Below, one piece after another: positions 1-64,000 of a stretch of 64,000 bases of DNA. Under the pieces are notes generated by a model. That model made no database searches. It saw nothing but the letters and a program-made list of their open reading frames with translations, and was not told where the DNA came from. Numbering within the stretch: the first letter of the stretch is position 1; each line of letters opens with the position of its first letter. The stretch spans positions 806,001-870,000 of the forward strand of contig QPGO01000003.1 in NCBI GenBank assembly GCA_008632985.1, given 5' to 3'. The position numbers and the translations under genes were made by a program. Origin of the DNA: Psammoneis japonica. Taxonomy: Eukaryota.

Positions 1-4
1 AGGA

Positions 5-904
5 ATGGCAAATGGTGTGTCCTTGCCAGAAGCCGTCGAAATGAGATGGGCTGCACGCGGACTACTATGCAGAATCGGAGCGAACCGGATACTGGGCAAA
101 ACTGCCTCTGACGCAGACGTTGACGCACAAGAAATACTTGAACTAGCTATTCCTAATCTTGAGCGACGCACAAGTGCTCTTCCTTTTGATATTGTTCCAC
201 TCGGTGTGGATTGGTCGAATCTGGTACAGGACAAGGAAGAAATCACAACGACTCTGCGAGACGCCATTCCATTTCAATTTGACACCATTGTGACGCGGTC
301 GGGTTCGTCCGTGACGGAACGTAGAGGAACCGCATGGGTAACAGAAGACGGTATTGGGGCGCTGGCGTACAGTGGCAAGCTCATGCCTCCTCGTCCGATA
401 CCTAATGTCGTTCGAGACACTATGCGATTGGTGGAAGAGCACACGTTTTCAAGCGACCTCGACGTCGGTCCATACTTTGACTGCGCACTCTGCAATCATT
501 ATCCACATGGCGAAGCAGCCTGCAAATTTCATACAGATCCAGAGCATGGTCTTGTTTGGGAGCGCCTAACATGTGTCGTGGCTGCCGGCGACGAACGCCG
601 GTTTGCCTTTCGTCCGATCCCCGGTACGTCTAGTTGGAGCAAATGGGACAGCCTGAGCGACAAGAATACAGAGGAGACAAGGCCTGCAGTGATTCATTTG
701 TTTCCAGGAGACATTGTCAAAATGTGGGGTGTGTGCAATGATTGTTTTCATCATGCGGTTTATACAGCAGAACACGAGACTGGCAAAGGTGACGGGCGCG
801 TAAGCTTGGTCCTCAAACGAGCCATTTCCCGTGGAGGAGGGAAACGAGGCCACGGGCTTGAGGGAAGAGGCAGACGGGCTCGAAGGCGATGTCACGCACG
901 ATAA
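5..904 (+). CDS. AlkB-like 2OG-Fe(II) dioxygenase (probably 5'-truncated by the window edge)
   Basis: NHYPHG...FHTD (NxY and HxD), distal HHAV, and RVSLVLK (RxxLxxR/K) motifs. Confidence 0.75.
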   Translation: MANGVSLPEAVEMRWAARGLLCRIGANRILGKTASDADVDAQEILELAIPNLERRTSALPFDIVPLGVDWSNLVQDKEEITTTLRDAIPFQFDTIVTRSGSSVTERRGTAWVTEDGIGALAYSGKLMPPRPIPNVVRDTMRLVEEHTFSSDLDVGPYFDCALCNHYPHGEAACKFHTDPEHGLVWERLTCVVAAGDERRFAFRPIPGTSSWSKWDSLSDKNTEETRPAVIHLFPGDIVKMWGVCNDCFHHAVYTAEHETGKGDGRVSLVLKRAISRGGGKRGHGLEGRGRRARRRCHAR

Positions 905-1163
905 TCACAAGGTTGGGAGGTGAATAACACAGAAGATCTTTCGCGTCATTGCCTCACAACGAACTCCAAGAAATGATTTAGTGATGCTGCCAGTCTTGAT
1001 AGCTTCTAATGACATCTCTGGATGATCCAATGCTCCCAGTACGAGGCGTTATATCAACTTTGTTTCTATTCACGAAGTTACAGACAGTGACAAGCTACCG
1101 TACTACAACACAGAGCTTGCGATCGCATTGTGCATCCTTTTGGTCCTCGCTTTTGCTATGCCG

Positions 1164-4100
1164 CTACAAATCACCGTTAGCAGCCGCAATTTTGACGCTT
1201 GGGTACTTCGTAGTTTCGACCGTTGTACGGCCATTCGAATCCGTTGTCTTTTTTCTGACGAAAACGGTTCCATCTTTTTCTATCCTCGTAATTTTCTCGA
1301 CAGAGTCCGATTTCTTCGACTTTTCATCGGGTTCAGTTGAAGTTGTGGATGTCACGCCTTTGGTTCCGTTAGCTTTCGATTTTTCTCCCTTGACACCAGC
1401 CTTCCTGGGTGATTGTGTCGTGCGACGAATTGTTGTAGTCTTGGTATCTGAAGATTTGTTGCCAGTCTTCATCTTGGGGGTTGGCTTAGTTGGTGATACA
1501 TGGCGGATCGTTGTTTTCTTAATGATTTTTCTGTTTGCGCTGGCAGCATGTAACGATATACTTGGTCAGAGCAGTGGTACGTAAAATCTTGTTATACAGT
1601 AATCATATATCAGCCGTCCAGACTTACGGATGCGACTCCTCGGCAAACACAGCTTCACTTTGCGCCACCGCCAAGCTGCACCGTGCTGCTTCCAAACGAC
1701 TCATTATCTCGCTGACAGCCTGGAAATGTTCGAAAGTAGCGTCTTCGTCATCAAATGCGACATTTGCATTAACAAGTTGATCATACTGTTGCTGCAACTG
1801 CCGAACCGCTTCCTCTCGCTCTTGCAAAGCACTAGAGTTAGGTGACATCGACGGAGTGCTGCCGTGACCGGAGGCCCTATTGGTCTGGGAACTGCCGTGC
1901 GCCAATTCGGTGGCAGCATCTTGAGCCTCCGCAAGTCTACTTCTCGCCATTGCCAAGCTAGTCTGGGCTTCTTCAAGTCGGTTGTTGATTTCACTGATAG
2001 CTTGAAAATGCGCAAACTGAGCGTCTTCGTCGTTCGCGTCAATGTTTCTGCTAAGGAGTTGTTCGTACTCCTGCGCCAACTCTGCCGTCACCTCTTCCCA
2101 TTCTTGTACGGGCTGCATAAGCTGACTCAGGTCTGGAACATTCGATGAGCCATCATCAATCCGCGCTTGTTCCGCTTCACGTTCGGCGGCCTCGATTTGA
2201 CTTTGCAGTCGACTCTTGGTGTCCTGGAGTTCCTCTATGTCTGCTTCAAGCTGACGAATGCCCGAACTGAACTCCGCTTCAGCAGATGCCTGAGCCTTGC
2301 TGTCTTGGGCTTCCAGAGCTTGCTCCGTGATGGCTGAAATATATGGGGTAATGTGACTCTGAAGAATGACGTCTCGGGCCTGACCCATTGGTCCCTCTCT
2401 GGGCATCACGTCCACAACCTGCATGACACACTCAGCACAGATACGGTGGAGATCATTCGAGGATCCCTGCTCTAGGGTGTATTTCGAGGCCCTAAAGCCA
2501 AGGCATGTTTCACATGCTGACCGTCCACACCGCGCGCAGGCAGAAGTGGTGCCTGCGGCCAATCGCACCTTGCAACATGCAACCCGACAACGACTTGCGG
2601 ATTGATCGGAGACTGTGTCCGACACTTCACAGAGTGCAACAGCGACACCAAGATCGTCACGAGATATCAATTCATTGCCGCGACGTAGGACCCTCACCAG
2701 GTTGTACGGCGTGCGTGCTGCCTCTTCGGCTCGCCTTCTCTCCGCTTCCGCCCTATTTCTCATGCGTTGCTCATGTTCTTCGCGCAACTTCTTTTCCCGT
2801 TCTTCCCTCTCTCTATCCCTAACTTTCTTCTCTTCACGGCGCTGCTTCCAATCGGCTATTTCTTCTTCTGTCATGCCGAGCGCGTTTTTCTCCACAAGGC
2901 TCACAATTTGAGTGGCCAAGGCATGGTTAGGGACGAGAATGTCCGGAATCTCTTGCAACGTCTTGGGACAAGTAAGTTTGATTGGACGCCGTGCTCCGCA
3001 ACAAACAGCCTCATCATCTTCCTCTATTCCCGGGTTTTGAGCTTGACGCTCTTGTGCTTCCGCCTCTTCTTCTCTCCGGATACGTTCTTCTTCTTCCTTG
3101 CGTCGGACGCGAAAGTGCTCTTCAATGGTCGTGCGCTCGTAGGTCCATCCAGAATGGCAAAACACCGGGTCGGCCATGACAAAGAACATGACTGGATCCA
3201 AGAAACTGTCGATGTCAAGCCCTTCGGGCAGCTTTCCTTTGCCCTCTTCTTCTTGAGCTGCACGTACTCCTTGGAGAGGAGGACTTTCTGGTACATTCTG
3301 TGTCACTGGATCCCCTCTGTTCTGCTGCTGGGAACGACGAGGTCCAAGCGGACGGGAACTGGGATGCCACGAAGCGCCTTCATCGTTACTGTCAATACGA
3401 CGGCTAGGACTGGGTCCTGTAATGCCTGGATGATGTTGTGCCGGATTGACACGTTGGGCCGGCGGAGGCATGGGATTAACCTGGCGAGGCACAGGCGTCG
3501 TTTCAACTTGCGTCGCGTCGGCGGTCGCCTGTATGGGGACGTCAGGTGATGACTCTTGTGGTTGCGACAAAGATGCGACCAAGGGAGTAGCATCGAACAA
3601 GTTATACATTTGTGTTTGCCAATTCTCGGATCCCCCGGGGAGAGCTGGGAACTTGGACTGCAAAGCTAAAGCAAGAGACATACTCGACGGATGCTTCACA
3701 ATGTATGCTCGTTTTTCTTGGGCGGAACTTTCTCCGTGACTATCAAGAAAGTACCATTCATCGGGCCCACAAGCAAAGCAAAGGACCGTTTCTGGTGACT
3801 TTGTCAAAACGACAGCTACCCTTGGGTTACTTGGGTGTTGACTGGTGGCGTACAACCAAGCAGCTTCCAGAGCGCCCATGAATCCCTCCAGCCCGACGTT
3901 ACCTTGCGTCGGTGGTCCTCGCTCGAGGCCAGCAACTTGATCGGCGAACGCCGGTACAGACCACAAGTCTTCTAAATTTGAGTGACCCGTCATTGCTTGT
4001 TGATGCTTCTTTACCCCAACTGTCACCATCATATCCAACATGTTTGGGGTAAGGGAGTCAATTGGATTGCTCTGTTGCTTGTTCCTTTCGTATACAAGCA

Positions 4101-5287
4101 AATGCTTAGCCTCAACGAGACAGATAGACGTACAAGCTGATTCGCCCCCTGCTCCACCGACACTGTATTGAGATAAAGTTCCACGGGTGATGACTTCACC
4201 ATAATCTGGAACGCCCGTACCTCCCATCATACTTTCACCTTCAGTAGGATGAAAGCTATCGGTGGGACCAGGTTTATAGGTAGAAGCAGCTTGGTGGCTT
4301 TGGCTTGTTGCGGCACGTGCTGATTCTTGAAAAGTATCCACCGGTTGAGGAGCATAGTCATTCCGCACAGCAGTTGCTTGATCTCGCTCAAGAATGATTC
4401 GTTCATGGTGCGCCCCGCATTCCTCCTGCTGAAGTCGCATAGCGTACAGTGCATCTCCTGGCTTTTCAGTGGGAACAGCATATGGGCTTTGGCGATGCTG
4501 ATGAATCTGCTAGTGTGAATAGACGCACATCAGAGGGTGTAGGAGTGATAAGTTTGAAATAGCAAGTCGCGAGGCGCATACCTGGCAGTCGTCCGTAGGA
4601 ACAACGAATGTGTTCTGCTGATGTACCTGCTCAGTGATGACTCCCTGTTTTTGTGTTTGTTTTCAAACAGGCGATAATGACAAACAAGAATGAATGCACA
4701 ACTACTACAGGAAAAGTAGCAAAACAAGCAGGCGGCGACATACGTACCTGGTAGTCATCAAAATAGGCTGTAGCGTTCAAGATCTGAACACGAAGCTCAT
4801 CTCCATAGGCTACTTTTCCAATGAGTGATTCGCTGTTCTGCAAACCGACGCTTTCCCACTTGTTCTTCGTGAGACGTCCTTGCAACTTGTTTCGAGAGAA
4901 CACATTGATTTGATCGACATCAGCAACACCCACAAGACTTGCAATCATCACTTTCAACTGAGCAAAGCTCGAGAACGGACTAACCACAACTTTCACCCGT
5001 TGGTTGCCCGGAAGCAAGAGATGGAGCTTGAGCGGTTCAGCTTCAACCGCACCAAACTCCGTTTCCATTATTCCAAACTGCTGGTGGTGTTGCTGAGGCG
5101 ATCTGTTATCAGAGGAAAGAACCGCTTGAGAACGACTGATCGTATTGGTGACGAGGTTGTTCACTCCTCGTGCCACGTTTTTCTTCTTTGAGCGTCCACC
5201 TCCTCCTGCTCTCCCAGCAGCATCGGATGCATCATCAGCGGCGTCTGAGCTCTGCTTGTTATTATCGCTGTGGAACAGATTCCACAT
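1164..5287 (-). CDS. Spliced multidomain ubiquitin-system protein: UBL + MIU/UIM-like + papain-type (herpes-tegument/C76-like) protease + U-box + FYVE-like finger + coiled coil
   Basis: In-frame exons 5287-4748, 4626-4582 and 4509-1628 with GT-AG introns 4627-4747 and 4510-4581. Possible last exon 1560-1164 via intron 1561-1627 (AAG acceptor, less certain). Motifs LHLLLPGNQRVKVVV, DALYAMRLQQEE, SACTSIC/YFLDSHG, FLDPV..MADPV..SGWTYER..CPKT..VPNHAL, CARCGRSACETC..RICAEC. Confidence 0.7.
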
Positions 5288-5796
5288 GGTTTAGCAACAG
5301 ACTCGAATGGCTATATAGGGCAACGCACGATTCCAATTTATGCGTCCACGAATCTTTGACAGCACCGATCTGAAAGCTGACTGAAAACTCTCGTCTCTTC
5401 AAGGGAACAAGCGTCAGAACACTCGAGCGTTTGCGTGTGCCTGTTTGTGCCGTCTCGAAGATTTTCCGATTCGTGCGTGCGTCTGAACATCATTAGTCTG
5501 ATCTTCATGGATGGACCTTGTTAATGTTTCTCGCGATCTTGTAGTGTCAAAATCTTTTATATTCATCCATGTAGCTATTTATCTTTAAAAAATATGCCGC
5601 CGACAACCGATGACCCGCGAATCAACCGCGGAACAAATCGGTTTCCAAATAATAAAAGCCTTCAAAAGTGCGTTCTTCCGAAACCGCGAAACAGATCGAG
5701 CTTACTCCAATCAAGCTTCAATCGAGGGAGGATCTGAACAAAGAACGCAACAGCGGGACTATTTGTGAGGCTCATTAGATAACTAAGGCTCGCACA

Positions 5797-6580
5797 ATGA
5801 TTGCAGACGCTGGAATGCTTGATGAGATTGGCAAGGTAGACGATGATGCTCCCCCACTTCCTCTGAAACTGGAATATCCTCCTACCCGGATGCAGAATGA
5901 GGTTGCTCTGTTGCAGAATGCGTTGGCTCAGAACTTACCGCGATCTCAGCGCAAGTACGAAGACGCATTTGTCGAGCAGCGAAGTTCTCTTTTAAAGACA
6001 AAGGAAGCTCTTGAAGACGAAATTGCGAGTCTCCGTGCTCGCGCCCAAAAAGCCGAGGCGTCTGCCGACGATGAGCGGCAACGACTCGAGGCACGGAGGC
6101 GCCAACACCGTATCGAAGAGGAAGCACGACAAGAACGTGAGAGAGAACGGTTGCGGCGTGAGCAAGAGGCTCAGGCTGCTGAGAGGAGACTTCGGCAACA
6201 ACACCAGGACGATGAAAGAAGGACGAAGGAAGGTAGGTCGTTGACGAGCTTGTTCAATTCCTTTACTCGGTTCTTACAGTCCCGTAGTAGTGGCTCAACT
6301 TCGTTTGCTCTGTTTAGCCTTTGCCGGAGCTGTTGGACGGGATAACAATGCCTCGATTTTTGGTGATACGGGAGACATGCGCATGTGCCCAAGGTGCAAA
6401 GCTGGACCATTCACCAAGGACAAGTGCAACGACCTTGGTGCTCACAATGATTCTTCAACCGAATGGCAAGGTGTAACGGTTGCAAGCACTCCCAAGCCAA
6501 ACAATTGCCGAAATTGTGACTTCTTTACGGAGAATTGGACGGATTGGCTCTTATGGGATGGAGTATTTGGTCCTCACTGA
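5797..6580 (+). CDS. Coiled-coil protein with C-terminal RBR RING2/IBR-like Cys/His finger
   Basis: Two ORFs joined in frame by an intron at about 6233-6286 (gtaggt...cgtag); CPRCKAGP..C.DL..H..NCRNC..W..WDG. Confidence 0.55.
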
Positions 6581-7002
6581 CGCATTTAGATACTCATAGT
6601 AACAACTCTCCTTTTGTGTCGACTCCGTGGTATTGCCATAGTCACCGTTTCCCGCATAGGAGTAGTAACAAAAATCGGATAGAAACTACGAGTATTCTTG
6701 GATAAGTCGGCTGAATCAACTTCGAAGTGTTGCCGTAAAGTTTCTGCTTAATGCTGTTCCTACTCCTGTACAATCTCTGCTCCATTATTTCCAAACCAAG
6801 CCTCGAAGAAGTGAAGAACACAGTCACCAACACAATCCAACCGCAAGACAAAGCAACAGACGATGCCACAGTCTCAGGTTCGGTGTCGCAAACAATCAGG
6901 ATCATTACGATACTTCTCTCATCATTTATTCATCCAGGGAAACAGAGGGTTCGAAAGGTTGTGAAATTGACTAAGTAAAATTGTCAGCAGCCCGTCCTTG
7001 CC

Positions 7003-7962
7003 TTATTCCCCTTTCACGATATACTTGAGTACATCAACGTTTGAAATGACTCCCACCGGGGACAAGTGCTCGTCCGTCACAAAGACACGGTGGTAACCAG
7101 TCTTGGCTAGCAATTTCAAGACGTGAGCCACTGTTGATGTTTGTCTAACGTGACAAGCCGGATAACGCGCCTTCATCCCATTGTGGGGCGAATCCTCTTG
7201 CCGTACGGCGGCAAGATAGGATAGAATGTCTAGATCCAAACTGGAATTCCCCTTGTCCAGAGCCACCAACTTGATGTCTCGTGCGCTTGTGTTTCCCACG
7301 AGGGCGCCATCTTCTTCTGAAACAACTGCAATACCCGCTAACCCACTCGAGTCAATAAGCTCAAAGGCTTGTCGTGCCGAAGCCGTGTCCTTGATACCGA
7401 TAATATCTTTACGATACTTCAGCCCTGCCTCGTCCAAGGGTTTATCCAATTCTTCTTGGGGAATATTGCCCGCAAGGTACTTTACAAGAGTCGACTGGGA
7501 AATTATGCTGATACACTTGGTGCCATCCTTTCCCTTTTCGCACACCAAAACACGGTGACACTTTGTATCTGACATTATTTCACACAGTTTATAGAGCGAG
7601 GTCTCTGGTGTACATGTAAAGACGGGATTTTTGGCTGCCAGATCCTTCAAGGTGGCCTTGCTTCCATCTGTCTTGAGTTCGTCGAGGGCTTTTATCAGGA
7701 GAGTCTCGTACTGCTCGTCGTCGTCATCAGAACAGGAGGTCGCCTTCAAAACTGCACTTAAAATGTCCCTCATGTCAAAGAAGCCAGAGTACTTTTTATC
7801 CGAATCTTGCCATACTGGCACTGCTAAGAGGTTGTATTCCCACAACAAATTAGCAGCGTCAACCATGCTTGATTGCGAGTCGATCTCAATCACTTTCTCG
7901 ATCGTCTTGAGGCCGAGCACAGCTTGTGCGGTTTGCTTTTGTAATGTATCCTTTATGGACAT
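7003..7962 (-). CDS. Four-CBS-domain protein (AMPK-gamma/SNF4-like)
   Basis: LLAVPVW, GFFDMRDI, CHRVLV, ISQSTLV, LVGNTSARD, YHRVFV, VGVISNVD; likely start MSIKDT at 7962. Confidence 0.8.
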   Translation of the reverse strand: MSIKDTLQKQTAQAVLGLKTIEKVIEIDSQSSMVDAANLLWEYNLLAVPVWQDSDKKYSGFFDMRDILSAVLKATSCSDDDDEQYETLLIKALDELKTDGSKATLKDLAAKNPVFTCTPETSLYKLCEIMSDTKCHRVLVCEKGKDGTKCISIISQSTLVKYLAGNIPQEELDKPLDEAGLKYRKDIIGIKDTASARQAFELIDSSGLAGIAVVSEEDGALVGNTSARDIKLVALDKGNSSLDLDILSYLAAVRQEDSPHNGMKARYPACHVRQTSTVAHVLKLLAKTGYHRVFVTDEHLSPVGVISNVDVLKYIVKGE

Positions 7963-8164
7963 TGTTGCCTGTAACACTGATTTAAAAGGTTCGGTGTTAA
8001 GAATAGAGGAGGTTTTATCTGTGGATGTGATGTCCCAGCTGACAAGTACATAAATGGCCTGCTGCCTGCTGTTGGTTATTCTGCCTCTCATCTCTCGCTA
8101 TCATTCGGTGATTGATTTTGGGTTCTCATTCTCATCCAAATGCAAATCCGTTGGATCGCGAAGC

Positions 8165-8525
8165 CTCTAGCTAGCCTCTAGCTACTAGAGAGAGGGCGCC
8201 TCCGAACACAGAAATTTCTATTGTCTTCTATATACAGACCTGAGGGTTTTTATGAACGATATCCGCGACCGCAATGGTGTCACGACTGAACCTCGCCTGC
8301 GCATGCGGGCATTGCAGTCGTGTGCGGCAATGTTGATGTGTGCGGTAACTCTCTCTCTAGCTACTAGCTAGTAGAGTAGTAGAGAGTAGCTCCAGCTAGC
8401 TAGCTAGTAGAGACAGGAGTAGCTACTCTCTCTAGCTAGGCTCGTACGTAGAGCAGTGACGTTTCACCTCTGTTCCGACTACTAGCTACTGGTAGCTAGA
8501 GTGGACAGGACTCCTTCTACTAGCC
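8165..8525. repeat. CTAG/TAGC/AGTAG/(AG)n low-complexity patches
   Basis: e.g. ctctagctagcctctagctactagagagag and ctagctagctagtagag. Confidence 0.7.
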
Positions 8526-9147
8526 AGCAAAAGGAACGTAGAGGCGGTATCTCCCCTCATCCTCCATCTCCTTCCACCATACTTTCTGCTTGTCGTGCCT
8601 GAACTCGAACGATATCTACGAATCATTTGGCCACAGTGAAAATAATGAAGAGATATTTTGACGTTGATTTTGCTCAACATGGGTGCGATTTCGATCATTC
8701 TGAAAGTTGGATCGAGAGTATTCTAAAGGTTCACGCGATTGGACCTAGGCAGCAAAAGTGACCCCAGTGCCCTCATACATGACTCAGATTGGAGTCTTCT
8801 GATACCTGAATCGTTCTGTCCGTCAAAGTCTGCGACACTGAGTTTTTGCTTTTTGGAGGAGTGGTCTTCAGAAGCACTCCCACGGGATAACATTGCATTG
8901 ACTGGGACAACGAGCCAGAAATTATGGTGTTCTGAGTGACACCCCCCAAATGTTCTTCGTTCAGTATCGTACGCGTGTGATATCCGCGAACGAGGTTGAT
9001 TCACTCATTTGAACGTGCAGAGCTGTTTGCTCGCACTAGTCTAGCGAAGTGCAGATCTTTTTTTTTTTAACATGCTTTGAATAACACCCCTTTACCTTTT
9101 TTCTAATTATTTGCCTGCTTATCGATCACATATTTCGTGCTTTCATT

Positions 9148-9825
9148 TTATAGCTTCAGGTTGATTTGCGACGCTACTTCGTCCATTGACCTCAAACACC
9201 GCTTGATTTCTATCTTTGCATCATTAAAGTACTTTTCTGGTGGAGTCGATGACGAGGACGTTGTGACAAAGATGGCCATGTACGCCGAGCCATCTGCTTG
9301 TTGGACCGATTGTTCCACATCATTGGAGGCTTCCGTGTATTCGACGAGATCGTCGGCTTCTCCTGAGAGCGTCTTCATAACTTTTCCAATCCCAAACATT
9401 CCCGAACTTGTTCCTACCGTCCCGAGGTATCTTCGCACATTGTCTCCACCACCTTGACAAATCTCATCGTAATTGTCTAATAGGTATTGTAAGCTTTTCC
9501 GTGCTTCCTTGAAACGAGCCTTGGCTTCATCGATTGAAAGCTGCTTTCCTTGCACAAACACTTTTTGTGCGTTTTCCATGGCTGCGTTTGCTGGAAGACT
9601 CGTAAACAGCGCGGCTGTCGACATTAGAAAATTGCGACGAACAATGGTACGATCAACAGCAAACTCAATCGAATCATCTTTGTGTAAGCGTGCCTTCTTC
9701 AACTGGGTGGAAAGACGTGATGATGATTCCGCGGGTGTCACCGAAAAGGCGCCAGAAAATGGGATCAACATCAATGCCAGGATCGCAACAGCCGCTGACA
9801 ACAGTAGGTGGTGAGATTTCCTCAT
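9148..9825 (-). CDS. Plastid thylakoid-lumen protein (PsbQ-like helical bundle)
   Basis: Signal peptide ending SGA-FSV, twin-Arg RRNFL, ANA cleavage site, GDNVRRYLG. Confidence 0.65.
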   Translation of the reverse strand: MRKSHHLLLSAAVAILALMLIPFSGAFSVTPAESSSRLSTQLKKARLHKDDSIEFAVDRTIVRRNFLMSTAALFTSLPANAAMENAQKVFVQGKQLSIDEAKARFKEARKSLQYLLDNYDEICQGGGDNVRRYLGTVGTSSGMFGIGKVMKTLSGEADDLVEYTEASNDVEQSVQQADGSAYMAIFVTTSSSSTPPEKYFNDAKIEIKRCLRSMDEVASQINLKL

Positions 9826-10143
9826 GGTGTTTGGCGACATACAATAAAAATTAAAGCGACTTTGCAAGTGCCGGTAATGCGATGTCTAACATGTATGGAC
9901 TGCGTGTCATCGCATCATAGTTTCAAGTTGCGCCATCCTGTTCTCTGTTCCGCACGCAACAACCACCCATCGCGCGCGGTGAAACGGCCGACAACCGCAT
10001 CGATCAGCGCGCACCTCTCGAGGCCTCACACATCACACTGCTGTATGGTATCCATCATACCGTGGCACACATCACACATCACACACTCACTTCGACCGAC
10101 AACGCGTTTGTGCACTCTAGAGCGAAGCTTGCGGTATCTAACA

Positions 10144-11365
10144 ATGTCAATCAGAGCACTCTTGATATATCTTCTTGTTGTCAGTAGATATGAATTTATA
10201 AGCGGATGGGTATCACCAACGTCTGCGGTAACGAGAAAATGCACGACCACCACCGTGCTTCTTCGGTCAGCCTCGGAAGCTAGAAGTACTAATACAGCCA
10301 CAGATGCACCCATCATGGGAGGCGTTGACGACTTTGAAGAATGGTTCGCGAATCATGATGGGGCATCCTGTCGTGACTCTATAAGTCATGCTGCTTTTGG
10401 CTCTCTGAGAGGTCTAACATGTACCGAGGAGACACTTGCGGAGAACACAAACATTCTGACCCTGCCCAAACCGTTGGTATTGAGCTCTCCATATGCAGAT
10501 GAAAATTGGGATGCTCAGCTAGCGCAGTCATTATGGTCAGAGTGTCTATTGGGATCTAAAAGTAACATCTATGGGTAAGTTCTATTTTCCATAGTCGGCT
10601 CGTACGCCTAGCATGTTCTCTAAGCTTTGCTTTTGATGCTTCAGCTACTGTTCTTTGCTGACGCGAGGAACTCCAGTTACGCCGTCCTGCATTCCACCAA
10701 GCACAGCCCCAAATGCCTTGAGACACTGGACCGAATCCGAAAAGAAGTTATTGGAAGCGTCTGAATCGGGTCGTAACTTGTTGGCTTTGCATGAGAAACA
10801 ACAAAACTTGTGGAGAAAAAAGTTCAACTCGGTTATTTCGACGTCCAGCATGACTTGGGAACAGTTTCAGTGGGCCATGGAGGTGGTGCATTCACGAGCA
10901 TTCAAGGGTGAATTCGGGCTTCGTCCTGCACGAACCTTGGTGGCAACTGGTGTTCCGCTTGCAGCTGCAGCAGCTGGTTGGTTTGGTGTTTTGCAAGACA
11001 GCGATCCCAGTCTTGTTGTTCTGGGTGTCTTGGCCTTGGTGGCGGCAGCACCGACCATCTTTAATTTCATTGCACCCGATAAGGGCGATGTCGTTTTATT
11101 ACCATTGATCGACTCGGCAAATCACTTGGAGGGCGTTGACAGCAATATTGAGTACGACCCTTTAAAAGGAGCATTCACACTGAGTGCAGGACCAAAGTGT
11201 TTGGTCAAGGAGAACAACACCAAACAATTGTACATTAGCTACGGCGACAAGAAAGACACGGAGCTGTTGTTGAATTATGGCTTCTTGCCTGGGTTACCGT
11301 GTGATGAAGAAAGAACGGGTGAACAACGACCAAGGCTAGCGGAAGCATTCATGAGTCGAAACTGA
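10144..11365 (+). CDS. Plastid-targeted SET-domain (Rubisco LSMT-like) lysine methyltransferase
   Basis: Intron 10575-10644 (gtaagt...ttcag) joins two ORFs in frame; RGL, FQWAMEVVHSRAF, LLPLIDSANH, ISYG..LLLNYGF. Confidence 0.85.
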
Positions 11366-11483
11366 AGTACTGTAAACCTTTCACTATTGTTTGATGCCAT
11401 AAAGGCATGTTAATTATTATTGACTTGTTTGTTCCGTGTGGATATCGTACCAGTGAATACCAACCGCTAATCGCCTGCTCTCA

Positions 11484-13150
11484 CTAGCGCACAAACTCCC
11501 AGTTCTGAACCATAATCTTTGACACACACTGCAGGGCATGGCGCTGGAGTTCCACATTGTCGTGTTCAATAAGAGGCATGACAAGTTCCTTGGCACCGAG
11601 ACGTTTCGCAATCGCTCTGCCATTTGGATAGTGACGCACAAATTCTCCGATATCATAACATGCAATGGCAGCCACATCATCGTCCTTGCTTTGAAGAGGG
11701 CCACAAGGACCTTGACGAGATGAAAGTCGCCATCGCTACCCTCCATCATGCGAGCATTCTCCTTGAAGAAAGCCTCCGTGTGGGTTGAACCCCATTGAAG
11801 GTGTCCCGACTCGACCTCGTTCTTGTACACTTCCCAGCGGCTCATGTCCTTATAGTTCTCAGTCAATAGCTGGTAGAGGGTATCAACGTCTACAATACGT
11901 ACCAAGAGACAATTGTGTTAGGTTTCGATGAATAAAATTGAAGCGAATCCACTTGAACACAATAGACTCTTGAACTCACCATCAATAATATCCGGATCGG
12001 TAAACTGTCGCTCCTTGAGATACTCAATAGCCTTCATCAAGCCACAAGCAAGCATCTCGCCAAGAAAGACTTTACCGTTAATGGCCGGGACACCCGCAGG
12101 TCCCGGATTCACATCGGCGGTGCACGTGGCAAGGTTCCGGAGCGAGGAAAGAGCCACCCGGACAACCTTTTCACGTGGAGCAATGGAGACGAGATCGACA
12201 AGCACACTGACTGCAGCGCCATCCTTGGAAAAGTCAGCCCGAATGTTGTGCGATCCGTTGAGTTCATATGTCAAGGTCCACATGCAAAAGGTCAGTTCAT
12301 AGAGCTGTTGAACCGAAGCCTGTCCCATGTTTTTCTTCTCACTACCAGAAGCACTGGCCTTGCTCCCTCCAGCACGAAGTTGACGGCACATGTACTTGAG
12401 TCCACCAGACGCGCAAAAGAGGTTGCGCGTCTCGGTTGGTCCCATCAACACAGTCAGGGCGGGAATACAAGCTCCAACATTGTTGCCGGTGGAGTTTTTA
12501 AGCTGACTAATAATCCAAGCCGTCACTGCCTCCAAGGGTTCCACAGCAGACGCATACGAAATCGGTTTGATCTTGAGAGGCTTTCCGTCCTTATCCACCT
12601 TGGGGGCTCGAGCTTGCTGAGAAGGACACGCTGTGGCGAGAATCAAGGCAAGGCAGAGAGCGCCACCCGATTGAGCATACGCATCACCCTTGCCACCCTT
12701 GTTGAGAATCCTCAAAAGAGCCTTCCACTGATCCACGAGCAGTCCCTCTTTTCCGACATAAAATACAGCTCCAACCGTCACTCCCGCAGATCCAGTGCTC
12801 AGGGTCGAAATGATATCATAGAGTTTGGTGAGCGCATAGTGAGTCACAACACCAAGTGGATCCGTCTCAAGAATAGCTTCTCCAGAGGTACAGGGACCTG
12901 TAAGTTTGGACACATCTCCCGATCCGCTTCCCGCCGCACCGGCTTCTGCCACAAGCTTTAAAAGGACTCGAGCATACATGCTGGCATCGCGAGAATCCGC
13001 AAGCGTGTATTCAATGGGGTTAGTCTCTGCCATGCGCAACAAGGCCGTTTCCTGAGCCGTCAACCGGAGTGATCCCAACGTATCCCATGGAATGTGAGGA
13101 AAGGCACTCGCTACTGGAGAGGGAGGAAGAGAGGTGGGTCCTGACGCCAT
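11484..13150 (-). CDS. ATP6V1H: V-type H+-ATPase subunit H (one intron; apparent 1-nt frameshift near 11695)
   Basis: QQLYELTFCMWTL, REKVVRVAL..LRNL, LQWGSTHTEAFFKEN, AIACYDIGEFVRHYPNGR, ALQCVSKIMVQNW; intron 11890-11979. Confidence 0.92.
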
Positions 13151-13905
13151 TTTTTTTTCTTGTTGATTTTGTGAGCCGAGAGCTGCGGCGGGACGAGAGC
13201 GAACACTAGTGTGAGACAAAGACAGCTAAATAAATCGATAGCCGTTGAACGCGAACATCGGCGGTCGACCGAGAGGAAGGGGCGAAGAGGTGAAGACCAT
13301 GGTGTCATTGGGAAACAAGGCCGTTCTAGAGCGTTCATGACACCAAAATAACTCGGAAGTTACAAAGTGAAGAAAACTCAGGAGACTCTTTACGTCGTCT
13401 TTGCAAACATCCGATTAGCCGTAGCATTGTACTACATTCACGTGACAACAAATCGAGAGAGAAAGCTCTCTTCACTCCAGAACCTTCTCGAGTCAAAGCA
13501 AAAAGTAACAAATCTCTTTTCATAGACACACTTATGAGACAGTTTGATGGATTATCAGCCTAAAGTCACAACTACAACGCGCTCAAGAATCGAATCATTG
13601 CGACGTACCCTCCGTTTCTGAAGGAGACGAAAAACAGAGGGAAGTCGATAACCGTCCTTCGTATCGCTACTCACGTAGATTTCCACGTGTGGTAGAATTG
13701 TTCCAAAAGCTCCGTATTTGTAGATGTTCATATAAATCTTCCCAGCTTCTGATTAAAAATATATACATGAACGTAAGTAATTCATTTTGCTTGCAAAAAG
13801 CGAATGCGGTTGTCGCGCATGCAAATCACGAAGAAGTTTTCCCATCAATCAAAATGGCGTTCGAGCAAACTGATCACCTATAATGCGACATGAGATCGAT
13901 TTATA

Positions 13906-15685
13906 ATGAGCAGATACTGTTACTATGTCCTTCTATATGTGATTTGCGTTATTCTGGGTTCCTCTTCTCGAGCTGACGAAGAAAAATGCACGCCATGTCC
14001 TGGCGAAGAACAGATAACTCATCCTGAAAAGAAACTGAATACTCTTTGGCCCGTTCCAATCCACAATTGCTCAATGCTCGAGACATATGCCAACTCACTT
14101 GAAAGGAACTCAGAAGAATGTATGAATGTTCAGAAAATTGGTACAATCTGTGGTTGTCCTGTATCCGACAATGCATGCAGACTTTGCGGCAACAACAACG
14201 ACACAACAACGCGACCCGAAAAGGAGCTACCGTTTCTTGCTGCTGAATTTGATGGAAAGCAGGTCACGTGTGAGATTTTTGAATCGTATTTACATTCGTT
14301 GGATTCGAACAGCACCAAATGCGTAGAAGCTCAGTGGACCGGCCTAACATGTGGCTGCCCGGTACTCGCTCAAAACAATGTCTGTGATTTCTGCAGTGGA
14401 CACACCGTAGCAACCCCCGACCGAGAATTGCCTCGAGCTTGGCTGCAACTTTCGGAATGGAATTTTGATCCTCTCACTTGTGAGCTCCTAGAGTCTGTGG
14501 TGCACAATGTTGTCCCATCTGATACTCCCGAATGCAACGACGCCAAGGATGCAAGTGCCTCGTGCGGCTGTCCCGCAAGCCCCGAATACCACAAGCGAGA
14601 AGTTGTGCTCGTGTGGTTGCCACGAATTTCGGCAACACTCTCGTTTTTCGTAAGTGAACATATCATTTTTAAAACAGACTCTATACGAAGAGGCACTCAC
14701 GTCATATCGATCTTGTTCCTATATAAAGGGTTCATTGTATATCATTGCCCATGTTTGGAAACAAGAAAGAATTGAGCAAACGACACAGCATCACTTGCTT
14801 CTTTGCATGAGTTGTATTGATTGTGCATCCTCTATAGCGTGGGCATTGACGACACTACCAATCCCAGTCACCGATGAAGACGGCAACCCAACCAATGTTT
14901 ATGGTGCCCGTGGAAACGAGGCAACGTGTACCGCCCAGGGCTTTTTCATTCAACTCGGACTGGCCTCTCCGTTCTACAATCTTGCTCTTGCGGTATACTA
15001 CATGCTTGTAGTTGCGTATGGCTGGAGAGAGGATCAAGTAAAAAGGATCAATTGTTGGTTGTATGTCATTCCTCTCTTGGTAGGATTGGGCCTTGCCTTT
15101 GCGGGCATTCCGTTTTACGAAATGGATGTTGTCATGTGCTACATTAGTAGCAGTGATCACCTCCTTACGCTCATCTTTCTGGCGATCCCCTTGTTGGTTG
15201 TCATTGTGTTGGCAACCGTATTTACAATCAAGGTTTACTTGAAAGTATACTACCAAGAACGGACAGCACGTCGATGGAGAATGGCAAGAAGATCGAACGT
15301 TCAGAGCCTGCCAAGAAAAGTCTTTTGGCAAGGGTTTTGGTATCTCATGTGCTTTTATGCATCATGGCCGCTTGTTCTGATTGCGATTTTTACCGACCCA
15401 AACTACACCAATGGATATGGTTTTCTTTGCGTTGCAATGTTTTTCACGCCTCTGCAAGGATGGTGGAATTTCATTGCCTACAGCCGGCCACACCTTTTGC
15501 GTTGCCTAAAGCAGAATAGCCGGTGCTGTTGTTTGTGGAAATCACGCTTCGCCCGCTGGTCAACAACTGCTCGAACCGTTCTGTCTCATGAGCAAGAATC
15601 AATTGTGAGTGCCACCCATGAAGAAGCTGAAGACGAGCAAGCGACAGGTCCTTCAAGGACGGCTCGAACAGGAGATATCATGTAG
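13906..15685 (+). CDS. 7TM GPCR-like (cAMP-receptor/Git3-type) protein with signal peptide and three Cys-rich ectodomain repeats
   Basis: Intron 14650-14728; LPRISATLSFFGSLYII, GNEATCTAQGFFIQLG, FTPLQGWWNFIAY; three CxxC...CGCP units. Confidence 0.85.
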
Positions 15686-15830
15686 AGAGTCGACAACTGT
15701 ACGAACAGGTATGTCTCATTAGCAAGAATCGATTGTAAGTGCCAACCACAGGAAGCTTAAGACGATGGAGCGACAAGCTTTTTGGCTACGGATCGAGTCG
15801 GTGATATCACCTAGATGGCTCGCGTACAGC
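15582..15830 (+). repeat. Degenerate ~130-bp tandem duplication of the GPCR 3' end
   Basis: agcaagaatcaattgtgagtgcca...gatatca at about 15591 recurs as agcaagaatcgattgtaagtgcca...gatatca at 15721. Confidence 0.7.
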
Positions 15831-16105
15831 AGCCGAAAAGAACATACTGGCTGTCATGGCACAACACTGAGAGCTCCAGTATGAGGAAACCCATATGGCC
15901 CGATAACACGAGACGAAACAAGCAAATGGTACAGCTTTTAAAAGTATTTACTTTGTTTCACATGGATGGATAGACTTGTGCTTTGCTTCAAATTAAGCAC
16001 AAACGCACACTGTTACGGTATTCACACGGGCACGAATAGACTTGTGCTTTGCTTCAGGGCACAAGTTGAGACACTTCTTACGGTATAACGAATAACACGC
16101 CTCCC

Positions 16106-16630
16106 CTAGCGAGCAAGCTTCCTGTGGTTGACGTAGTCTGGATTCCTTTGTTGGTCTAACTGGTGCGGATCAGATTCATTGGGGTGCGTGCATTCACCAC
16201 GAAGCACAAAAATCTCCTTGGCAATCTGGAGTCTCTTCCTATGTTCCTTTTCTTCCTCTGTGTATCGCAACCTTCCAACGAGCTTGGAGGTGCGGTGTAA
16301 CTCAGTCACAACGTTACCTCTCAAAATCTTGTAGGCTTGTTTCGTCCACAAGTGATAGTATCCTGGTCCGTGAGTGTTGGGACCCCACACATAGTCCTTC
16401 TTCAGCGGGGCTTTTTTCCCTTCGGGTTCAGTGTGAGGAATAAACGCAGGCGTGTCGCCATTGATCTTTTCAGAAGGCTCCGCCCAGGCGTCGCGGTTCA
16501 TGGGGTATCGGCCAAGGCTTGACAGCTTGATCTCTGGAATCTCCTCGAGGCAGGTATTCATGTATTCATCGTCATACTCCTCCTTGGCAAAAAGCTTGAG
16601 TTCAGGCATGGTGGCAGTTGCAAGTTGCAA
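16106..16630 (-). CDS. Hypothetical protein, paralog of 60349-60876
   Basis: Shared YMNTCLEE.PE.KLSSL.RYP and DYVWGPNTHG.GYYH.WTKQAY.IL. Confidence 0.7.
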   Translation of the reverse strand: MQLATATMPELKLFAKEEYDDEYMNTCLEEIPEIKLSSLGRYPMNRDAWAEPSEKINGDTPAFIPHTEPEGKKAPLKKDYVWGPNTHGPGYYHLWTKQAYKILRGNVVTELHRTSKLVGRLRYTEEEKEHRKRLQIAKEIFVLRGECTHPNESDPHQLDQQRNPDYVNHRKLAR

Positions 16631-16967
16631 GTCAATAAAAAATAAAAAGTAACAGCCGGCGTCTTTCAGGAATTTTGTGTTCTTTCTTCTTGCAGCTTGC
16701 CGCTGTTTCTGTAAAGGTCTATCCCACTCAGATTTTTTTTACCACAAAATCTATGAATTAAAAGTTTGTTGAAACTAGGTCTACTCGTGAATTGGATGTT
16801 TATTTTTCTCTTTTTTACTTTCAGATTGAGAATGAACCTATTTGATGCTGTAAGTCAGTCGCGCGTGAGTTTCAGCGACGACACAAGATTGCCGACGAAA
16901 GAGAGCTTGAGGTAGGGCCCAAGGCGGCGTCTACTAAGCTTATACGACCTCATTGAGATTATTGTAA

Positions 16968-19400
16968 TTATTCTTCACAGAAGTTGTATGCGTAGGGCTC
17001 TTCAATTTCTATTTTCCGCCTGCCAGCAATCCAGTCGCCATGGTTCACCTTCACTGTTCCACCGACATCAGTTGGCAGCATGTCCCGCAGAATCCCATAC
17101 TGCGCGAGCTCTGCTATAAGTTCCTCATCTGGGACGTTATGATTTACGGAACGTAGCCTCACCTCCTTGCCCGCTGCTTCCCGAATGAATGGTTCCAGCC
17201 AATCGCGTACCTCTTGGGACATGTTCAAGATATGATCTGCGTTCACTTTGATTGGCCAGCAATCTCTCGTAAACTCTAGAAAAGGGCAGAGATATTCGGG
17301 ATACATGTGCAACATGGTTGCATTCTTGCATTGTGGAATCCGGATCACACCCTTGCCATCTGTATCTTGCCGCATCAAAACCTCATGAAGATACCACAAA
17401 ACACGAATCTACATAATGAGAGAAGGACGGCAACATCCGATAGCGATGTCAGCAAAAGATTCCCTTTGAATCATGCACTAGCCCCCCATCAAAGCAAACA
17501 ACGTACCAGGCTTTCATTTGTGTATCCAATGCCTGTGTGACGCAACATATTTGCCCAGAATATTTGCCGCCCGGAACCATCACGGTGTGGAAGTAGAGTG
17601 GCAAAGCCACTCTCAAGCGCGACCGAATCGTCTCGTAAGGCCCCATCAATGGTCATGGGCAGGTAGTACTTGTTGGATCCGAAAACTTGTTGGCGGCACT
17701 CCCAATAGTATGCCAACCTTTGGGCTGCGGGCTACACAGGCCATTAAAGAAAAGGTGCGGGCAAACAAGTTCTCGTTAGACATGGAACGGACGGCGAGGT
17801 CACGTTGCACAAATATCAGTCATCTATATCATTCACCTTTGGGTCCCAATCGGAAAAGCGCAGAAAAGCTTTTAACCTCGCATCACTGAACTCTTCGGGG
17901 TGACATTTCGATTGTGCATCAAGAAGAGCACGTTTCTGGTCAATGGCATCAGGTCGATCTCATGCTTCATGAACCTGAAAGCACTGTCGTGTTTCTGTTT
18001 GGTTTGTATCTCTTTGTCGGCACTCAATGTCAGCTTCTTACCAAGAAGATCAGAAAGAACCAGCAGTTTCTCGTCTTCCGATAACATTTGTCTTTCCCTT
18101 TCTTGTTCTTCAGGAGGTATCACCGGGCGTTCCGGGACGCTCTGCAAGGAATTAAGCAAGAACCCAGCTGCATCTTCCTCTGTCAACATGTCTTCCTGAC
18201 GGACACTGGGGTGTTTTGCGAGTTTTCTGCAGTTATGCCAAATCGGTCGGTGCCTCGCCTCCTGACTGAAGCTCGTTTATTGACGGTACGGGAGCGACGA
18301 ATGGAGCATATTCTTGCTGTTGCACAGGATATGGAAGCGTTTCTCCAGTGCCATGAATAATTGAATATTATCCACCGGGGTGCTTGAGGGCTACACGAAC
18401 AAATGAGGAGATTATCGAAACGTGCGAGTTCTCAAGAGATGCCCATTGAAAATCAACGTACCTGCTGAACACATGCAACGTCTTGATTTGAAGTCACCTT
18501 CTCCTTTTCTCGGAGAGCATAAAAACACTTTTGAAGAGCTTTACGTGAATCCAATTCCTCATAGGCAAAGCACGCACTGGCATACTTGGATGGGTTCTCG
18601 CTAAGAAAGCGCCCACCCCTCGATAAAACCTCGTTAAGTATTTGAGTTGCAATCTCCTTCTTCTCTTTCTTTGTTGGAGCCTGCGAGTATTCTTCTTGTC
18701 TCATTTCGACAAGCCAACGAAAGCGACGATTTCCGATAAAGTCGTGTGTTAGGGAGACACGGCCAAACAAGACATCATCCGGTCTAAATAGATTCTGCTC
18801 TTCGTGAACACGATGATTCATTTGATCAACCGCAAAGTCATCGCTGACCGATTGACAAAGCCTGATGCGTGAAACTAAAGGAAAGCTGAGTGAGCATGTT
18901 GTCATTATCTTCGAATGGCAAACCTCGAATTTGAAAAATCAATCAATGAACATACCTGTTCAATGATGGCTGGAGTCGCCTTGTTGGGTTTCTTTTTTTC
19001 TCTAAGTGCGTGCAAGCACTTCTTCAGAGCTGTGCGTTCGTCCACCTCCTCATATGACACGCGCTTTTCACTTTGGCTTGAAGTAACCTTTACGAGAAGA
19101 AATCTTCCTCCTCGTTGACGAACCTCAGTTAAAATCTGATTTGCGATCTCTCGCTTTCTCTCCTTTGAGGTTGATTCGTCACAGTATTCAGCTTTTCTTT
19201 GATCGACAAGCTGACGGAAATACCGGTTTCCACGTCGATTATTCGCACCCGACCCCCTTCCCATAACTACGTCGTTAGTCGTTATTTCAGTAATGGGACG
19301 ACTGGCATAGTCACCGCCGGCTGTAGAATAACCGTCAACCCTGCCCTGAAGAGAATCGACGGCCTTGTCTGGGGGGACCCAATCATCGCACTCAGAGAAA
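16968..19400 (-). CDS. Two DUF6824-like domains followed by a CRAL-TRIO-like domain (probably one spliced gene; several frameshifts; start uncertain)
   Basis: DVVMGRG..GN..FR.LV...GGRFL..KKC..ALRE twice; donors at about 18955 and 18461; AYYWECRQQVFG, LLPHRDGSGRQI, YGI..DMLPTDVGG. Confidence 0.6.
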
Positions 19401-19873
19401 GCTACTCTGGAGGTTCTCTCTTGCTCTCCACGTACTACCCACCTCTTCGATCCTTTCTTTTCCCAGGATTCTTGTGTTGCAGTGTTATTACCGGTGCAGT
19501 CAGTTGCTGCCTGTCAGCGCTTCCAGTGTATGGGACAAGACGAGCTCACCAGTGAGTGCATGCGTTACCGGTAGTCTAATGTTGCAAAACGATGTGTCAC
19601 CGACCTTTACAGTAGGGCCCTACCTACCGGTACGAACATTCGATGCCGCCGGCATTTACAGCCGGTGTCTGTCTGTCTGTCTGAACTTCCGAGGGTTGAA
19701 GTTGAAGTTACCGGCAGGTTCGACGATCGCGACGATAATCGACTGTTGAACCCAGCGCGAACATCTTCTGACTGGATGTGCTCCCTTCCTTTTTCTCCTG
19801 TCCGGTCCAGATCGGATGGAGGCAGGGCACCTGGAGCCACTCCACCGCAGAGTGGAGGGAGAACCTTGGAGAG

Positions 19874-19901
19874 CAGAGAGAGAGAGAGAGAGAGAGAGAG
19901 A
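19874..19901. repeat. (AG)n microsatellite
   Basis: About 14 AG units. Confidence 0.95.
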
Positions 19902-22900
19902 GGTCCAATGAGAGACAGCAGTGGTCCCCCTCTGCATGAGAGAGGGGTTGTCGTCTGCCGTGGCCTGCTTTCACGTGAACAGGTGCCCACGCAGAAGCAG
20001 GCAGTGCGCGAGCCTCGAGCTGAAGCATTTTTTCTTCAACGGTGTGCTGGCCTGTGCATTCTTGATGGGTCATGGCGGCCCACACAGAAAGCACAAAAGC
20101 ACAAATCTGCATCATCAAAATCACAAGATTGCCCGGTCTCATGAGCACACAAGTTTTTGGTGCCTTTTCATTGTGTTTGGCACAGCTGTCTTGGATGACC
20201 TGCTGGATTTGTGCCTCACAACACAAGCCAAGTGAAGCACAGGTGGCTTGTTCCAGCCCCTTTTGTGGCAATTTTTGCTCTCATCAATTGTGGCACCATC
20301 TTCAGCGCTCATTGCGGTCTGCCACAAAAAAGATGCGGCAAAATGTGATGGCTCATGTGCAAAGTGTTGCAGCAGATTGTTTGCAAAGCAAAAAACTGTT
20401 CTTGTGTCATGGCATCACAAACACAAGCCACAAAGCATCTGGAGCACCAAAGGCTGGGGCAAAAGCAGAGCTGCAAGAGGCGCTGAGGAGGCACAAGAAA
20501 TGTGGTGTGGGCGCAGGGGCACAAAACAACAACGACGTTTGTTCTTCCCTTTCTCTGCAGGAAGGGGGTGCCATGGTTCAGGTTGGGAAGAAAATTTGCT
20601 GTGCAATGTTCTCACAATTGTCAAGGATGCCAGTCACAGTGTCCATCACAACAGTGCCATTCTGAGTGGTTTGATCAGTGCTCGCCTCTTGATGGGCTCC
20701 CCGGTCGGGCAAGAAGAGTGTCAGGTTCACATGTCTGAGTGTTGACATTGCCCTCAACCCAACTTTGGAAGTTCATCCATTGCAAACCAATCAGATCATG
20801 GAGGTTGTGCACGCTGTTGGCACTGACCCAACTCTGCCTTCATTCTGTCTTTTTGCAGATTTCCAGAGTGCACATGCGCTGAACCAGCCGTTGCCTGCAA
20901 GGTGGATGAACAAGCCAAGACAAACTTCTGCCCTTCAACGCTGTTTGCCAATGCACTTGATCATTCATCTGGCTGGCATTTTTCTTCTTTTGGTTGCTCA
21001 ATCAGATTGTCTGACCTGCCATGGAACCCACGACACACTCAGTGGTCCACGAAATCCACAATGCCCACCACGGCCGCAAAGACAGCTGGTCATCCATTGC
21101 AACAATCCCAAGCTGCTTCTGGCAGAACAACACATGTGGCTTTGTAGACACCTCAAGGCCAATCTAGTTCATTCCCCTTTCTGGGAACATTTTTGAACCA
21201 AAAGCACTGCCAAGCTGCAACCAGACTTGCACATCTTTTGTGGACTGCCTGTCAGAAACAACTTCGTGGCTTCTCTTCTTGGGAAGTTGCAGCCGGTTGA
21301 CAGCAATCACACAATCCTCTTTCATTCTTGCATCTGGCTTGAGACTCTTGGAAACAGGGTTGCAAACCAAGAAGAAGGGCCCCTGGATTTCCTTCTGCAA
21401 CAAGCTTGGTCCAATGTGCATTTTGCAGGCACCATCATGTGTGGCCAACACAACCAGGCCAATGACCTCAAGTCCTTCAATGCCTGGTGTGCCATTGAGA
21501 TGGTCCAGTGTGGTTTTTTTTTTGAACCAATGGCAATCAATCCTTTGAGAGTGGCATTGCTGCAATTTGATTTCATGGGAACTCCAATGCATGAAGCATG
21601 CTCATTGTGGGCCAACTGTGATTTCAGAGCTGGATGGTGAGTCAAACAACAGGAAACTCAGGACAGAGACAAACAAGAACTCACTGGCAGATGTGTTGCC
21701 ACAACAGCCTCTGGCACAAAGGCTCTGCTTCCCTTTGTGGGTGACCACCACATCTGCTTTGCTGGTGATTTTGTTTGATGGTTGTGATGCTGTGCAGAAC
21801 ACTTTTCTTTGCACTGCAGCAAGAGCATCACTGCAATGATCCTTGCATGGCAGTGCATCATTGAACAAGGGCACCTTCAGGTTTGTGATGGACTGGGACA
21901 AGAGGACCTTGGAGGACCACTCTCCCTCATTGTCTGGGATTGGATTGTCAATCACCACAGCAAACAGCACAAATGAGAGGACCTGTGCCACGAGGTCTGC
22001 CGCAGTGTGTGGGGTTTTGTTTGTCCATTCCCTCTGGCAGTGGAGGACAGATGCAAAGATGTTGCCACAGCACTCTGCCATGAGAGAGTTTGCAACCCCA
22101 AACTGCCAATGTTTGGGTTGTCTCAGCCACAATGCACACACTCATCACCATCACTCTTCTGCTCCGGTGCCAAGAAATCACTGATTGTTGGAGTCCTCAC
22201 ACTTCCACCAAGTTCATTTCTCTTTTTTGTTCCCCAAAACACCACCTGCGCAAATTCATTGGTGCAGCTTGAATGGCGCTGAACTTTCTGTTTACACAAA
22301 TTATGCAGAACTGTTGCATGTGGTGATGGAGACCCAATTCCCAGTCATCATGAGATTCCTGCCTGCTTCTTGCAAATGAACTCTCAACACTGGCAATGCT
22401 CTCATGTGTGTCCATGGAGTCCCGTTGTCATGCTGCATTTGTTGCACCCACTCCATTGCATTCATGAAAATTTCTTGAAGGCCCAAGCAGATGTTCATGA
22501 AACAGTTGACAGATTTGGGATCTAAGAACATGCCGGCTGCTTTCAGATTGTCCGCCATAATTTTTCCATCCAGAATGGGTGGACACCACATGCACTTTTT
22601 TTAATTGGAGATGGCGGCGCACCAGTGATGGGCACACCCTGGTCATCTGCTCCTTCAGTGGCTGCAGAGAAGAATCTTTGGCAGTTTCTTCTTCTGCCAC
22701 TGCTCTGGGGCTTTGAACAGCATGTGTGACAGATCATGAAACAAGAAGATTGTGTGGGCCTCTTCCAGGATCAGCACCTTGTTGTTCAATGCCAGTGCCT
22801 GTGGCACATCTTTCAAAGTCGGATTCGTTCTTTCAATGCCACTGGCTGGCTCTGACAACATCTTGGCTTTTCTCCTCTTCCTTGTCAACCACATTGACCA

Positions 22901-23499
22901 CAACAAACTCATCCTCACACTTGGTGGCTGGGTGGCTGGCAAGCGTCATCTTCCCTGCCACAATGGGGCTGCACACAAACATGGCAGAACCTTCCCCAGT
23001 GCTGGTCATGATGCTCTTGATCAACCCAACGGTTGCTTCCAATGAAATGAAGACATCCTCATTCCTTTTCTCTTGAAGAGAACCTGCTCTCAGCCATTTG
23101 AAAAGCATCCAGTTGAACAGAATCCATTGTCCAGCAAATGTCATTTGTCTGAAACCCATCATGGAACAGCAAAAAATTTGCCTGTTGCACTCTCTGAGGG
23201 GGTGGTGTCCACTGCATTTCAGCAACTCTCAGGAAGACATTGTTTGTTCATCATTGATGATCTTGTGTGAAAGGTTTCTCTTGCAACCTCTGACCACTGA
23301 TGAGACTCCCACCCAGCCATCTGGTTTCAAGACGCTTTTTGCGAATTAAGCCATTTCAAAAAACACCACACTTGCTTTCACCATGAGAGCAAAAATGGTG
23401 GCTGGAGTGCATTTGTTGCACTGTGTTTGGACAAGATTTTGACATCTGATCTCATGCATTGACACATTGGAACATCTGGAGTTGCTGTGTTCTGGTCAT

Positions 23500-26400
23500 T
23501 GCACCCATGTTTTTGTGATTGATGCACCATGGTCAACCACCACCCAGTGGGATTTTGCAGGTCTCATGGTCAACCACCACCCAGTGGGATTTTGCAGGTC
23601 TCATTGGAAAATTGCTGGGTTTTTCTTTGTTCTGATGGCAAGAATCAATTCTCCTGCATCATTGTCATGTGTTTTGATGTTTGTTGACAACGGGGCTAGA
23701 AGCAAGGGGGGCAATGGCCAAAACTGGCCAAGCCAGAAGTGCCTTGGCCAAGCCAGCATGGCACACCTTTTGGTTGCCAGCATGACAGTTGTGGCAGGTT
23801 CAAGGTGCAACAAGGGCTTGGGATCATCTCACATGCTGATTGTGATGGTCAAACTTCAAAACAGGTGTCTTTCTGCCTTTCTGAGCCAAGAACTTCTCAA
23901 AAAGCACTCATCTGCTTCAGGAGTCAAAAAACTGAGTGGGGACAACAAAAAGTTTTCTGTGTTCTTTCCTTTTCTGAGAGCCGTCTGGTGGGCAGTGGAG
24001 CCCCTGGCAAGAAACAGTTCAAAACAACAAGCCATCAAAGTTGTTGGGGCCTTGAAGCTTGCTCTGCTTTCACTTGCCACACTGTCACTTCAACATGCCT
24101 CCCAGCTGTGATTGTCAAGAAATCACTCTCCAAGTGGCACTTGAATCACTTCTCAACAATGAAAAAAATTGTGATGATGTCAAGCTGCACAGGGGGCTGA
24201 TGGCAAACAAGTTCATGTGACACAGGCTCACCTCACTGTGCAGAGCATGGTGTCTCATTTCATGCAAGGCCACTCAGTCTGTCACAAATGACTGAAAAAA
24301 TGCAAGGATTTTGAGGCCCACAATCTCACTCTAAAACAACTGGAAGACGGTCTGTCCCTGCAACACAAGGGTTGTTGGAAAGTGGCCAAAGAGGCTGGAA
24401 ACCACCAGAAGGACCTTTCTCAAGAAACAGGCCAAAGAACCAGCCAAGGCAAATGAGTCCACTGCAGAAAGACAACTCCATGATCTCCTGCACAAGGAAG
24501 AACAAAGGGAACAGAATTGCAGAGTCAACCAAATCTCTTGCAAGCCAATGAGATCAGCCCCAACCCAACTGCTGAAAAAAAGAGGTCAGGACAACAGGGA
24601 AATCACCACTGAGGAAGAAATTGAAGATGTTTTGCTCACCAAGTGCAAAAACAGACTGCATCAGATGGAGGAGACTTGCCTCATGCAGGAATCACTGGTC
24701 CACAATGTCCAGTTTCTGGGCATTGGTCTGGCAGCCAACACAATGCTGCAAGGATCACACCAACTCACAGAAGGGACCAACGCACATGTTCAAGAATGCT
24801 TCAAACAGCTGAGTCACCCAAGAGGACATGAGCCACCCTCCCTCCCTGGATCACTGCCAAAGAACACATCCACTCATGGAAGTGAGACAGAGAAGATCTG
24901 CACCAGACCATCAGGGCCACATCCAGCCCACTTCCAAGCTTCATGCAACGGCCCTCTTCTTGCAAAGATGGGTGCATCTGTGACAAATTTCCCATGCATC
25001 ACCAGATGCACACCAAAAAGATGGAGGCAAGGAATGGACCTTCTTGTTCCCAAGAAGGAAGGTTGCAAATGCATTGACTTGCTCTGCCTGATGCTCTGTT
25101 TTGAGGTGCACACCAACAACAACAGCAAGTGCCTGGGAAGGAAGATGATGCAACACACAGAACCTCAAAATTGGACAGCCAGAGAGCAATGCATCAGCAG
25201 GAAAGGTCACTTGGTGGAAGAACAAGCCCTCAACAAGCAACAGACATTTAATCTGACAAGAGTGGACCAAATCACATTGGTCAACACAGCTGTTGATCTA
25301 CAATCATGCTGCAACTTGGTGGCATGCTCATGTGCATGGCCATGAGGAGCAAAAGGTGCTCAAGAAGTCCCAATTGCACGCAAATTCATGACACTGCAGT
25401 GCACAGAACACACAGTCAAGACAATCTGTGGCAGATCAGATGATTCATTTGGTGGAGTGCCTCTGCGTAACATGGTTTGACCCAACACACTTCAACCCTG
25501 AAGACAAACCCCTGCAAGGCCTTGGACAAGGCAATGGCAATGCCCCACAAACACAGTCAGCAGTCAGCATGCCTGCACTGGAGATGATGAGAGTGGCGGG
25601 CCATGGTGCTGCATTCAAATCATCCATCAGCAGAGGGTCCCTGAGATCAGTTGGCTTTGCGTTTGTTGATGACAGCAACTTGATGCACACAGCAGCAGAC
25701 TCACATCAACCAAGCTGGGAAGTGGCAGCTGATGCCCAACAAGGCCTGGACCAGTTCATCAGTGGAACGTGCATCACAGGAGGGGACATCCAACCCAACA
25801 AATGCTGGTGGCATCTCATCAAATTTGAATGGAAACAAGGAAATTGGCAACACATGGAGGAAACCATTGACCCATCTGACAAAAATGATCCTCACATGTT
25901 TGGATCTCCCATCTAAATCCAAGCCAAGCAACGGAGACTCTTGGTGTCTGGTTGGCCCCAGATGGCAACTGCAACAAAGTGGTCAAAGCCCTGTAGAAAC
26001 AAGTGGAGGCATGGGCTGACTGAGTCCGCATTGGTCACCTCACTGAAGCAGATGCATGGCTGTCTCTCACACAAAGAATGCAGAAAGCTCTTGACCACCC
26101 ACCACTGGCACTCATGGTCAACTCCAAGGAGTGCAGACACGTTGAAGCTCCTGTGCTTCAACAGGGCATCCTGAGAGCTGGATTGTGCTGCTCATTTCCT
26201 TGGGCAGTTGTTCAAGGACCCAATCACTTCCAAGGATGGGGGTCCAGTCAATTGAATTCACCATGCACAAGAAACACATTGAAGCATTGGCAAAACATGG
26301 CAAGCAACAAACTGTCACTGGCAATCTCATCTGCACACTTCTTGAAAAACACAAACTGGAAATTGGTGTGAGCGGTTAATTCTTGGACAAGCCATGCAAG

Positions 26401-28800
26401 ACCTTTGGTGTGCTGGTGACTCCTTTGGGGATTGAACACCTGTGGAAATTCTTGTCAGAGCACAACATCCATGTTGAAGAGGACACCCCCAACCTGCGCA
26501 TGAGCTGCATTGATGACTCCTTTCTCATGGAACAATTTGCAGACGAAGGCTTTTGGAGCACAAGACCAATTGCTCTCAACCATTGCCGCACATGCCTGTG
26601 TGCAACAACCACAGCCAACACAAGCTCTGGGGATGGCAAAGGAATTCTGGAAGCAGCATGGAACAGCAAAGATGATCCCTCCTTTTGATTGCCCCTTCAC
26701 TGGCCAATCCAAGGTGGGCCATCAGCTGCAGATTGGAACCTGTGGAGGATGGTGCTAAGAGCAACATTCACGAGACCCTCCAACGTGTGTGCTCAACAAC
26801 TGCAGAGGCCCCTGGGTAACTGGACAACCAAAAATGCAGATGACTTGCACTGGACATGGTTCTTTTCTCCATCCAAAGACTGAGTTTACCACAAAGCAGC
26901 AGCGGACAACTGGAAAGTCTGCAAGATGGCCAGCAGAAGATGGGCCAGGGCGCCTCACAGAAGATTTGTTCTGACCAAGGCAGCAACTCCTGTGGGAGAC
27001 CCACAACAGACAAGAATCCATTGGAGAGGCAGAGACACCTGGGAATTGTGTCACACTGGATTGGCTCCAACACAAACATGCCCCCCTGAACCACAATTCG
27101 AGACCATTGTCAACAGAATTTGACATCATCCGGCAAGCTCACAGTGGTCCAATGAATGCATTGCCAACAACAACAACACCTGGCATGTCAACCAAGCTGT
27201 CAGAGCTGCCACTGCTGTTGCTGCAAGTGTTGGGTGCCTCAGCCTTCACCACACAAGGGCCTCAAGAATCCAATCATGTCACAGGCACCAATGTCATCCC
27301 AGGCCACCAGGGAGATGTCAAGTCATGTTGTGTGGAAACAGCAGGTCTCTGTGGGATTGTCTGCATGGTTGAAGACATCTGTGCCCACCACAACATCCAG
27401 AAAGAATCCATCAAAGTGGCTTGCAATGGGGACCAGGCACTCAACAAGACGTTTGACCTCCATGGGCACATTGCACCATGCTCTGACAACTTTGCCCTGC
27501 CAAGTGAATGCCGCAAAAACCAAGTTGGAAAAAAGCAAACTTGAGCGGAAATTCAGGTGGGTCAAAGGTCATCAAGATGGAAAGCCAAGACATGGGCTGG
27601 AGTGATGGGCAAGACTCAACATCCAAATGGACAACCTTGCAAAAGCCAAATGGCAACAGGTCACCCGGTTGAATCCAGGCTTGATGCGGCTCAACATTGA
27701 GGACAAAATGTGGCTGGTCCACACAGGCAAGTGCAAAATGTCCACCAAACTTCTGGAACAATTGCTCAATCAAACCTGTGGCACCAAATTGGTTCACTGC
27801 TGGGCACATGAAAAACAATGCTTCTCATGACAGGGTTTTTCAAAAAGTGGGCTGGGATGCAATTGACAAAGCAGCAGACCAACTGGGAATCGGACACTGA
27901 TGCTGGCCAGCAAAACATGTGACTGGCATCTGCGGAGCAGGCAAGTGGCTGCAATGGTGGAAGCCACAAGACCACTCCCACTGCCCATGCTGTGAAGAAG
28001 ACAACAAAGATGTCTGACACACCCTGATCTGCCCAGAAGCCATGGCCAAGTGGAACAAACTGCTGTGGAAACACGTCAAATGGATGGATGACAACAATGC
28101 AGTGTTCGGGTTCTCTGAAGCAACACAAGAAATCATCTTCAAGCATGGAGAGCTCATGGCAACTTCCCTGTTGCATGCAACAACCTTGCCAGTCCAATCC
28201 TCCAACAGGCCATTCAATCTCAGCACATCATTGGTTGGAACAGGCTCCTGGAAGGCTGTCTACATCATTGGTTGGAACAGGCTCCTGGAAGGCTGTCTGG
28301 TGAGAGAGTGGTCCCAACTGCAAGATGAGCACTTCCGTCAATGCTCCTCCTGCAAAACAGGTGCCAAATGGGTGCAACGCTGGATCAAACAGCCAATCAA
28401 CATCCCTCAAGGCATGTGGAAACACCAAAACAATGCGGCACATCTGAAACTCACAGAACAAGCCATGCAAGAACTTGACACAGCTTTGCATGACACCATT
28501 TCCAATGAGGACAAGAGTCCCTTCTGTCAGAACATGGTTGCCACTTTTGTGGACACCTCATCACTCTGTTGTCCAACCACCACACACACAAGAGGTCATG
28601 GCTGGCCAATGTTGTTGCAGCCCAAGAACGCCAATCCAGAAAACTGGGTGTCAGCATCCAAATGAAAGCAGAGTGAGCCATGCCACACAAGTGGGTCACA
28701 GCAAGAATGCCAACAAAAGAAGCCACCAACACAAAACGTGATGAGGAATCACCCCCTCATCCCTCTTGTCATGTGCACACCCATCTCAGGACAAGACAAG
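23500..28800 (+). mobile_element. Degenerate non-LTR retrotransposon (Ambal-like: RT + RNase H + C-terminal Zn motif); ends approximate
   Basis: PKRWRQG.DLL.PKK, EQC.SRKG, QALNK, DLQSCC, QGLGQGNG, FAFVDDS, ETAGLCG, WVKGHQD, CPCC..H..CP, IGWNRLLEG; many stops and frameshifts. Confidence 0.8.
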
Positions 28801-30569
28801 CACCTCCAATGATTCTGCCTCCAACTTGGAGCAGTTGCGCTAGATTCAAGTTTCTCTTGTTTTGTTTCAGCTGTGCCAGGGACCTGCTCCATCAAACATG
28901 GACAACCAATGGCTGCATGTGACAATGCAGCATCCTGTGCCAGGGCCCAACCATGGTGGGACAACTGACAGTGATGCTCCTTGACATCAAGTTGAGTTTG
29001 CCTTGTTCAAACATGCCCCTCTTTAGATGACAGTCTGGAGCACTTCTCTCCAAAGTCTTGCAGCCAGCCGGCTAAAAGCCTGCAGAGGGCGCTGGCACTG
29101 ACCAGCAATCATTGAGTTGATTGATTGATTGAGAATCCTTTGGTCCTTTTTGGAGTGGGCACCTTTGTGGTTGGCAAGCCTGCTGTGCATCACAACTCTG
29201 CCAGACAAACTTGGCCATGTTGCTCAAGTGCATGCCAAGCAATTGACCCATGATGGCTTCCTTGTTGATGGACTTAACAGGCTTGCTGCTCTTCCCAGAC
29301 ACATTGGTTGCATGGCATGTGGTCATGCAGGCACTCTCATGCAACACATTCCAAGGTGCTGCTGCATGGCTGCAGCTTGATGCAACATGTGATGATGCAC
29401 TGCCACCCCTTGACCCAAAATCTGCTTGAGTTTGATTGCTGCAATGCACACCAAACCCAAGCAACAGAAGAAAACAGCGAGGTGTTGTTTGGGGTGACAA
29501 AACACATGAACTCATGACACAATGAGTTGCACAAAATGCCACACCTGTTTTTGTCTTTTGTTCTTGGCACCTGTGTCATTGCCAAAAATGTTGCAAATGA
29601 TGGAATGTTGACAGTTTTTATTCAAATTCCAAGCCAATGTTGGCAATGCTGTTGGTTGTTGGGTTTGGACATCATTTGGTTGTGATCTCACCAAGTCTCA
29701 GGGTTTCTTGTCATTTCTTGCCTTTTCTCATTGCTTCTTGCTCTTTGCTTCTCGTCACTTCTCATCATTTCTCATGCTTCTCATGATTTCTCATGTTTTC
29801 ATCATCTTGAGCAATCTCCCTGTCCAGTGGCAAAGCAGTGCTGTCAACAACTTTGGCCACTCAAGAGGTTTGCTGCTGGAAGCTCTGTGGTTGGTGGAGA
29901 AGAAATGGCTCAAGAAGCAACAGCAGGCATGGGGCACTGGGAGCCTTGTGCTGAAATGGTGACAAGATGCAGTGTTGATTTGTGTTGCTCTTTTGTGAGT
30001 GTCAGCACTGCTGCAGCTCCAGCCAAGAGAGAGATTTCTTCTCATTTTCTCACAATCTCTCATGATTTCTCACAACTTCTTGTCATTTCTTGTCCTTCTT
30101 GTGAGCTTGCATCACTTCTTGTCACTTCTCATCATTTCTTGCCATTTCTCATTGTGTGTCTGTTGAGAAATGTTGCTTGGATCTCTGCCATTTGACAACC
30201 TTTGGTTTTGCAAAATCACTTTGAAAAACAGGCAGCCTTGTTGGCAGTTGCTCCAGCTGTTGGTGCACAAACATGGGTGGCATTCATGTGTGCAATTGTG
30301 CTCTGCAAGAGCCTGAGTCACCAGCTTTGTTTGTGCCTTCATTGGCAACAACCACACCACCAGGAGTCAACACATGACACATGATGTCATTTGACAATGT
30401 TTGAGCAATGCACCACAACCACTGCACACAGATTGTTGAGGTTTTTCCATGTGGGATGTCCCAGGGTCTCTTTCCACCATGCATTTTTGTGGGTTTTGTG
30501 CAAAGTGCTGCTGGGTGGTGCTTTGGGTGCAAGGCCAAAGCTTTGTGTGGGAAACCATGCAGCCATTTC

Positions 30570-30813
30570 TGACAGGATTTGAACAAGATTTTAGTTTGTC
30601 ACACACAATTGTGTGTGCTCTTGGTTCCGCGCACGTCGCACGATGTAGTTTGCTTTCAAGCCACATGGCTCACAAGAACAATGACAGCAGTGCCATGTCA
30701 TGACACCAGTCTTTCGGCTCCTGCAGTGGTCTCTGAATGGAGACTTATCTGCCATTTAGACAGCAGCAAGGAGTTGTTGTTTACTTCCACCCAGTCATCT
30801 TCATTTTCTGTCA
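30570..30813 (+). repeat. 5' LTR
   Basis: 244 bp, about 90% identical to 37153-37397. Confidence 0.95.
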
Positions 30814-31626
30814 GATTGACAGTCTTGCTCTTTGTCATCCATTGAGCGTTCATCATCATCATCGAGAAATTTTTCGACAACGCGCACCGTTGGCGGTGGA
30901 AGCATGTGTCTGCCTTCTTCACTGCTGGACACTGGATTAAATCTGCACATTTGGATTTATCCAACACCTCTCATTGTTGGATGTGTTCATCAAACGGATG
31001 TTTCTTTGACCAGGAATTCCTGAATTCTCAAGCATCCGAGATTCCGGATTCCTCACAGCGGATCCTGCTAATCCATCTGCTCGCGTCCACGTGCACACGA
31101 TGTGAACCCTTGACTCTGGCCCTGCTTCGCACATGCCAAGTCTACCGCCTTACATCTGCACTGGATTGCTGGTCTTCTGCAGTCCTGCAAGGTCCACGAG
31201 GACAACTGTGAGAGGAAGCAGTTCGTGATTGCAGCCTGTGTTGGGGCGAGGGTGCATTTCCCACATTTGTTCGTCCCTCCACAGCGCCAAATTTGGCCGG
31301 CCTGATCGGGTTGTCCAACCAATGTAAAACAAGAACAGTTCGGAGGTCTTGTCCACCTCTGGCTGGCTTGTCAGCAGAGGTTTTTTACCCGTTGCTCCAC
31401 TCTCAGGCAACCCAAAGCGTCGCCAGCTGCGGGTTCGGACGTGCCGGCACAACCCTGCAGACCGGATGGGAAGCTTGGCACTTAACTACGAATGGGACAT
31501 CACAGCCCAGCGGCTTCTGACTCTTGAGATAGTTCAAGACATCAAGTCAAGATTCAAGTCAAGTTTCAAGCCATTTCAAGCCCACACTCCAATTTTAGCC
31601 AGTTCCAACATCCACCCAGTTGCAAC

Positions 31627-34600
31627 ATGGTCCTCACCAGGCAACATCAAATCAATGGCCTCAAGCACATTCTAGGCACTGTCCTGAATCAAGCCGCAGA
31701 CAGTCCATTGCGCTCCACCCTCAACATTGATGGAACCGATTCGCATCAGGACCTTTTCACTTTTACACCGATGCAATTGGATGCCCTTGTGCACAATGAC
31801 GGCACCAATCAAATGCCCTTGCCACGTGGTTACAAAGCACAGACAGCTGCGCTGATTAGCCTGTACACGGCAAAAGCGCACGGCGGCACGGATGTCAGCA
31901 ATGACCCTCAATTGTTCACGCAAGAGGAGTTCACCATCTGTTGTCTCAGTCCTGAGCATGCAGCGTCCCTCTCCATGGGTGCAGCACCAACTGCTCCCAC
32001 CCCTGGCTCGTTGCCACCCAAACCACGTGATCCCATGCGTGACTTTAAACGAGGCATCAAACGTGACCCACTCACCTTCGCGCTTCTCAAGTCTGACAAA
32101 CAGCGGCACACATGGCACACCCCCATCATCGCACAGGCCTGCTCCCAAGACATCGCACGCATTCTCGATCCGACGTGCACAAGCCCTCTGCAGCTGAGGA
32201 CAAGGCCCTGTTTGCTGAACAACAGAAGCACATGTTTGCCGCATTTGAACAGATCTTGCAGAATGACAAAGGCAAGGCTCTTGTTCGTCAACATGTCGGC
32301 TCCTCTGATGCTCAAGCGGTGCATCGTGATCTCTCCAAGTGTGCCCTTGCTTCCACTCGCGCATCCCTGGAGTCCTCGACCCTTCTCACGCACCTCACCA
32401 CTGCTCGCCTCAGTGATGGCACCTGGAAAGGATCCACTCATGCCTTCATGCTCCACTGGCAGGACCAGCTCCGCAAGTGTGAAGCTCTTGTCCCGGGTGC
32501 GGACCATTTCTCTGCTGGCCAGAAACGTGTCATGCTTGAGAATGCTGTTCATCCTGTTGAGGAACTCCGTTTGGTGAAGAATCAAGCCGATCAGTTCCGC
32601 ATGCAGAATGGAAAGGGGCTCTCTTATGAAGAGTGCTGTGGACTCCTGCTTTCTGCTGCAGCACAGCACAACAGCACGTTCACCCCCAAGACGGCTCCTT
32701 GCACTCCACGCCATGCCATCTACGAACATGACCTGGTCCCTGATGACCCTGATGATGATGCATTCTTCGACATCGACAGTGATGTTGACGTCATCCAAGC
32801 TTGTGCTGCATGAACTCGCGGCAATTCCCTCACCAAGGAACAATGGCGTTGCATCCCGCCGGACCATCAGCGCATTTGGGACACCTCACCCCAATCCACC
32901 AAGGCCATCATGCACAACCTCCGCATTGGCAGCGATGGTGATGTCAACTTGTCCGCCCACACTCACGATCTTGCGTCAGCCTCTGCACAATTCAACGCTG
33001 CAGCCGATGCAGCCGATGCCAACCCCATTCTGGCTCATCTCACCAGGCGCAAGCCTCTGCCACCCGGCAACTTGCAACGTCTCCTGGCCCCTGAACGGCC
33101 TCCTTCCGCCCGTTCTGGTGAGAAACCGCCCGGATCCACACCTTCCGTCCACTCCGATGCGAAGCCCATTGACACTGACATTGAGATCAACGGCCATGAA
33201 TGCCGTCGCGTCAAGAACCACAACGTTGTCTGCTCTGCCTCGACCCACAAGTCAACTCGCAAAGGTGCTCTCGTGGATCGTGGTGCAAACAGCGGTGTTG
33301 CCGGTGATGATGTTCGTGTCATTGCCCGCACTGGTCACCAGGTTGACGTCCAAGGCATCAACGATCATCAACTGGTTGACATTCCCATTGTCACTGCCGG
33401 TGTTGCCATCCACATGCAACGCGGCCCTGCCATTGCCATCCTTCACCAGTGCACCTGCACTGGAAAGGGGAAGATGATGCACTCTTGCGGCCAGCTCGAG
33501 TGGCACAAACACGATGTCAACGATTGGTCCATCAAGGTTCCCAATGGTCTGCAGCGCATCACCACTGTTGATGGATGCGTCATTCCCATCGACATTAAAG
33601 CCGGCCTCCTGTGCGTTGCCATGCGCCCGCACACCGACACCAAATGGGACACTCTGCCACATGTTGTCCTCACTGGTGATGACACATGGGACCCATCTGT
33701 CCTTGACCACCAGTTCGCCAATGATGAAAAGTGGTGTGATGCCATGTCTGACCTCCAAGACGACCCGACTGCCAACCTCTTCGATGAGTTCAGCAACTGT
33801 TGTCACCGCCATGTCATCAACAACGCCATGCTTGCAGACTCCGTCCTTGATGATCACCTGCTCCCGACATCTGATTTCTTCTACGAATGCCATGAGCGCA
33901 AACTCCATCCCAAGGATCCCGACTTTGAGTCCCTCCGCTGCCACCTTGGCTTTCTCCCAAAGGACACTGTCCACCGCACTTTTGATTGCACGACCCAGTG
34001 TGCCCGCATGCCAACCAGCATGCACCTGAAAAAGGCGTGCAAATCGCCCAACCCGGCTCTCAATGTCCACCAATGTGATGAACCCCTTGCCACCGACACG
34101 GTCTGCTCCAGCACCCCTGCCATTGACTCTGGTTGCACCAGCACCCAGCTCTTTGTCGGCACGGAATCTCTTGTCACTGACATGTGTGGCACCAAAACTG
34201 ACAAAGAATTTGTCACCACCCTTGAGGACAACATTTGTAATCGCGGTGCCCCGTCCAAGCTCATCAGCGACCATGCTCAGGTTGAGATCAGCAACAAGGT
34301 TCTTGGCATCCTTCATGCCCTCTTCATCTCTAGTTGGTAAAGCGAGCCTCACCACCAGCATCAGAATTTTGCTGAACGCCACTGCCAAACTGTGAAGACC
34401 ATGGCCAACACTGTCATGGATTGCTTCAGCTCACACCTGGCTGCTTGCCCTGATGCATGTGTGTTTTGTGCTCAACCACACGGCGTCCGCCAAGCTCCAC
34501 TGGCGCACCCCCCACCGAGGTGCTGTCCAGCTCTGCTCCTGACATCAGCCCGCTCCTCCGCTTTCAATGGTGGGAACCCGTGTGCTGCCACCTGGATGAT

Positions 34601-37165
34601 TCCGACTGGCCGTCCAAATCCCGTGAATTACGTGGTCGCTTCATTGGCATCGCCGAACACGTTGGTCACCAAATGACGTTTAAGATTCTTTCTGATGACA
34701 CTCAGAAGATTCTCTGCCGTTCCAACGTGCGCTCCGCCCGTGATCCGTCTGCTCCAAGCCTGCATCTTGATCCTCCTGACAAGAAATCTGCTGACCCTGT
34801 CATTAAATCCCGCCACCACTCCGAGAATTTGCCAGATTCACCAGATGGGGAGGCGATCAGGATGCCCAAAATGCCGGTCTTTGACCCCAAGGATGTCACA
34901 GGACGCACCTTCCTCATGAAGCCACAAGAGGATGGACAGCACCACAGAGCCCGCATCGTCAAAGCCGTTGAGGACCACGACTGGAAAATTGGAGGCAATC
35001 CTGAACTGGTCAAGTTCATTTGCTCCGTCAACAATGACGAATGCGAGGAAGTCCCAGCCTGCAATGACATCATGCACCACATTGAGCAAGAAGACGAGGA
35101 CTCAACTCTCTGGAAGTTCTGACGCATCACATTGCACAAAGGACCATTGCGACCCCATGATCCCTCTTGGAAAGGCTCAAGCTACAACGTCATGCTTGAA
35201 TGGGAGAATGGGGAGATCACGTCTGAACCCCTTGCCATCATTGCCAAGGATGACCCCGTCACCTGTGCCATCTACACGCGTGAGCACGGCCTTCTAGAAA
35301 CTGAAGGATGGAGACGTCTTTGCAAGATAGCACTTTGTCAGAAGAAGCTGTTCCGCATGGCCAACCAAGCCAAGTTGCACTCCTTTTGCACTGCGCCACG
35401 ATGCAAGTGCGGGTGTGAAGTGCCACGGGACTTCAAGCATGCCATGGCCCTTGATGAGCGCAATGGCAACTGCAAGTGGGGAGACGCAACAGACCTTGAG
35501 ATGAGCCAGCTTGATGAGTGCAAGGTCTTCCACGACTGTGGACACCACAAGGATTCCAGTGCTCCATCGGGACACAAGAAGATCCGGGTGCATCTCATCT
35601 GCAACGTCAAACATGATGGATGGCCCAAAGCAAGGCTTGTTGCCGATGGACACCTCACAGACGTGCCCATCGACAGTGTCTGTTCCGGAGTGGTGTCTCT
35701 CCGTGGCCTGCGAATGATGATCTTCCTGGCCGAACTCAACGAACTAGAGACCTGGGCCACTGACATTGGGAATGCCCACCTTGAAGCCACGACCAAGGAG
35801 AAACTGTACATCACAGCAGGCCCCAAGTTTGGTGACCTGGAAGGACACATCCTTGTCATCCACAAGGCCTTGTGCAGACTCTGCAGCTCCGGCCTCAGAT
35901 GGCATGAATGTTTTGCCGATTGCTTGCGTGCCAAAGGCTTCTTTCCATGCAAAGCCGAACCCGACATCTGGCTGCACAGGAATGGTGACCACTGCGAATG
36001 CGTGGCAGTGTATGTGGATGACCTGGCCTTCGCCATGAAGGACCCCCAGGCTTTTGCAGACACCCTCATGGAGAAGTGCAAGTTCAAGCTCAAGGGCACT
36101 GGACCATTGGAGCTTCATCTTGGCTGCGACTTCACCCGTGACCCAGATGGCACCCTGTGCCTTGCTCCCTGCAAGTGCATTGAGTGCATGGTTGACAACT
36201 GCACACACCTCTTTGGGGAGAAGCCCCGCACTGATGTGCTTTCACCCCTTGACAAGGGTGACCACCCTGAGCTCGACACCTCCGAATTGCTCAAACTGGA
36301 TGGCATCCACCAATTCCAATCCTTGATTGGATCCCTGCAATGGACTGCATCTCTGGGTCGCATTGACATCACTGCGGCTGTCATGTCCCTGTCCAGCTTC
36401 CATGCAGTGCCCCGTCAAGGCCACCTGGACCGTGCCAAATGCATCTGCGGATTCCTCTCCAAGATGCGTCATGGCACCCTCCGAGTGCGCACCGAGGAGC
36501 CCGACTGTTTGGACCTTCCCAAGCCCGTGTGCGGTTGGGCTCAATCCATGCATGGGGAGGCAGAAGAGCTGCTCCCGCAAGATGCGCCCGAGCCACTTGG
36601 CAAGTTCGTCACCACCACGCACTGCATTGATGCGAACTTGTTCCATTGCATGCTCACTGGATGCTCTGTCACCGGCATCCTCCATTTCCTCAATGAGTTT
36701 CCGGCTGATTGGTTCTCTTAGAAACAAGCAACAGCAGAGACTGCTGCATGTGGATCCGAGTTCGTTGCCGCGCAAGGACGTGTGTCAAGCAGATCATCAA
36801 TCTGCGCGTCACTTTGCGTCACCTTGGCACCCCCATTCTCGTGAAACATGTTGCATGTTTGGGGGGACAACAAGTTGGTTGTGGACAGTGCTGCCATCCT
36901 GCACTCCAAGTTACACAAGTGACACACCACCCTCTCGTTCCATCGTGTGCGTGAGGTGATTGCCTCCGGTTTCCTTGAGCTTCATTTTGTCGAAGGCTCC
37001 CGCAACCCGGCTGACATCCTCAGCAAGCATTGGGGTTGCTCCCAAATCTGGAACCTCCTTTGTCCTCTAATGTTTTGGAACTTCGATCCCAAGGCTTTCA
37101 ACCAATCCAACTTCGAATCTGTCACTGTTGACCCCTCAAGCAAACTGGGGAGTGACAGGATTTGA
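31627..37165 (+). pseudogene. Copia gag-pol, disrupted and Tyr-depleted
   Basis: LVDRGANSG (PR), GAPSKLISDHAQVE and QNFAER (IN), ARLVADGH, DIGNAHL and YVDDL (RT), NPADILSKHW (RNase H). Confidence 0.9.
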
Positions 37166-37397
37166 ACAAGATTTTAGTTTGTCACACACAATTGTGTGTG
37201 CTCTTGGTTCCGCGTGCGTTGTGTGATGTAGTTTGCTTTTGAGCCACATGGCTCACAAGAACAATGACAGCAGCGCCAATGTCATGACACCAGTCTTTCA
37301 GCTCCTGCAACGGTCTCTGCACGGAGACTCATCTGCTGTTTAGACAGCAGCAAGGAGTCATTGTTTTCTTCCACCCAGCACTTTTCATTTTCTGTCA
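37153..37397 (+). repeat. 3' LTR
   Basis: 245 bp, immediately after the PPT. Confidence 0.95.
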
Positions 37398-38475
37398 ATT
37401 TTCAAAGGAGTGGCAAGAAAGTTCAAGCCACCTCTTTTTGTTTTTTCCATCAACAAATGACATGGCACAGAGGATTTTGCTCTGCAGCCAGAGGGAGGCA
37501 AAGGACACCCAGGTGTGGCGGTTCTTTCCACCAACACAAAAAATGGCCGTTTGGCGATTTGCTCTGACCACACACATGCTCTGTGCCAGGTGTGAACATG
37601 CAAAGAAAAGGCATTGATGGCATCATGCCCCATGTGCAGGGTTGGTCCCACAGACACTTCCAAAACAAGGCAGCAGCAGCAGAGTGGGCATTTTGGCCTG
37701 TGGCACAATGGCAGCACTGTCCTCACAACAGAGCAACATGACCAAGACAGCGCAAGTGCAAAATTCCACCCCTTCTGCAGGAAGAGTCACTGCGCGAGCT
37801 TTCCAGACCCTGCACAAGAGTTCTTGAATGAGCCAGTGCAGAGCCCCCTCCTCCCACCACATGAGGAAAACTTTAGAATCACTTGCCCAGCCCTCCCTTT
37901 GAGGTGCCTTGTCAAGAGCTGGCGGGGTGCCATGGGGTGCGCGAGATTGCTTGTGCCACACACATCTTAAATGCACGCCCATCCTAAAGCATGTGATCAT
38001 GTCTTCACATGCCACGCACAACCACATCCCACTGCGACGCCACAAGGGATTGACGCATGGTGCGACCTGCAGATGGACGATGTTACGGAGTCACCGGAAT
38101 GGTCGAGCAGACCTAAATTCAAAAAATGATTGACCTGCCGACCGACCTGCGTGCCTCTGGCCTGCGCCTGCATGCCGCCCCGTTGACCGTTGACCGTTGA
38201 CCGTTGACGCGACCGTTACCATACAGTAGTTGCAAGCACCGCGCCATCGCCAACATTTCTCTTTGCTATTCGCCACTCTAGGCTATCTACCGGTAATTAA
38301 CTTTTGCCATCATCTTCTGACCACAGAGTACAGAGTTTGTTACAGTGCACAGTGCAAAGGACCCTACCAGCGCATTGTTTATTGCTTCTACACTGTGCAT
38401 CATTATTCATATTATTTTTGTGTGTGGGGATGTTCCCTATTTCAGCGTGACTGTCTCTCCCGTCGAGCAGAAAGA

Positions 38476-39389
38476 ATGAAGCTTTCAGTTTCCTCCTGCC
38501 CACCCCTCTGGATTGCTGTGATTTTTGGATTATTGATTGTCAATCCAGTTATTTGCATTGCATTTACTAAACAAAAAAATTCAAATGTGGAGCACAAAAC
38601 ACCAAGCTTTGTTCATCTGCCAGTCTTGTACGGGCATGTCCACATGGCGAAAACGGCAGGCTCAAGCATTGTTGGAAATTTGTCCATGCATTTCGAGCGA
38701 GTTTGCGGCAACAAGGGATATTCATACGACGCGTACCAAACAAACGAGAGAATGCGAGCGAATCAATTGAAAACAAACAGCACAAACCTGCCATACGAAG
38801 CAGACGACATGGTGAACAGGTTTTTGGAGGCCAGCATAACAGAGGAAAGCTTCCTAGTTCCGCAATGAAGGAAATTGGTTTTGAAGACTGCGACTATGTC
38901 AGCATGGAGGGCCGCTGGACAATTTGGCCGGAGTTGTTTGCAGAGTGGCCTTTTCCAGTCGAACTGCATGTAAGCTGTCGAGATCCACTGGACCACTACC
39001 TCTCCTTTTTGAATTTTAAGGGATACGATTTCCAGTGTAATACAAGGGATAAAAATGGGATACTGCGTCAAGTGGCAGAGCATGATCCACAGACATCCAG
39101 GTTCTCCATGAAATTGTTGGAGGTGAAGAATTTCACTGTCAAATGTTTTGACTTCCGGAGCACGTCAAAGTACATGGGGTACATGGGAGCACGACTTCAA
39201 CGCAAACGAATCGAGACGGATTATGTGTTTCGCTCTACCAACAGACCCCGAGACAAGACCAAGGAATGCTTGTGGGACTATCCCGATTTGCAAGACATGA
39301 TTTCCGATTATCTTGCCCAGCGCAATGACTATTACAAATTTTGCAGTCAGTGTCTCGGATCGGAAGACGACTTGTTCTTTGAACGATAG
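38476..39389 (+). CDS. Type II membrane sulfotransferase-like protein, copy 1 (apparent frameshift in the T-run near 38821)
   Basis: N-terminal TM segment, HMAKTAGSS (5'-PSB-like), CRDPLDHYLS (3'-PB-like); paralog at 58490. Confidence 0.6.
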
Positions 39390-39845
39390 ATAGTGCAGAA
39401 CATTGGTTCTTTGCAATGTATTTTATTTCAGCTCGTGGCATTCCTAGCCTACGGTAGCTAGCGGCTCCGCTCAATTAGCCGCGAAACCAAAATTCTGTTC
39501 ATTCACAACACTTCTCTATTAAATCTCAAATCTCCAATCCCATTGAAGAAGTACAGCTCAACCTGTCCAAAGAGCCAGTAGGTCTCTACAGACAAATGTG
39601 ACGTATTCCAGTGTCCCAACTCGGGTGAAAATGGCTTCAATTGCCTTGATATCGAGCTTCAACTTTTGCTTTTCCGGATGCAGCTCCATCAGAATCTGTC
39701 CCACCTAGTCCTCGTGTCCCCTCCTGATTGTTGCAGAAGACTTTTATTGGAAACCAGCCCGAGTCTGGATCTTCGTGGTCACGAAATCCGTAGTGTCCGT
39801 GAAAGCTACCCACTATTTGCGTCTGTTGATACTGAGTTTGAGGTA

Positions 39846-41234
39846 TCATGGTGTGGACAGCAGGGAACAGGTTGAGATTGAAGCATTCATCCAGGGAATC
39901 ATGTGTGGTTCTGGGTGGGCTGGATCACACGCAAGCAGCCCTGTTTCATTGTCGTGCGATTCGTAACGAGTGTCATGACACCAACTCACGCCGCCGCGAC
40001 TGAGGCTTCCAAAATAAGATGCAAGGTTTCTTGCTGCATGGGATCGTCGAGCTACCCAAGTCTTTCTTGGAACATCTTTTGAGAGCAGTCTACGTCGATT
40101 ATGAGCTTCAACAACAATCTCTGGATAGGTTCGTGGTGCCGTACCACTTAGCTGTGATACAAGCATCGACACGGCCTGGTCATCAGGATGTACTGGATGC
40201 GTCAAGACAAACTGTCGCAGTGATGATAAAACAGGATGCCACAGGAAGCAAAAGTAATTAGAATGCAAAAAGGAACCAGACGGCAACACCATTCTGAAGC
40301 CAAATTGTGAAGGCTTCCAGACGATTCGGTAACGAAGCTGATGATCGGGACAAAATGATTCAAACGGTCTTTCGGCGGGCCACAACGTCGGCTCGTTGGT
40401 CTGGATTTGGCCCCCCTCATGCATCGACGACAGTGAAAGCATCCTTCCTCTTGCTCCAATTTGTGCATTGGCGTTTTGTTTCCACAGCTCGAAACCGATA
40501 AGAACTGTGCGGAACTCTTGGAACGGGCCGTCATCGTCAAAGTACAACACGGCCTTGGTTGTCACGTTCATATCAGGACGGTATCGATTCATAAGGTGGT
40601 TGGTCCAACCAATCTCTGCAGCAAAGATGAATCGAAGCGGTATTGATGCTCTTTGACGTAATAGAAGCCTTTTGCCTGCATCTTGTTGCTCTAGCAATGC
40701 CTTGTCGTTGTTCCAGACGAGAACAATTTCCATAACAAACGACGTTGGCCAAGACTTTTGAATTTCGTCGAGATTCTTATCTAATGAGTCCAGTCGTGCC
40801 GGGTCATATCCCATGACGATAATGGTCACTTGTGTTTCATTGCATTCGGTGGCTGGTGGGACCTGGCAGTGCATTTGATGCGCCGAGTCGTTTAGATCGG
40901 AAATGATCCCAAACTCGCGTAGGTCAGGAATGTTACTGATACCTGAAAACGGATCCGTTTCATTCATAATCAGTTCTGTTGTTGTGTTTCTGAATATAGC
41001 ATGGCAGTATTCTTGTGATTGGATTGCTCGGGTCATCAAAAGGTCGAAACCAAATTCGGTACTAACTATTGGGCTGTCGTGAATTTGAACGGCATGGGGT
41101 AGCCGCGTTTGAAGCTGTTTTGACTGATTTAGCGACCTCATTAGCAACAGCATGATAGCAAATGATAACCAAAAGCGCTTCAAGGAAATACCACGACGGC
41201 GATCCTCATTCTTGTTTGCATGGCGGTGGCTCAT
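39846..41234 (-). CDS. GT64 (exostosin C-terminal/EXTL2-like) glycosyltransferase
   Basis: Type II TM, EIVLVWNN, LMNRY, VLYFDDD, GFELWK, MVLPSGSFLH, PDD. Confidence 0.8.
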   Translation of the reverse strand: MSHRHANKNEDRRRGISLKRFWLSFAIMLLLMRSLNQSKQLQTRLPHAVQIHDSPIVSTEFGFDLLMTRAIQSQEYCHAIFRNTTTELIMNETDPFSGISNIPDLREFGIISDLNDSAHQMHCQVPPATECNETQVTIIVMGYDPARLDSLDKNLDEIQKSWPTSFVMEIVLVWNNDKALLEQQDAGKRLLLRQRASIPLRFIFAAEIGWTNHLMNRYRPDMNVTTKAVLYFDDDGPFQEFRTVLIGFELWKQNANAQIGARGRMLSLSSMHEGGQIQTNEPTLWPAERPFESFCPDHQLRYRIVWKPSQFGFRMVLPSGSFLHSNYFCFLWHPVLSSLRQFVLTHPVHPDDQAVSMLVSQLSGTAPRTYPEIVVEAHNRRRLLSKDVPRKTWVARRSHAARNLASYFGSLSRGGVSWCHDTRYESHDNETGLLACDPAHPEPHMIPWMNASISTCSLLSTP

Positions 41235-42019
41235 TGAAACAAGATCGCAGCCAACCACTTTTGATCTGTAAAGAAAACTATCTTGCACAGGATCGAAGCA
41301 TTTACACATTCTCGTCCTTGCGAAAAAAGAACACGAACAGGATTTGCTATGTATGTGAAAAAGTGAGGAGGTGAGAGTTCTTGCGAGCGTTGAGCGTTGG
41401 AGTGGATATTAATTAATAATGAACATACCGTATATGTTCCATACAATGTTAAATATCAACAAACGAATCACTTTCAACTTTTATTTTAAAATTGTTGGAC
41501 ATTTATTTTTAAAATTAAAATCGAAAAAACTACAGGTACTGCATGTATGTGCATACACGATTTCCCACGCAGCGCCGTTGTGCGCGAGTGCCAGAGTGCT
41601 AACCGAAATCCGATCTCTGTGCCGATGATCAAGAATAAACCCTTTCAGTTTTCAGACAAAGGCCAAACCACAGCATGCCGTACATAAAATATGTAGAATT
41701 CTACGTCAACACTTTACCGTGTTGTAAATCAAAATCACGTGGTGAAAGCACGGTGAAAAGTTTGAGGGGTGGAGAACGTCCACATGAGCATGCAAGTGGT
41801 TCAACATTGTGCAACTGTTGCCCAACACATGCAAAGGTTGTGTTAACTTGAAGCTTTTGCCAGCAGAGATGTTGGATCAAAAATTTTGGACAACCCTTGT
41901 TTCGACACAGTGAAGTCGGTGAATCGCTCGCCAACTGGCAGGCAAATCGCCAGCAATTAACTGGAAATGCTTTGTGAGGCTCCAAATGACTGACAAAGTA
42001 GATTCTTTGGCAAAAGATC

Positions 42020-43250
42020 ATTGTGCATTGTCAAGCATGTCTGTTCAATCAGCTTGCACAGTCAAGATGTGCCCCAGCGTCAAACAGGGCAGAGACAACA
42101 GATTGTCTCTTTCCTTTTCGTGCTTTCACTGTGGTTTCCATTTTTGAACATGGTGAAATGCGCACACAATTTTGTGCCAAGCACTGCAGCATGCTGTGGT
42201 TTTGCTGGCTGAAAGAGTTTGTCGAGTGCACACACCGCGTTGCAAAAGAAGGTGCCAAATGGCTGGATTCTGTCATCGTTGCCAATTGTTGGGCCAACGT
42301 TGATTGTTTTGCTTGTTGTGTTGCAATGAGTTGCTGATCTGGCTGAACAGAGCAGTGGCAAGAAGCTTCCTCCATGTTTTCCCGGCCCACCCACTTGGGA
42401 ATCTCCTGGTTGCTGGTGTGCATCTGACCAGCCACAGCTTGGGAGCTGATCCCCACCGGGTGCCTTGCAAGTCACATTGACCACCTTTGCACAAGCAAAA
42501 AGAAACACAGATTGGCACACAAGAGATGGTTGCACGGGCAAGTTGGGAACAGGCTCCCATGCAAAAGTGCAGCAGCCAGTTCCCCAAATCAGTTTTTGAA
42601 ATCACTGCCAGAGCCTCCTGTTGCCAGCTGCTGTTGACTGCTGGAATGTCCACTTTTGCTGCCACAGGATGACTCACTGCACCTCAAGGAAGATCTGTTG
42701 GCATTGGCACCATGAGTGAGGCCACATGCAGCAGAGAATTTCTTCCCCCTTCAGCGATGTTTTGCAAACTCTCAGATTGGAAAGCCGTGGCTGCAGTCCT
42801 GGGACACCTGCTTTTGTGTGGGTTGAGGTTGATGTGGCAAAGAACTTTGGCCTGTTCCAGCCCCAGGTGATGAGAAATCCATCAAACAAGAGGCCAATTT
42901 TCTGTGCAGTTTGGCACATTTGATCTTCAAGTTTGATCGTTTCGAAAATCGAAAGGTGAGTGTGCACAAAAAAACATGAGTTTTGTGTGCACTCACCCTT
43001 CGATGTGGGAAAAACCTGATTTTGAAGGAGTTCAATGCACTGAATGCAAAATTGTGATGGGAGTCAAACCTGTGCACATCACCTGGAGCTGCAACAGGCC
43101 CGCTGGCACAATTGGTTGCAAAGATGTCACCTTCGTTCCTCTGCACAATCTGGCATGATGGCTCAGACAATGTCCAACACAAAGAGAGATGCCCCACAAC
43201 AAAAGACAACAGCAGCTTGATGTCAACAAAACCCCTCCATCATTTTTCAG
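42020..43250 (-). pseudogene. Eroded copy of the 53060-54600 gene-like sequence, with a ~630-bp deletion and a MITE insertion
   Basis: 42230-42423 aligns with 53210-53407; 42425-43230 aligns with 54035-54590. Confidence 0.7.
42849..43100. mobile_element. Eroded MITE with 24-bp TIRs and an internal hairpin
   Basis: ggcctgttccagccccaggtgatg / catcacctggagctgcaacaggcc; empty site in the paralog at about 54445; hairpin 42950-43003. Confidence 0.8.
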
Positions 43251-44149
43251 AATTTGCTCTCTTTTCTCTTTTGCACTGCTGCTCTGTCAACCAAACTCCT
43301 GAACATGTTTTTTGTGTTCAATGGAGGTGAAAATCAAAAATCACATGAGAAAATTGTTTTTTGCACCACATGCATGAATCTCCTGTTCAACTGGTCCATC
43401 TCTTCAATGACTGTGTCCTCCACAAGCTGGCATGTGCTTTTTTGTTGTCTCTTGTTGCTCTGTGTGTGAAGCAGACATTGTTGCCTCGTCTCAGATGATT
43501 GATGGGTCTGTGCGGGAAATGGTGTTTTTAAGGCATGTGCATGAGTCACGTGCAGCGTCACAATGTCGGACAGACAACGGTCATGCAGTTGTTGCGATTT
43601 GCATGACAAACTGCTGTTCAAAACACCGATGATGACAGTGGCACTTTTCGGATGCTCTTTGAGATTAAAACTTGGCAATGGGCGCTGGCACATTGATCAA
43701 CTGTGCTGTTGTGAACACAAGTGTGCAAAGAAAGCACCCGGACAAAGTCTCAATCATTCAACAATGAATGCACAAAATTGACTGGTGCAAAAACAGAGCT
43801 CAGCATTGGTGTGATGTTTTGCTTTCACATGGAGGTTGCTTGTGGGGACTTTCATGACTGAGCACATTCTCAAACATGACCAAATTAAATGTCCACAATG
43901 CTCAAACATTGAAGATGCACATTGCTGTCATTGCAACAATGCACCTCCATCATGTCAAAGATTTTCAGCAATGAGGCATGCAGTGCACTGCGCACTTCTG
44001 GCACAGTGGAAAATCCTGAAAAATCAAATCGTCCTGCCTGCACCCTTTCTTCTGCAATTGCCTCAAGCAAAAAACAAAGAGTCTGTGTGGTTGACCATTT
44101 GCAATGCCAACTGCGCAGCTGCGCACAATTTTTCTGCTTGATGAGCTTG

Positions 44150-44472
44150 TGCATTTTTGACACAACTTTGACACAACTTTTGGCACAAACCAAACTTGTG
44201 CCACATTTCTGAAAATGCACATCCGGGTGTTTTTTGATTTTCACAAGACTTCCAGTGCAAACTCCACACAAAAAAATAAAACCCGATGTGCATCATTTTG
44301 AAAGTTGTGTCACACATTTTGAAAAATGTGTGCACGGGTTCTTTCGTGTGCAGAAGTCTGGTGCATTCCCACACAACGCAAAAGTTGGGATGTTTTCAAT
44401 TGTGCACATCCAGGTCTTTGCACACCTTTTTTGTCTCACAATTTTTTGTGTCAAATGTTGTGTCTAAAAATG
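44150..44472. mobile_element. Possible eroded foldback element or MITE
   Basis: Imperfect inverted repeats catttttgacacaactttgacacaa / ttgtgtcaaatgttgtgtctaaaaatg. Confidence 0.5.
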
Positions 44473-45299
44473 TCTTTTCTTCAAGGTGGTGTTGGCAATG
44501 AATTTGTCTTGTCTGACAGATTTTGTGCTGGCAGGCACAATTCACATCAATTGTTTTGACACACAGACCCAATCACTTGGGATGCAGACACTGGCCTGCT
44601 CATTCATTCCCCCAAACGTCGGTGCAAGAGGGACCAATTTTAGCAATGACTTTGCCCCCATTTAGCCTCTGTCAAAAAGGGTGCCTTTCACAGCTGTGGG
44701 CTGTTCCGCAGGATCAACTGCATCCTGACACTGCTGTTTGACACTGGCACATGTGACCCTGCGTCCACATCTGATGTGTCCCCACTGCTTGAAACTGGGC
44801 ACTGTTGACTTGCATTTGATTTGGATGTGCTTCAGTGCAAAATTGTTCTTCTAAGAAAATCATCCTTGAACAATGACCACATGCTTTGTGTGTGCAAAAT
44901 GGCAAAATCAAATGCAAAATGCAGCCATTTGCAGTCACTTGGGAGGAAATGGTTCAAGAGAGATGATGTTGAAGTGAAAATCAAAATTGACACACATGGC
45001 ACAAGTGCAATGAAAAACAAGCCTTTTGTGGGGGCACTGACCACCATGCTCATGTGGAACAATCAAAATGTTCAGAAACGAGGACAGAAGCAAACAGCGC
45101 TCAATGTCAATGGGAATCACTTAAAAATGTCGAGTTGGTCACAATTGATTTTTTGCATGACGAAAAATGCAAAATCATGTGGAAATGCACACAATGTCAT
45201 GCAAGAAAGTGATTTGAGCCAATGACTTGGGGGAAGTCAATTGAAATTCATCTGATCACAAGAGCATTTTGATTCACATGTGGGAAAGAGCAACACCCT

Positions 45300-46760
45300 T
45301 GATCAGACAACATTCAATTGATTTCCCGAGAAGTTGACATTCAAGCACAGACAGATGGGCAGACTGACAACAGTTGTTTTTGGTGCTCTTCTACACAATT
45401 TCCATGCAATGACTCTGAGAGCCAAGTGATTCCCTGTTGTGAGCCAATGCCAACCCCACTCGGGCAAAAAATGGAACCACTCAGTGGCTTGCAACTTTCA
45501 CAGCGTGAAACTCACCACTGACCAAATGAAACAGTGTCTCCAAGTGAACGACATGTTGACAGAGGCAAAACAGCATCATTCTCAATGCAGCATGTTGTCA
45601 ACCGCCACTTGTGTGTGGAGCACGGATGCCATCAAATCACCGTCATGGTCATTGGTGGTGATTTTCTCACCCCACAGAAACCACCATAGAGCAGCACCAG
45701 AGAAAAATGTTGGACCATTGAATGGTTTGCTGCACAAGTTGAGCACCAAGAGCTCCTTGGAATTGGCAGAAATGTGCGCACAATTTGGGCCAGAGGGTTA
45801 AATGCCAAATCAAACCAGAAAAATGAGGCTCAAGATGGTGGAAGCATGGAGACTTTTGAGAGTGCAGCAAACCACCAAAATGAAGCATGCATGTTGTCAA
45901 ACAGACTTTGCTGCATTTGACCGATGCAATGTCACCACAGATGTCTTGTCATCTTCAACATTTTTGTGCATTGTCTGTCAAGTTGTTTTTGGCATGCCAT
46001 GAACCACTTGATGGTTCGGGGCAACAATTGCTTGCATTTGTGATTTTGTGCAGTGAACCACTGCATGGTTTGTGGCAGGAGTGGGGCCAACATTGCATGG
46101 GCAGCAGACAGCACAAAGTGCACAGCAGAGTCATTGCACAAGGTGCCACCCCCATCACAACTCTTGCAGCACAAGTTGACACCAAAACTGCTGGCATGCA
46201 TTGTGACACATGAACTCTGGTCAAAACCTGGATGGTGCACACAATGAACTCTTGTTGTGACCAATCTTAGCACCATCACACACTTGGACACTCACTCACA
46301 AAAAAGGTTGACATCGCTTGACTGGGATGGTTGGCAATGCTTGTCAACAAAGCCCTGGCCAATGCTTCAGAGTAGAGCCTGTTCCATTTTGTGTTTGCCA
46401 GCCAATCTGTGGTGCATGGAACACTGAAGGCAAGTCCTGGGTCCATTGTGTTCAATCAAATGTGGTCCTTGATTTGCCATTTGTGACTGATCTGCATGTC
46501 CTTCAAGAAAGGAGGCAAAAGTTGTTTGATCAAAAGTTGATTGAGGCCCCAGCAACCAAAAGCAGCAATTTTTGCTCTCCCCTGTGATTGCCAAGTGGGA
46601 GACCAAGTGCTCAAGTTGACATGCAAACCTGAGAAGCTTTGGTCTTGAGCTCAGGGTCCCTTTCCTGTTCAAACCATCCATCACAATAGAACCTTGACTG
46701 TCCAACTCTCCCACATGCTGTTGAAAGAACATCTGCTCAGCCCATGTGTCAAACCATGCA
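45300..46760 (+). mobile_element. Degenerate Ty3/Gypsy pol remnant (integrase C-terminus; weak RNase H-like piece upstream)
   Basis: TLKASPGSIVF..DLPFVTDL..RRQKL, DCQVGDQVLKLTCKPEKL, QGPFPVQTIHHN.TLTVQL. Confidence 0.65.
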
Positions 46761-47999
46761 GAGAAAAAAAAGGTTGCTTCCTGTGATCTGTGTGGATCAT
46801 TTCAATCAAATGAATCAACCTTGGAGGCAGAGTGACATCTTGTGCTGTGGAGCTGTTGGACAGGGAGCAACAGCCATCATGGATGGCATTTTATCAACTT
46901 TGTTCCCTTCATCATCACAAAAGTGCAGCATCCCTCGGGCTTGCTTCAAGCAGCCTACGACGCTGTCCAGGAAATTTGCTGCCACGTTGACAGATGGGAA
47001 CACTGAAGAGAATTTTAGAACATTGTGCCCATCCGCGGTGGGGGAAGCAAACGTTTCAAAAGCTGAATTTCCGGCATCAAGCTCTTCAAGAATGTAGTCC
47101 TTCAGAAGAAGCAAATCAAAAAAGGTTGGCGAGCACCTGCATGATTGACGGGTCAAGAGATGGCCCCTGCAATGCGGCAAAATTGTTGTTGTTGCGGTTG
47201 TTGGAAATTGTTCAGCAATGCAGTCCTCTCCATCAACGATGCACAGTTGAATTCTTCTTCAGATGCCCCCGATTCCATCAAATGGGATCTAAAGTCCTCC
47301 TTGATTTGATTCCAAGGTGCAGACGAAGACATCTTCATTGTTTGCGGCTTCTGTCAGTGTTGCTTGTCATCTGTCATCCATCGACAGCGCGCCGGCATCG
47401 CAGGGCCCCACTCAAGCAGAGCAGAGTTGTCAAGTGACTGTTTCAACAAGTTTTTGAGGACTCCCACTTTGGCCCAACGAGAAGGCCACAATGCAAGCTG
47501 TGGGTTGTTCTTACCATTGTGCAACCCACCTCATTGGTCTCCACCTCGTCCACAGTCCACAAGTCCCAGGGCGTGCACGCACCTGTGGCGCGGCACCCAC
47601 AGAATGGTGTCGCGCGGGTCGCAGAAACGGGGACCGTGCAAAGTGCAGACGGTGTCAAATTTTGGAAACTTGAATCACATGGTTGATGTGACACAGTCCC
47701 GCCTGCTCTTCAATGTTGGTCTGTGGTTTTAAGTCTTTCATGGTGTGGTTCCGGAAGCATGCCTTCACACTTTTGTTTTTGGTTTTGCAGATGGGATGGA
47801 TGAAAGCTGCGGAGGCAGAGCAGAGCAGATTGAAAAGATCAAGGGCACATTGGATTTTTCGTGAACCTCACAATCCATGGTTCACAGATGTGTGCCACAG
47901 TGACCATTTGCATCCAGTTGGGTTTCAATTGTGCAGCAATGCTTTCTTTGAAAAAAGGAGTCGGTCTTGCACACCATTGGTTTGGTTTTCTTGTTGGTG

Positions 48000-49830
48000 T
48001 GTGTGAATTGCGGCACTGGTTTTCCACCGTGGCCACACAAAATCTTGAACAAAAGCAACCATGTGCCGCTCACACTGAGAACACCTTGTGCAGCATGTTT
48101 GGAGACTTCTGGTTGGTTGACATGAGAACAAATGATGGTCTTGGTTTTGGGATCATGGGACAAATGCTTTTCCCTGACAACCCCAACAGGGCTGCTCTTT
48201 GGCTTGCTTGCAAAGAGCCATTTTGGCTGCACTGGCAAGAGCTGAGGTGCCCAGTGATGCACCAGCAGATTTGGTGGTTGGGTCATGTGACAGACCATGG
48301 CTGCAAAGCCATGGCTTTTGCTGAGTTTGCCCTGAACCAGGGAGGGTTCTGCTTTCTTGGCGGCTTCAAATGTGCCCCTGCATGAACTGCTGCATCTGGT
48401 TGGAATGGCAAAGCAATGATGACTGTGCATGGGCAGGAGTGTGTCCATCTGACTCCATCTTTTGATGAATCTAGACATCAAAATTGTTGATGAAGAAGGC
48501 ACAGCAAGGACTCAACTGCCATGATGCATCCAGGCAGTTTGGGAAGGTGTGGAGATTGTGACAATGTGGTGCAATTGTTGCAATGTTCCTGGATGGCAGA
48601 GCTGATGACAGTGCTGTCAGAGAGGTTGGTTTTCAGATGAAGCTGATTCAACATTTTGTGAGGGTTGTCAATGAAGTTTGGAGCAACAACACAAAGTGCA
48701 TTTTGCAAGATGGGCTGCTGGAAGCTGGCTTGGACAATGAGTGAATGAACGTGCGTGCCCCCAAGTTCTGCAGATGGGGTGGCTTTAGCTGGGTTGGTGA
48801 AATCAGGGGCTTGAAGGTCAAATGGCTCTGAAATGGCACTTGCATCATCAGCACAGATGATGGCTCAGTGTCCAGCGGTGGGTGCCAGGTCGCGCAATGC
48901 AGACACAGTCAGCAGAAAAAGTGAAGAGATCCATGGGGTTGCTGGATGCATCAAGAAACTGGGCATTGTCCACAAGCAAGTGGATGAAAAATGCAACCAA
49001 TGGATTGGATGCAGCATTCTCCAAAGAATGAAGATTGATGTCACCTCACAATTTGGCACACATGATGTGATTGGGGTGACAATCAGCAAAATGGTGCCAT
49101 CCTTGAGATGGGCCAAAGAACACCATCACCATGTCAAGGCAATTCAGGACAATGCTGGTGGTTCTGGCGGCATTGTGGCAGGAAATGATGGCAAGACCGA
49201 TGGGATCTTTGAGTGCTTGATGACTTGCACTCTTCCATTCAGCAACCTTGACTTTAATGAGGCTTGTTTGATTCATGAGCAGAGTGCCCATGACAGAGAA
49301 ATGTGGCACTCCCACAGCAACAACAGGACACTGCACTCGTCAGCAGAACTGCTGTGCCAACGTCCGGCTGTTTCTGAACTCATTTGCGCCACACACAAGA
49401 CTGCCTTTTTCTGTTAAAAGAGTGCAAAGCTTGAGCTGTTCTTCTCAGAGTCCCATGCAGAGAGTTGGGTGCAAATGGGAAACTGGATCTTGGTGTTTGA
49501 CACGCGGCAAATGCCAGCATTGACATCTTCAATCTGCAAGCATGGTGTGAGGCAACTGAATTTGCTGGTTCTGGAGTGAAGGAGATCACAAGCAAAAGAA
49601 GGGGGTCCCAGGATTGCTGGTGGATGTTCTCATCTTGTTTGAGTTTCGTTGGCAGGATGTTGTTTGTGCCTTGTGGGTGCTGGCTAACACAAACCGCAGC
49701 AAAGGCAGGCTGCAAACGTTCTCTAGCGAATCCTCATGAAGTGACCAACGCAAGCCCACCTTGTGACACCGGCATGGTGGGGCAGTGGAGAGCCATTGCA
49801 AGCCCGCTCATTCAAGTGCCCGTGAGAAAC
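48000..49830 (-). mobile_element. Possible degenerate pogo/Fot1-type (DDE_1) transposase
   Basis: FLCHGHSAH (compare DGHSAH) and FLP..TTSIV..LDMV..FGP across frameshifts. Confidence 0.4.
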
Positions 49831-50321
49831 AAGCCCTGCATCTCTTACTTCCTTAGGTCCATGCGAGGTTGTTTGGGGAACATTGAGGCAGCTTACCTGT
49901 GGACCTAGAGTCGTAAACCATGAAAAACCAATTGTAGGATATCCAGGCGTGACTCTCGTGTATTTGAATGCAAAGCCTAACTCGTCTAGGTTCTAAAATG
50001 AGGGAGCAAGTCAGCCTTGGTCATTCTACTTTAACGTTGGTTCACCGGACCGCTAGATGTGGCTCAACTTTCTAGGCACGAGGAAGACTAACAACAGGAG
50101 GAAACAATCAGGGGAGCAAATCGGTGTGCATGGACCATGCTCTACTCTCTATAGATATAGCAGTGCACCATGCATAAAGGGTGCATGTTTAACCTTCATA
50201 CGAACCGCCCATGTTTGAACATACAAATCTCAATGCAAACCGCACAAAGCAAAACGCGTTCTGGAAGAAGTTTAATCCTGTCCCGGTAAAAAACCAATGA
50301 TGAGCTGAAACTTTCCAATTC

Positions 50322-51806
50322 TTACATCATCCACAGCGCAGCTGAAAGCATTGCTGACGACACAATGATTGACATCGTCAAGAACCTGTCAGGTGCGGCT
50401 GATGTTTCCACATTGGAAGGGGCCAATGATTCGTCCTGCACCGACGCAGTGCTAGTAGACGGCGCCTCAGAGGAAGCTCCCGAAGGAGATTCCGAGTTCA
50501 CGACGGGAGCTGACATGGAACCCAAAACAGAAGGAGTCACAGAAGGGGACATTGGCGGCATAGAGGGCATCGAAGAAAGAAGAAAAGATGGCACCGTAGG
50601 CATGGTGGGTGCCGACGACGGTAGAGAAGATTTTGCTCCGGAAATAATAGTGGGTACCGACGACTGTAGAGAAGATTTTGCTCCAGCAATAGTGGGTGAC
50701 GATGAGGACACGGAGGGTGTATCTGATGGTGCTTGCGAAGAAGAATCGGTAACATTGCTGTCGAGGACCCATGTACAGGTGGATTCTTTTTCACATGATT
50801 CAGACGTCATAAATTCACTACATTCCAGTGTTCGAGATCCCGTGCACCTACACAAAACTTCGAGTTAGTTGAATTCCTCTTGTACTCAAATCCAAGTCAT
50901 AAGGGGGAACGTACCGAATCGTATTGACTCCGGAAGCGACAATGCATGGTTCTATGTCTAAATCACAGTAAAAAAAAACACAGTCGCAGGTACCTTCCGC
51001 ATAAGCTGGACTTTCACACAACAATGCGACGAAACTCTCAGTATAAGGGAATGGAAATCCAAGAGCATTTCGAGGAGAATTGCATTGGTATTTTCCGGCA
51101 AAAATTTCGCCCTCTGGAAACGCATCTTGAAAGCAAAATAATTCCGAGATCATTCCGATAGTCTGGGGTTCTGATGGTTGAGGAACTGAGTCAAAGTCAA
51201 AACAGTCACCATTTTCATCACGTCCCACGCATGGCTCATCCGGTCCCGAAGTCGACTCAAAGAAATTTGAACAGTCAAATTGCAGTTGAAAGATTCCATC
51301 GGAGGTGTCATTCGTCGGAACGATTGAGGTCGACCGACAAAGAATGTTTGAATTGCCGGAAGAAAAAAACATACGGCACTGAGCACAGTTCTCTCGGGTC
51401 GGCTCGGTAAACGTTGGATCTTGGCAGTAACACCAAAGAAGGACTCGTATACGGGAAATGGAGCGTCGTCGTATACACACAATGTCAAACCTTCGAAAGA
51501 ACTGCCACTCGTTTTCGGAGTATCCTCGCAGTCAAACTTGGATCCCAGTCCTGTTAGAAAAACGTCTGAGCTTTCTGATCCGCCGCCGCCACCACCTCCA
51601 CCAGGTACTTGCACGGGTGGAAGGCCTGATCCTGGAGGTGGGATGAAAACTTGCAAGCTGCGGTGTGCATCATCGTCATCTTCTGCAACACGAAATAATG
51701 CTTCTTCGGCAGCGCGAAAGATTTGACGACGTTTTTCAATGGTACTCGTCAAAGCGGATGACGCACAAAAGGAGAGAGAAGAAAAGAGGAGAAAGATCTT
51801 CATCAT
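50322..51806 (-). CDS. Secreted Cys-rich protein with Ser/Pro/Thr stalk and hydrophobic C-terminus (GPI-anchor-like); frameshift near 51420, intron about 50847-50915
   Basis: Signal peptide MKIFLLFSSLSFCASSA; PS/PT-rich repeats; hydrophobic tail. Confidence 0.6.
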
Positions 51807-53059
51807 CCAAACTAGGAATGCGGGGCAAACATTCATCAAAAAATGAGACTCTAATCTTTGGCTTGCATGCATGGGAATGCCGGTACAAGCCGCGCATTCC
51901 AGTCGTGGGGTGACGCAAGCGAGGAATTGCCTGCTGCCGCGCTTACGTCATCGCCTCATGTGTTGCACTGAAATGTTTTGCATTTCCTTCCATGTCCTTG
52001 CCCTTTTGTTGCACTGGCCAATGTTGATTGTGCCCCAAGCAACATTTTCATGAGGCAGAGCAACAAAAAGGGCAGGCGCCGTTTTGTCAGAGCTGCACAA
52101 TTTCTGTTTTTGACTTGACAATGACGTGTTTGCACGCCCCTGCTGTCCACCCCCCCCTTCTTGTTTCCCTTTGTGTGCTTTCTGTGTTGATTGTGTGCAG
52201 GGTCAATTGGATGCTGCTGATGTCCTCCATCCACAGGACTCCCCCAAATGGGTGTGGCTTCATTCGTGGTGCACATTTTTTGATGCTCATGTGGCTCCCA
52301 CGTGAGCATGCACCAGATCAGCAAATCAACAACCCAGCATGTTCTCACCTGTTTGCGCTGCAGCTCTGTTGACTCTGCCCCACTGTTTGGCACCTTTTGC
52401 CACAACCCACCATGGCAAATTCTCTTGCTCACCAGCACCTTTGCTGCCATGATGGCTCTGCAACAACAAAGTCTGGTTGCCCTTGAAAGAAGGACCCAAG
52501 CTGCAAATGGTCTGTGAACAATGGGAGTCTGCACCTGTCTCAGTTTCTTCTTCTGGTCAAGGCAGGGTTGGAGAAGCTGTTGCTTCCAAGTGCAGCTCCT
52601 CCCTTCATCCATCTGATTTGGACAGCTGGACAGCTGTGGTCTTCTTGGAGGCTTTGTGCTTCTCCCAGAATTGCCTCCTCTGTGTCTCCAGCTGCCAAGG
52701 AGAATTGTGAGATCTGGTGCAAGAAGCTGTGGTGTTTTCTTGCCATGATTGGTGTGATTGTGATTCCATGGTGGTGCTGCCATTGGCACACCCACCAGCT
52801 GGCTGCAGATGCCCCACTGTTGCACAGCCCTCCCTTCAGCATTTTGTTGTTCATCATTGCAAGGCCTTCAACCAGCCATTGAAGTTTTCCTTTGTCAACT
52901 CTGTTCTTTCTGACCCTGTCATTGATGTCAACAGAAATCACATCAGATCTGAAGGCTCCTGCATCAACAACACCAAGGGCTTCACCAACATTCATGCCTC
53001 ATTGGCTGACCTTGGGGAAAGCTTGGGACAAATGGCAACTGCAGTGAAATTGCAGATGC

Positions 53060-54600
53060 ACATTTAATGCTGAATGGTGATCTCAGCCAGCTGATGCACA
53101 CATGCAGCAATCAGCTCAATCAATGCAGTCATGGATTGATTTTGTGTGAGTGCAAGAGAGTGCTGTCCGAGATCCAATCTCCTGCACCAATGATCAAGAA
53201 TCAAGTGCACACACCATGTTGCAAGAAAAGAGGGCGCCAAATGGCTGGAGAGTCTGTTTTTGCTGATTGTTGGGCCCGTGTTGATTGTGTTGCTTGTTTG
53301 CATTGCAATGAGTTGATCTGGCTGAACAGAGCAATGGCTGGGGAGTTGACCTTTCCTCCATGACTTCCCAGCCCACCTGCTTGGAAATCCCCTGGTGGGT
53401 GTGCATCAATTTTGCTGCTTCATCACTTCAATCACTGGCTCCCAGCTCCTCAACAAGCACCTGGTTGATGTGGAGCTGCACAACAGTTGGGTTGTGCAGC
53501 ACTGCTCTCAACGACAACTCCTGATGACACAGAGAACATCTCTTTGCACTCTGAGACATGACCAAGGGAGTGTTGGGGCATGTGTTTGTGTGACCACGAT
53601 GACAGTGGCAGCATCTTTCAGGTTTGTTTTGCAAATGAATGAAAACCAGGCAATGGAAGAAAAAGGGCTGCACAAGGTTGTTTTTTTGCCCCCTCTGGAT
53701 GTGGGCTTTCAGCATTTGCTGGTGGGCACTTTTTCATCGCCCCAATCTAAGTTGGGCAGACCAATTGTTTTGCAACACTGGATTGCTTGTGTGGGGTTTA
53801 AAAATGGCAGCATGGCAGAAGATGTTGCTCAGAATGTTGCCAGAAATGAGTGCCAGCGATGCAAGCCAAGCTTTGCCTGCAGTGTGTTGATGGTCACTGC
53901 ACTGGTCATTTGCTTTGGCCTGACCCTGCCCATGGTTCCCAAGTTCAATTTTTCAAATTGGCCAAAGCCACACTCTGCTCTGCTGGCCTTTTGAGCTCTT
54001 TGCCCCACTCTTTGTCACCCTGTTTGGAGCTGTTTGACCAGCCACAACTTGGGAGCTGATCCCTGCCGGGTGTCTTGCAAGTCATGTTGACCACTGTGGC
54101 ACATGCAAAAAGGAACACAAATTGGCATGCCAGAGATGGTTGCGCCATGGCTGAGTTGAGGACAGGCTCCCATGCAAAGGTGCTGCAGCTGGTTCCCCAA
54201 GTCAATTTTTGTAATTGTTGCTGGAGCCTGTTGCCAGCTGTCAACTGCTGGGATCCACTTTTGCTGCCACAGGCCTCACCACACCTCAAGGAAGATCTGT
54301 CAGTGTTGGCACTGTGAATGAGGCCACACGCAGCAGAGAATTCCTTCCCACCAGCAATGTTTTGCAAACTGTCAGACCAGAAGGCCATGACTGCAGCTCT
54401 GGGACACCCACTTTTGTGTGAGTTGCAGTTGATGCAGCAAAGAACTTTGGCACAATTGGCTGCAAAGATGTCACCTCCATTCCTCTGCACAGAAATCTGG
54501 CATGAATCAGACAACATCCAATGCAATGAGAGGCGCCACACAACAAAAGACAGTTGCAGTTTGATGTCAACAACAAAACGCCCTCCATGATTTTTTAAGA
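53060..54600 (-). pseudogene. Eroded host-gene-like sequence (possibly glycosyltransferase-like)
   Basis: HKSGCPR...TDLP..GE.CG shared with fragments at about 42.7, 57.9 and 60.1 kb. Confidence 0.45.
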
Positions 54601-55999
54601 ATTGGTTTTCTTTTGCAATGCTGCTCTGTTTGTCAACCTTGCTTTCAAAAGCTCCAGTCTACAAGCCACACACAATGTCACTCCTTGGCGCAGCTGTGGC
54701 AGTTGTCACAGCCCTTGCTCTGTGCAAGCATCAAGAAGGAGGCCTGTTGCTCATTGGGACACACCTCCAGATTGCACACGCTGTTCACCAAATGGCTTTG
54801 GTTGTTTGCTTGGAGACTCAATGCTGATGAAGCAACCGTTGCAGTGCAACTCTCAAGTGCTGTCAGACTGTCACAAAAATGACTCAGTTTTGTCTGCAGC
54901 CATTGCTGTGGTGGGCACCAAATGAAGGAAACAAAGGTGTGGGGCAGCCCCCCACACACTGACCTCAATGACAGGGGGCATGCCTGCCTGCCAGTCACCT
55001 TGAGGGGAAAAGTTGGCACACTGTGTCTGCACTTCTTGTGGCAGTCTGCACCTCATGTTGGTGGCACACCAAATCCCCTCCCATGCTGTGGCCATGACAA
55101 GAAGACTTGCCACAATTTTTGCATGATGCAGCAGCAAAGGACCCCCACCAGCAAGGCAACCATGCTGAGCCCATGACTGACTTTACATTGGCAGGAGCTC
55201 AAGACACAACCTTGTGCTGTGCTGCAGAGAGGCATCATCATCTGAGCACAAAATGATGTCCTGCCAACAGCAATGCCAAAAAGATCAGTTGGCACCACTG
55301 CATGGCTGCATTTAGAGGCCCAAAAGCACACAAACTTGCCCCCTCAGCATGGGAGCACCTGTGCAATCAGGACTTAAACAAAAAACAGTCAAAGAGAGGT
55401 TGTGTTTTGTGTTGGTGGCAGAGGTGTGCTTTGCCAAAAAGGAACTTTGGTGCCCAGCAGGAGGTGGCTGCTGCAAGGGGGGCAGAGTGCACATTTCCAC
55501 TCCCGCGCAAGACTCAGATGACATCCAACACAAAAAGAGGCATGGCAAGAAAGATTGCAGCTTGGTGTTGACAAAATCTCCCTGGGGCAACTCAAAGGTG
55601 CTTGGGGGGCGACCTCTCTCACACACCATTGCACATGCGTGCAGCTTTGAACAATCGTCTGAGCATGCGACAACTTTGGCAACTGTGAACATGGAATGAT
55701 GTGTGTTGTGCTGGTCTTTAGAACTTCACAAACATTTTGCACCAAAAATGTTCTTTTGCAATGAACACTTGCTGGCTCTGAGATGACATTCTGTGGCAGC
55801 AGCAGAGCCACGATGCAATGCTGACTTGACAGTCCCCTCCACTTGGCACACCATGGTTCTTGTCAGATTTGGCAGGCTGCCAGTGGGTCTCCTCCATCCA
55901 TTCCTTGTCAGAGAAAAGATTTTGTTGGCACAGCAGACTGGCAGTCTGAGCCTGTGGGATGGACACATTTGCAACATGACACAGCTTTGTGCATGCACT

Positions 56000-56388
56000 G
56001 ACGCGTTCCAGCCCTAGGTGGGACTCCGTGTGACATTGGGCCCGTAGAATTCTACGTGCGAGGTCCGTAGTACGAGAATTTAATTAATGGATATATTTAT
56101 CTTCAACATCAAATAAACGGCCAAGTTTGTGGTACAATTATGCCTCTTACCACTCGACGTTTTTGCAAATGCACCTGCCCTACGCGATTCTTAAGACATT
56201 ATAGAATCGCGCTGTAACAAAAAATGTCAAAAGTTTTTGGACGGATCGCTCAATAAGTGTACCGTAAAATGACACAAAATATAAAAAAATCACGTAGAAT
56301 TCTACGTGCGCGACATACGACGAGATTCAAAAAACTATCGATGTCACAGTTCAGTAGTACGAGGTCCCACCTAGACCTGGAACGCGTC
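56000..56388. mobile_element. Young, un-eroded 389-bp MITE
   Basis: 25-bp TIRs gacgcgttccagccctaggtgggac / gtcccacctagacctggaacgcgtc, 4-bp TSD CACT, subterminal repeats cgtagaattctacgtgcg. Confidence 0.9.
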
Positions 56389-56627
56389 CACTGCTGCAGG
56401 TGCGATGCCACACCTCAAATCTCACTTTTCTTTTTTTCTTGTCTTGAAGCAACGAAATGTCCAACAATGATGTCCGATGTCCTCAAAGCGAAGCAGTCAT
56501 TTTGCTGCGGCCTGCTCATGACCTTGCCGGCACTGCTGCCCATGTCACATGCTGTGCGATGAGCACCGCATTTCACTGCCGTCACTTTTGACAGACAATG
56601 CACTCCATGGTTTGATGGGTGTGAAAG

Positions 56628-57860
56628 ATGCCGGATGATGAGGAAACGCTGGTGCACGAAGCCATCTCTTTAACTTGTCGGCACCATTCTGGTCTTGTGC
56701 TTGAGCATCTTTGACTTTGAACCAGATCTGCAAAGACTTTGTCCAAGAACAGCAAAGAAAGACAATGACAGACTCATCCACAAGATGCAATGGCACGCCA
56801 TGCCAGATGTGTTGGCAAAAGAGATGCGATCGCCTCCTCTCCAAATCATGCAGCAACACCAAAAATGGCATGGAGTTGAGGCTTTAGAAGGAAACCCTTC
56901 CATGGAGATGTGCAAATTTGCTGTTGCTGCATGCTGGTGTCCAGACCGAGCTGGCAATGTGCTCCACAGTCTCTTCAACTCCATTGCGTGGTCCACCATC
57001 ACAAATCGAACTCTTTTGCTTGACTGGGACACAGGAAACCCCAGTGTCAATGACGAATCTTGGTGCAACGATTGAGTTCTTCGACGACAATCATGGACTC
57101 CAATGTGGGGTGAGTGGAAAGAGAAATTGGGCTTGGGCGATCCAGTCTCTGTTGGCATGAATGCACCTGGACGAAGTGCGATGAAGACAAAGAGCACCAA
57201 GTCATCCCATTTCCCATGATCCTGGAGGTTCTGCATGAAAAGCGAATCTGTCAAAGTGGATGGGGTCATCATCCCATGGCTGTTCCAGAACACCAAAGCT
57301 GCGTGCAGGCAATGCCAAAAATCAATCGGGAGATTGCCTCTGGCATGCACTCGGAAGGAGTGGAATTTCTCTTTGGAATGTTTTTCCGTCAATTCTTTGT
57401 GTTGTTCCCCGAGAAAGCACTGTCCACACACGAGGATTCGTTTTTTGTTCATCCTGATTATGACATGTTCACGGTGGCTCTACACAGCCACCACGTTTCT
57501 TCTGTCGATGATGGCAGATGCATTGCTGACAAAAACGTTGTTTGAAGAAGATTCTGCCTGGTGCAAATGAGAGCTCAACCAAGACATGTTGGGCACACAT
57601 TCCATCGGACAGTCCATTGACAATTGAAAAGCTGCACCACTGGTTGGAAGAAAACCGCAACTGCAAAGCCATTTCTCTGCAGCATGACACTGAAACTCCA
57701 GCAATTTCAGATGAACACGGACCGAATGCTGGAGAGGGTTTCTCAGCAGAGCTGGAAATGGGCTTGCACGCAAGAACGGCCGTGATTGGCTCCCCCAATC
57801 GATCTTCCTTTAGACTGTTGCTAGAGCTTGTTGCCTGCCATCAAAGACCAGAGTCCTTGA
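56628..57860 (+). pseudogene. Eroded type II membrane protein gene (fucosyltransferase-like diatom family)
   Basis: KFAVAACWCPDRAGNVLHSLFNSIAWSTITNRTLL, EGVEFLFGMFF, EHGPNAGEGFSAELE; stops and frameshifts. Confidence 0.55.
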
Positions 57861-58489
57861 TGTCATCACAGGACTCGCCAACAGCCAAAGGAAGATCTGT
57901 GGGGGATGATGTGACGCAGCAGAAAAGGCTTCCGCCACCCAAGCTTTGCAAACTCCGCAATGGAAGTCCATCTGGTCATGACTACAGTCCTGGGACACCC
58001 ACTTTTGTGAAGGACACAAATGGTGGTTAACATGAAGAGATCCCGTTTTTTGCAAAGATGTCTGTGGCATCAAGGACTGGCATGTTCCACTCTCACCAGG
58101 ATTTGTCATCATGCAGTTGAGTGGTTCATTGCCTCAGCTCCTGTGCAAAATTGAGCATGATTTTCGGACGACATCCGACACAGGTGAGGAGAGGCTGCTG
58201 TCCCCTGACCAGAGGTTAGCAGTGCCAGCAGCAGAGATGAGAGAGGCCTGAACAGCTTTCCACATGCTCTGAGAGCAGCCCTGGGAGATCATGAGCTCCC
58301 AGCATGAGATCTGGAGCGCGCACCTCAGCCAGCCTTGGGATACACTTGTCAAGGCCGATCTCAGTACGTTTGTGGAAGAAGATGCTAAGCAGGCAACGCG
58401 TTTTGATTTGGGTCTATTCATTTTCATCGTTCACGCTGCTCGCAGTCGCTTGCAGTCACCTTTTCTATCCCATCCTTTGAGAAGAAAGA

Positions 58490-59422
58490 ATGAAGCATTC
58501 AGTTTCCTCCTTCTCACCGCTCTTGATTGCGATAATCTTTGGATTGTTGACAATCAATTCAGTGATTTTAGTTGCGTTTATCGGACAAATAAATTCAACT
58601 ACCGTGGACAAGGCATCGTGTTTTCTTCATTCGCCAGTCTTGTACGGACATGTCCACATGGCGAAAACCGCAGGAACAAGCATTGTTGGAAATTTGTCCA
58701 TGCATTTCGAACGGGTTTTGGCAACAAGGGATATTCGTACGATGCGTACCGCGTACCAAACAAACGAGAGAATGAGAGCAAATCAATTGAAAACAAGCAG
58801 TACATATATGCGATACGAGGCTGCTGACGATATGGTCCACAAGGTGTATAGCGGACGCCACAATAACAGAGGAGATCTTCCTCGTGCCGCAATGCAGGAA
58901 ATTGGGTTCGAAGACTGTGATTATGTCAGTATTGAAGGGACGCTGGACAAGTTGGCCGAAGTTTTTGCAGAGTGGCCTTTTCCAGTCGAATTGCATGTAA
59001 GCTGTCGAGATCCACTAGACCACTACCTCTCCTTTTTGAATTATCAGAGATACGAATTCCAGTGCAATACAAGTGAGAATAATGGGATACTGCGTCAAGT
59101 GGAAGAGCATGATCCATTGACCCATAGATTCTCCATGAAACTGTTGGAGGTGAAGAATTTCACTGTCAAGTGTTTTGACTATCGGAGTACGTCAAAGTAC
59201 ATGACATATATGGGAGAACGACTGCAACGCAGACGAATCGAGACTGATTATGTGTTTCGCTCTTCCAACAGACCCCGAAACAAGTCCAAGGAATGCTTGT
59301 GGGGCTATCCCAATTTGCAAGACATGATTTTTTCAGACTATCTTGTCGAGCGGCATGACTACTTTAAGTTTTGCGGTCATTGTCTCGGATCAATAGACGA
59401 TTTGTTCTTTGACGATGAATAA
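58490..59422 (+). CDS. Sulfotransferase-like protein, copy 2
   Basis: HMAKTAGTS, CRDPLDHYLS; colinear with 38476-39389. Confidence 0.65.
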   Translation: MKHSVSSFSPLLIAIIFGLLTINSVILVAFIGQINSTTVDKASCFLHSPVLYGHVHMAKTAGTSIVGNLSMHFERVLATRDIRTMRTAYQTNERMRANQLKTSSTYMRYEAADDMVHKVYSGRHNNRGDLPRAAMQEIGFEDCDYVSIEGTLDKLAEVFAEWPFPVELHVSCRDPLDHYLSFLNYQRYEFQCNTSENNGILRQVEEHDPLTHRFSMKLLEVKNFTVKCFDYRSTSKYMTYMGERLQRRRIETDYVFRSSNRPRNKSKECLWGYPNLQDMIFSDYLVERHDYFKFCGHCLGSIDDLFFDDE

Positions 59423-59779
59423 TGCAGAATATTGAATATTGGCTCATTTTTTCTCGCACGTTGCATCATCTCCATGCACCTTCTGTTGGTTGTCGTTGTA
59501 TCCGCTCAAGTTGTCGCGAAACCAAAATTCTATTCATTGACAACTTCTGACTCATTGTTACCGCTTTTTCCATTTCTTCTCCATTGCTAATGAAGAAATA
59601 TGGTGTAGGAGTCTAGACTGATTAGACGGGACCCAGCGTCTTCGAACTTGGGTGAAAATGGCGTGCATTGCCTTAGCATTGAGACCCGTAAGGAGAATTG
59701 ATTGGAAACTAGCCCGAGTCTGGATCACCGTGGCGACCAAAAGTTCGTGGTTGAATTTTTCGAACTGGCGGAAGCTATA

Positions 59780-60280
59780 CCTGCCCTACTAGCCCTTTGA
59801 TCCTTTTATCCCACTCCTGATCTTCCTACATGGAACCTGGAAGACTATGATAGCGACTGAAAGTTGTGGTCCTCGCCGGGTATCGCACAAGTCAGGTTGA
59901 CCATCTTTTTGCACTTTCAAAGAACCTCGGATCGCTTGTCGGAGAGGGTTTTATGGCTGAGTTGGAGAATAGGCTCTCATGGAAGATCGACTGTGATTGG
60001 TCCCAGATATAGCCTTCATCACGAGGAATCACCAACAGCCAAAGGAAGAAGATCTGTGGGGGATGTTATGTGGGAGTTTCTTCTCCAAAGCTTTGCAAAC
60101 TCCGCAAAAGAAGACAAAAGGGTTATAGCTATAATCCTGAGGCACCCACTTTTGTGAGGTCGCGGATGGTGGTTCATTACTGGAACATTTCACGAGAAAC
60201 TGCTTATGTTATGGTTGGCTACGTTCCTGTGCGAAAACGAGCGTGACTCTTTCAGATGACATCCGACACAAACAGATGTT
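59780..60280. pseudogene. Un-eroded fragment homologous to about 57750-58190
   Basis: Shared ggagagggttt..gctga, ccaacagccaaaggaaga, cacccacttttgtga and gacatccgacaca. Confidence 0.65.
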
Positions 60281-60348
60281 CTACAATCAACTGCAACTCG
60301 TCTCATTAGTCTTATTCTCTAATCTTTTCTGTAATCGCCACAATGTGG

Positions 60349-60876
60349 CTACGAGAACGGAATTGCGAGAGCTCCCACTGCCGAACCAAGCAACGCCGTC
60401 CTGTGAAATTGTTTGTTGTTGACATATTCTGGGTGTCGTTGGGTGTCTAATTGGGCTGGATCAAACTCACTGGGACGCCTGGCTTCACCACGGAGCACCA
60501 AAATTTGTTTAGCCACCTTGAGATTCTTGCGACGGGATTTTTCTTCGTCCGTGTATCGACGAAGATACTTTGCAGTGTGATGCAACTCTCTCGTGACTCT
60601 GTTTGTCAGAATCCTGTAGGCTTGTTTCGTCCAAACATGATAATATCCCATTCCATGAGTGTTTGGTCCCCAAACATAATCTTGCTTCAGGGGGGCTTGT
60701 TCCCCATTAGAAGCAGGATGAGGAATAAACGCGGGTGTCTTGCCGTTGATCTTTTTCGAAGGATCCGCCCATGACGTGAGTTCCAACGGATATCGAGCTA
60801 AACTTGAAAGTTTGAGCTCGGGTAACTCTTCGAGGCACGTGTTCATATATTCGACTTGGGCCATTGTAGCAGACAT
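60349..60876 (-). CDS. Hypothetical protein, paralog of 16106-16630
   Basis: Colinear similarity over about 150 aa. Confidence 0.7.
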   Translation of the reverse strand: MSATMAQVEYMNTCLEELPELKLSSLARYPLELTSWADPSKKINGKTPAFIPHPASNGEQAPLKQDYVWGPNTHGMGYYHVWTKQAYRILTNRVTRELHHTAKYLRRYTDEEKSRRKNLKVAKQILVLRGEARRPSEFDPAQLDTQRHPEYVNNKQFHRTALLGSAVGALAIPFS

Positions 60877-61372
60877 GTTGATCTTTGGTGTTTGTGTCGT
60901 AAGGAGATGAAAATTGTGAGCCTTAGTGTGCTATCCACTTCACTTCTTGCGCTTTGTGCTGATGATGGTATGATGGTCAGTCACGAATGAACAAAAACTG
61001 CGCAGGCACGAAGGAAAAACGCGACCAAAATTTGACTACTTCGACCAGTCGAACAAGCATTCAATGAGCAATCGTCAATCGGCTCGAGATGCAATGGTGC
61101 ATCTGGCGAGAACACATTGAAGGAGGGGAAATGATAAAGCTTTTAAAGCTGATGATAGACAGGAAGAAGTCAATCTTTCACATCAATCAACTTATGTACT
61201 CGCAAGTCGCAAGTCGGATGGATGACCGTGTGGACGGCCAGGCAAAACTCCAAAACGCGACCAAAAGATTCGATCGACTCACCCTCTCGATTCTTTGACT
61301 GACGACTGACGCAAGACGCAAGCTGCATAAGAACTCTTTCTGATCAGTGTAGAGAGAAGCTAACAAGAAGTC

Positions 61373-62065
61373 ATGAGTTGGAGCCTCGGAACTGTTTCGT
61401 TTGTCGTAAGAGCTGCAGCAGTTTTTGTGTTGCTGCCAAAGAGCAGTGCTTTTTGCCCACGCTTTGCTAGGAGTAGTCGATTGACTCCGGTAATTTCCAA
61501 GGTGAAAGTATGGCTGGCTGATGCTGCTACTTCTGTAACTGTCGAACGAGACGAGTGTGTGAAAGAACTCATGGAGGCCTGTCGGGAGGCGGGACAGGTG
61601 GGTTCTCTTGCATCACAGGAACAACGCGACAAGGTTGAAAACTTGGCAAAAAAGCTTGTGCCCATGTCGGACCCCGAACCAGCGAGGCAACCACTGACGG
61701 GAATTCATAATTTGGTGTACAGTGCGGCCGAGGGTGGAAGCTCTGGACGACTAGCGGGGCCCATTTATGGAGCAGTGACGCAAGAGTTTGTGAATGATGA
61801 AACTTTTATCAACGGAGTAACACTTGGGCCTCTCTCCGCGTCGTTGCGAGCGAGCCGCAAAGTCATGAACGACAAAGACATAAACGTAAAGTTTCTGGAA
61901 ACCACAGTAAAGTTGTTTGGACAGACTGTTATTCAGAAAGAAATATCGGGTGGAGGCATGTGGAAATACCTTTTCATTGGAGAGGTTCAAGATGAAAATG
62001 GCAATTCCAAATTGGTGCGCGTCATGGAGACACCAAGTCTCTTTGTACTGGAGCAACCGCTGTAA
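61373..62065 (+). CDS. Plastid fibrillin/PAP-like protein
   Basis: SSA-FCP presequence; VENLAKKL...LTGIHNLVYS; beta-rich C-terminal part. Confidence 0.65.
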   Translation: MSWSLGTVSFVVRAAAVFVLLPKSSAFCPRFARSSRLTPVISKVKVWLADAATSVTVERDECVKELMEACREAGQVGSLASQEQRDKVENLAKKLVPMSDPEPARQPLTGIHNLVYSAAEGGSSGRLAGPIYGAVTQEFVNDETFINGVTLGPLSASLRASRKVMNDKDINVKFLETTVKLFGQTVIQKEISGGGMWKYLFIGEVQDENGNSKLVRVMETPSLFVLEQPL

Positions 62066-62359
62066 AAGCCCGAGCTACTCCTTTGTCTATGATGTGGCGT
62101 CAATCATTAGTCGTCATCTAAAATCAATAATATGCTTATCAAGACGCTTCATCGGGAACGAACCATGTTGTACAGGCTTCTACCAATCCTTTTCGCCCAA
62201 CTTGATGAAAAGAAAATAGTTCAGCACTAGCTAGCCGTCACGCACTGCAAGTCATACTGTAATATCATTTTGTCTCTAATGTTGTTGCGTCTAGCTTGTG
62301 TGCTTCTCTCGTCTATCAACGCCTTCATCCACAATACTGTTTGGAGCTCGTTGCCAACA

Positions 62360-63400
62360 AACATATAGCTGCTGTTGTTCAAGGGCTTCTTTTGAGCGAC
62401 AATAAACCCCCAAACGATGTTCTTCTCTCCCAGATCGCGCCAGGTGCACAAGCCTGCTTTCATTTTTTCTTGAAAGGGTTTGGTAATGCCAAAGCCATCG
62501 CCTTTGGCTTCTAGGACTTTGCATACCGTCCCAAGTGAGCCGACACATTGGTGGAAGCATTGGGCAAGGCTTCAAAGTTGGTAAATCCAGCTGCCTCCAT
62601 GGCTGCTTTGTAGTTGGAAATGGTTCCCATTTTGGATGGGCCAATGCAATCATAAATGGGTTGCATCTCCTTTGGGTCAACCTCTTCCTGCTGCATGATG
62701 TCAGAGAAGATCATAAATCCACCAGGTTTCACGGCACGAGCCACTTCCTTCATGGCTTGTTCTTGGCCTTTGGGTCCGACATGCAACAAGGCATCCATGC
62801 CAATGACGAGATCACAACTCGCATTGGGCACGCTCTTCACTTCGAGATGGGATTCCTCATGAATGGCAATGTCCTTGTCACAACCCATTTCTGCATTCAT
62901 CGACATGCCTTTTCACACATTTTGTTGGAAATGTCACAGCCAATCGTGCCAGATTGAAGGACACCGGCTTGCCACAAACGACACAGCAATCCACCACAGA
63001 GCCACATCCCACATCCAATGTCTTGACTTTGGCATTGTCAGGAAATTTGAATTTTGTCAGCTTGACAAATTCTTCCTCTTGGTGGATTTGAGCCTGAAAG
63101 ATTTGTTCCTGCAAGTCCTTCTGTTTGTCAGCATCGGTCAACAAATCACACCTGAAAAAGTTCGCGGTTGTTGCAACGACAACTCCAAATGTCAACAACA
63201 ACTGCTGAGCACACCAACAATGTCAGCAACTCATTGCCTTCCGAACATGCGTGTTGTCCCCCCAGATCCTGGTGCAAAACAATTGAGTGTCTTCCTTGTC
63301 ACAATGTTCTTTGGCCAAAGATGTGCCTTTGGTCCCTTGATCTTTCAACGACATGTTGGATGGATGCCGTTTGTCAGGGACACCAGCAGTTGAAGAGAGA
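62360..63400 (-). pseudogene. SAM methyltransferase pseudogene (sarcosine/dimethylglycine N-methyltransferase or diatom TpMMT-like)
   Basis: LDVGCG, MDALLHVGP, VKPGGFMIFSDIMQ, MQPIYD, NIVWGFIVAQK; frameshifts; intron 63152-63237. Confidence 0.75.
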
Positions 63401-64000
63401 ATCGAAGAGAAGATGTGTTGAAGAGCAAGTCTTAAAAAAATGCATTGAAGAGAAAGACCAGCTGTCGGACGGCACTTTGACAATTTCTCATTTTGTGGTT
63501 GTGTGGAATGCTTTGCCTTGTTGAGCAAGAAACCTTCTTCCAGTGTGCCTCAGACTGTTTCTGCCACCTCACCACTTTCTCTTCTGCCTTCCTTGATTGG
63601 ATTTTGGCTTCATTGCTGCCTCCTTTTCCTTCTCTGTTCCCTTCCGGTTTCCCTCACTTCCTTCTGATCTCTGGCTGGCAGCTCTCAGTTGTTTGGTTGT
63701 GTGGGTGCAAGCATGAGGAAAATGTCACTGACATGCTCAAAATACAAAACATGCAAACACCCCCAACTCATGTTGTGCTCGAGTGCCGCAAACATGCAAG
63801 GGGCCCAAAACACTCTGCAGAACATGAAGAATCCAAAAAGAACCCTTGCATGATGGTGGAGCATGCACAACATGAAACAGGGGTGTCTTGAAAACAAATG
63901 TTTGATGCATCATTGACGTTTCGTGTTAGAACAATGTGCACATTTTATGGAAATTTGCAAAAATCAGGCTCGACCTTCAATTTTCGAATCGCCAAAAAGA
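62660..64000. other. TpA-depleted hypermutated block D (runs off the window)
   Basis: TA nearly absent after about 62715. Confidence 0.85.

Follow-up and report, generated by a model that had tools for sequence, protein, structure and literature searches.

Probable targeted TpA hypermutation of transposon-derived nuclear DNA in a diatom-like alga

Integrated NCLDV and virophage DNA in the chlorarachniophyte Bigelowiella natans (Rhizaria) undergoes hypermutation at TpA dinucleotides (Mettrop et al., bioRxiv 10.64898/2026.01.13.699255). According to the preprint text, 230 of the 231 mutations that arose de novo in two viral inserts of mutation-accumulation lines were A>G or T>C, all 230 of them at TpA, and they appeared in a subset of lines only (11 of 15 for the larger insert). 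The same text reports 124 genomic clusters that are poor in TpA and rich in CpA and TpG, with TE-type domains (reverse transcriptase, endonuclease-RT) enriched among the TA-poor sequences. In fungi, RIP (Neurospora) and RIP-like TCG hypermutation (Pucciniomycotina) are reported to inactivate transposons by dense transitions, destroying reading frames and leaving a footprint in dinucleotide composition; RIP requires duplicated sequence, and its C>T changes, mostly at CpA, create TpA and lower GC content (PMC7296669, PMC3318451). CpG methylation of diatom repeats is described as extending over blocks of as much as 30 kb (PMC5124317), and diatom transposons as bearing H3K9me2/3 and H3K27me3 (PMC4504042).

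Here, we describe a stretch of 64,000 nucleotides of nuclear DNA (the window) from a diatom-like stramenopile alga, in which TA has been almost erased from transposon DNA. We consider it likely that TpA was converted in place to TpG or CpA by a targeted process, together with CpG decay, in silenced transposon DNA, and probably through the deamination of adenine. The preliminary description of the window knew of no account of such a process; it is no longer undescribed, since the same spectrum was described once before, in 2026, in the unrelated B. natans.

Composition of the TA-poor blocks

The observed/expected ratio (o/e) of TA falls below 0.15 in 30 of the 64 1-kb windows, every one of them at or beyond 20 kb. 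Segmentation in 200-bp windows, refined on the sequence itself, delimited TA-poor stretches at 19737-30569, 31901-~38080, 41901-49700, 51901-55999, 56389-57800 and 62701-64000, which make four blocks of about 33 kb under the grouping of the preliminary description. The blocks outside the Copia element, and a transposon lying between two of them, are as follows.

19737..30569, no strand: block 1, old transposon DNA, CpG-poor; TA 25 versus 394 expected, CG 94 versus 587
37398..38080, no strand: older TA-free DNA, resuming beyond the right end of the Copia insertion; until ~38085 its sole TAs stand in TTAG, TTAA and CTAA contexts
41901..49700, no strand: block 3, CpG-poor; TA 29 versus 306 expected
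51901..55999, no strand: block 4; TA 11 versus 141 expected
56000..56388, no strand: MITE of 389 bp with terminal inverted repeats, starting GACGCGTTCCAG, and a CACT target-site duplication
56389..57800, no strand: block 5; TA 4 versus 51 expected, CpG loss only moderate (45 versus 77)
62701..64000, no strand: block 6, extending beyond the window end; TA 5 versus 53 expected

Across all blocks (31,624 bases) 101 TAs were observed versus 1,124 expected at the flanking-gene rate (TA o/e 0.553), so that about 91% are missing and the Poisson P underflows to 0; the near-absence of TA from sharply bounded blocks beside TA-normal genes is thereby confirmed, and an earlier count by eye of about 25 TAs in 20.0-30.5 kb agrees with the 25 of block 1. 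The flanks have a TA o/e of 0.49-0.58 and a CG o/e of 0.80-0.94. The left edge of block 1 is sharp to tens of bases, the final TAs lying at 19709 and 19736 and the next one at 21145, and the block edge at the nested MITE is exact. The spectrum is specific to TA plus CG: CG, whose loss the preliminary description under-stated, is also depleted (587 observed versus 1,762 expected). The combined loss of TA and CG (2,198) matches the combined gain of TG and CA (2,262). TG and CA increase equally (o/e 1.5-1.9), the other twelve dinucleotides (AA, AG, AT, GA and so on) stay near 1, essentially unaltered, and GC content is not shifted (0.486 versus 0.483).

Transposons in the blocks and the direction of change

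The blocks are made up of transposon DNA, comprising the relic of a LINE, a Copia element that lies nested in the older DNA, and repeats without a family name, one of which is common to blocks 3 and 4 (42222-43287 and 53201-54629). Of the earlier statement that the blocks coincide with transposons and gene relics, the first part holds, now with two named elements; no host-gene relic was found in the blocks, and a search of blocks 3-6 for coding content recognised none.

24368..28503, + strand: relic of a LINE-type non-LTR retrotransposon (endonuclease and RVT_1), frameshifted, within block 1
30570..37397, + strand: Copia LTR retrotransposon, nested in older TA-free DNA
30570-30813 and 37153-37397, + strand: Copia LTRs with TG...CA ends, ~90% identity
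30565-30569 and 37398-37402: Copia target-site duplication, ATTTC and ATTTT
35123..36718, + strand: dead Copia reverse-transcriptase frame (RVT_2); Tyr 0.8%, Cys 6.2%, His 5.5%

The LINE relic carries the reverse-transcriptase motif FVDD at 25662. Relatives of its ORF at 25392-25913 number 1,115 at E<=1e-3; RVT_1 was present in all four long relatives scanned and Exo_endo_phos also in two, and colinearity in tblastn adds to the evidence for the relic. At the 12 Tyr columns conserved among its relatives the relic reads Cys or His in nine (four Cys, five His) and Tyr in one, and 16 of 34 Arg columns read Cys, His, Gln, Trp or stop. In the Copia element, 312 of 366 conserved codons are unaltered, while its 20 Tyr columns read Cys in 11, His in 3, Phe in 3, Trp in 1 and Tyr in 2, so that Cys or His stands in 14; a second, independent alignment gave Cys or His at 11 of 17. 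Nine of 28 Copia Arg columns read Cys, His, Trp, Gln or stop. The replacement of Tyr by Cys and His, first noticed in the preliminary description, thus recurs in two unrelated transposon families, and as read from these conserved columns (Tyr to Cys/His, Arg to Cys/His/Trp/Gln/stop) the change is polarised, from TpA and CpG to TpG or CpA.

Among the matches listed, all 120 protein relatives of the Copia element keep a Tyr content of 2.3-5.7% versus 0.8% here, and none of 23 related Copia loci of other sources is TA-free (TA o/e 0.32-0.86); judged by these relatives, TA loss is not a feature of the Copia lineage. Four of the 23 have a CpG o/e of 0.12-0.25 yet a TA o/e of 0.41-0.69. In methylated diatom repeats, the decay of 5-methylcytosine explains CG>TG/CA, one half of the footprint, and also why it is limited to repeat blocks of 10-30 kb with unmethylated gene islands in between (PMC5124317, PMC2806351), but it cannot account for the TA half.

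That no mutator was at work, the DNA having been TA-poor from its origin or purged by selection (for example to escape a TA-cutting nuclease or TA-targeting transposons), has in our view next to no chance of being correct. TA is indeed under-represented in most genomes, as in the flanks (0.55), but selection on a working element would forbid the ruin of conserved Tyr codons in catalytic domains. The depletion moreover spans non-coding DNA and both strands, the relatives are TA-normal, and the losses of TA and CG match the gains of TG and CA.

Change in place, on both strands

Sister copies were compared for sites with TG in one copy and CA in the other. The control was a duplicated gene pair of normal TA content.

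38465..39509, + strand: control gene, one of a duplicated pair (partner at 58479-59544) sharing 83% identity across 1,041 aligned bases

Double discordances of this kind, for which either TA or an ancestral CG can be the source, number 5 per 244 aligned bases in the LTR pair of the Copia element (two of the five falling in a CpG cluster), 16 per 414 in the two copies of the block 3/4 repeat, and 2 per 1,041 in the gene pair (Fisher p 0.0036 and 1.3e-7, respectively, versus the gene pair). At a single LTR site the change was caught midway, one LTR still reading TA and its partner CA. On the evidence of these paired copies, the change occurred in situ, after insertion, on DNA and on both strands.

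These observations bear on RNA-level A-to-I hyperediting, in which an ADAR-like enzyme would edit double-stranded transposon RNA and reverse transcription would fix the result, so that copies arrive already mutated. ADAR hyperediting shares with the present case A>G change, a 5' U preference and repeats as targets, through repeat-derived double-stranded RNA; it differs in working on RNA, in altering a single strand of each molecule and in preceding integration, and none of these three features is found here. ADARs favour a 3' G, whereas the 3' preference here is Y. Both named elements are retroelements, the preprint text also notes the 5' U preference (bioRxiv 10.64898/2026.01.13.699255), and the Tyr>Cys to Tyr>His ratio of 11 to 3 in Copia hints at a sense-strand bias. 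Against hyperediting, however, the LINE has no such bias (4 to 5), TG and CA gain equally on each strand, LTRs that were identical at integration now differ by the discordances and the TA/CA site, and the TA-free state continues beyond the Copia ends into adjoining DNA; we accordingly give the hypothesis very little credence. The TA loss of this Copia could nonetheless stem in part from an already mutated source copy; its LTRs (TA o/e 0.29 and 0.17) are less depleted than its interior (TA o/e 0.08, CG o/e 0.62) and many contigs of data set X1 lie on this element.

The paired copies also weigh on an artefact of the kind that the preliminary description had allowed for, in which modified bases at TA are miscalled as G or C and the true genome retains TA. 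Six 1-bp gaps between the window and X1 contigs at 17.9-18.9 kb, as in an unpolished long-read assembly, would suit such an error. X1 contigs (31-mer) of 3,681 and 1,375 bases nevertheless match block 1 at 19910-23557 and 23575-24949, repeating 5.0 kb of TA-free sequence with 0 differences, although X1, whose library type is unrecorded, is possibly the window's own source sample, so that the agreement may not be one of independent chemistry. Strand-dependent misreading would leave every site as a mixture of TG and CA, so that such contigs would be broken. At a given site the repeat copies and the LTRs each carry either TG or CA, fixed within a copy and differing between copies. The TA-rich MITE was read normally within a block, and newly arisen heritable mutations in the Illumina data of B. 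natans show this spectrum as well (bioRxiv 10.64898/2026.01.13.699255). An artefact is hence a very improbable explanation.

Sequence context, candidate chemistry and target

Residual TAs are unevenly distributed among contexts, with 24 TTAA, no ATAT and 1 GTAC in the blocks versus 47, 87 and 93 in equal-sized flanks. A four-parameter model in which the two strands are multiplied reproduces all ten context classes (likelihood ratio 113, 3 df) and ranks per-strand loss as T-A-T > T-A-C > T-A-G > T-A-A, a rank that presumes a starting tetranucleotide composition of the blocks equal to that of the flanking genes. The loss of TA is thus nearly complete, confined to sharp-edged domains and context-dependent.

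TA is apparently lost faster than CpG. CG o/e is at least 0.5 in 7 of the 30 TA-poor 1-kb windows and TA o/e is at least 0.3 in none of the 24 CpG-poor ones, and TA loss is near complete in the Copia interior and block 5, where only about one-third of CpG is lost. The CpG loss, strongest at TCG in the old blocks, is most simply ordinary 5-methylcytosine decay within the same domains. Two transition processes acted on this DNA after insertion, both ending in TG or CA: TpA became TpG or CpA by an A:T-to-G:C transition on either strand of the palindromic TA, and CpG became TpG or CpA. These findings support the earlier claim of a targeted TpA conversion on both strands that is separate from CpG decay and runs in the reverse direction to fungal RIP, since TpA is destroyed here and GC is steady.

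Pol eta produces A>G at WA motifs in antibody hypermutation, and the preliminary description had listed a Pol eta-like polymerase coupled to methylated chromatin; drawn there, or to T:G mismatch repair, it would insert G opposite T at TA. The heavy CpG decay implies numerous T:G repair events, but WA covers AA, which shows no depletion (o/e 1.08-1.34 in blocks versus 1.13-1.17 in flanks); nor does TA loss scale with CpG repair events, being near complete where CpG loss is about one-third. Such repair is very unlikely to be the cause.

The likeliest chemistry would be deamination of adenine by a TadA/ADAT-type enzyme, a candidate already named in the preliminary description; the product, hypoxanthine, pairs like G. 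This family offers a parallel in the U-A-C step of its natural substrate: bacterial TadA prefers U33-A34-C35-G36 (PMC10586758), and its U(-1)-A-C(+1) matches T-A-Y. Eukaryotic ADAT substrates, in the account cited, show no T-A-Y preference, and amphioxus ADAT2, which deaminates both C (at TCG, where CpG loss in the old blocks also peaks) and A in DNA, prefers GAA for adenine (PMC10354150); both points count against this chemistry. An A>G and a T>C change leave the same signature here, because TA is its own complement. Moreover, we know of no natural ADAT action on chromatin-embedded double-stranded DNA.

Thymine may instead have been attacked, with a TET/JBP-type dioxygenase or another T-modifying enzyme marking the T of TpA in silent chromatin and 5-hydroxymethyl- or 5-formyl-uracil, or a derivative, giving T>C by mispairing with G or faulty repair. 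Every result is as compatible with T>C at R-T-A as with A>G at T-A-Y. The mispairing of 5-formyluracil with G and the reported preference of dinoflagellate 5-hydroxymethyluracil for TpA and TpC point the same way. Nothing in the window bears on base modification, however, adenine deamination is what the one publication on the signature puts forward (bioRxiv 10.64898/2026.01.13.699255), and the -1 U and +1 C preference of TadA provides a ready parallel for T-A-Y (PMC10586758); we regard attack on thymine as unlikely, and prefer adenine deamination.

As to the target, the evidence supports a conversion directed at domains of transposon-derived DNA that adjoin genes of normal composition. The proposal that the process is repeat-confined and RIP-like is not supported: the duplicated gene pair, about 1 kb long, keeps normal TA, and the published case includes a single-copy viral insert, so that homology is unlikely as the trigger and silenced or foreign status fits better. 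The target would then be silenced or foreign chromatin (CpG-methylated, H3K9/H3K27-methylated) rather than sequence duplication. The MITE is unmutated despite its TA-free surroundings (TA o/e 0.98, CG o/e 1.58), and the process is therefore not continuously active on all DNA within a block; episodic activity would account for an untouched young MITE.

The process would be of the same kind as that in the B. natans lines, which, by the preprint text, is likewise exclusively TpA>TpG/CpA on both strands, restricted to foreign DNA with sharp regional limits and normal neighbouring genes, and seemingly episodic (bioRxiv 10.64898/2026.01.13.699255). The two cases differ in that the targets here are retrotransposons and repeats with about 91% TA loss, known from standing sequence, whereas the B. 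natans NCLDV insert still has a TA o/e of 0.45; strong CpG loss accompanies TA loss here, and a flanking-base rank is derived, whereas the preprint text mentions neither CpG nor a context analysis, which its supplementary tables may give. The window thus represents a second lineage with TA-erasing hypermutation, in which transposons have been driven to saturation, and adds as new details the context rank, the coupling with CpG decay and an unmutated MITE within a mutated block.

Dinucleotide composition and limits of the TA-poor blocks

A 1-kb scan of the window reveals an abrupt compositional switch at about 19.7 kb, where the observed/expected ratio (o/e) of TA falls from 0.4-0.9 to 0.00-0.12, that of CG falls to 0.05-0.75, and the mean o/e of TG and CA rises from about 1.2 to 1.6-1.96. 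TA o/e is below 0.15 in 30 of the 64 1-kb windows. Fine segmentation, with the edges set by eye, resolves six TA-poor stretches, 31,624 bases in sum:

19737-30569, block 1
31901-~38080, TA-poor stretch overlapping the Copia element described below
41901-49700, block 3
51901-55999, block 4
56389-57800, block 5
62701-64000, block 6

Merging of neighbors reduces these six stretches to the four sharply bounded blocks of the preliminary description, and the near-absence of TA that it had estimated by eye holds on counting, with 101 TA dinucleotides observed and 1,124 expected at the flank o/e of 0.553. The CpG half of the pattern had been understated, as CG is present 587 times and expected 1,762 times. 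The TA-normal parts of the window carry eukaryotic genes encoding a U-box protein, a CBS-pair protein, V-ATPase subunit H, a GT64 glycosyltransferase, and a plastid fibrillin, in which TA o/e is 0.49-0.58. Simple repeats lie near two of the edges, a (GA)n microsatellite at 19873-19905, just within the left edge of block 1, and a short GACCGTT tandem at 38185-38215, just beyond the point where the 19.7-38.1 kb domain ends on the right.

When all sixteen dinucleotides are tabulated, only TA and CG decrease and only TG and CA increase. The increase in TG and CA is equal on the given strand, with an o/e of 1.5-1.9 for both in every block, and the summed TG and CA excess (2,262) agrees within 3% with the summed TA and CG deficit (2,198). 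The conversions of TA and CG offset each other, so that GC content is constant (0.486 in block 1 and 0.483 in the flank). AA, AT, AG, and GA are close to their flank values. A Pol eta-like process, one of the candidates of the preliminary description, acts at WA, that is, at both TA and AA; AA is not reduced in the blocks (o/e 1.08-1.34) and AG is not increased, and this candidate is disfavored.

One public sample, comprising three runs from one study, carries the sequence of the window. Two contigs of run X1, of 3,681 and 1,375 bases, align to 19910-23557 and 23575-24949 with no differences. Strand-dependent misreading of a modified base would yield a mixture of TG and CA at former TA sites, making such contigs impossible. 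The base-calling artefact that had been considered earlier is improbable on this evidence from X1, a run of unrecorded library type that is possibly derived from the sample behind the assembly. Among the 40 contig-versus-window differences listed of 354, 32 lie within blocks; most of these are CA or TG against CG or TA, and two pairs set TG against CA. Contigs of a second run, X2, cover only 16001-19466, with none over 19.5-36 kb, a blank that is not evidence of silence. At 17889-19212, contigs of both runs depart from the window by several single-base insertions (G, G, G, T, A, A) as well as by a small number of substitutions, which may be indel errors of unpolished long reads or allelic differences of a diploid. 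An X2 contig also skips 98 bases at 17408-17507 that end in CT..AC (GT..AG on the minus strand) and have the look of a spliced intron, suggesting that X2, labelled 'DNA?', may be an RNA library.

Genes, transposable elements, and repeats in the window

The features on which the comparisons below depend are the following:

24368-28503 (+), relic of a LINE-type (non-LTR) retrotransposon in block 1, frameshifted, with relatives colinear across four frame changes
30570-37397 (+), Copia LTR retrotransposon with an RVT_2 frame; LTRs of 245 bases, TG...CA, about 90% identical; 5-base target duplication ATTTC/ATTTT
38465-39509 and 58479-59544, duplicated gene without a Pfam family; frames of 272 and 313 aa, 83% DNA identity over 1,041 bases, both copies in TA-normal gene islands
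56000-56388, MITE of 389 bp, bounded by terminal inverted repeats, carrying a pair of CGTAGAATTCTACGTGCG motifs internally and flanked by a CACT target-site duplication

For the CBS protein, 141 relatives were found, of which none exceeds about 52% identity, and all eight organism-named entries among the 120 listed are diatoms. These matches place the host among diatoms or their close relatives and set it apart from Bigelowiella natans, for which protein identity of about 100% would be expected. An AlkB-like 2OG-Fe(II) oxygenase frame (PF13532), possibly a nucleic-acid repair dioxygenase, lies at 2-904. Scans of the window for tRNA genes and Rfam families found nothing.

The Copia element is enclosed by older TA-free DNA, which extends on the right to about 38080. 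For one frame of the LINE relic, 1,115 relatives score at E<=1e-3; of the long relatives scanned, four of four contain RVT_1 and two also contain an apurinic-type endonuclease. An FVDD motif occurs in the translated block frames. In a self-comparison of the window the LINE relic is found only once, and a repeat, about 80% identical, is common to blocks 3 and 4; apart from this repeat, blocks 3-6 have no recognizable coding content. A tblastn search of the window with 270 Copia and LINE relatives gave matches only at 24.0-28.5 kb and 34.0-37.2 kb, and among 72 distinct frames from the TA-poor blocks RVT_2 alone exceeded its curated Pfam cut-off. The earlier statement that the blocks coincide with transposable elements and gene relics is therefore correct for the elements (LINE relic, Copia, and repeats); no host-gene relic was found in the blocks.

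Other frames of the blocks gave less. Pfam matches to C7_FIM2_N, SapB_1, and DUF4193 were rejected as chance-level, the ORF at 56673-57479 (-) has no relatives, the Atlas match of 51959-52867 (-) scored below 0.8, and 24335-25342 matched unnamed Atlas clusters, one with 18% RVT_1, which is only a lead. The TA-free DNA at 19700-38100 and 41900-57800 contains long, overlapping open frames on both strands, such as one of 392 aa at 33255-34430 on the minus strand, opposite the Copia frames. Long frames arise here because TAA and TAG stops are absent; most are spurious, and automatic callers could report them as genes.

The Copia family seems to be extremely abundant. Summed X1 contig depth, from 7,048 contigs in all, is 5,900-44,600 over the element and 34-106 elsewhere in the window, a figure that is not a copy number; it reaches 13,000-45,000 over the LTR and 5' region (30008-32008) and 16,000-30,000 over the reverse transcriptase (34677-36000).

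Polarity of change and its action on integrated DNA

The direction of change can be read from codons conserved among relatives of the two elements. For the Copia, 120 relatives of 53-66% identity define 366 conserved codons, of which 312 are unchanged in the window. Twenty conserved Tyr columns read 11 Cys, 3 His, 3 Phe, 1 Trp, and 2 Tyr, and 9 of 28 conserved Arg columns show the replacements characteristic of CpG decay (4 Cys, 2 His, 1 Trp, 1 Gln, and 1 stop). A separate multiple alignment with 60 relatives agrees. The Copia frame contains 0.8% Tyr, 6.2% Cys, and 5.5% His, compared with medians of 4.5%, 1.1%, and 3.7% in the relatives, and none of the 120 relatives listed has less than 2.3% Tyr. 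Among 12 Tyr columns of the LINE relic, Cys stands in 4, His in 5, and Tyr is kept in 1; Arg has given way to Cys, His, Gln, Trp, or stop in 16 of 34 columns. The low-Tyr LINE relatives are short fragments in which Cys and His are not raised. First-position G>A changes in the LINE (Asp>Asn, Glu>Lys, Gly>Arg/Ser, Ala>Thr) were preceded by C in 8 of 9 cases examined, indicating CpG>CpA across the codon boundary. These replacements indicate that the ancestral sequences had TA and CG, and that the copies here are dead. Conserved Tyr residues had been described as reading Cys or His, and they do so in 14 of 20 Copia and 9 of 12 LINE columns; the ratio of Tyr>Cys to Tyr>His, 15 to 8 in both elements together, is not counted as a finding of strand bias.

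Copies that independently convert an ancestral TA (or CG) should carry TG opposite CA, adjacent mismatches that are otherwise rare. The two Copia LTRs show 5 such discordances over 244 aligned bases, and the repeat copies shared by blocks 3 and 4 show 16 over 414, compared with 2 over 1,041 in the TA-normal gene pair (Fisher p = 0.0036 for the LTRs and 1.3e-7 for the repeat copies). Two of the five LTR discordances, in a CpG cluster, probably derive from CG. TA/CG/TG/CA interchanges account for 17 of the 24 mismatched LTR positions, and at one site the 5' LTR has TA and the 3' LTR has CA. The LTRs of one element are identical at integration. Thus, the discordances mean that the change followed integration and struck the DNA itself, on one strand or the other, and they argue against editing of an RNA intermediate. 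ADAR-like editing of the sense strand, fixed by retrotransposition, is further disfavored by the equality of TG and CA, by a different 3' base preference, and by the extension of the TA-free state past the ends of the Copia.

Part of the depletion of the Copia interior (TA o/e 0.08, compared with 0.17-0.29 in the LTRs) could have been inherited. The 5' part following the LTR, at 30814-31900, has 16 TA and an o/e of 0.25 compared with 0.08 in the remaining interior; possible causes are recombination that gave this part a different age, its composition of sequence contexts, or a gradient of the process.

Related Copia loci elsewhere retain TA. A metagenome scan found 4, with TA o/e of 0.41-0.73, and a prokaryote genome collection yielded 19 on contigs filed as bacterial MAGs, with TA o/e of 0.32-0.86. 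The preliminary description had allowed that relatives might be equally TA-free; none of these 23 loci is (o/e 0.32-0.86), 19 of them having been found with a pattern that contains Tyr and is biased against mutated copies. A similarly Tyr-containing and biased pattern retrieved no Copia relatives from viral contigs. From these comparisons, TA loss is not a property of the Copia lineage. Four of the 23 loci have CpG o/e of 0.12-0.25 yet retain TA at 0.41-0.69, showing that CpG decay by itself does not entail TA loss. The 19 loci on MAG contigs (labelled Sphingobacteriaceae, Weeksellaceae, Algoriphagus, Aeromonas, and others) are Copia elements of diatom type that share 48-61% identity with the reverse transcriptase in the window (43% for one short fragment), and most likely reflect eukaryotic contamination of the bins.

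Sequence context, order of events, and relation to known processes

The 98 surviving TAs in the blocks are non-random in context (chi-square p = 1e-22). Compared with flanks of equal size, the blocks retain 24 TTAA (47 in flanks), 24 TTAG/CTAA (99), 7 CTAG (65), 1 GTAC (93), 2 GTAT/ATAC (178), and 0 ATAT (87). A model in which the strands act independently and survival is set by the base 3' of A alone, assuming that the blocks started with flank composition, accounts for every one of the ten classes (likelihood ratio 113, 3 df), with fitted survival per strand of 0.68 for TAA, 0.38 for TAG, 0.17 for TAC, and 0.065 for TAT.

TA loss correlates with CpG loss (Spearman 0.79 over 64 windows). CG o/e of at least 0.5 is retained in 7 of 30 TA-poor windows (Copia and blocks 5-6) and TA of at least 0.3 in none of 24 CpG-poor windows, an asymmetry indicating that TA is lost faster than CpG. 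A rough estimate from the LTRs is that, by a background divergence of 7 in 244, about 85% of interior TA and about one third of CG had gone. In the old blocks, CpG survival per strand depends on the 5' base (T 0.29, A 0.44, C 0.54, G 0.67), with TCGA the most depleted CpG class (0.094); the younger blocks show no 5'-base pattern (p = 0.22). The TCG-biased loss in the old blocks is a lead only.

The MITE has TA o/e of 0.98 and CG o/e of 1.58 in TA-free surroundings. The process is therefore not permanently active on everything in a block, and judged from the MITE it is either episodic or sequence-directed; the element gives indirect support to episodic action and offers a natural means of timing the mutation process.

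Together, these results define a TA-specific, both-strand, post-integration, domain-limited transition process, accompanied by CpG decay. The preliminary description knew of no account of such a process; the spectrum has since been found in a preprint on Bigelowiella natans by Mettrop et al. (bioRxiv 10.64898/2026.01.13.699255). In that work, 231 of 302 nuclear point mutations in mutation-accumulation lines fell within integrated giant-virus and virophage regions, at rates about 1,000 times background, and 230 of these 231 were A>G or T>C, every one at TpA. The giant-virus region was mutated in 11 of 15 lines and the virophage region in 6 of 15, the genome contains 124 clusters of TpA-poor, CpA- and TpG-rich windows, and an ADAT2-like adenine deaminase is the suggested agent. 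The window resembles this case in that A:T>G:C change is limited to TpA (here CG also falls), TpG and CpA outcomes are both present on either strand, and foreign or selfish DNA (here LINE, Copia, and repeats) is hit and adjoining host genes are spared. CpG, flanking context, and diatoms are unmentioned in the text of the preprint, and the window adds all three. TpA-specific hypermutation in diatoms looks unreported in the literature searched, which excludes most subscription journals, and a term search of two diatom TE papers returned nothing on it.

The term 'RIP-like, repeat-confined' is not supported. Fungal RIP converts C to T at CpA or TCG, creating TpA and lowering GC, whereas here TpA is destroyed and GC is constant. 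RIP is triggered by duplication; the duplicated gene pair is TA-normal with 2 discordances, a weak test since its 83% identity may be below the homology threshold. The sparing of this pair, together with the single-copy state of the B. natans target, makes it more likely that the process is directed by a chromatin or small-RNA signal than by homology. The CG>TG/CA component resembles 5-methylcytosine decay in presumably methylated DNA. By their likeness to known domains, the blocks may be silenced, CpG-methylated or H3K9me2/3-H3K27me3 chromatin: in Cyclotella, repeat domains as long as 30 kb are CpG-methylated and alternate with unmethylated gene islands (PMC5124317), and in Phaeodactylum, Copia elements bear H3K9me2/3 and H3K27me3 marks (PMC4504042).

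Adenine deamination is the leading idea for the chemistry. Bacterial TadA recognizes U(-1)-A-C(+1)-G (PMC10586758), close to the T-A-Y rule of the window. Amphioxus ADAT2 acts on DNA at C in TCG and at A in GAA (PMC10354150), in part a parallel to the footprint and in part a mismatch. Attack on T instead of A is equally compatible with the same data, since TA is palindromic. Under adenine deamination, a single TadA/ADAT2-like DNA deaminase with a 5'-T rule, recruited to silenced chromatin, might convert both A in T-A(Y) and C/5mC in T-C-G. A single defense would then account for the loss of TA and for some of the 'CpG decay', and it would be old, SAR-wide (stramenopiles and Rhizaria), and a natural DNA adenine editor. 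Low CpG survival after T in the old blocks and the action of amphioxus ADAT2 on both TCG and A suggest this reading, which we nonetheless regard as improbable.

The finding is real and well characterized, and represents a second algal lineage, with transposons as targets, for a process reported once, in 2026. Prior support consisted of one preprint on one species; the context rule, the link to CpG decay, and the MITE exception are added here, and provide testable particulars (T-A-Y > T-A-G > T-A-A, TA loss ahead of CpG decay, and escape of a young MITE). We know of no enzyme for an A:T-directed mutation process that acts at one dinucleotide and is confined to selfish DNA. Possibly the agent is a DNA adenine deaminase of natural origin; if so, it would have direct relevance to base editing. 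For annotation, mutated elements shed their recognizable domains (one Pfam match above cut-off in 72 block frames), and spurious long frames in TA-free DNA may enter gene-caller output. A saturated footprint in a diatom-like alga indicates that the process is not peculiar to Bigelowiella or to viral inserts, and that the transposon landscape in a second major lineage of algae is shaped by it as well.

Follow-up and report, generated by a model that had tools for sequence, protein, structure and literature searches.

Hypermutation restricted to TpA has been described for integrated viral DNA of the chlorarachniophyte Bigelowiella natans (Mettrop et al., bioRxiv 10.64898/2026.01.13.699255). According to the main text of that preprint, the changes are almost exclusively A>G / T>C, occur at TpA only and give TpG and CpA on either strand; they are limited to foreign or integrated chromosomal DNA with sharp regional borders, and are ongoing and episodic in mutation-accumulation lines. 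The same text reports TpA-depleted clusters enriched in CpA and TpG, whose coding sequences are enriched for reverse-transcriptase and DDE Pfam domains, and names a CDA-fold enzyme, the ADAT2 homologue Bn78255, as the candidate (10.64898/2026.01.13.699255). In the literature searched, this preprint was the only report of TpA hypermutation, and nothing was found for diatoms. In the RIP of ascomycete fungi, as set out in the RIPCAL article, C>T changes occur mainly at CpA, so that TpA is created (PMC2621366).

The window, by which is meant the whole 64,000-nucleotide stretch of DNA that was analysed, contains blocks from which TA has been almost erased (Table 1). The process has in common with that of B. 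natans the A>G / T>C change at TpA, the restriction to mobile or foreign DNA and the use of integrated DNA as substrate. It differs in its completeness, erasure being ~94 % complete here whereas many TpA remain in the hypermutable regions described in the preprint, and in two features that the main text of the preprint does not treat, a preference for the base following the target (+1) and a parallel loss of CpG. Like RIP, it makes dinucleotide-specific transitions in transposons after integration, on both strands and with sharp borders, and destroys coding capacity; unlike RIP, it removes TpA and adds CpA, and the pair changed is A:T. The host also differs, being a chlorarachniophyte in the published case and provisionally diatom-like here, by one protein: all named best matches of a CBS/SDS23-like host product were from diatoms (40–50 % identity, none near-identical). 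Protein-atlas taxa gave fungi for this protein, which was accorded less weight than the diatom-named HMMER matches. The window also carries a plastid PAP_fibrillin gene.

Table 1. Coordinates of the TA-erased blocks of the window and of the elements within them.
Feature	Position	Strand	Remarks
Hypermutated block A	19740..30569		25 TAs vs ~420 expected; CG ~84 % lost; TG/CA ~doubled
Decayed retroelement coding region in block A	24300..28662	+	tblastn; second ancestral-state source
Copia-type LTR retrotransposon	30570..37397	+	RVT_2; main ancestral-state source
Copia 5′ LTR	30570..30813	+	89.8 % identity to 3′ LTR; 5 CA/TG swaps among differences
Copia 3′ LTR	37153..37397	+	pair of 5′ LTR
TA-erased right flank of Copia	37398..38000		3 TAs, 3/3 YTAR
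Hypermutated block C	41990..49790		survivors 19 YTAR, 10 one-sided, 0 RTAY
Hypermutated block D	51900..55800		survivors 7 YTAR, 4 one-sided, 0 RTAY
Hypermutated block E	56400..58200		survivors 5 YTAR, 3 one-sided, 0 RTAY; CG depletion weaker
Hypermutated block F	62700..64000		past window end; survivors 2 YTAR, 2 one-sided, 1 RTAY

Block borders were sharp at 300-bp resolution, and the host genes between blocks had normal TA and CG. In the blocks that hold the Copia element and the second retroelement, hypermutation was confined to mobile DNA and neighbouring genes were spared. The Copia element retained 45 TAs against 355 in an intact relative, a loss of ~87 %, with a CG loss of only ~35–40 %, and 759 of its 1,027 conserved codons agreed with the consensus of 85 intact polyproteins. 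The retroelement in block A matched 591 proteins at E ≤ 0.001, with tblastn matches on the + strand only (24,300–28,600); its relatives are proteins of ~1,600–1,990 aa, one of them with a weak RVT_1 match. The elements are dead, bearing stops, frameshifts and alterations of 26 % of conserved residues. None of the 135 stop-to-stop frames of the blocks that were scanned gave a significant Pfam match, nor did the ORFs scanned across the 64-kb window include a deaminase domain. The right flank of Copia is a continuation of older hypermutated DNA into which the element inserted. Blocks C and D share a repeat family. Errors of assembly, or of base calling at modified bases, were considered and rejected, as 5 kb of block A was matched with 0 differences by independent contigs of run X1 (19,910–23,557 and 23,575–24,949), a run that may be the source sample itself, and the decay at the protein level is coherent.

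A full listing of TAs from 19,700 to 30,700 gave exactly 25 within 19,737–30,591, located at 21,145 to 29,619; the last TA at normal density lies at 19,736, and beyond the block TAs follow at 30,592 and 30,646. These survivors comprised 14 YTAR (CTAG 4, CTAA 5, TTAA 4 and TTAG 1), 11 one-sided sites (RTAR 5 and YTAY 6) and 0 RTAY. The preliminary description of this DNA had given the same three counts as approximate, and they proved exact; all 25 sites lie within the span of 19980..30560 that it assigned to the block, but the erased DNA itself begins earlier, near 19,740–19,900. In the normal DNA of the window the shares of YTAR, one-sided and RTAY sites are 17.6, 51.6 and 30.9 %, and in the intact relative of the Copia element 14, 50 and 36 %. 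Block A alone departed by chi-square from 1:2:1 (p = 3e-4), from the shares of normal DNA (p = 5e-7), from those of the intact relative (p = 1e-9) and from TAs randomly re-created from its own TG and CA (p = 3e-4). The other six blocks provided independent replication (55/42/4, n = 101, p = 3e-23), so that the bias recurred in all seven TA-erased blocks, which together held 69 YTAR, 53 one-sided and 4 RTAY survivors (n = 126; p = 1e-29 against normal DNA). In the pooled blocks no ATAT survived where ~98 were expected. All expected numbers of TA are taken from proxies (normal window DNA and the intact relative), not from true ancestors.

A model of attack on two strands in which each 3′ base has its own rate, four parameters in all, fitted all 10 classes of tetramer (deviance 5.66, df 6, p = 0.46), and did better than a single rate (LRT 142) and than a model distinguishing only Y from R (LRT 27, p = 1e-6). 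The fitted rates (kt) were 2.72 for T at +1, 1.66 for C, 0.84 for G and 0.33 for A, an order of T > C > G > A that spans ~8-fold, with Y ~3.6-fold above R per strand. The +1 preference is graded and is not a clean Y/R switch. YTAR sites had been called protected in the preliminary description; they are indeed the longest-lasting class, but the term was too strong for sites attacked ~3.6-fold more slowly per strand, of which 60–80 % have been lost and which survive in block A at ~19 % of the normal-DNA expectation (by hand division of the counts). The survivors alone are ambiguous between a rule of A then Y and a rule of a purine at −2, because the two are reverse-complement equivalents.

The need for a 5′ T was evident from the codons of the decayed elements. 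At second codon positions of the Copia element, A>G was found at 28/54 sites after T, 3/89 after A, 0/68 after C and 3/128 after G, that is, at 28/54 for TA>TG and 6/285 for all other NA>NG, which leads us to reject generic WA mutagenesis. The retroelement of block A gave 4/12 and 3/102, respectively. Conserved Tyr residues were accordingly depleted, 28 of 54 in the Copia element having become Cys and 12 His, and none of 12 in the block A retroelement being kept (His 5, Cys 4, Phe 2, Glu 1). Between normal DNA and the blocks, observed/expected ratios changed only for TA (0.56 to 0.06), CG (0.94 to 0.32), TG (1.20 to 1.81) and CA (1.19 to 1.72); for AA the two values were 1.14 and 1.20, and AA>AG was rare in the Copia element (N>S 1/28 and K>R 2/61, against 28/54 for Y>C). 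The earlier impressions that AA runs are intact and that generic WA mutagenesis is the poorer fit to the context were both borne out.

Which way one-sided sites had changed was read from the products at conserved Tyr and Ile codons of the two decayed retroelements. In the Copia element, YTAY Tyr codons had become TGY 12 times and CAY once, whereas RTAY Tyr codons, favoured on both strands, gave TG 16 : CA 11 (Fisher's test between the two, p = 0.063); at Ile ATA before a purine, two changes were to ACA and none to ATG. Among the sites of both elements at which both outcomes are visible, 16 against 2 went in the T-A-Y direction (p = 0.0013), evidence that consists mostly of 13 Tyr codons of one element, the block A retroelement by itself giving only 2:1. 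Over 45 events, a model reading the adjacent flank was preferred to one reading the distal flank by a log-likelihood ratio of +9.3 ln units. Thus the T-A-Y reading first proposed from the survivors is supported by product direction. First codon positions pointed the right way without significance (A>G after T at 9/181 before Y and 2/121 before R, p = 0.21). A total of 11,910 paralogous run X1 contigs matched the Copia element at 80 % likeness; in these copies the C-TG-C site at 34,534–5, the sole usable TA-derived site among those listed, read TG ~52 : CA 23 : TA 25, which fits the 2:1 given by the fitted rates. Pairs of paralogues showed 74 YTGY/RCAR against 33 YCAY/RTGR sites, the ratio in normal DNA being 1.24:1 (p = 0.005).

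Some observations ran the other way. One LTR site had changed from cTTATc to cTCATc, and three Leu codons, of a kind in which the contrary product alone is visible, had become Ser (TCA-C, once, Copia) or Pro (CCA-C, twice, block A retroelement). At A-TA-C sites, for which the fitted rates would give slightly more CA than TG, TG outnumbered CA by 6 to 1, so some sense-strand bias is possible. A scan of metagenomes for DNA of Copia relatives yielded one locus only, L001; with this intact relative as ancestor, YTAY sites read TG 14 : CA 20 in the window copy. L001 was rejected as a test of direction, its DNA identity being 55 % and third codon positions saturated, and the result is nonetheless unsupportive of the model. 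The excess of YTGY/RCAR over YCAY/RTGR k-mers, calculated by hand with CpG loss assumed to split 1:1, implied T-A-Y shares of one-sided TAs of 0.70 in block A, 0.80 in C, >1 in D, 0.30 in E, 0.90 in F and 0.28 in Copia. This measure was rejected as decisive because it is too dependent on the baseline, the Copia element against a host baseline pointing the opposite way.

The two LTRs of the Copia element differ at 18 runs of positions, among them CG/TG differences as well as the CA/TG swaps, and paralogue pairs overall showed 23 sites of mixed CA/TG. CA/TG swaps between the LTRs of one insertion indicate that the process acts on integrated DNA. Loss of CG followed its own course in the same blocks: 68 conserved Arg CGN codons of Copia had yielded Cys 11, His 9, Gln 2, Trp 1 and stop 1, and YCGY sites gave TG 7 : CA 6, without a bias in choice of strand. 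The decay of CpG to TpG and CpA is a separate, slower process running in parallel. It resembles ordinary methyl-cytosine loss, in which CG likewise goes to TG and CA; the TA process is distinct from such decay and faster.

Several other explanations of this signature were weighed against a mutator of TpA that reads the base 3′ of the adenine. One is that the thymine of TpA is attacked, for example by a TET/JBP-type dioxygenase producing 5-hydroxymethyluracil, or undergoes another change that lets it mispair with G; on the strand bearing the T, the site recognised by such an activity would be R-T-A, with a 5′-of-T order of A > G > C > T. Since A>G is T>C on the opposite strand, all of the sequence evidence fits equally well as a purine before T, and the best substrate, ATAT/TAT, is symmetric. 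Against it, 5-hydroxymethyluracil pairs mainly with A. In the sole paper on a signature of this kind, the mechanism put forward is deamination of adenine, the main text likewise offering no proof (10.64898/2026.01.13.699255), and on balance we consider attack on the thymine unlikely. Less likely still is a mutator for which the purine at −2, and not the 3′ neighbour of the target A, is decisive. By reverse-complement symmetry its survivors would be identical, and the contrary LTR site, the Copia k-mer excess and the L001 proxy lean towards it; these data are confounded by synonymous divergence or a poor baseline, however, and the 12:1 at YTAY Tyr codons, the pooled 16:2, a likelihood ratio of e^9.3 and the TG 52 : CA 23 at the population site 34,534–5 all oppose it.

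If there were no context preference at all, the surviving TAs would be recent back-mutations or sites kept by selection or local chromatin. Some regeneration of TA is inevitable over time, and a few survivors do lie in retained Leu CTA or Tyr TAC codons, but random regeneration predicts 23/53/24 % against the 55/42/3 % observed (p = 7e-18), selection is implausible because the elements are dead, and the multiplicative fit over 10 tetramers is what two independent strand attacks predict. We regard this reading as highly improbable. ADAR-like hyper-editing of retroelement dsRNA (A>I after U), fixed through reverse transcription and integration, would share with the present process the A>G change and repeats as targets, at least two of the blocks being retroelements. 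ADAR has a 3′ G preference, opposite to the +1 order found here. The Copia LTRs were identical at integration and now differ by their CA/TG swaps and CG/TG differences, edits that are not shared, so the changes arose after integration; moreover, the strands were hit about equally at RTAY (16:11), and the non-coding flank beyond the LTR has been erased as well. The preference for a 5′ U or T is ADAR-like according to the preprint (10.64898/2026.01.13.699255). Even so, we give RNA editing almost no credence, and the same holds for error-prone repair or a polymerase targeted to silenced chromatin. Pol eta makes A>G changes at WA, the motif that the preliminary description had also given for it, but the rarity of AA>AG and the unchanged AA ratio in the blocks argue against it, and the removal of almost all of a single dinucleotide, with its strict 5′ T, resembles site recognition.

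The reading preferred here, which we hold to be probable, is that transposable elements, including at least one of Copia LTR type and a second retroelement, make up the blocks and that, once integrated, they were exposed to a mutator that converts the A:T pair of TpA to G:C on either strand, giving TG or CA. A 5′ T is needed, and the speed is set by the base 3′ of the target A (T > C > G > A). With the strands attacked independently, the survival of a site is the product of p(top context) and p(bottom context), so that RTAY, favoured on both strands, is lost first and YTAR, disfavoured on both, lasts longest. The agent would be an enzyme acting in genome defence, in the simplest case one that deaminates adenine in DNA and reads T-A-Y; an equivalent alternative would be an agent that recognises R-T-A and acts on the paired thymine, as the two are predicted to leave the same sequence outcome. 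The natural site of TadA is U-A-C-G in tRNA-Arg, and T-A-T is not known as a natural anticodon context of ADAT or TadA. The putative activity resembles TadA, ADAT2-ADAT3 and TadA-derived base editors in targeting A after U or T, may share T-A-C with them, and differs in that T-A-T (2.72) ranks above T-A-C (1.66) and in having chromosomal DNA as substrate; the link to TadA may be drawn by analogy only. More tentatively, a natural adenine deaminase of chromosomal DNA acting at T-A-Y, best at T-A-T, might serve in defence against transposons and viruses and be common to at least two distant algal lineages of SAR, a chlorarachniophyte and a diatom-like stramenopile, a proposal that we consider possible rather than probable.

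TpA-only hypermutation has already been described, in the 2026 preprint on B. natans; the flanking preference is new in the literature searched. That year brought the first report, in one alga, of a genome defence that turns A:T into G:C specifically at TpA, and the same signature is seen here near completion in an apparently different algal lineage and in ordinary retrotransposons, so the mechanism may be widespread. The substrate rule, with its strict 5′ T, its +1 order of T > C > G > A and its independent strands, provides a biochemical test for TadA/ADAT-like or thymine-modifying candidates and a prediction that can be checked against published mutation-accumulation data. It also explains which TAs persist in old elements, and aids the detection and dating of such blocks in other genomes. 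If a T-A-Y deaminase is indeed responsible, it would rank as the first natural adenine deaminase of DNA and offer a ready scaffold for A>G base editors, and the fingerprint of four rates would be specific enough for candidate deaminases to be matched to it biochemically.

Sharp-edged blocks in which TA and CG were almost absent lay between the host genes of the window, which encode a U-box protein, a CBS-domain protein, V-ATPase subunit H, a GT64 glycosyltransferase, PAP_fibrillin and a 2OG-Fe(II) oxygenase. In the 1-kb bins of 20,001-31,000, 0-7 TAs were found against 59-73 predicted from base composition and 3-20 CGs against 52-63, and TG and CA were raised about twofold. Across all blocks these four dinucleotides were the only ones with a shifted observed/expected ratio: between normal DNA and the blocks, TA fell from 0.56 to 0.06 and CG from 0.94 to 0.32, TG rose from 1.20 to 1.81 and CA from 1.19 to 1.72, and AA stood at 1.14 and 1.20.

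Hypermutated blocks (edges at 300-bp resolution) and other features of the window
Feature	Coordinates	Strand	Remarks
Hypermutated block (block A and Copia)	~19,740-38,000		
Hypermutated block C	41,990-49,790		
Hypermutated block D	51,900-55,800		
Hypermutated block E	56,400-58,200		
Hypermutated block	62,700-64,000		
Copia LTR retrotransposon	30,570-37,397		RVT_2 match
Copia LTRs	30,570-30,813 and 37,153-37,397		Mutual identity 89.8 %
Second retroelement remnant (block A)	~24,300-28,600	+	Related proteins measure ~1,600-1,990 aa; one of them has a weak match to RVT_1
Open-ended ORF	2-904	+	2OG-Fe(II) oxygenase domain (AlkB-like, PF13532), E=1.7e-9
ORF	18,453-18,905	-	DUF6824 domain, E=9e-19; a short way upstream of block A
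Duplicated pair, ~1.05 kb	38,465-39,509 and 58,479-59,544		81.7 % identical; each just beyond the edge of a hypermutated block
Weaker duplicated pair	16,123-16,567 and 60,414-60,852		71 % identical

The bases flanking Copia, five on each side from the LTR alignment, were ATTTC before the 5′ LTR and ATTTT after the 3′ LTR, and appear to be its target-site duplication. A strong A-over-T skew of +0.13 to +0.26 on the + strand spanned 24,000-29,000, on the same strand as the sense of the decayed block A retroelement. The AlkB-like ORF belongs to a family that modifies nucleic acids and is separated from the first block by 19 kb. TA had not been erased from either duplicated pair, which argues against simple repeat-induced targeting; in the ~1.05-kb pair both TA and CG were at normal content.

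A full listing of TAs bore out exactly the approximate tally of the preliminary description: the 25 TAs between the last dense TA (19,736) and position 30,592 comprised 14 YTAR, 5 RTAR, 6 YTAY and no RTAY. This distribution departed from 1:2:1 (p=3e-4), from the normal DNA of the window (YTAR 17.6 %, one-sided 51.6 %, RTAY 30.9 %; p=5e-7) and from L001, a metagenome locus with an intact Copia relative (14/50/36 %; p=1e-9). The bias was replicated in the six other blocks (YTAR/one-sided/RTAY counts 55/42/4, n=101, p=3e-23), giving 69/53/4 for all blocks pooled (n=126). Random re-creation of TAs from the blocks' own TG and CA was rejected as the source of the survivors, since it predicts 23/53/24 % (p=7e-18). 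The description of YTAR as protected was overstated: hand division of counts for A, Copia, C, D and E, the larger five of the blocks, showed 19-41 % of expected YTAR sites remaining, so that these sites are lost more slowly but are not immune.

The survivors were fitted with a model in which the two strands are attacked independently and the rate on each depends on the base that follows its A, with normal DNA as the baseline. Fitted values of kt were 0.33 for A, 0.84 for G, 1.66 for C and 2.72 for T, corresponding to per-strand survival of 0.72, 0.43, 0.19 and 0.07. Four rates were strongly preferred to a single rate (LRT 142, p=1e-30) and also to a model of pyrimidine and purine only (LRT 27, p=1e-6; Y/R ratio 3.6), and they matched all ten tetramer classes (deviance 5.66, 6 df, p=0.46). 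Survival ranged from 0.52 for TTAA through 0.31 for CTAA/TTAG and 0.14 for CTAG to 0.01 for ATAC/GTAT, with 0 of ~98 expected ATAT remaining. Read by the 3′ base, the bias in the tetramer counts across all eroded blocks is graded as T>C>G>A rather than switched between pyrimidine and purine.

To approximate the ancestor, Copia was compared by tblastn with 85 intact polyproteins, each 1,700 aa or longer; these were metagenome-derived and not hypermutated (Tyr ~4 %, Cys ~1 %). Codons with at least 60 % consensus and at least 30 hits were taken as conserved, and 759/1,027 of them were unchanged in Copia. Of 54 conserved Tyr codons only 6 were kept, the others having become Cys (28), His (12), Phe (6), Trp (1) and Val (1). 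Second-position A>G had produced Y>C in 28/54 codons, against H>R 0/39, Q>R 0/29, N>S 1/28, K>R 2/61, D>G 3/83 and E>G 0/45. This dependence on the 5′ base shows that a 5′ T is required and rejects generic WA mutagenesis, in line with the preliminary description. AA>AG, read from N>S and K>R, was far from as frequent as TA>TG, so that the inference withstood the refuting condition which the preliminary description had set for it. The block A retroelement behaved alike: none of its 12 conserved Tyr was kept (His 5, Cys 4), and other NA>NG changes numbered 3/102.

Which flank sets the rate could not be read from survivors, because at N1-TA-N2 the base at +1 on either strand is the complement of that at -2 on the opposite strand. 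A distal rule, by which the rate would depend on a purine at position -2 from the target A, predicts the same survivors as T-A-Y: under both, RTAY is favoured, and YTAR disfavoured, on each of the two strands. Only the products of one-sided sites tell the rules apart: T-A-Y predicts YTAY > YTGY and RTAR > RCAR, and the distal rule the opposite. Tyr codons have the form N1-TA-Y. In Copia, those preceded by a pyrimidine had become TGY in 12 cases (plus one TGG) and CAY in 1, with 4 kept as TAY, whereas those preceded by a purine gave TGY 16, CAY 11 and 2 kept (Fisher p=0.063); the 12/13 TGY at YTAY had a binomial p=0.003. Ile ATA codons in Copia gave ACA 2 and 1 kept before G, and ATG 3 before C. 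In the block A retroelement, YTAY Tyr yielded Cys and His once each, and a single ACA was seen at Ile ATA-A. Over the sites at which both outcomes alter the amino acid, the direction was 16:2 in favour of T-A-Y (p=0.0013), and a plain sense-strand bias cannot explain this ratio, since YTAY>YTGY is a top-strand event and RTAR>RCAR a bottom-strand event. With rates fitted from survivors only, 45 directional events favoured the adjacent flank over the distal one by 9.3 natural-log units. Paralogue pairs likewise contained 74 YTGY/RCAR products to 33 others, where normal DNA has 1.24:1 (p=0.005).

Some observations count against T-A-Y. One LTR site showed the contrary change (cTTATc > cTCATc), as did Leu>Ser TCA-C (1) and Leu>Pro CCA-C (2), where the contrary product is the sole visible one. 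With L001 DNA as the ancestor, YTAY sites gave TG 14 : CA 20, a comparison confounded by saturation of third-codon positions at 55 % identity, and the Copia k-mer excess over the host baseline, by hand arithmetic, leaned against T-A-Y. First-codon-position A>G after T did not differ significantly between Thr/Ile/Met (9/181) and Lys/Asn (2/121; p=0.21), and A-TA-C sites, predicted to show slightly more CA than TG, gave TG 6 : CA 1. In favour of T-A-Y, at C-TG-C (34,534-5), one site among the differences listed, other copies carried T>C at 23 % and G>A at 48 % of depth, or about TG 52 : CA 23 : TA 25, in agreement with the 2:1 predicted by the fitted rates. The distal rule is disfavoured by the directional sites, the likelihood difference and the paralogue products, and the T-A-Y direction is well supported, though by few sites, mostly in one element.

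Differences between paralogues at 42,2xx-43,3xx and 53,2xx-54,6xx, and between the Copia LTRs, were mainly CA/TG swaps, which imply that a TA (or CG) once shared was altered on one strand in the first copy and on the other strand in the second. Five such swaps separated the LTRs. Since LTRs are identical at integration, the process acts on DNA after integration, and RNA editing fixed by reverse transcription is excluded. Contigs of X1, one public sequencing run, matched 19,910-23,557 and 23,575-24,949 with 0 differences. A further 11,910 paralogous X1 contigs were placed on Copia at ≥80 % likeness; their differences were mostly transitions (C>T 592, G>A 537, T>C 496, A>G 372; each transversion type 30-64). 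The Copia family was hugely abundant in X1: its summed depth reached tens of thousands, whereas flanking single-copy DNA stood at ~35, and this depth points to hundreds of copies.

Loss of CG followed a different course. Relative to L001, Copia had lost ~87 % of TA but only ~35-40 % of CG, whereas block A, the older insertion site of Copia, had lost both, with CG ~84 % down. These losses are read as two processes, a fast one at TA, probably episodic, and a slower one at CpG, a decay of the kind usual in methylated repeats. The 68 conserved Arg CGN codons of Copia included changes to Cys (11), His (9), Gln (2), Trp (1) and stop (1), and no bias in strand choice was seen at YCGY (TG 7 : CA 6). 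After C, first-position G>A had occurred in 16/138 Val/Ala codons and 10/203 Asp/Glu/Gly codons, a roughly twofold difference in frequency that may reflect a context bias of the CpG process.

The data make it likely that integrated mobile DNA is the target of an activity that recognises TpA sites and turns their A:T into G:C, hitting the strands independently and faster with a 3′ pyrimidine (T>C>G>A). The T-A-Y interpretation of the preliminary description is supported, given the survivor bias in all blocks, the 16:2 direction and the strict 5′ T, with graded rates as a refinement. The simplest candidate would be an adenine deaminase that reads T-A-Y; an activity that acts on the opposite thymine and reads R-T-A would leave an identical sequence trace. 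An A stacked between two pyrimidines may flip most easily from the helix, which would make the +1 effect graded rather than absolute. Known systems differ: fungal RIP makes TpA, which is destroyed here; ADAR, which prefers a 3′ G, edits before integration and the present process acts after it; and Pol eta WA mutagenesis also hits AA, here largely spared.

Full-text literature searches on TpA hypermutation yielded one relevant paper, a 2026 bioRxiv preprint on Bigelowiella natans (10.64898/2026.01.13.699255), by which the phenomenon has already been described. It reports 231/302 de novo mutations in two integrated viral regions, the GC-biased ones all on TpA (TpA>TpG or CpA), as well as 124 TpA-depleted, CpA+TpG-enriched clusters and TE-type Pfams in TpA-poor CDS, and it suggests an ADAT2-like deaminase. 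Its main text does not use 'context', 'trinucleotide', 'flanking' or 'CpG'. The present host is a different one: named relatives of its CBS/SDS23-like protein were all diatoms (40-50 % identity, no near-identical hit), and its PAP_fibrillin gene is of plastid type. Among the protein hits to Copia, two Copia-RT-bearing ones, P0121 and P0122, on contigs of 1.86 and 1.28 Mb, gave the highest bit scores (1,060 and 1,044) at only 50 % BLASTP identity. Judged by the one host protein, a second lineage with TpA hypermutation is probable. Beyond what the main text of the preprint describes, the window contributes a substrate rule in quantitative form and a case of ordinary retrotransposons brought close to saturation, besides this probable new lineage.

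Follow-up and report, generated by a model that had tools for sequence, protein, structure and literature searches.

How did the two long terminal repeats (LTRs) of a single Copia retrotransposon come to carry CA in one copy where the other carries TG? When such an element inserts, a single template supplies both of its LTRs, and a CA/TG double requires a separate change in each LTR; the doubles must therefore have arisen after insertion. We analyzed this question in the window, a 64-kb stretch that contains the element and whose host genes indicate a diatom, together with one sequencing run that is possibly the window's own sample. The reading that we favor, with a probability of roughly 0.65, is that a DNA-level process confined to repeats turns TpA and CpG into TpG or CpA and that the two Copia LTRs decayed separately in this manner after insertion.

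Structure and classification of the element

The features of the element are as follows (o/e, observed over expected; TSD, target site duplication).

30565..30569, + strand: 5' TSD, ATTTC, read from the sequence; one C/T mismatch to ATTTT at 37398..37402
30570..30813, + strand: 5' LTR, 244 bp, TG...CA termini, from repeat search and MAFFT; 89.8% identity to the 3' LTR
30814..37152, + strand: Copia internal region, degenerate and frame-shifted; TA o/e 0.11, CG o/e 0.63
34454..37087, + strand: part of pol covering reverse transcriptase and RNase H, in a single frame interrupted by four stops; Pfam RVT_2
37147..37152, + strand: purine run GGGGAG adjoining the 3' LTR, a putative polypurine tract judging by its position
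37153..37397, + strand: 3' LTR, 245 bp, TG...CA termini, from repeat search and MAFFT
37398..37402, + strand: 3' TSD, ATTTT, read from the sequence

The pol region matches RVT_2 in Pfam with an E-value of 2.2e-19 (70.5 bits against a cut-off of 31.6), and a tblastn search with the query P0008 matched it at 59% over 879 aa. Homologues of pol numbered 2,263, and PF07727 was present in all 120 among the matches listed. In contrast, the ORFs upstream of pol gave no Pfam match when integrase, gag and protease domains were sought, presumably as a consequence of decay. Paired direct LTRs, TG...CA ends, a 5-bp TSD with four of its five bases matching (the single mismatch had been pointed out in the original prediction) and RVT_2 all conform to Ty1/Copia, and the element is an old, dead insertion of this class nested in an older repeat. 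Stop codons on the + strand of the internal region amount to 11 TAA, 9 TAG and 140 TGA, such that TGA alone remains in number. A BLAST search with a word size of 7 found no third copy of the LTR in the 64-kb window.

Reciprocal differences between the LTRs

We classified the differences in the LTR alignment (245 columns) with a script. This yielded five reciprocal CA/TG doubles, six sites with CG in one LTR and TG or CA in the other (five CG/TG and one CG/CA) and one TA/CA site; the remaining differences were three other transitions, four transversions and one indel column. The same sites had been listed by eye in the original prediction, and the scripted alignment agrees with that list at every one of them. 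The five reciprocal sites are given below with the 5' LTR first.

Site 1: 30632..30633 CA / 37215..37216 TG, within a CpG cluster
Site 2: 30639..30640 CA / 37222..37223 TG, with two flanking CG sites that are now TG in the 3' LTR
Site 3: 30657..30658 CA / 37240..37241 TG
Site 4: 30753..30754 CA / 37337..37338 TG
Site 5: 30775..30776 TG / 37359..37360 CA

Sites 1 and 2 both fall inside the CpG cluster. The initial 62 bp are identical between the LTRs and all 24 substituted positions lie in the other 182 bp. Dinucleotides common to both LTRs comprise 3 CG, 3 TA, 24 CA and 19 TG.

Randomly placed substitutions did not reproduce this pattern. When 20 transitions and 4 transversions were distributed at random on the 5' LTR in 200,000 trials, CA/TG doubles averaged 0.34 and reached a maximum of 4 (23/200,000), and five or more were observed in 0/200,000 trials. 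Only two doubles were found in a repeat pair of normal composition (38465-39509 / 58479-59544) across 1070 columns and ~170 substitutions, and 16 were found in 430 columns of a pair inside depleted islands (42425-42851 / 54035-54451). These results support the proposal that, at each such site, one palindromic dinucleotide (TA or CG) was lost from both LTRs, in situ and on opposite strands, with each double representing one change per LTR. They also bear on age: the divergence between the LTRs is 9.8% over the 24 substituted positions against 2.9% for the seven that lie outside TA/CG-derived sites, and LTR dating does overestimate the age of the element, as had been claimed.

Islands depleted of TpA and CpG

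The element lies in the first of five depleted islands in the window.

19800..38200: island 1, TA- and CG-depleted; an older repeat of unassigned type with the Copia nested in it
42000..49800: island 2, TA- and CG-depleted
52000..56000: island 3, TA- and CG-depleted; has a repeat 76-81% identical to one in island 2
56400..58300: island 4, TA-depleted, CG less so
62800..64000: island 5, TA-depleted, continuing past the end of the window

The islands are clusters poor in TpA and rich in CpA and TpG, with an o/e of 0-0.1 for TA and of 1.6-2.2 for TG and CA. Their CG o/e is 0.05-0.3, and that of the younger Copia is 0.53-0.75; genic DNA of the window presents values of ~0.5 for TA and ~0.9 for CG. 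GC content is equal in islands and genic DNA because gains at TA balance losses at CG. The borders are sharp at a resolution of 100 bp: at the edges of island 1, the number of TAs per 100 bp drops from 2-7 to 0 near 19800 and recovers near 38200. The flanks at TA show a preference for purine-TA-pyrimidine. Among 45 ORFs of the older islands, Pfam returned no transposable-element domain, with one sub-threshold chance match. The repeat pair of normal composition, 82% identical over ~1 kb, was spared by the loss of TA and CG.

Two forms of strand asymmetry were considered and rejected. A strand-coordinated (processive) grouping of TG and CA was not supported by runs tests, in which z ranged from -0.3 to 2.5 across the islands and long runs were not in excess. 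A net sense-strand bias in the Copia was discarded based on a TG share of TG+CA of 0.47 in its interior.

Decay of conserved codons in pol

We compared pol with 51 homologues of at least 760 aa. The 27 columns with conserved Tyr now read Y 3, C 14, H 4, F 4, W 1 and V 1, which means that TAY became TGY or CAY in 18/27 columns. The 14:4 ratio of Cys to His reflects flank context rather than strand bias, since TG makes up only 0.47 of TG+CA inside the Copia. The 31 columns with conserved Arg now read R 18 (15 CGN and 3 AGR), C 7, W 1, TGA 1, H 3 and Q 1, corresponding to a change from CGN to TGN or CAN in 13/31. Other conserved residues were retained, including 27/27 Pro, 12/12 Trp and 11/11 Asn; over all residues, 343/432 columns were retained. 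Cumulative CpG loss at the CGN codons of pol is 13/28 = 0.46, and post-insertion CpG loss per LTR is 6/(6+2x3) = 0.5. The two values are nearly the same, and we therefore conclude that the element was essentially unmutated when it inserted.

Other copies and relatives of the element

The Copia family is very highly repeated in sequencing run X1, where 41% of the window's sampled 31-letter words are present along with 1,490 contig pieces at a likeness of at least 99%; contigs matched to the window numbered none in X2 and 20 in X3. At several positions where the window has CA or TG, other family copies in X1 present CG: 34529 (94% of depth), 34941 (93%) and 36408 (89%). At 34535 (48%), 36475 (62%) and 35055 (93%) they present T or A instead, letters that amount to TA only if both sit in the same copies. 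Most X1 copies carry a further change directly after 35055 (35056 A>T, 78%). None of the X1 difference rows listed falls within an LTR. In six X1 contigs, the indel position of the LTRs, 30694, is occupied by a G, which creates a CG there, and one X3 contig has CG at reciprocal site 1, in an unaligned overhang whose register is insecure.

Relatives of pol were found at 78 loci, all with normal TA content (mean o/e 0.74, minimum 0.49, and no 1-kb window below 0.2). Their pol is 3.6-5.2% Tyr, versus 0.8% in the element of the window. A degenerate LTR pattern with CA, TG, CG and TA written as YR, which matches both LTRs of the window, gave 0 matches in metagenome contigs and 0 in viral contigs. 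The LTR showed no homology to the 78 pol-related loci; BLAST with purine/pyrimidine recoding returned only short matches with uncalibrated E-values, and these were discarded.

Source dinucleotide at the reciprocal sites

Either TpA or CpG can yield a CA/TG double. It is possible that methyl-CpG decay was the only process at work in the LTRs, in which case the five reciprocal sites were all CpG and the depletion of TA either preceded insertion or had no part in how the LTRs came to differ. Several observations agree with this view: the LTRs hold six sites of CG against TG/CA and three shared CG, reciprocal sites 1 and 2 sit in the CpG cluster, and the direct hints on the ancestral state of the LTRs favor CG (the X3 overhang at site 1 and the six X1 contigs at 30694). 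The TA signal between the LTRs is sparse, with just one TA/CA site and three shared TAs, and TA loss could have taken place largely before insertion. The rates, however, argue against CpG alone. In a rate model that takes the three surviving LTR TAs as refractory, which is an assumption, the probability of exactly five reciprocals is 0.019 for CpG alone, at the element's own CpG loss of 0.46-0.5 (~0.035 for at least five), and 0.095 for CpG and TpA together. The posterior probability that all five sites were ancestrally CG is ~4%. In addition, the TAs are gone from conserved Tyr codons, which a transposing copy is expected to retain. We consider CpG decay alone unlikely as an account of the LTR differences, and under the rate model some of the five reciprocal sites were most likely TpA, and others CpG, before they changed. 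A uniform TA loss of 86% in the LTRs was also tried, and was rejected with 2/3,000,000 draws accepted; it clashes with the three shared TAs, and a context-dependent loss is preferred.

Alternative origins of the differences

The differences might predate the insertion if the element were a recombinant, or if inter-element recombination or gene conversion had brought together the LTRs of two diverged copies. The mismatch in the TSD and the concentration of all 24 substituted positions behind 62 identical bp are what such an event could leave. Yet the two TSDs agree at four of their five bases, and with divergence of this order a single transition in 5 bp is to be expected. Outside TA/CG-derived sites the LTRs differ at only 7/244 positions, making them close relatives but for the hypermutable sites, and the donors would themselves still need independent mutation in place, such that the main inference stands. 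We view this origin as highly improbable.

Editing of RNA or cDNA during retrotransposition, by ADAR-like A-to-I or APOBEC-like C-to-U changes, is known for LTR retrotransposons in vertebrates (PMC4866542), and the 14 Tyr-to-Cys against 4 Tyr-to-His changes resemble sense-strand A-to-G editing. However, marks made before integration cannot differ between LTRs that share one template, still less reciprocally. Changes to His and Gln alongside those to Cys and Trp show that both strands were affected, the TG share is 0.47 in the Copia interior, and old repeats without a recognizable retroelement domain are depleted equally or more. Editing is thus a very unlikely source of the pattern. The original prediction had argued against an origin by RNA editing at the retrotransposition stage; its argument holds for the differences between the LTRs but does not extend to every change in the internal region.

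Least probable of all is an artifact in which modified bases in repeats were systematically miscalled or misassembled, for which nothing speaks directly although X1, the run containing the window, may be the source sample: such errors would have to take ~90% of TAs, pick TG or CA separately at each site, be unequal in the two LTRs and end within 100 bp at the borders, and run X1 itself contains 41% of the sampled 31-letter words and the 1,490 contig pieces at a likeness of at least 99%.

A proposed mechanism

Decay of both TpA and CpG in place, the reading that we prefer, would work as follows. A mutation process acting on DNA and limited to repeat segments would target the symmetrical pyrimidine-purine dinucleotides TpA and CpG, and the strand struck would determine whether the product is TpG or CpA. 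Each LTR would decay independently after insertion, with about half of the CpGs lost per LTR, as counted above, and probably ~85% of the susceptible TpAs, an estimate taken from the pol region. When the same dinucleotide is changed on opposite strands in the two LTRs, one would be left with CA and the other with TG. At CpG, the process may amount to the deamination of 5-methylcytosine in repeats whose CpGs are methylated. Its TpA arm, which appears to prefer purine-T-A-pyrimidine flanks, has a signature like that of TpA hypermutation in Bigelowiella natans and is presumably enzymatic. Adenine deamination in DNA would be its simplest form, and a thymine lesion at TpA would leave an identical signature.

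Comparison with known systems

Methyl-CpG decay, in which 5-methylcytosine is deaminated, affects the transposable elements of vertebrates and plants. As in that process, repeats here turn CG into TG/CA and gain TpG and CpA, and reciprocal CA/TG sites are expected if both copies are struck. In contrast, methyl-CpG decay leaves TpA alone and cannot account for a TA o/e of 0-0.1 or for the decay of Tyr to Cys and His. In diatoms, CG methylation is reported to fall chiefly on transposable elements (PMC9998398). The same source describes diatom DNMT4 enzymes related to fungal RID whose function is not established, and we regard these as a lead only.

The closest precedent is the TpA hypermutation of the chlorarachniophyte B. 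natans, for which de novo changes of TpA to TpG/CpA have been reported in integrated viral DNA at ~6e-7 per site per generation (preprint 10.64898/2026.01.13.699255). In both systems TpA is converted to TpG or CpA depending on the strand, here probably in place in chromosomal DNA as in B. natans, and both are limited to foreign or repeat segments that form TpA-poor and CpA+TpG-rich clusters; the TpA-poor genes of B. natans are described as enriched in reverse-transcriptase and transposase domains. A/T to G/C transitions at TpA are evident here from the Tyr codons (18/27) and from the TA-making letters in other copies. There are also differences. The host is a diatom and not a rhizarian, and the targets are a Copia and unassigned repeats rather than giant-virus or virophage insertions. 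Depletion is near saturation here (TA o/e 0-0.1), whereas the preprint gives a Rho of 0.45 for a giant-virus region and defines clusters by a cut-off of 0.43. Mutations in B. natans are described as falling almost exclusively at TpA and as arising in some lineages only, and 'CpG' occurs 0 times in the available text of the preprint, whereas here CpG was lost in the same segments, with CG o/e down to 0.05. A purine-TA-pyrimidine preference is seen here. Our evidence is historical (LTR pair and codon decay), and that from B. natans consists of measured de novo mutations. No report of TpA hypermutation in a diatom was found in the literature searched, where subscription journals are largely absent.

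Fungal RIP likewise produces transitions in a dinucleotide context, in repeats only and with sharp borders, and kills transposable elements in place. RIP acts chiefly at CpA, where it changes C to T and thereby enriches TpA (PMC2621366), whereas TpA is destroyed and TpG/CpA are made here, which is the reverse direction. The 1-kb repeat pair of normal composition, which is 82% identical, was unaffected here, in contrast with RIP. APOBEC/ADAR editing shares with this locus deamination-type transitions in LTR retrotransposons (PMC4866542), but its marks are made before integration, on a single strand and in common to both LTRs, whereas the LTRs here are reciprocal and changed on both strands.

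Implications

A bolder and doubtful extension of our proposal is that diatoms possess a DNA-editing defense targeted at repeats, in which one system deaminates both the A of TpA and the (methyl)C of CpG in silenced repeats by means of a natural context-specific DNA adenine deaminase. If such a defense existed, it would erase all TAA and TAG stops and most Tyr and Arg codons, an outcome unlike that of fungal RIP, and the reciprocal LTR sites would be the post-insertion footprint of that enzyme.

If in-place loss of TpA in diatoms is real, a process whose only measurements to date come from one rhizarian alga would also operate in a second major phytoplankton lineage. The diatom version would act on retrotransposons, reach saturation and be coupled to the loss of CpG, and would suggest that a natural enzyme edits A in DNA at TpA. 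Dating by LTR divergence in such genomes would be inflated about three-fold, as is the case here (9.8% versus 2.9%). Gene callers would be misled by mutated repeats that are nearly devoid of TAA and TAG stops and are open in six frames. The process would also account for the shape of dinucleotide statistics in such genomes, and LTR pairs constitute a natural experiment for gauging the rates of TpA and CpG change genome-wide.

Composition of the Window

Dinucleotide observed/expected ratios (o/e), computed in 1-kb steps, are bimodally distributed in the window.

1-19800, 38200-42000, 49800-52000, 56000-56400, 58300-62800: segments of normal composition
19800-38200, 42000-49800, 52000-56000: TA- and CG-depleted islands of repeats
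56400-58300 (CG less depleted), 62800-64000: TA-depleted islands of repeats
30570-30813: 5′ LTR of the Copia element (LTR5)
34454-37087: pol, the reverse transcriptase/RNase H part of Copia
37153-37397: 3′ LTR (LTR3)

The normal segments present a TA o/e of ~0.4-0.9 and a CG o/e of ~0.8-1.2, with the exception of 62001-63000 (CG o/e 0.63), which spans the border of the fifth island. In the intervening depleted segments, TA numbers 0-7 per kb (o/e 0-0.1), with TG and CA at an o/e of 1.6-2.2. The older repeats have a CG o/e of 0.05-0.3 versus 0.53-0.75 in the Copia interior, and GC content is ~0.48 in depleted and normal classes alike. Host genes (U-box, CBS, V-ATPase subunit H, GT64, and PAP_fibrillin) were found in the normal segments, and every named relative of the V-ATPase H protein is from a diatom (best identity 76%), which makes the host a diatom. 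We detected no recognisable domain in the depleted segments besides Copia.

Island borders are sharp at 100-bp resolution. The 400 bp at 56000-56400 are of normal composition (6-10 TA and 5-9 CG per 100 bp) between two depleted islands, showing that the process tracks segment borders tightly. Two depleted steps, 47001-48000 and 57001-58000, present CG o/e of 0.59 and 0.53, far above their neighbours, yet a TA o/e (0.08) as low as elsewhere. TA loss thus outpaces CG loss, as in Copia. Finally, a 1-kb repeat in normal DNA (38465-39509/58479-59544, 82% identical) has kept its TA and CG (20 and 32 shared, respectively), with two CA/TG doubles (CA in one copy, TG in the other) in 1070 columns. This indicates that the process is not triggered by duplication alone.

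Differences between the Two LTRs

The region contains a single LTR retrotransposon, with termini TG...CA and 5-bp flanks ATTTC on the left and ATTTT on the right; no third LTR copy was found within the window. We aligned both LTRs using MAFFT and sorted their differences by script. Five sites are CA/TG doubles (30632, 30639, 30657, 30753, and 30775; sites 1-5), five are CG/TG, one is CG/CA, and one is TA/CA; the remainder comprises three further transitions, four transversions, and an indel of one column. The inventory proposed by eye in the original prediction was thus recovered. Both LTRs share 3 CG, 3 TA, 24 CA, and 19 TG. When 20 transitions and 4 transversions were scattered randomly over LTR5 in 200,000 trials, CA/TG doubles averaged 0.34 and no trial yielded five or more.

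The LTRs do not differ over their first 62 bp (30570-30631 and 37153-37214); the 24 substituted positions are confined to the other 182 bp (P ~0.002 under a uniform 9.8%). This is consistent with an absence of ancestral TA/CG in that stretch, or with gene conversion. Both LTRs contain a perfect 18-nt palindrome (30600-30617 and 37183-37200), composed of four tandem CA, AATT, and four TG. One contig of X1, a public sequencing run perhaps from the window's own sample, substitutes this stretch and has TG and CG at some left-arm positions, so the arms may have arisen from CpG or TpA runs that were converted before insertion. Immediately upstream of the insertion site, at 29686-30156, lies a family of direct repeats 40 nt long, rich in TC, CA, and TG words and with spacings of 10, 49, and 362 nt. 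Another X1 contig (depth 49.7) joins the flanks 30560 and 37409 and omits the entire Copia, with 15 different letters where the flanks meet; its left flank presents several differences, transversions among them, and it looks like a paralogous host-repeat copy without the insertion.

Decay of Conserved Codons in pol

The window copy of pol, read in one frame with four stops, was aligned with 51 homologues of at least 760 aa, and columns conserved at 70% or more were retained.

Conserved pol columns and their state in the window copy
All (432): 343 kept
Tyr (27): Y 3, C 14, H 4, F 4, W 1, V 1
Arg (31): R 18 (15 CGN, 3 AGR), C 7, W 1, TGA 1, H 3, Q 1
Pro, Trp, Asn: 27/27, 12/12, and 11/11 kept

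TAY has become TGY or CAY at 18 of the 21 Tyr columns now reading Y, C, or H (loss 0.86), and CGN has become TGN or CAN at 13 of 28 Arg columns (loss 0.46). A first tally, of a 529-aa ORF against 60 homologues, gave a similar outcome. The depletion is mutational, and both dinucleotides were struck.

Timing of the Changes

A single template supplies both LTRs at integration, so the differences between them postdate insertion. This rules out editing at the retrotransposition stage as their source and supports the proposal that each LTR lost the same palindromic dinucleotide, TA or CG, in situ. The LTR pair alone gives a per-LTR CpG loss of 6/(6+2x3) = 0.5, which equals the cumulative loss of 0.46 at pol CGN codons and indicates that the element was essentially unmutated for CpG at insertion. 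By extension it was probably unmutated for TpA also, since a copy that had lost 18 of 21 conserved Tyr could hardly have served as a source element. Conversion after insertion is certain for CpG and, for the reciprocal sites, follows by logic. A recombinant of two subfamilies, named in the original prediction as a refuting explanation, is not required. The claim that LTR dating overestimates age was correct: divergence is 9.8% over all 24 substituted positions and 2.9% over the 7 outside hypermutable sites. An older pair within the islands (42425-42851/54035-54451) represents the saturated end state, with 16 CA/TG doubles, 4 CG-versus-TG/CA sites, no TA, and 1 shared CG in 430 columns.

Ancestral State of the Reciprocal Sites

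A degenerate LTR pattern gave no match in metagenome and viral collections, and the related loci contained no LTR homologous to that of the window. Site 1 reads CG in one contig of X3, another sequencing run, within an unaligned overhang whose register is insecure. At the sole LTR indel (30694/37277-37278), LTR3 has A, LTR5 lacks the base, and G is present in six X1 contigs (14% of depth). The site is hence another former CpG, which became CA in one LTR and lost its G in the other. Both observations are hints favouring CG.

We then modelled the sites from the pol loss rates, with flat priors on ancestral counts and the three shared TAs taken as refractory. The probability of exactly five reciprocals was 0.019 for CpG alone and 0.095 for CpG plus TpA. 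The model thus lends modest support, not proof, to a mixed origin, preferred about five to one over CpG alone. The posterior for zero to five CpG-derived sites was 0.18, 0.24, 0.24, 0.18, 0.12, and 0.04 (306 accepted draws). A uniform TA loss model fails for the LTRs (2 of 3,000,000 draws accepted), which is evidence of context-dependent TA survival.

Flank Context of TA and CG Loss

The contexts of TAs surviving in the islands were set against those found in the normal segments, which serve as a rough baseline.

TA contexts (island survivors/normal-segment count)
Purine-TA-pyrimidine: ATAT 0/90; ATAC (GTAT) 2/179; GTAC 2/97
Pyrimidine-TA-purine: TTAA 25/51; CTAA (TTAG) 30/98

By arithmetic on these counts, most of the ten flank classes are reproduced by an additive 5′ flank effect, A > G > C > T. 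The three LTR-shared TAs stand in TTAG, GTAG, and TTAG; of the conserved Tyr codons, the three that survive stand in CTAC, CTAC, and GTAT. CGs that survive show enrichment for the contexts GCGC, CCGG, and CCGC. The product contexts and the Cys:His ratio of 14:4 (two-sided binomial 0.03) suggest that the struck adenine precedes a pyrimidine; a thymine after a purine as target fits equally well. We found neither strand-coordinated clustering nor net strand bias.

Related Copies

Relatives of pol (57-68% identity) are encoded at 78 metagenome loci, in which TA o/e averages 0.74 (minimum 0.49) and CG o/e 0.85 (minimum 0.22), and none has a 1-kb window with TA o/e <0.2. The relatives contain 3.6-5.2% Tyr and 0.8-2.2% Cys in pol versus 0.8% and 6.2% in the window copy. 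The depleted composition is therefore not common to relatives of this pol. Four metagenome relatives (L061, L018, L021, and L005) are CpG-poor (o/e 0.21-0.28) with normal TA (0.42-0.56); frames are intact in three of the four, and L018 has two stops. CpG poverty without TA loss thus occurs for such elements in other hosts, and the two are separable.

In X1, 41% of the window's sampled words are present, and 11,747 contig pieces match the window at ≥80% likeness (1,490 at ≥99%, 2,770 at 95-99%, 4,602 at 90-95%, and 2,885 below 90%). Transitions strongly dominate the differing places (A>G 203, C>T 328, G>A 319, T>C 285; transversions 144). Among the 35 interior positions listed, X1 copies carry CG in place of the window's CA or TG at 34529 (94%), 34941 (93%), 36408 (89%), 36440 (73%), and 34616 (64%), and at further CA/TG sites a T or A that would make TA, at 34535 (48%), 36475 (62%), and 35055 (93%, where the next base too differs in most copies); these shares are weighted by contig depth rather than copy counts, and letters were tallied singly and are hence unphased.

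Mechanism and Implications

TpA and CpG were both converted to TpG/CpA, on both strands and in repeat segments only. CpG decay is a textbook process. For TpA hypermutation, we know of no source besides a 2026 preprint on the chlorarachniophyte Bigelowiella natans, a host in another phylum. Our search, mostly of literature outside subscription journals, found no report of diatom TpA hypermutation or of repeats losing TpA and CpG together. Fungal RIP was rejected, since RIP creates TpA and the direction here is opposite.

The CpG arm would represent 5mC deamination. Diatom CG methylation mainly targets transposable elements and is lost from them without DNMT5a (PMC9998398). The TpA arm would be the process measured directly in B. 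natans mutation-accumulation lines. That preprint reports that, across two integrated viral regions, A>G and T>C accounted for 230 of 231 mutations, every such transition at TpA, at ~6e-7 per site per generation; its authors propose a DNA adenine deaminase (10.64898/2026.01.13.699255). Diatom DNMT4 enzymes, akin to fungal RID and described as without known function (PMC9998398), might offer a route to one system for both arms, as a lead only. Relative to B. natans, the host lineage is new, the targets are a retrotransposon and repeats, and we observe near saturation, coupled CpG loss, and a flank preference.

Only TGA is left in number among plus-strand stops of the Copia interior (TAA 11, TAG 9, TGA 140), and consequently 39 ORFs of at least 80 aa overlap across 7 kb. 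TAA and TAG are nearly absent from 20001-38000, 42001-49500, and 52001-56000, where all six frames are open. The mutated repeats contain 45 stop-to-stop ORFs of at least 130 aa, one of which has a Pfam match, sub-threshold and by chance. Gene callers would report numerous spurious genes in these mutated repeats.

Follow-up and report, generated by a model that had tools for sequence, protein, structure and literature searches.

The analysis of the stretch of DNA considered here (hereinafter the window, 64,000 nucleotides from the diatom Psammoneis japonica) revealed that its repeat blocks have lost most of their TpA dinucleotides. We consider it likely that these blocks record a transposon-targeted hypermutation acting at the DNA level and changing TpA into TpG or CpA, probably through the deamination of adenine, and that the replacement of tyrosine by cysteine or histidine in the encoded proteins represents its protein-level trace. 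The process is specific for TpA, either strand being attacked independently at each site, and it acts after integration; it is confined to the repeat blocks, leaving intergenic DNA and host genes, including duplicated ones, untouched. In these blocks, TpA loss is near-saturated while CpG decay is still partial.

One of the affected elements is a Ty1/Copia LTR retrotransposon on the forward strand. It is delimited by two directly repeated LTRs with TG...CA ends (5' LTR, positions 30570..30813, 244 nt; 3' LTR, 37153..37397, 245 nt), which share 90% identity and differ by 24 substitutions and one indel, and by a 5-bp target-site duplication, read from the sequence (30565..30569 and 37398-37402, with four of the five bases matching). 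The RT ORF (35123..36721) matches the Pfam domain RVT_2 (E 2.2e-19, 70.4 bits with a cut-off of 31.6). It is preceded, in the same frame, by a pol ORF of 222 aa (34454..35122) that harbors no Tyr and ends at an in-frame TGA, and, further upstream, by a 508-aa ORF (32814..34340; 1 Tyr, 21 Cys, and 30 His) putatively corresponding to the protease/integrase region. The latter has no Pfam match; it can be aligned with the polyprotein of an intact relative (L001; residues 425-949, 47% identity), with many Tyr>Cys/His replacements. No Pfam integrase match was retrieved in the window, nor in either of the two intact Copia relatives tested. The C-terminal pol remnants (36709..37165) lie in two further frames (36709-36954 and 36923-37165), and their translations match the consensus tail of the relatives, again with Tyr>His and Tyr>Cys changes. 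The first 1.5 kb of the element retains three times more TA than the remainder. The in-frame stops and the frameshifts reveal that this Copia copy is dead; thus, its “recoding” is mutational decay and not an adaptive one. The persistence of long ORFs in a dead element is explained by the fact that changes at TpA cannot make stop codons and, in addition, remove TAA and TAG.

The earlier note had described the RT ORF as a 529-aa sequence with 4 Tyr and about 33 Cys; both counts are correct (4 Tyr, 33 Cys, along with 29 His), whereas the length is 532 aa. In 80 relatives from metagenomes, the corresponding stretch has 20-31 Tyr, 3-12 Cys, and 10-25 His, and its observed/expected (o/e) ratio for TA ranges from 0.46 to 1.19, compared to 0.10 in the RT ORF of the window. 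In terms of dinucleotides, this part of the window has 7 TA (86 +/- 21 in the relatives), 167 TG (114 +/- 20), and 156 CA (113 +/- 16), the sum of the YpR dinucleotides TA, CG, TG, and CA being 392 versus 389 +/- 12. A codon alignment, in which we scored the sites where 62 intact relatives agree, bore out the four Tyr>Cys/His examples quoted previously. Indeed, all 62 relatives have Tyr at the corresponding position of NAYL (His in the window), KALYGL, and VYSGVV (Cys in both cases), and the three Cys of CKCGC fall on columns occupied by Tyr or Phe (35 Y/27 F, 56 Y/5 F, and 24 Y/37 F). As claimed, TAY>TGY is accompanied by TAY>CAY, since 10 of the 20 conserved Tyr columns have become Cys and 2 His. 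However, not all the Cys and His were gained from Tyr: about 8 of the 20 gains at conserved Tyr or Arg columns trace to Arg. At the dinucleotide level, 23 conserved TA were scored, 4 of which are kept, 12 are now TG, 3 CA, and 4 TT; hence, 15 of the 19 lost sites are A>G or T>C changes. The four TT sites correspond to Tyr>Phe, and the relatives also have Phe at three of those four columns. All the other dinucleotides are kept at 65-100% of the conserved sites (AA 41/47, CA 25/29, GA 57/66, TT 15/18, and TC 20/24).

The idea that the erosion of TA is faster than the loss of CG is supported by these data: 4 of 23 conserved TA are kept versus 11 of 17 conserved CG (5 of the 17 becoming TG or CA, out of 6 lost), with a Fisher p of 0.003 and a rate ratio of about 4. 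The loss of CpG in the Copia is not negligible, as 9 of its 21 conserved CGN-Arg codons have become TGY, CAY, or TGG. The earlier note had also maintained that CG is largely retained in the Copia compared to the neighboring LINE, and this is the case (o/e 0.62, 299 CG, versus 0.15, 94 CG, in the LINE block). The Copia sits inside this older, TA- and CG-depleted block (19737..30569, TA o/e 0.035), which resumes at 37398-37873 past the element. The block embeds, on the forward strand, a degenerate LINE ORF2 remnant (24239..28662), so that its assignment to a LINE was well founded: phmmer with the LINE ORF of the window matches proteins of 1,600-1,990 aa (E 1.2e-30), tblastn is collinear with residues ~450-1870 of the relatives, and, among the six relatives tested, RVT_1 was found in four and Exo_endo_phos in one. 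The LINE ORFs of the window themselves gave no Pfam match, and the assignment rests on these homologs. The LINE is a second family showing the same signature of TA loss; indeed, of its ten conserved Tyr codons, 5 have become His, 4 Cys, and 1 is kept, and its 336-aa ORF has no Tyr at all.

The other depleted blocks exhibit the same scenario. Two of them are unclassified repeats, located at 42000..49684 (TA o/e 0.048, CG 0.275) and 51945..56014 (0.039 and 0.13); segments common to the former and to 53201-54629 are about 80% identical, and a homolog search with the 303-aa ORF of the latter retrieved none. In the blocks at 56373..57810 (0.043 and 0.56) and 62715..64000 (0.042 and 0.45), the first retains much CG and the second extends beyond the window end. 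Overall, the TA o/e is 0.035-0.12 in all six repeat blocks while the CG o/e spans 0.13-0.62. TA is thus at its floor where CG varies, and the two losses are, as had been suggested, separable in extent; the best reading is that TpA hypermutation outpaces CpG decay and is uncoupled from it in extent. A mechanistic tie to 5mC may nonetheless exist, for instance a chromatin mark shared as the targeting signal. According to a different model, the loss of TA might even be driven by 5mC deamination, if the T:G mismatches arising in methylated repeats were channeled into an error-prone patch repair (of the Pol eta type, WA>WG) mutating the nearby TA. Pol eta has WA as its mutation motif; exactly the same blocks show TA and CG loss, and, as most mismatches would be restored to CG, TA loss could outrun CG loss. 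However, a WA signature should include AA, which is spared (of the 47 conserved AA of the RT, only 2 have become AG), and the extent of TA loss stays constant from block to block despite a five-fold range in CG loss; hence, this model appears very unlikely.

Concerning the borders of the phenomenon, the edges of the blocks are sharp: at position 19736 the sequence passes from one TA every ~25 nt to a run of 1,409 nt with no TA. The term “erosion” understates a process limited to repeats, sharp-edged, and acting after integration. One might object that TpA>TpG/CpA is simply the ordinary neutral bias of this genome, more visible in repeats because they are old and unconstrained; host DNA is also low in TA (o/e about 0.51-0.58 in the window), and the intact relatives with a low TA content keep their Tyr codons and lose TA at other codon positions. 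This possibility is hardly credible, given that the intergenic host stretches adjoining the blocks are TA-dense, that a MITE-like insert of 390 nt within a block has a TA o/e of 0.98, and that the Copia has lost more than 80% of its TA, yet the allele devoid of the insertion (see below) has an identical host flank. As for duplicated host genes, no CA/TG doublets separate two 1-kb paralogs, whose TA o/e is 0.47 in one and 0.52 in the other, so that duplication alone is apparently not the trigger.

The survival of TA sites depends on their sequence context. Only 114 TA survive, compared to the ~1,248 expected from the host density, and a four-parameter model, in which the ancestral NTAN spectrum is approximated by host DNA, gave a per-strand survival of 0.70 for TAA, 0.40 for TAG, 0.19 for TAC, and 0.066 for TAT. 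This context model fits the data (chi2 5.07, 6 df) far better than a uniform survival (chi2 170, 9 df). The surviving TA thus fit a per-strand attack on T-A-N, whose efficiency is set by the nucleotide following the A, in the order TAT > TAC > TAG > TAA. This order explains why Tyr codons (TAY) are the worst affected and why they mostly become Cys. It also accounts for the prevalence of TG over CA at the conserved TA sites of the RT (12:3, or 14:8 once more sites are included). Chemistries directed at A or at T lead to identical sequence outcomes. Adenine deamination might therefore be replaced by a modification of the thymine of TpA (e.g., into 5-hydroxymethyluracil by a TET/JBP-type enzyme) mispairing with G and yielding T>C, the targeting being unchanged. 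TpA being self-complementary, an A followed by Y is a T preceded by R on the opposite strand, and in dinoflagellates 5hmU replaces T preferentially at TpA. Nevertheless, a very high mutagenic efficiency would be required, more than 90% of the sites being gone, and no data favor thymine over adenine as the substrate; we regard thymine chemistry as unlikely.

A further question concerns when the mutations occurred. The two LTRs, identical when integrated, now differ at 24 of 244 positions, 17 of which lie at YpR (5 CA/TG doublets, 6 CG versus TG/CA, and 1 TA versus CA). The doublets imply that both strands were mutated, after integration; five were observed and about 1.5 are expected under CpG decay alone (Poisson p 0.019, on small numbers), an expectation derived from the 3 CG/CG and the 6 CG/TG-or-CA sites of the LTRs. 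A second repeat pair, with 20 doublets versus ~18 predicted by CpG decay alone, offers no proof of TA involvement. The seven LTR differences outside YpR exceed what the allelic flank divergence suggests, and gene conversion between the numerous copies may contribute to them, as may a component of lower specificity.

These data bear on the idea that editing preceded integration, either by an ADAR-like activity on the retrotransposon RNA or by a deaminase acting on cDNA during reverse transcription, in the way in which APOBEC edits retroviruses. Both elements whose type was identified are retrotransposons, and at the conserved RT sites the sense outcome TG exceeds CA; however, this bias is the one predicted by the 3'-neighbor rule, and it fades as sites are added. 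Moreover, across all the repeat blocks TG and CA are nearly balanced (TG:CA ratio 0.87-1.10), and a runs test on their order (z from -1.4 to 2.3 in the six blocks) revealed no strand tracts. The LINE has Tyr>His about as often as Tyr>Cys, and, although old, it is still polymorphic at TA sites. Together with the LTR doublets, and with the sparing of AA and the lower sensitivity of TAG than TAY, which do not resemble the ADAR preferences, this renders pre-integration editing highly improbable.

The comparison of alleles, carried out on the contigs only of a public run (X1) that possibly derives from another strain, bears on the speed of the process. A contig of that run (depth 49.7) joins position 30560 to 37409 without the Copia, so that the insertion is polymorphic and the process apparently fast. 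This empty-site allele has no differences from the window in 730 nt of host flank, in contrast to the 24 of 244 positions at which the LTRs of the element have diverged; the contig extends for 1.2 kb, to 38603, with three differences, all within the LINE remnant. Among the 40 site-level differences listed out of 372, the window has TA where the run has CA at 26377 and 29275, and CA or TG where the run has TA at 29383 and 29977; overall, window and run differ by transitions at 309 places and by transversions at 56. Of the words sampled from the Copia stretch, just 43% turned up in the sole public run containing it, which might raise the suspicion of a sequencing or assembly artifact, such as the miscalling of modified bases in repeats. 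This has next to no probability, however, since 5,922 nt of the TA-free LINE block recur without a single mismatch in four contigs of the run, the YpR total is conserved, and the context rule is clean; the low share of words is consistent with a polymorphic insertion whose family comprises hundreds of diverged copies.

The signature of TpA hypermutation has so far been described only in one unrelated alga, the chlorarachniophyte Bigelowiella natans. According to the work reported in 2026 by Mettrop et al. (bioRxiv 10.64898/2026.01.13.699255), the de novo mutations of this organism were A>G or T>C in 210 of 211 and 20 of 20 cases, every one of these changes lying on TpA and in integrated viral DNA; the rate per generation was ~1000-fold over background, with only some lines active, and the TpA-poor clusters were enriched in RT and DDE domains. 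The features shared with our window are the almost exclusive A>G/T>C change at TpA, the strand that is hit deciding between TpG and CpA, its clustering in foreign or mobile DNA, and clusters poor in TpA, rich in CpA and TpG, and enriched in reverse-transcriptase domains. The differences, as far as the main text of the preprint goes, concern the host (a stramenopile here and a rhizarian there, the word “diatom” being absent from its text), the targets (Copia, LINE, and unclassified repeats versus giant-virus and virophage insertions), and the extent of depletion (TA o/e 0.035-0.12, near saturation, versus a Rho of 0.45 in the viral region). Furthermore, CpG decay is superimposed here, unlike in B. 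natans; we observe a 3'-neighbor rule, whereas the main text of the preprint uses neither “trinucleotide” nor “context”; and the rate was obtained there from mutation-accumulation lines and here by inference from sequence. Our literature searches retrieved no report of TpA hypermutation for diatoms.

Other known systems resemble this one only in part. The RIP of ascomycete fungi changes CpA into TpA, giving a TA excess and AT-rich DNA. It shares with our case inactivating transitions that occur at the DNA level, involve both strands, and stay within repeats and mobile elements, along with a sharp-bordered dinucleotide signature. However, the direction is the opposite (TA is lost, with a gain in GC), and host genes duplicated at a distance of 20 kb are unaffected here, although selection could mask an effect; the gain of CA/TG and the intact host paralogs speak against RIP. 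ADAR prefers U or A 5' and G 3' of the edited base, producing one-strand clusters of A>G, and the ADAR and APOBEC editing seen in retroelements fixed in animal genomes takes place on the RNA or cDNA, prior to integration, affecting a single strand in a clustered manner. These, too, are deaminase-type hypermutations disabling retroelements, and ADAR shares the preference for U 5' of the edited A; nevertheless, our data show post-integration LTR divergence, both strands involved, no tracts, and AA spared, which, with TAG less sensitive than TAY, speak against an ADAR-type RNA hyperediting. Finally, the CpG decay of methylated transposons (CG>TG/CA) also occurs in these blocks, down to an o/e of 0.13 in the older ones, but it is the slower process and cannot yield Tyr>Cys/His, accounting only for the share of Arg>Cys/His/Trp.

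Thus, the preferred reading is that TpA in integrated transposon DNA would undergo A:T to G:C transitions to TpG or CpA through the enzymatic deamination of adenine to hypoxanthine. The CpG of these blocks decays as well, to TpG or CpA, as a second and slower component. The putative enzyme might perhaps be a deaminase resembling TadA/ADAT2, which in nature also act on a U-A, in tRNA. Its role might be the defense of the genome against mobile DNA, possibly guided by small RNAs, by methylation, or by chromatin, and the process would be of the same kind as that of B. natans. The process looks fast.

We can also speculate, more tentatively and aware that this is somewhat less probable than its contrary, that diatoms possess an enzymatic, transposon-directed defense based on DNA adenine deamination, a sort of “reverse RIP” with a T-A-Y preference, homologous to the chlorarachniophyte process. 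To our knowledge, the only DNA adenine deaminase so far is the laboratory-evolved TadA. If this idea were correct, the finding would hint at a DNA adenine deaminase occurring in nature, and the system would date far back in the stramenopile-alveolate-rhizarian lineage.

The window is nuclear diatom DNA, and it contains a gene for V-ATPase subunit H (11918-13147, minus strand) whose best named relatives are found in Attheya, Helicotheca, Striatella and Seminavis, at 65-73% identity. The Ty1/Copia element spans 30570-37397 and is bounded by LTRs of 244 nt (5', 30570-30813) and 245 nt (3', 37153-37397), both with TG...CA ends and 90% identical; the target duplication is 5 bp long, with four of five bases alike. 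The element carries an upstream pol ORF (32814-34340, 47% identical to residues 425-949 of the polyprotein of an intact relative), the RT ORF (35123-36721, RVT_2, E 2.2e-19) and C-terminal pol remnants in two other frames, reaching 37165. The in-frame TGA, TAA and TAG stops and the frameshifts indicate that this copy is dead. Intact polyproteins of the same lineage occur among its metagenome relatives, with 1,852 aa (L001:1359-6914) and 2,180 aa (L017:822-7361), and a Pfam search with these two matched RVT_2 only, with no integrase, protease or gag model; this Copia lineage is poorly represented in current profiles.

The earlier note had proposed a systematic replacement of Tyr by Cys or His in this pol. 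The RT ORF does contain the 4 Tyr and 33 Cys then counted, besides 29 His, but it is 532 aa long and not 529. In 80 metagenome relatives the same stretch has 20-31 Tyr, 3-12 Cys and 10-25 His, and its observed/expected ratio (o/e) of TA is 0.46-1.19, versus 0.10 in the window. All four motifs quoted as examples hold against the 62 intact relatives, and Cys and His are not the ancestral states, Tyr being invariant in 62/62 relatives at NAYL, KALYGL and VYSGVV. The window is identical to the relatives at 281 of the 340 columns conserved among 60 of them. At the 20 conserved Tyr columns it has C (10), H (2), F (4), W (1) or Y (3); the F and W states are also present in relatives at four of these five columns, and the idea that Tyr>Phe was an A>T by-product of base excision was dropped, since relatives carry Phe at three of the four columns concerned. 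At the 23 conserved Arg columns the window has R (14), C (5), H (3) or W (1); each of the nine losses is CGN>TGY/CAY/TGG, and CGN encodes 12 of the 14 retained Arg. Hence Tyr loss dominates, but of the Cys and His gained at columns with a conserved Tyr or Arg, CpG decay accounts for about 40%.

A codon alignment with the 62 intact relatives was read as dinucleotides, a TA site being one with TA in at least 60% of them. The 23 conserved TA sites have become TG (12), CA (3) or TT (4) in the window, with four kept, whereas 11 of the 17 conserved CG sites are kept, the others being TG (3), CA (2) or AG (1). The loss of TA thus outpaces that of CG (Fisher p 0.003, rate ratio about 4), as had been suggested. 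Retention of the 14 remaining dinucleotides is 68-100% (AA 41/47, CC 25/25). The total of YpR steps is unchanged (392 in the window versus 389 +/- 12 in the relatives), and within it TA is down to 7 instead of 86 +/- 21, with TG at 167 instead of 114 and CA at 156 instead of 113; the pattern in Copia is that of a dinucleotide process, not of an amino-acid one. The statement that CG is largely retained in this element stands for the dinucleotide (o/e 0.62, and the conserved sites just given) and needs qualification for the protein, 9 of the 23 conserved Arg having been lost via CpG changes. Among the 62 intact relatives, which are not phylogenetically independent, TA o/e and CG o/e correlate with each other (r 0.50) and with TG/CA (-0.77 for TA, -0.87 for CG); those with low TA keep about 26 TAs in Tyr codons, but in each of the two other codon positions their TAs number about 16 instead of about 41.

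A 1-kb profile, combined with the list of TA positions, delimited six blocks. The first is a LINE block (19737-30569, resuming past Copia at 37398-37873), with a TA o/e of 0.035 and a CG o/e of 0.15; Copia itself has a TA o/e of 0.12. Two unclassified repeat blocks follow, at 42000-49684 (TA 0.048, CG 0.275) and 51945-56014 (TA 0.039, CG 0.13), which have common segments at about 80% identity, and then two further TA-depleted blocks, at 56373-57810 (TA 0.043, CG 0.56) and 62715-64000 (TA 0.042, CG 0.45). The four host stretches show 0.51-0.58 for TA and 0.86-0.96 for CG. Thus, TA sits at a flat floor across blocks while CG varies five-fold, and this is the strongest support for the proposal that the two losses are of different speed and uncoupled in extent. 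The block edges are sharp, the left one with 1,409 nt devoid of TA past 19736 and about one TA per 25 nt in the adjoining DNA. The CG o/e jumps from about 0 to 0.65 exactly at the Copia 5' LTR and drops to 0.23 past the 3' LTR, a step at both LTRs which implies that Copia is the younger of the two and entered an element already decayed. That TA and CpG loss occupy the same places hints at a chromatin or methylation mark common to both as the targeting signal.

That the neighbouring block holds a LINE which has lost both TA and CG was confirmed. Its 336-aa ORF (24335-25342), with 0 Tyr and 21 Cys, matched 591 proteins (best E 1.2e-30); RVT_1 was found in four of six long homologues tested and Exo_endo_phos in one of the six, and by tblastn 24239-28662 is collinear with residues about 450-1870 of such proteins. 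Over 470 conserved codons, ten conserved Tyr have become His (5) or Cys (4), with one kept, and at 35 conserved Arg codons the residue is unchanged in 14 and C, Q, H, W or stop in 15; the LINE bears the same signature as Copia. Outside Copia, 88 ORFs of the TA-poor blocks, each 110 aa or longer, were searched against Pfam and yielded no transposon domain; a methyltransferase match fell in an ORF lying to the host side of the edge at 62.7 kb, and another match stayed below threshold. A homologue search with the 303-aa ORF of the block at 51.9-56.0 kb matched nothing. Long spurious ORFs arise in all six frames of the TA-free blocks because TAA and TAG vanish and TGA alone stays common, and ORF length is worthless there as coding evidence; the 8 kb at 31000-39000 are overlapped by 51 ORFs of at least 80 aa. 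Two adjacent ORFs at 18453-19513 (minus strand) adjoin the left edge of the TA-free LINE block and have a common motif block (…GNR.FR.LV…EY…K.EK..IA..IL..V..RGGRFL…); they have the look of two tandem members of a lineage-specific family of nuclear proteins.

The two LTRs of an element are identical at integration. Those of this Copia now differ by 24 substitutions and one indel, and 17 of the 24 lie at YpR sites, made up of five CA/TG doublets, six CG versus TG/CA and one TA versus CA. CpG decay alone, from the three CG/CG and six half-decayed CG sites, would give about 1.5 doublets (Poisson p 0.019), and the excess implies that several of them are TA sites mutated independently in each LTR, on opposite strands. 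Along the blocks, TG and CA follow each other without runs (z -1.4 to 2.3) and in balance (TG:CA 0.87-1.10), which indicates that long one-strand tracts are absent. The LTR doublets, the missing one-strand tracts and the balanced TG:CA ratio all argue against an editing of RNA or cDNA before integration, and show that TpA loss acted after integration and on both strands. Two other diagnostics were discarded: a second repeat pair, in which CpG decay alone would already give about the 20 CA/TG doublets counted, and a strand-bias reading from base composition, which is not robust without a known ancestral composition.

The surviving TAs (114 in 32.6 kb of blocks, versus 1,153 in 30.1 kb of host DNA) depend on their flanks, TTAA persisting at 25 of about 50 expected and ATAT at 0 of about 94. 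A model that lets the A of either strand be hit on its own, the rate depending on the base 3' of it, and that takes host DNA as an approximate baseline, fits the ten symmetric classes (chi2 5.07, 6 df, versus 170, 9 df, for uniform survival), with per-strand survival of 0.70 for TAA, 0.40 for TAG, 0.19 for TAC and 0.066 for TAT. The order of sensitivity is therefore TAT > TAC > TAG > TAA. This rule explains why Tyr codons (TAY) are hardest struck and why Cys exceeds His in the RT, where TG:CA is 12:3 at the strictest sites and 14:8 at a looser threshold, with no need of a strand bias.

Taken together, the process is shown to be TpA-specific, both-strand, post-integration, repeat-restricted, governed by the 3' neighbour and faster than CpG decay, and we regard transposon-targeted TpA hypermutation as its most likely explanation, with good though not full confidence. 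A Pol eta-type repair signature, in which WA becomes WG, is disfavoured in that AA is untouched. The narrower reading as a defence by an adenine deaminase receives roughly half as much credence and is tentative: adenine would be deaminated enzymatically to hypoxanthine, which would pair with C. The universal tRNA deaminases TadA and ADAT2/3 target A34, always after U33, and the native site of bacterial TadA reads U-A-C, which fits the T-A-Y preference. A modification of the T of TpA (for instance, to 5hmU) instead of the A would leave an identical sequence outcome.

Some features bear on how such a process might be targeted. A MITE-like insert of about 390 nt (56000-56388), whose 30-nt inverted ends are 87% complementary and enclose a further inverted pair of 19 nt, lies unmutated between two TA-free blocks (TA o/e 0.98, 31 TA; CG o/e 1.59), and is either young or too short for targeting. 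The first 1.5 kb of Copia (30570-32100, with the 5' LTR, the leader and the first part) keeps 22 TAs, sensitive TAC and TAT contexts included, as against 23 in the remaining 5.3 kb (32101-37397; p about 1e-4); this gradient, richer in the 5' part, together with the untouched insert places constraints on targeting. Two host paralogues of about 1 kb and 20 kb apart (38465-39509 and 58479-59544, 82% identity) have TA o/e values of 0.47 and 0.52, no doublets and 78 transitions versus 83 transversions, so that duplication alone does not seem to trigger TA loss, though selection could hide it. A second pair of host duplicates lies at 16123-16567 and 60414-60852 (71% identity).

The contigs of one public sequencing run (X1) that hold part of the stretch were compared with the window over 19001-39000. 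Four of them reproduce 5,922 nt of the TA-free LINE block letter for letter, so that TA depletion did not arise in assembly. The Copia family, with a summed word depth of 6,000-58,000 versus 32-100 over the LINE and the host flanks, is highly repeated. One contig, at single-copy depth (49.7), links 30560 and 37409 through 15 other letters, and reaches 38603, 1.2 kb into the right flank, with three differences, all in the LINE remnant; it represents an empty site, where the target region is present once, so that the Copia insertion is polymorphic, even with LTRs differing at 24/244 positions and over 80% of the conserved TA sites gone. Window and run differ at 309 transition and 56 transversion places, with similar counts in both directions (A>G 78, G>A 83; T>C 80, C>T 68). 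Among 40 of the 372 difference rows, TA in the window corresponds to CA in the run at 26377 and 29275, TA in the run corresponds to CA or TG in the window at 29383 and 29977, and there are two TG/CA doublets. This weakly suggests that the TpA process was recently active in both lineages, the contigs possibly being of a different strain and including paralogues. The differences are concentrated no more than about 1.5 kb from the insertion site, and the 5.9 kb of LINE further to the left are identical.

The same TpA signature is described in the main text of a preprint of April 2026 on the chlorarachniophyte Bigelowiella natans (bioRxiv 10.64898/2026.01.13.699255). According to that text, two integrated viral regions mutate about 1000-fold faster in mutation-accumulation lines, 210/211 and 20/20 of the de novo changes are A>G or T>C, every such change falls on TpA, the genome holds 124 TpA-poor clusters, RT and DDE domains are over-represented in TpA-poor coding sequences, and an ADAT2-like DNA deaminase is proposed; the main text mentions neither diatoms nor flanking context (10.64898/2026.01.13.699255). 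In the literature covered, our search found no report of TpA-directed hypermutation in diatoms; what it retrieved were papers on fungal RIP, which makes the opposite change. Beyond B. natans, the present case adds another supergroup, retrotransposons as targets, near-saturated TA loss, a rule set by the 3' neighbour and a contrast to CpG decay.

TpA loss would explain why diatom repeats can escape domain searches, Pfam having missed here the LINE and the integrase region. The order of sensitivity provides a biochemical fingerprint for matching candidate deaminases, and a natural DNA adenine deaminase, if true, would be of interest for base-editing. An insertion that is polymorphic yet heavily mutated suggests a speed that might be caught in mutation-accumulation lines of a culturable diatom. 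If the interpretation is true, a second, distantly related algal lineage destroys its mobile DNA via TpA mutation, and what was a single-species curiosity would become a candidate for a widespread genome defence mirroring fungal RIP.

Follow-up and report, generated by a model that had tools for sequence, protein, structure and literature searches.

RIP converts C:G to T:A, chiefly by changing CpA into TpA, and strikes both members of a repeated pair above about 80% identity and 400 nt (PMC2621366); it can leak into single-copy neighbouring genes (PMC3105345). The process acts between mating and meiosis and depends on an enzyme of the RID/DNMT4 type. In Bigelowiella natans, hypermutation at TpA has been measured as de novo mutations in viral inserts, at a rate raised about 1000-fold and in some lines only (Mettrop et al., bioRxiv 10.64898/2026.01.13.699255). 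The NCLDV insert described there is single-copy and silent, with a Rho TpA of 0.45, and 124 clusters are reported; the paper proposes an adenosine deaminase without showing one, and its supplements name TpA-poor genes, including some with domains of host type, which may bear on the newness of the host-gene aspect of the present locus. In diatoms, the known mark of silent repeats is CG methylation: DNMT5 methylates the transposons of Phaeodactylum tricornutum, and diatoms also possess DNMT4 (PMC9998398). The viral inserts of B. natans, an unrelated alga, are the one published case of a region-targeted nuclear A:T to G:C mutator that was found, and the literature searched (for the most part outside subscription journals) yielded, among the matches listed, no report of a TpA process in diatoms.

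The window, a 64,000-nt stretch of the genome of the diatom Psammoneis japonica (contig QPGO01000003.1, positions 806,001–870,000), carries a TA-loss signature that is near saturation. Within it, normal DNA (TA o/e 0.51–0.58, CG o/e 0.92–0.94) alternates with sharply bounded eroded blocks (TA o/e 0.04–0.10, with CA and TG raised) that make up about half of the sequence (33,258 of the 63,612 nt classed). CG loss accompanies TA loss in every eroded block. The blocks hold three of four copies of one gene (those at 42, 54 and 57 kb), and the fourth copy, at 60.1 kb, lies in normal DNA (Table 1).

TpA hypermutation in B. natans is the closest known case, and its signature matches: TpA changes to TpG or CpA are confined to regions, the resulting clusters are TpA-poor and CpA+TpG-rich, and repetition is unnecessary. 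The target differs, in that a host gene, along with mobile DNA, is struck here instead of viral DNA. Bigelowiella is a rhizarian with viral DNA, whereas in this diatom TA o/e falls to 0.04–0.09, CG is lost jointly and a preference for 5′-TAY is apparent. Furthermore, all hypermutable changes reported for Bigelowiella are at TpA, whereas between the old copies compared here non-TA transitions are also raised (29 of the 187 non-TA A/T bases).

The likeness to RIP extends to dense, context-specific transitions in repeat-rich blocks, gene inactivation and reach into neighbouring host genes. The chemistry is the opposite, however, TA being turned into CA or TG so that TpA is destroyed, and one of two sister copies is untouched. 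Because these two defining features of RIP are missing, the process is not RIP, even though its outcome resembles RIP leakage; the parallel drawn in the first-pass annotation (‘as RIP does’) survives as a loose analogy only. CG methylation by DNMT5 would explain the CG loss but cannot yield the TA to CA/TG change.

The whole is best explained, with a probability of about 0.7, by local duplication followed by TpA-directed erosion of three copies in silenced domains. A fucosyltransferase-like host gene would have given rise, by local duplication, to at least four copies. Three of them would have ended up in domains that are repeat-rich and silenced, and there a TpA-directed process would turn A:T into G:C (TA into TG, or into CA if the opposite strand is struck), with a slower CpG decay running alongside. 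The 54-kb and 42-kb copies would have eroded separately after splitting, and the 57-kb copy, downstream of the repeat block, would have been overtaken when its reading frame was still almost whole. The fragment at 60.1 kb, between converging live genes, would have undergone ordinary mutational decay and escaped the process.

Table 1. Features of the window that bear on the erosion of the four gene copies (positions within the window).
Feature	Coordinates	Strand	Description
42-kb copy	42425..42851	+	eroded, heavily decayed 3′ relic; motif codons CGT/TGC
Dispersed repeat	51954..53050		starts the eroded block that contains the 54-kb and 57-kb copies
54-kb copy	53950..54630	+	eroded, heavily decayed 3′ relic; CAT (His, 54386) and TGC (Cys, 54392)
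MITE-like element	56000..56388		young, 30-nt terminal inverted repeats, TA still present
TA-poor block	56389..58306		contains the 57-kb gene; ends ~170 nt ahead of the next open reading frame
57-kb copy	56674..58030	+	near-full-length dead host gene, fucosyltransferase-like (predicted)
Intact diatom gene	58481..59422	+	function unknown, un-eroded; 54 homologues, including Thalassiosira profunda and Corethron
60.1-kb copy	59745..60260	+	broken, un-eroded 3′ relic; TAT Tyr codons at 60124 and 60130 retained
Intact open reading frame	60349..60930	-	convergent with the 60.1-kb relic; has a 71% duplicate at 16123–16567

Identity and condition of the four copies

The exact strings quoted in the first-pass annotation are present at 60121, 57974, 54383 and 42784, and alignments confirm that the fragments containing them are homologous to each other (71–81% DNA identity). 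The identity is 73.5% over 170 nt between 57863–58028 and 60016–60174 (E 2e-21), 80.9% over 430 nt between 42425–42851 and 54035–54451, and 71% between 54328–54418 and 57914–58009. The string at 57 kb closes a reading frame for which a HMMER search detected 165 relatives at E≤0.001, where a protein search by word matching, run with the motif region, had returned nothing among 100 candidates. At least 36 of the relatives (36 of the 150 among the matches listed) share the motif G-Y-D/N-Y-G-P-G-T-P-T-F, and one homologue cluster includes P. tricornutum XP_002178428.1.

The structural model of one homologue, P0061 (pLDDT 84, with a long N-terminal helix), resembles in Foldseek the GT-B fucosyltransferases FUT8, plant FUT1, NodZ and POFUT1/2 (E 6e-7 to 3e-4, TM 0.25–0.40), sharing their fold at a sequence identity of only 11–14%. 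None of 10 family homologues has a Pfam match over the cut-off, there was no sequence match in the PDB, and Pfam applied to 32 frames of the window named none of the four relics. The homologues and the fold of the P0061 model together identify the fragments as copies of a predicted fucosyltransferase-like host gene, with fucose transfer from GDP-fucose as the putative activity of the family. The view of the first-pass annotation that these are host-gene-like duplicates and not TEs is thus borne out by host homologues outside this genome. A transposable element as the source of the fragments was considered and rejected: there is no Pfam hit, no copies were found beyond the window, and host homologues exist instead.

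Elsewhere in the genome, own-genome DNA and protein searches detected no further copies of the fragments. Four single-protein searches recovered only the 57-kb relic and three intact, distant paralogues, and a back-translated motif pattern run over the genome gave 4 matches, 3 of them unrelated. Across the 597-contig assembly, these searches, the counts from which are lower bounds, turned up no intact subfamily member. The three paralogues have no motif match, and their profile matches stop at positions 383–388. In a quick tree (80 of 124 rows, 136 columns), they are placed opposite all 31 motif-bearing rows, and the 57-kb piece falls with those rows (SH-aLRT 88, weak). One intact paralogue, on contig C57 near 206–209 kb, is located within ~1.5 kb of a TA-poor block; the frame beside it we take, from its motifs, to be tyrosine-recombinase-like.

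The 57-kb copy is nearly complete, covering positions 21–405 of the 414 in a profile built from 36 motif-bearing homologues (56818–58015, in three frames). It contains an in-frame TGA at 57073, a terminal TAA at 58028 and apparent frameshifts near 57162 and 57530. In a contig of sequencing run X1, a single additional base is present at each of 57162 and 57530, and these offsets are exactly the ones that bring the three frames together. Both frameshifts are probably errors of the assembly, in which case the TGA at 57073 is the sole remaining break. TA has nearly vanished from this gene (o/e 0.09, with CG o/e 0.50), and so has tyrosine: there are 2 Tyr in 400 codons, compared with 7–16 in the six intact frames counted. 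With nearly all TA lost and hardly an indel acquired, the gene has eroded much faster than by ordinary decay. The TA-poor block around it holds 9 TA in 1918 nt (TA o/e 0.07, CG o/e 0.46).

The other three copies are short, decayed 3′ pieces, the upstream parts of which received no family assignment in a frameshift-aware profile scan (scores 11–19, with controls up to 23). The 60.1-kb copy differs from the 57-kb copy by frameshifts and one deletion, and shows no base or indel difference from run X1 among the best-supported matches listed. It retains 22 TA in 516 nt (TA o/e 0.61, CG o/e 0.71), compared with 0–9 TA per 516 nt in eroded windows (n=61) and 11–37 in normal windows (n=57), classes that were themselves drawn by composition; A:T to G:C change is thus confined to bounded regions, as in Bigelowiella. 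The 54-kb copy has 1 TA in 571 nt (CG o/e 0.08) and the 42-kb copy 0 TA in 427 nt (CG o/e 0.14). The latter, which lies within a TA-poor block at 41781–49717, resumes at 43104–43287 beyond an insertion; its motif is marginal in the profile scan (24), and its assignment comes from DNA homology.

Direction and TpA context of the change

In well-aligned columns, the 54-kb copy shows CA (4) or TG (4) at all eight TA of the 60.1-kb copy and has no TA opposite anything; transitions affect 7 of 15 TA bases compared with 8 of 82 other A/T (Fisher p 0.0017). Over the whole alignment, 19 of the 22 TA in the 60.1-kb copy have a partner column, 15 of these being CA/TG in the 54-kb copy, 4 something else and none retained. 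The 57-kb copy (3/9 vs 14/100, p 0.15) and the 42-kb copy (3/6 vs 8/46, p 0.10) depart from the 60.1-kb copy in the same direction, alone not significantly. The contrast drawn in the first-pass annotation, TA in the un-eroded copy against CA/TG in the eroded ones, accordingly stands for the 60.1-kb copy, but the 57-kb copy retains one motif TA (57983). Likewise, the 60.1-kb copy can serve as the un-eroded reference in having kept its TA, but it is a broken fragment and not an intact ancestor.

The direction of change is beyond the reach of the four copies alone and required homologues from outside. The first motif tyrosine codon and the second, TAT/TAT in the 60.1-kb copy, are CAT/TAC at 57 kb, CAT/TGC at 54 kb and CGT/TGC at 42 kb, and the corresponding positions are the family-Tyr columns 393 and 395. 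The comparison with orthologues that had been suggested at the outset turns out in favour of the claim: tyrosine is found in 35 of 36 homologues at both columns and, this residue being near-universal, TA is ancestral at the codons at 60124 and 60130. The same claim does not extend to the TA at 60126 and 60132, which straddle codon borders and are for that reason not polarised by the family; at 60126, the Asp codon of the eroded copies encodes the residue most often found in the family (Asp 18, Asn 13 and Ser 2 of 36).

The 57-kb gene repeats this pattern along its length. At its 10 family-Tyr columns (those with Tyr in at least half of the family), it has His at 4, Cys at 3, Tyr at 1 and other residues at 2, whereas the three intact paralogues have His or Cys at 0 of 22 such columns (7/10 vs 0/22, p 3.6e-5). 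In the reverse check, family His is kept at 8 of 9 columns and Cys at 6 of 6, none having become Tyr. The process therefore does reach gene copies, as the first-pass annotation maintained, since conserved tyrosine codons of a host gene were converted to His and Cys. Open frames that are poor in Tyr and rich in His and Cys should be treated with caution in such genomes, as relics.

A young MITE fixes the direction a second time, independently of the protein outgroup. The element, which is of very high copy number, splits one eroded block and is flanked by a 4-nt target duplication, CACT; at least 40 copies exist at 97–100% identity (the best 40 of 1494 candidates), 37 of these 40 with the target duplication. 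When changes are polarised by the majority base among these best-scoring 40 of 1494 candidates, transitions are found at 21 of 60 TA positions and at 10 of 162 other A/T (p 3e-7), compared with 2 of 44 positions for the reverse change and 3 of 56 at CG. A:T to G:C change is thus concentrated at TpA, as in Bigelowiella, and its presence in so young an element indicates that the process is recent and quicker than CG decay. One MITE copy, on contig C180, is identical.

Block-wise erosion and the escape of a dead duplicate

In the unrooted tree of the four copies, those at 60.1 and 57 kb group together (12 vs 4 vs 1 sites; transversions 5 vs 0 vs 0). Between the 42-kb and 54-kb copies, CA and TG are swapped at 15 of 93 sites, an excess over the control swaps (1/45 and 1/98) which indicates that these two copies eroded separately. 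The sister copies, 2.1 kb apart, had opposite fates: the 57-kb copy is nearly whole and eroded, and the 60.1-kb copy is more broken and spared. Because the spared copy is the more broken sister, neither duplication nor deadness is sufficient for erosion. This pair is a natural experiment that separates duplicate status from location within silenced DNA and opens the targeting rule to a direct test.

Erosion follows blocks. The dispersed repeat with which the block containing the 54-kb and 57-kb copies begins has 70–87% matches on 6 other contigs, and the six loci profiled are all TA-poor at the match. The 57-kb gene is at the end of this repeat-initiated block, which halts at 58306, just short of the next gene. 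The distinguishing feature of the 60.1-kb relic is its position between two converging intact frames. Normal DNA at 1624–13225, 39846–41408 and 61364–62065 contains ordinary host genes, with matches to U-box/FYVE, CBS, V-ATPase H, GT64 and PAP/fibrillin. A Copia-type element at 30570–37397 (RVT_2 match) has 245-nt LTRs that are 90% identical, with CA/TG swaps at 5 of 52 sites, and TA loss in its interior goes far beyond CG loss.

Read cover adds a weak hint that the 60.1-kb relic is in transcribed DNA. Contigs of run X2 cover 58355–60120, most of the relic included, and one low-depth contig skips an 85-nt GT..AG stretch (59187–59271) within a frame that stays open across it, possibly a minor splice form; the run is recorded as ‘DNA?’, and its reading as RNA comes from this one spliced contig. 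Over 52000–58345, X2 has zero contigs, an absence of cover that is no evidence of silence, and run X3 gives cover at 60445–60702 only.

A homology-triggered, RIP-like process with adenine chemistry, in which repeats are recognised by pairing, would have struck the 57-kb gene via a since-lost partner or by leakage, the 60.1-kb copy being too short or too diverged to pair. Such a process would account for the repeats in the eroded blocks (the Copia element, the dispersed repeat and the relic copies themselves) and for a multi-copy MITE acquiring TA changes, and leakage of RIP into single-copy genes has a precedent (PMC3105345). Yet the 60.1-kb sister of the 57-kb gene is untouched, and so is a live duplicate pair: the gene at 58481..59422 has an 82% DNA duplicate at 38465–39509 which is likewise un-eroded, the shared alignment of 1073 nt retaining TA at 20/37 and 20/43, although this pair exceeds the limits of ~80% and 400 nt for RIP (PMC2621366). 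Moreover, the depth of run X1 over the 57-kb gene is flat at 64.4, from one contig, with no second copy of the gene at ≥85% found in that run, and the target in Bigelowiella is single-copy (bioRxiv 10.64898/2026.01.13.699255). This alternative is accordingly judged unlikely. Live duplicates may remain un-eroded through selection, and the 60.1-kb piece (~500 nt) could fall below a length threshold. In the live pair (38465–39509 vs 58479–59544), 12 TA of the 58-kb copy are opposite CA/TG in the 38-kb copy, and 4 sites show the reverse; the 38-kb duplicate, 0.5 kb from an eroded block, may have been lightly touched.

What draws TpA-directed erosion seems to be the silenced state of a region and not its duplication in itself, and we infer that chromatin state (silent, CG-methylated), not sequence pairing, would be the address. 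The MITE copies give no support for an effect of location, as there is no visible dependence of rate on flank: among the 40 scored copies, the 28 with both flanks TA-poor have 54 TA changes, the 11 with mixed flanks 19 and the single copy with normal flanks on both sides 3, only this 1 of 40 being normal-flanked. It is a tentative and rather doubtful extension that a chromatin-guided, adenine-directed DNA-editing defence spread from the repeat block and itself caused the loss of the only full-length copy. If true, TpA hypermutation would drive host gene loss, beyond scarring DNA that is already dead, and if the last full copy was removed by the process, diatom gene content would be shaped by it.

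Chemistry of the change

The density of surviving TA in eroded relative to normal DNA depends on context, being 0.01 for RTAY, 0.07 for RTAR, 0.10 for YTAY and 0.31 for YTAR. This pattern fits editing of the A in 5′-TAY on either strand; inside the MITE, the TAY preference is not significant (15/33 vs 6/27, p 0.10). Given the rest of the explanation, adenine deamination in DNA by a TadA/ADAT-type enzyme would be the chemistry at slightly better than even odds.

The main chemical rival to deamination is error-prone synthesis, which keeps the same address: gap filling or mis-repair near methylated or damaged bases, with neither a deaminase nor a defence involved. Polymerase eta has a WA bias, with a 5′ base order of T > A > C, G. 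The A to G changes in the MITE follow the same order (T 21/60, A 6/71, C 2/44, G 2/47), and the loss of CG alongside TA in all blocks also speaks for such synthesis. However, AA is not depleted in the eroded blocks (log2 ratio +0.19), the MITE rate at AA is close to those at CA and GA, and TA loss exceeds CG loss, as the 57-kb gene illustrates. This rival is therefore considered distinctly improbable.

Contigs of run X1, which may be the source sample itself and the library type of which is off record, depart from the assembly in eroded DNA at 3 places over 4026 nt and at 2 over 2303 nt. Outside the repeats, the five base differences in eroded DNA (at 54143, 55819, 55848, 57162 and 57495) are without exception exchanges CG<->CA/TG and run both ways, possibly because CpG decay is heterozygous or because methylated CG is miscalled. 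An artefact of sequencing or assembly (modified bases miscalled in long reads), or TA as the derived state in the 60.1-kb copy, would be compatible with these differences, with the one-base indels in the 57-kb gene that are probably errors, and with X1 perhaps being the source sample, but is largely refuted by the near-identity of X1 over eroded DNA and by the outgroup tyrosines and the star pattern of the MITE, which settle the direction, and retains hardly any probability.

A deaminase-family search of the genome gave 9 hits, and the 7 loci examined have no unusual feature. Presumably of the dCMP deaminase, TadA/ADAT and RibD types, judging from their motifs, the hits look like the ordinary housekeeping set, a point against the explanation favoured here. 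Two of the loci, on contigs C41 and C317, have identical scores and spacing and are probably a haplotype duplicate in the assembly.
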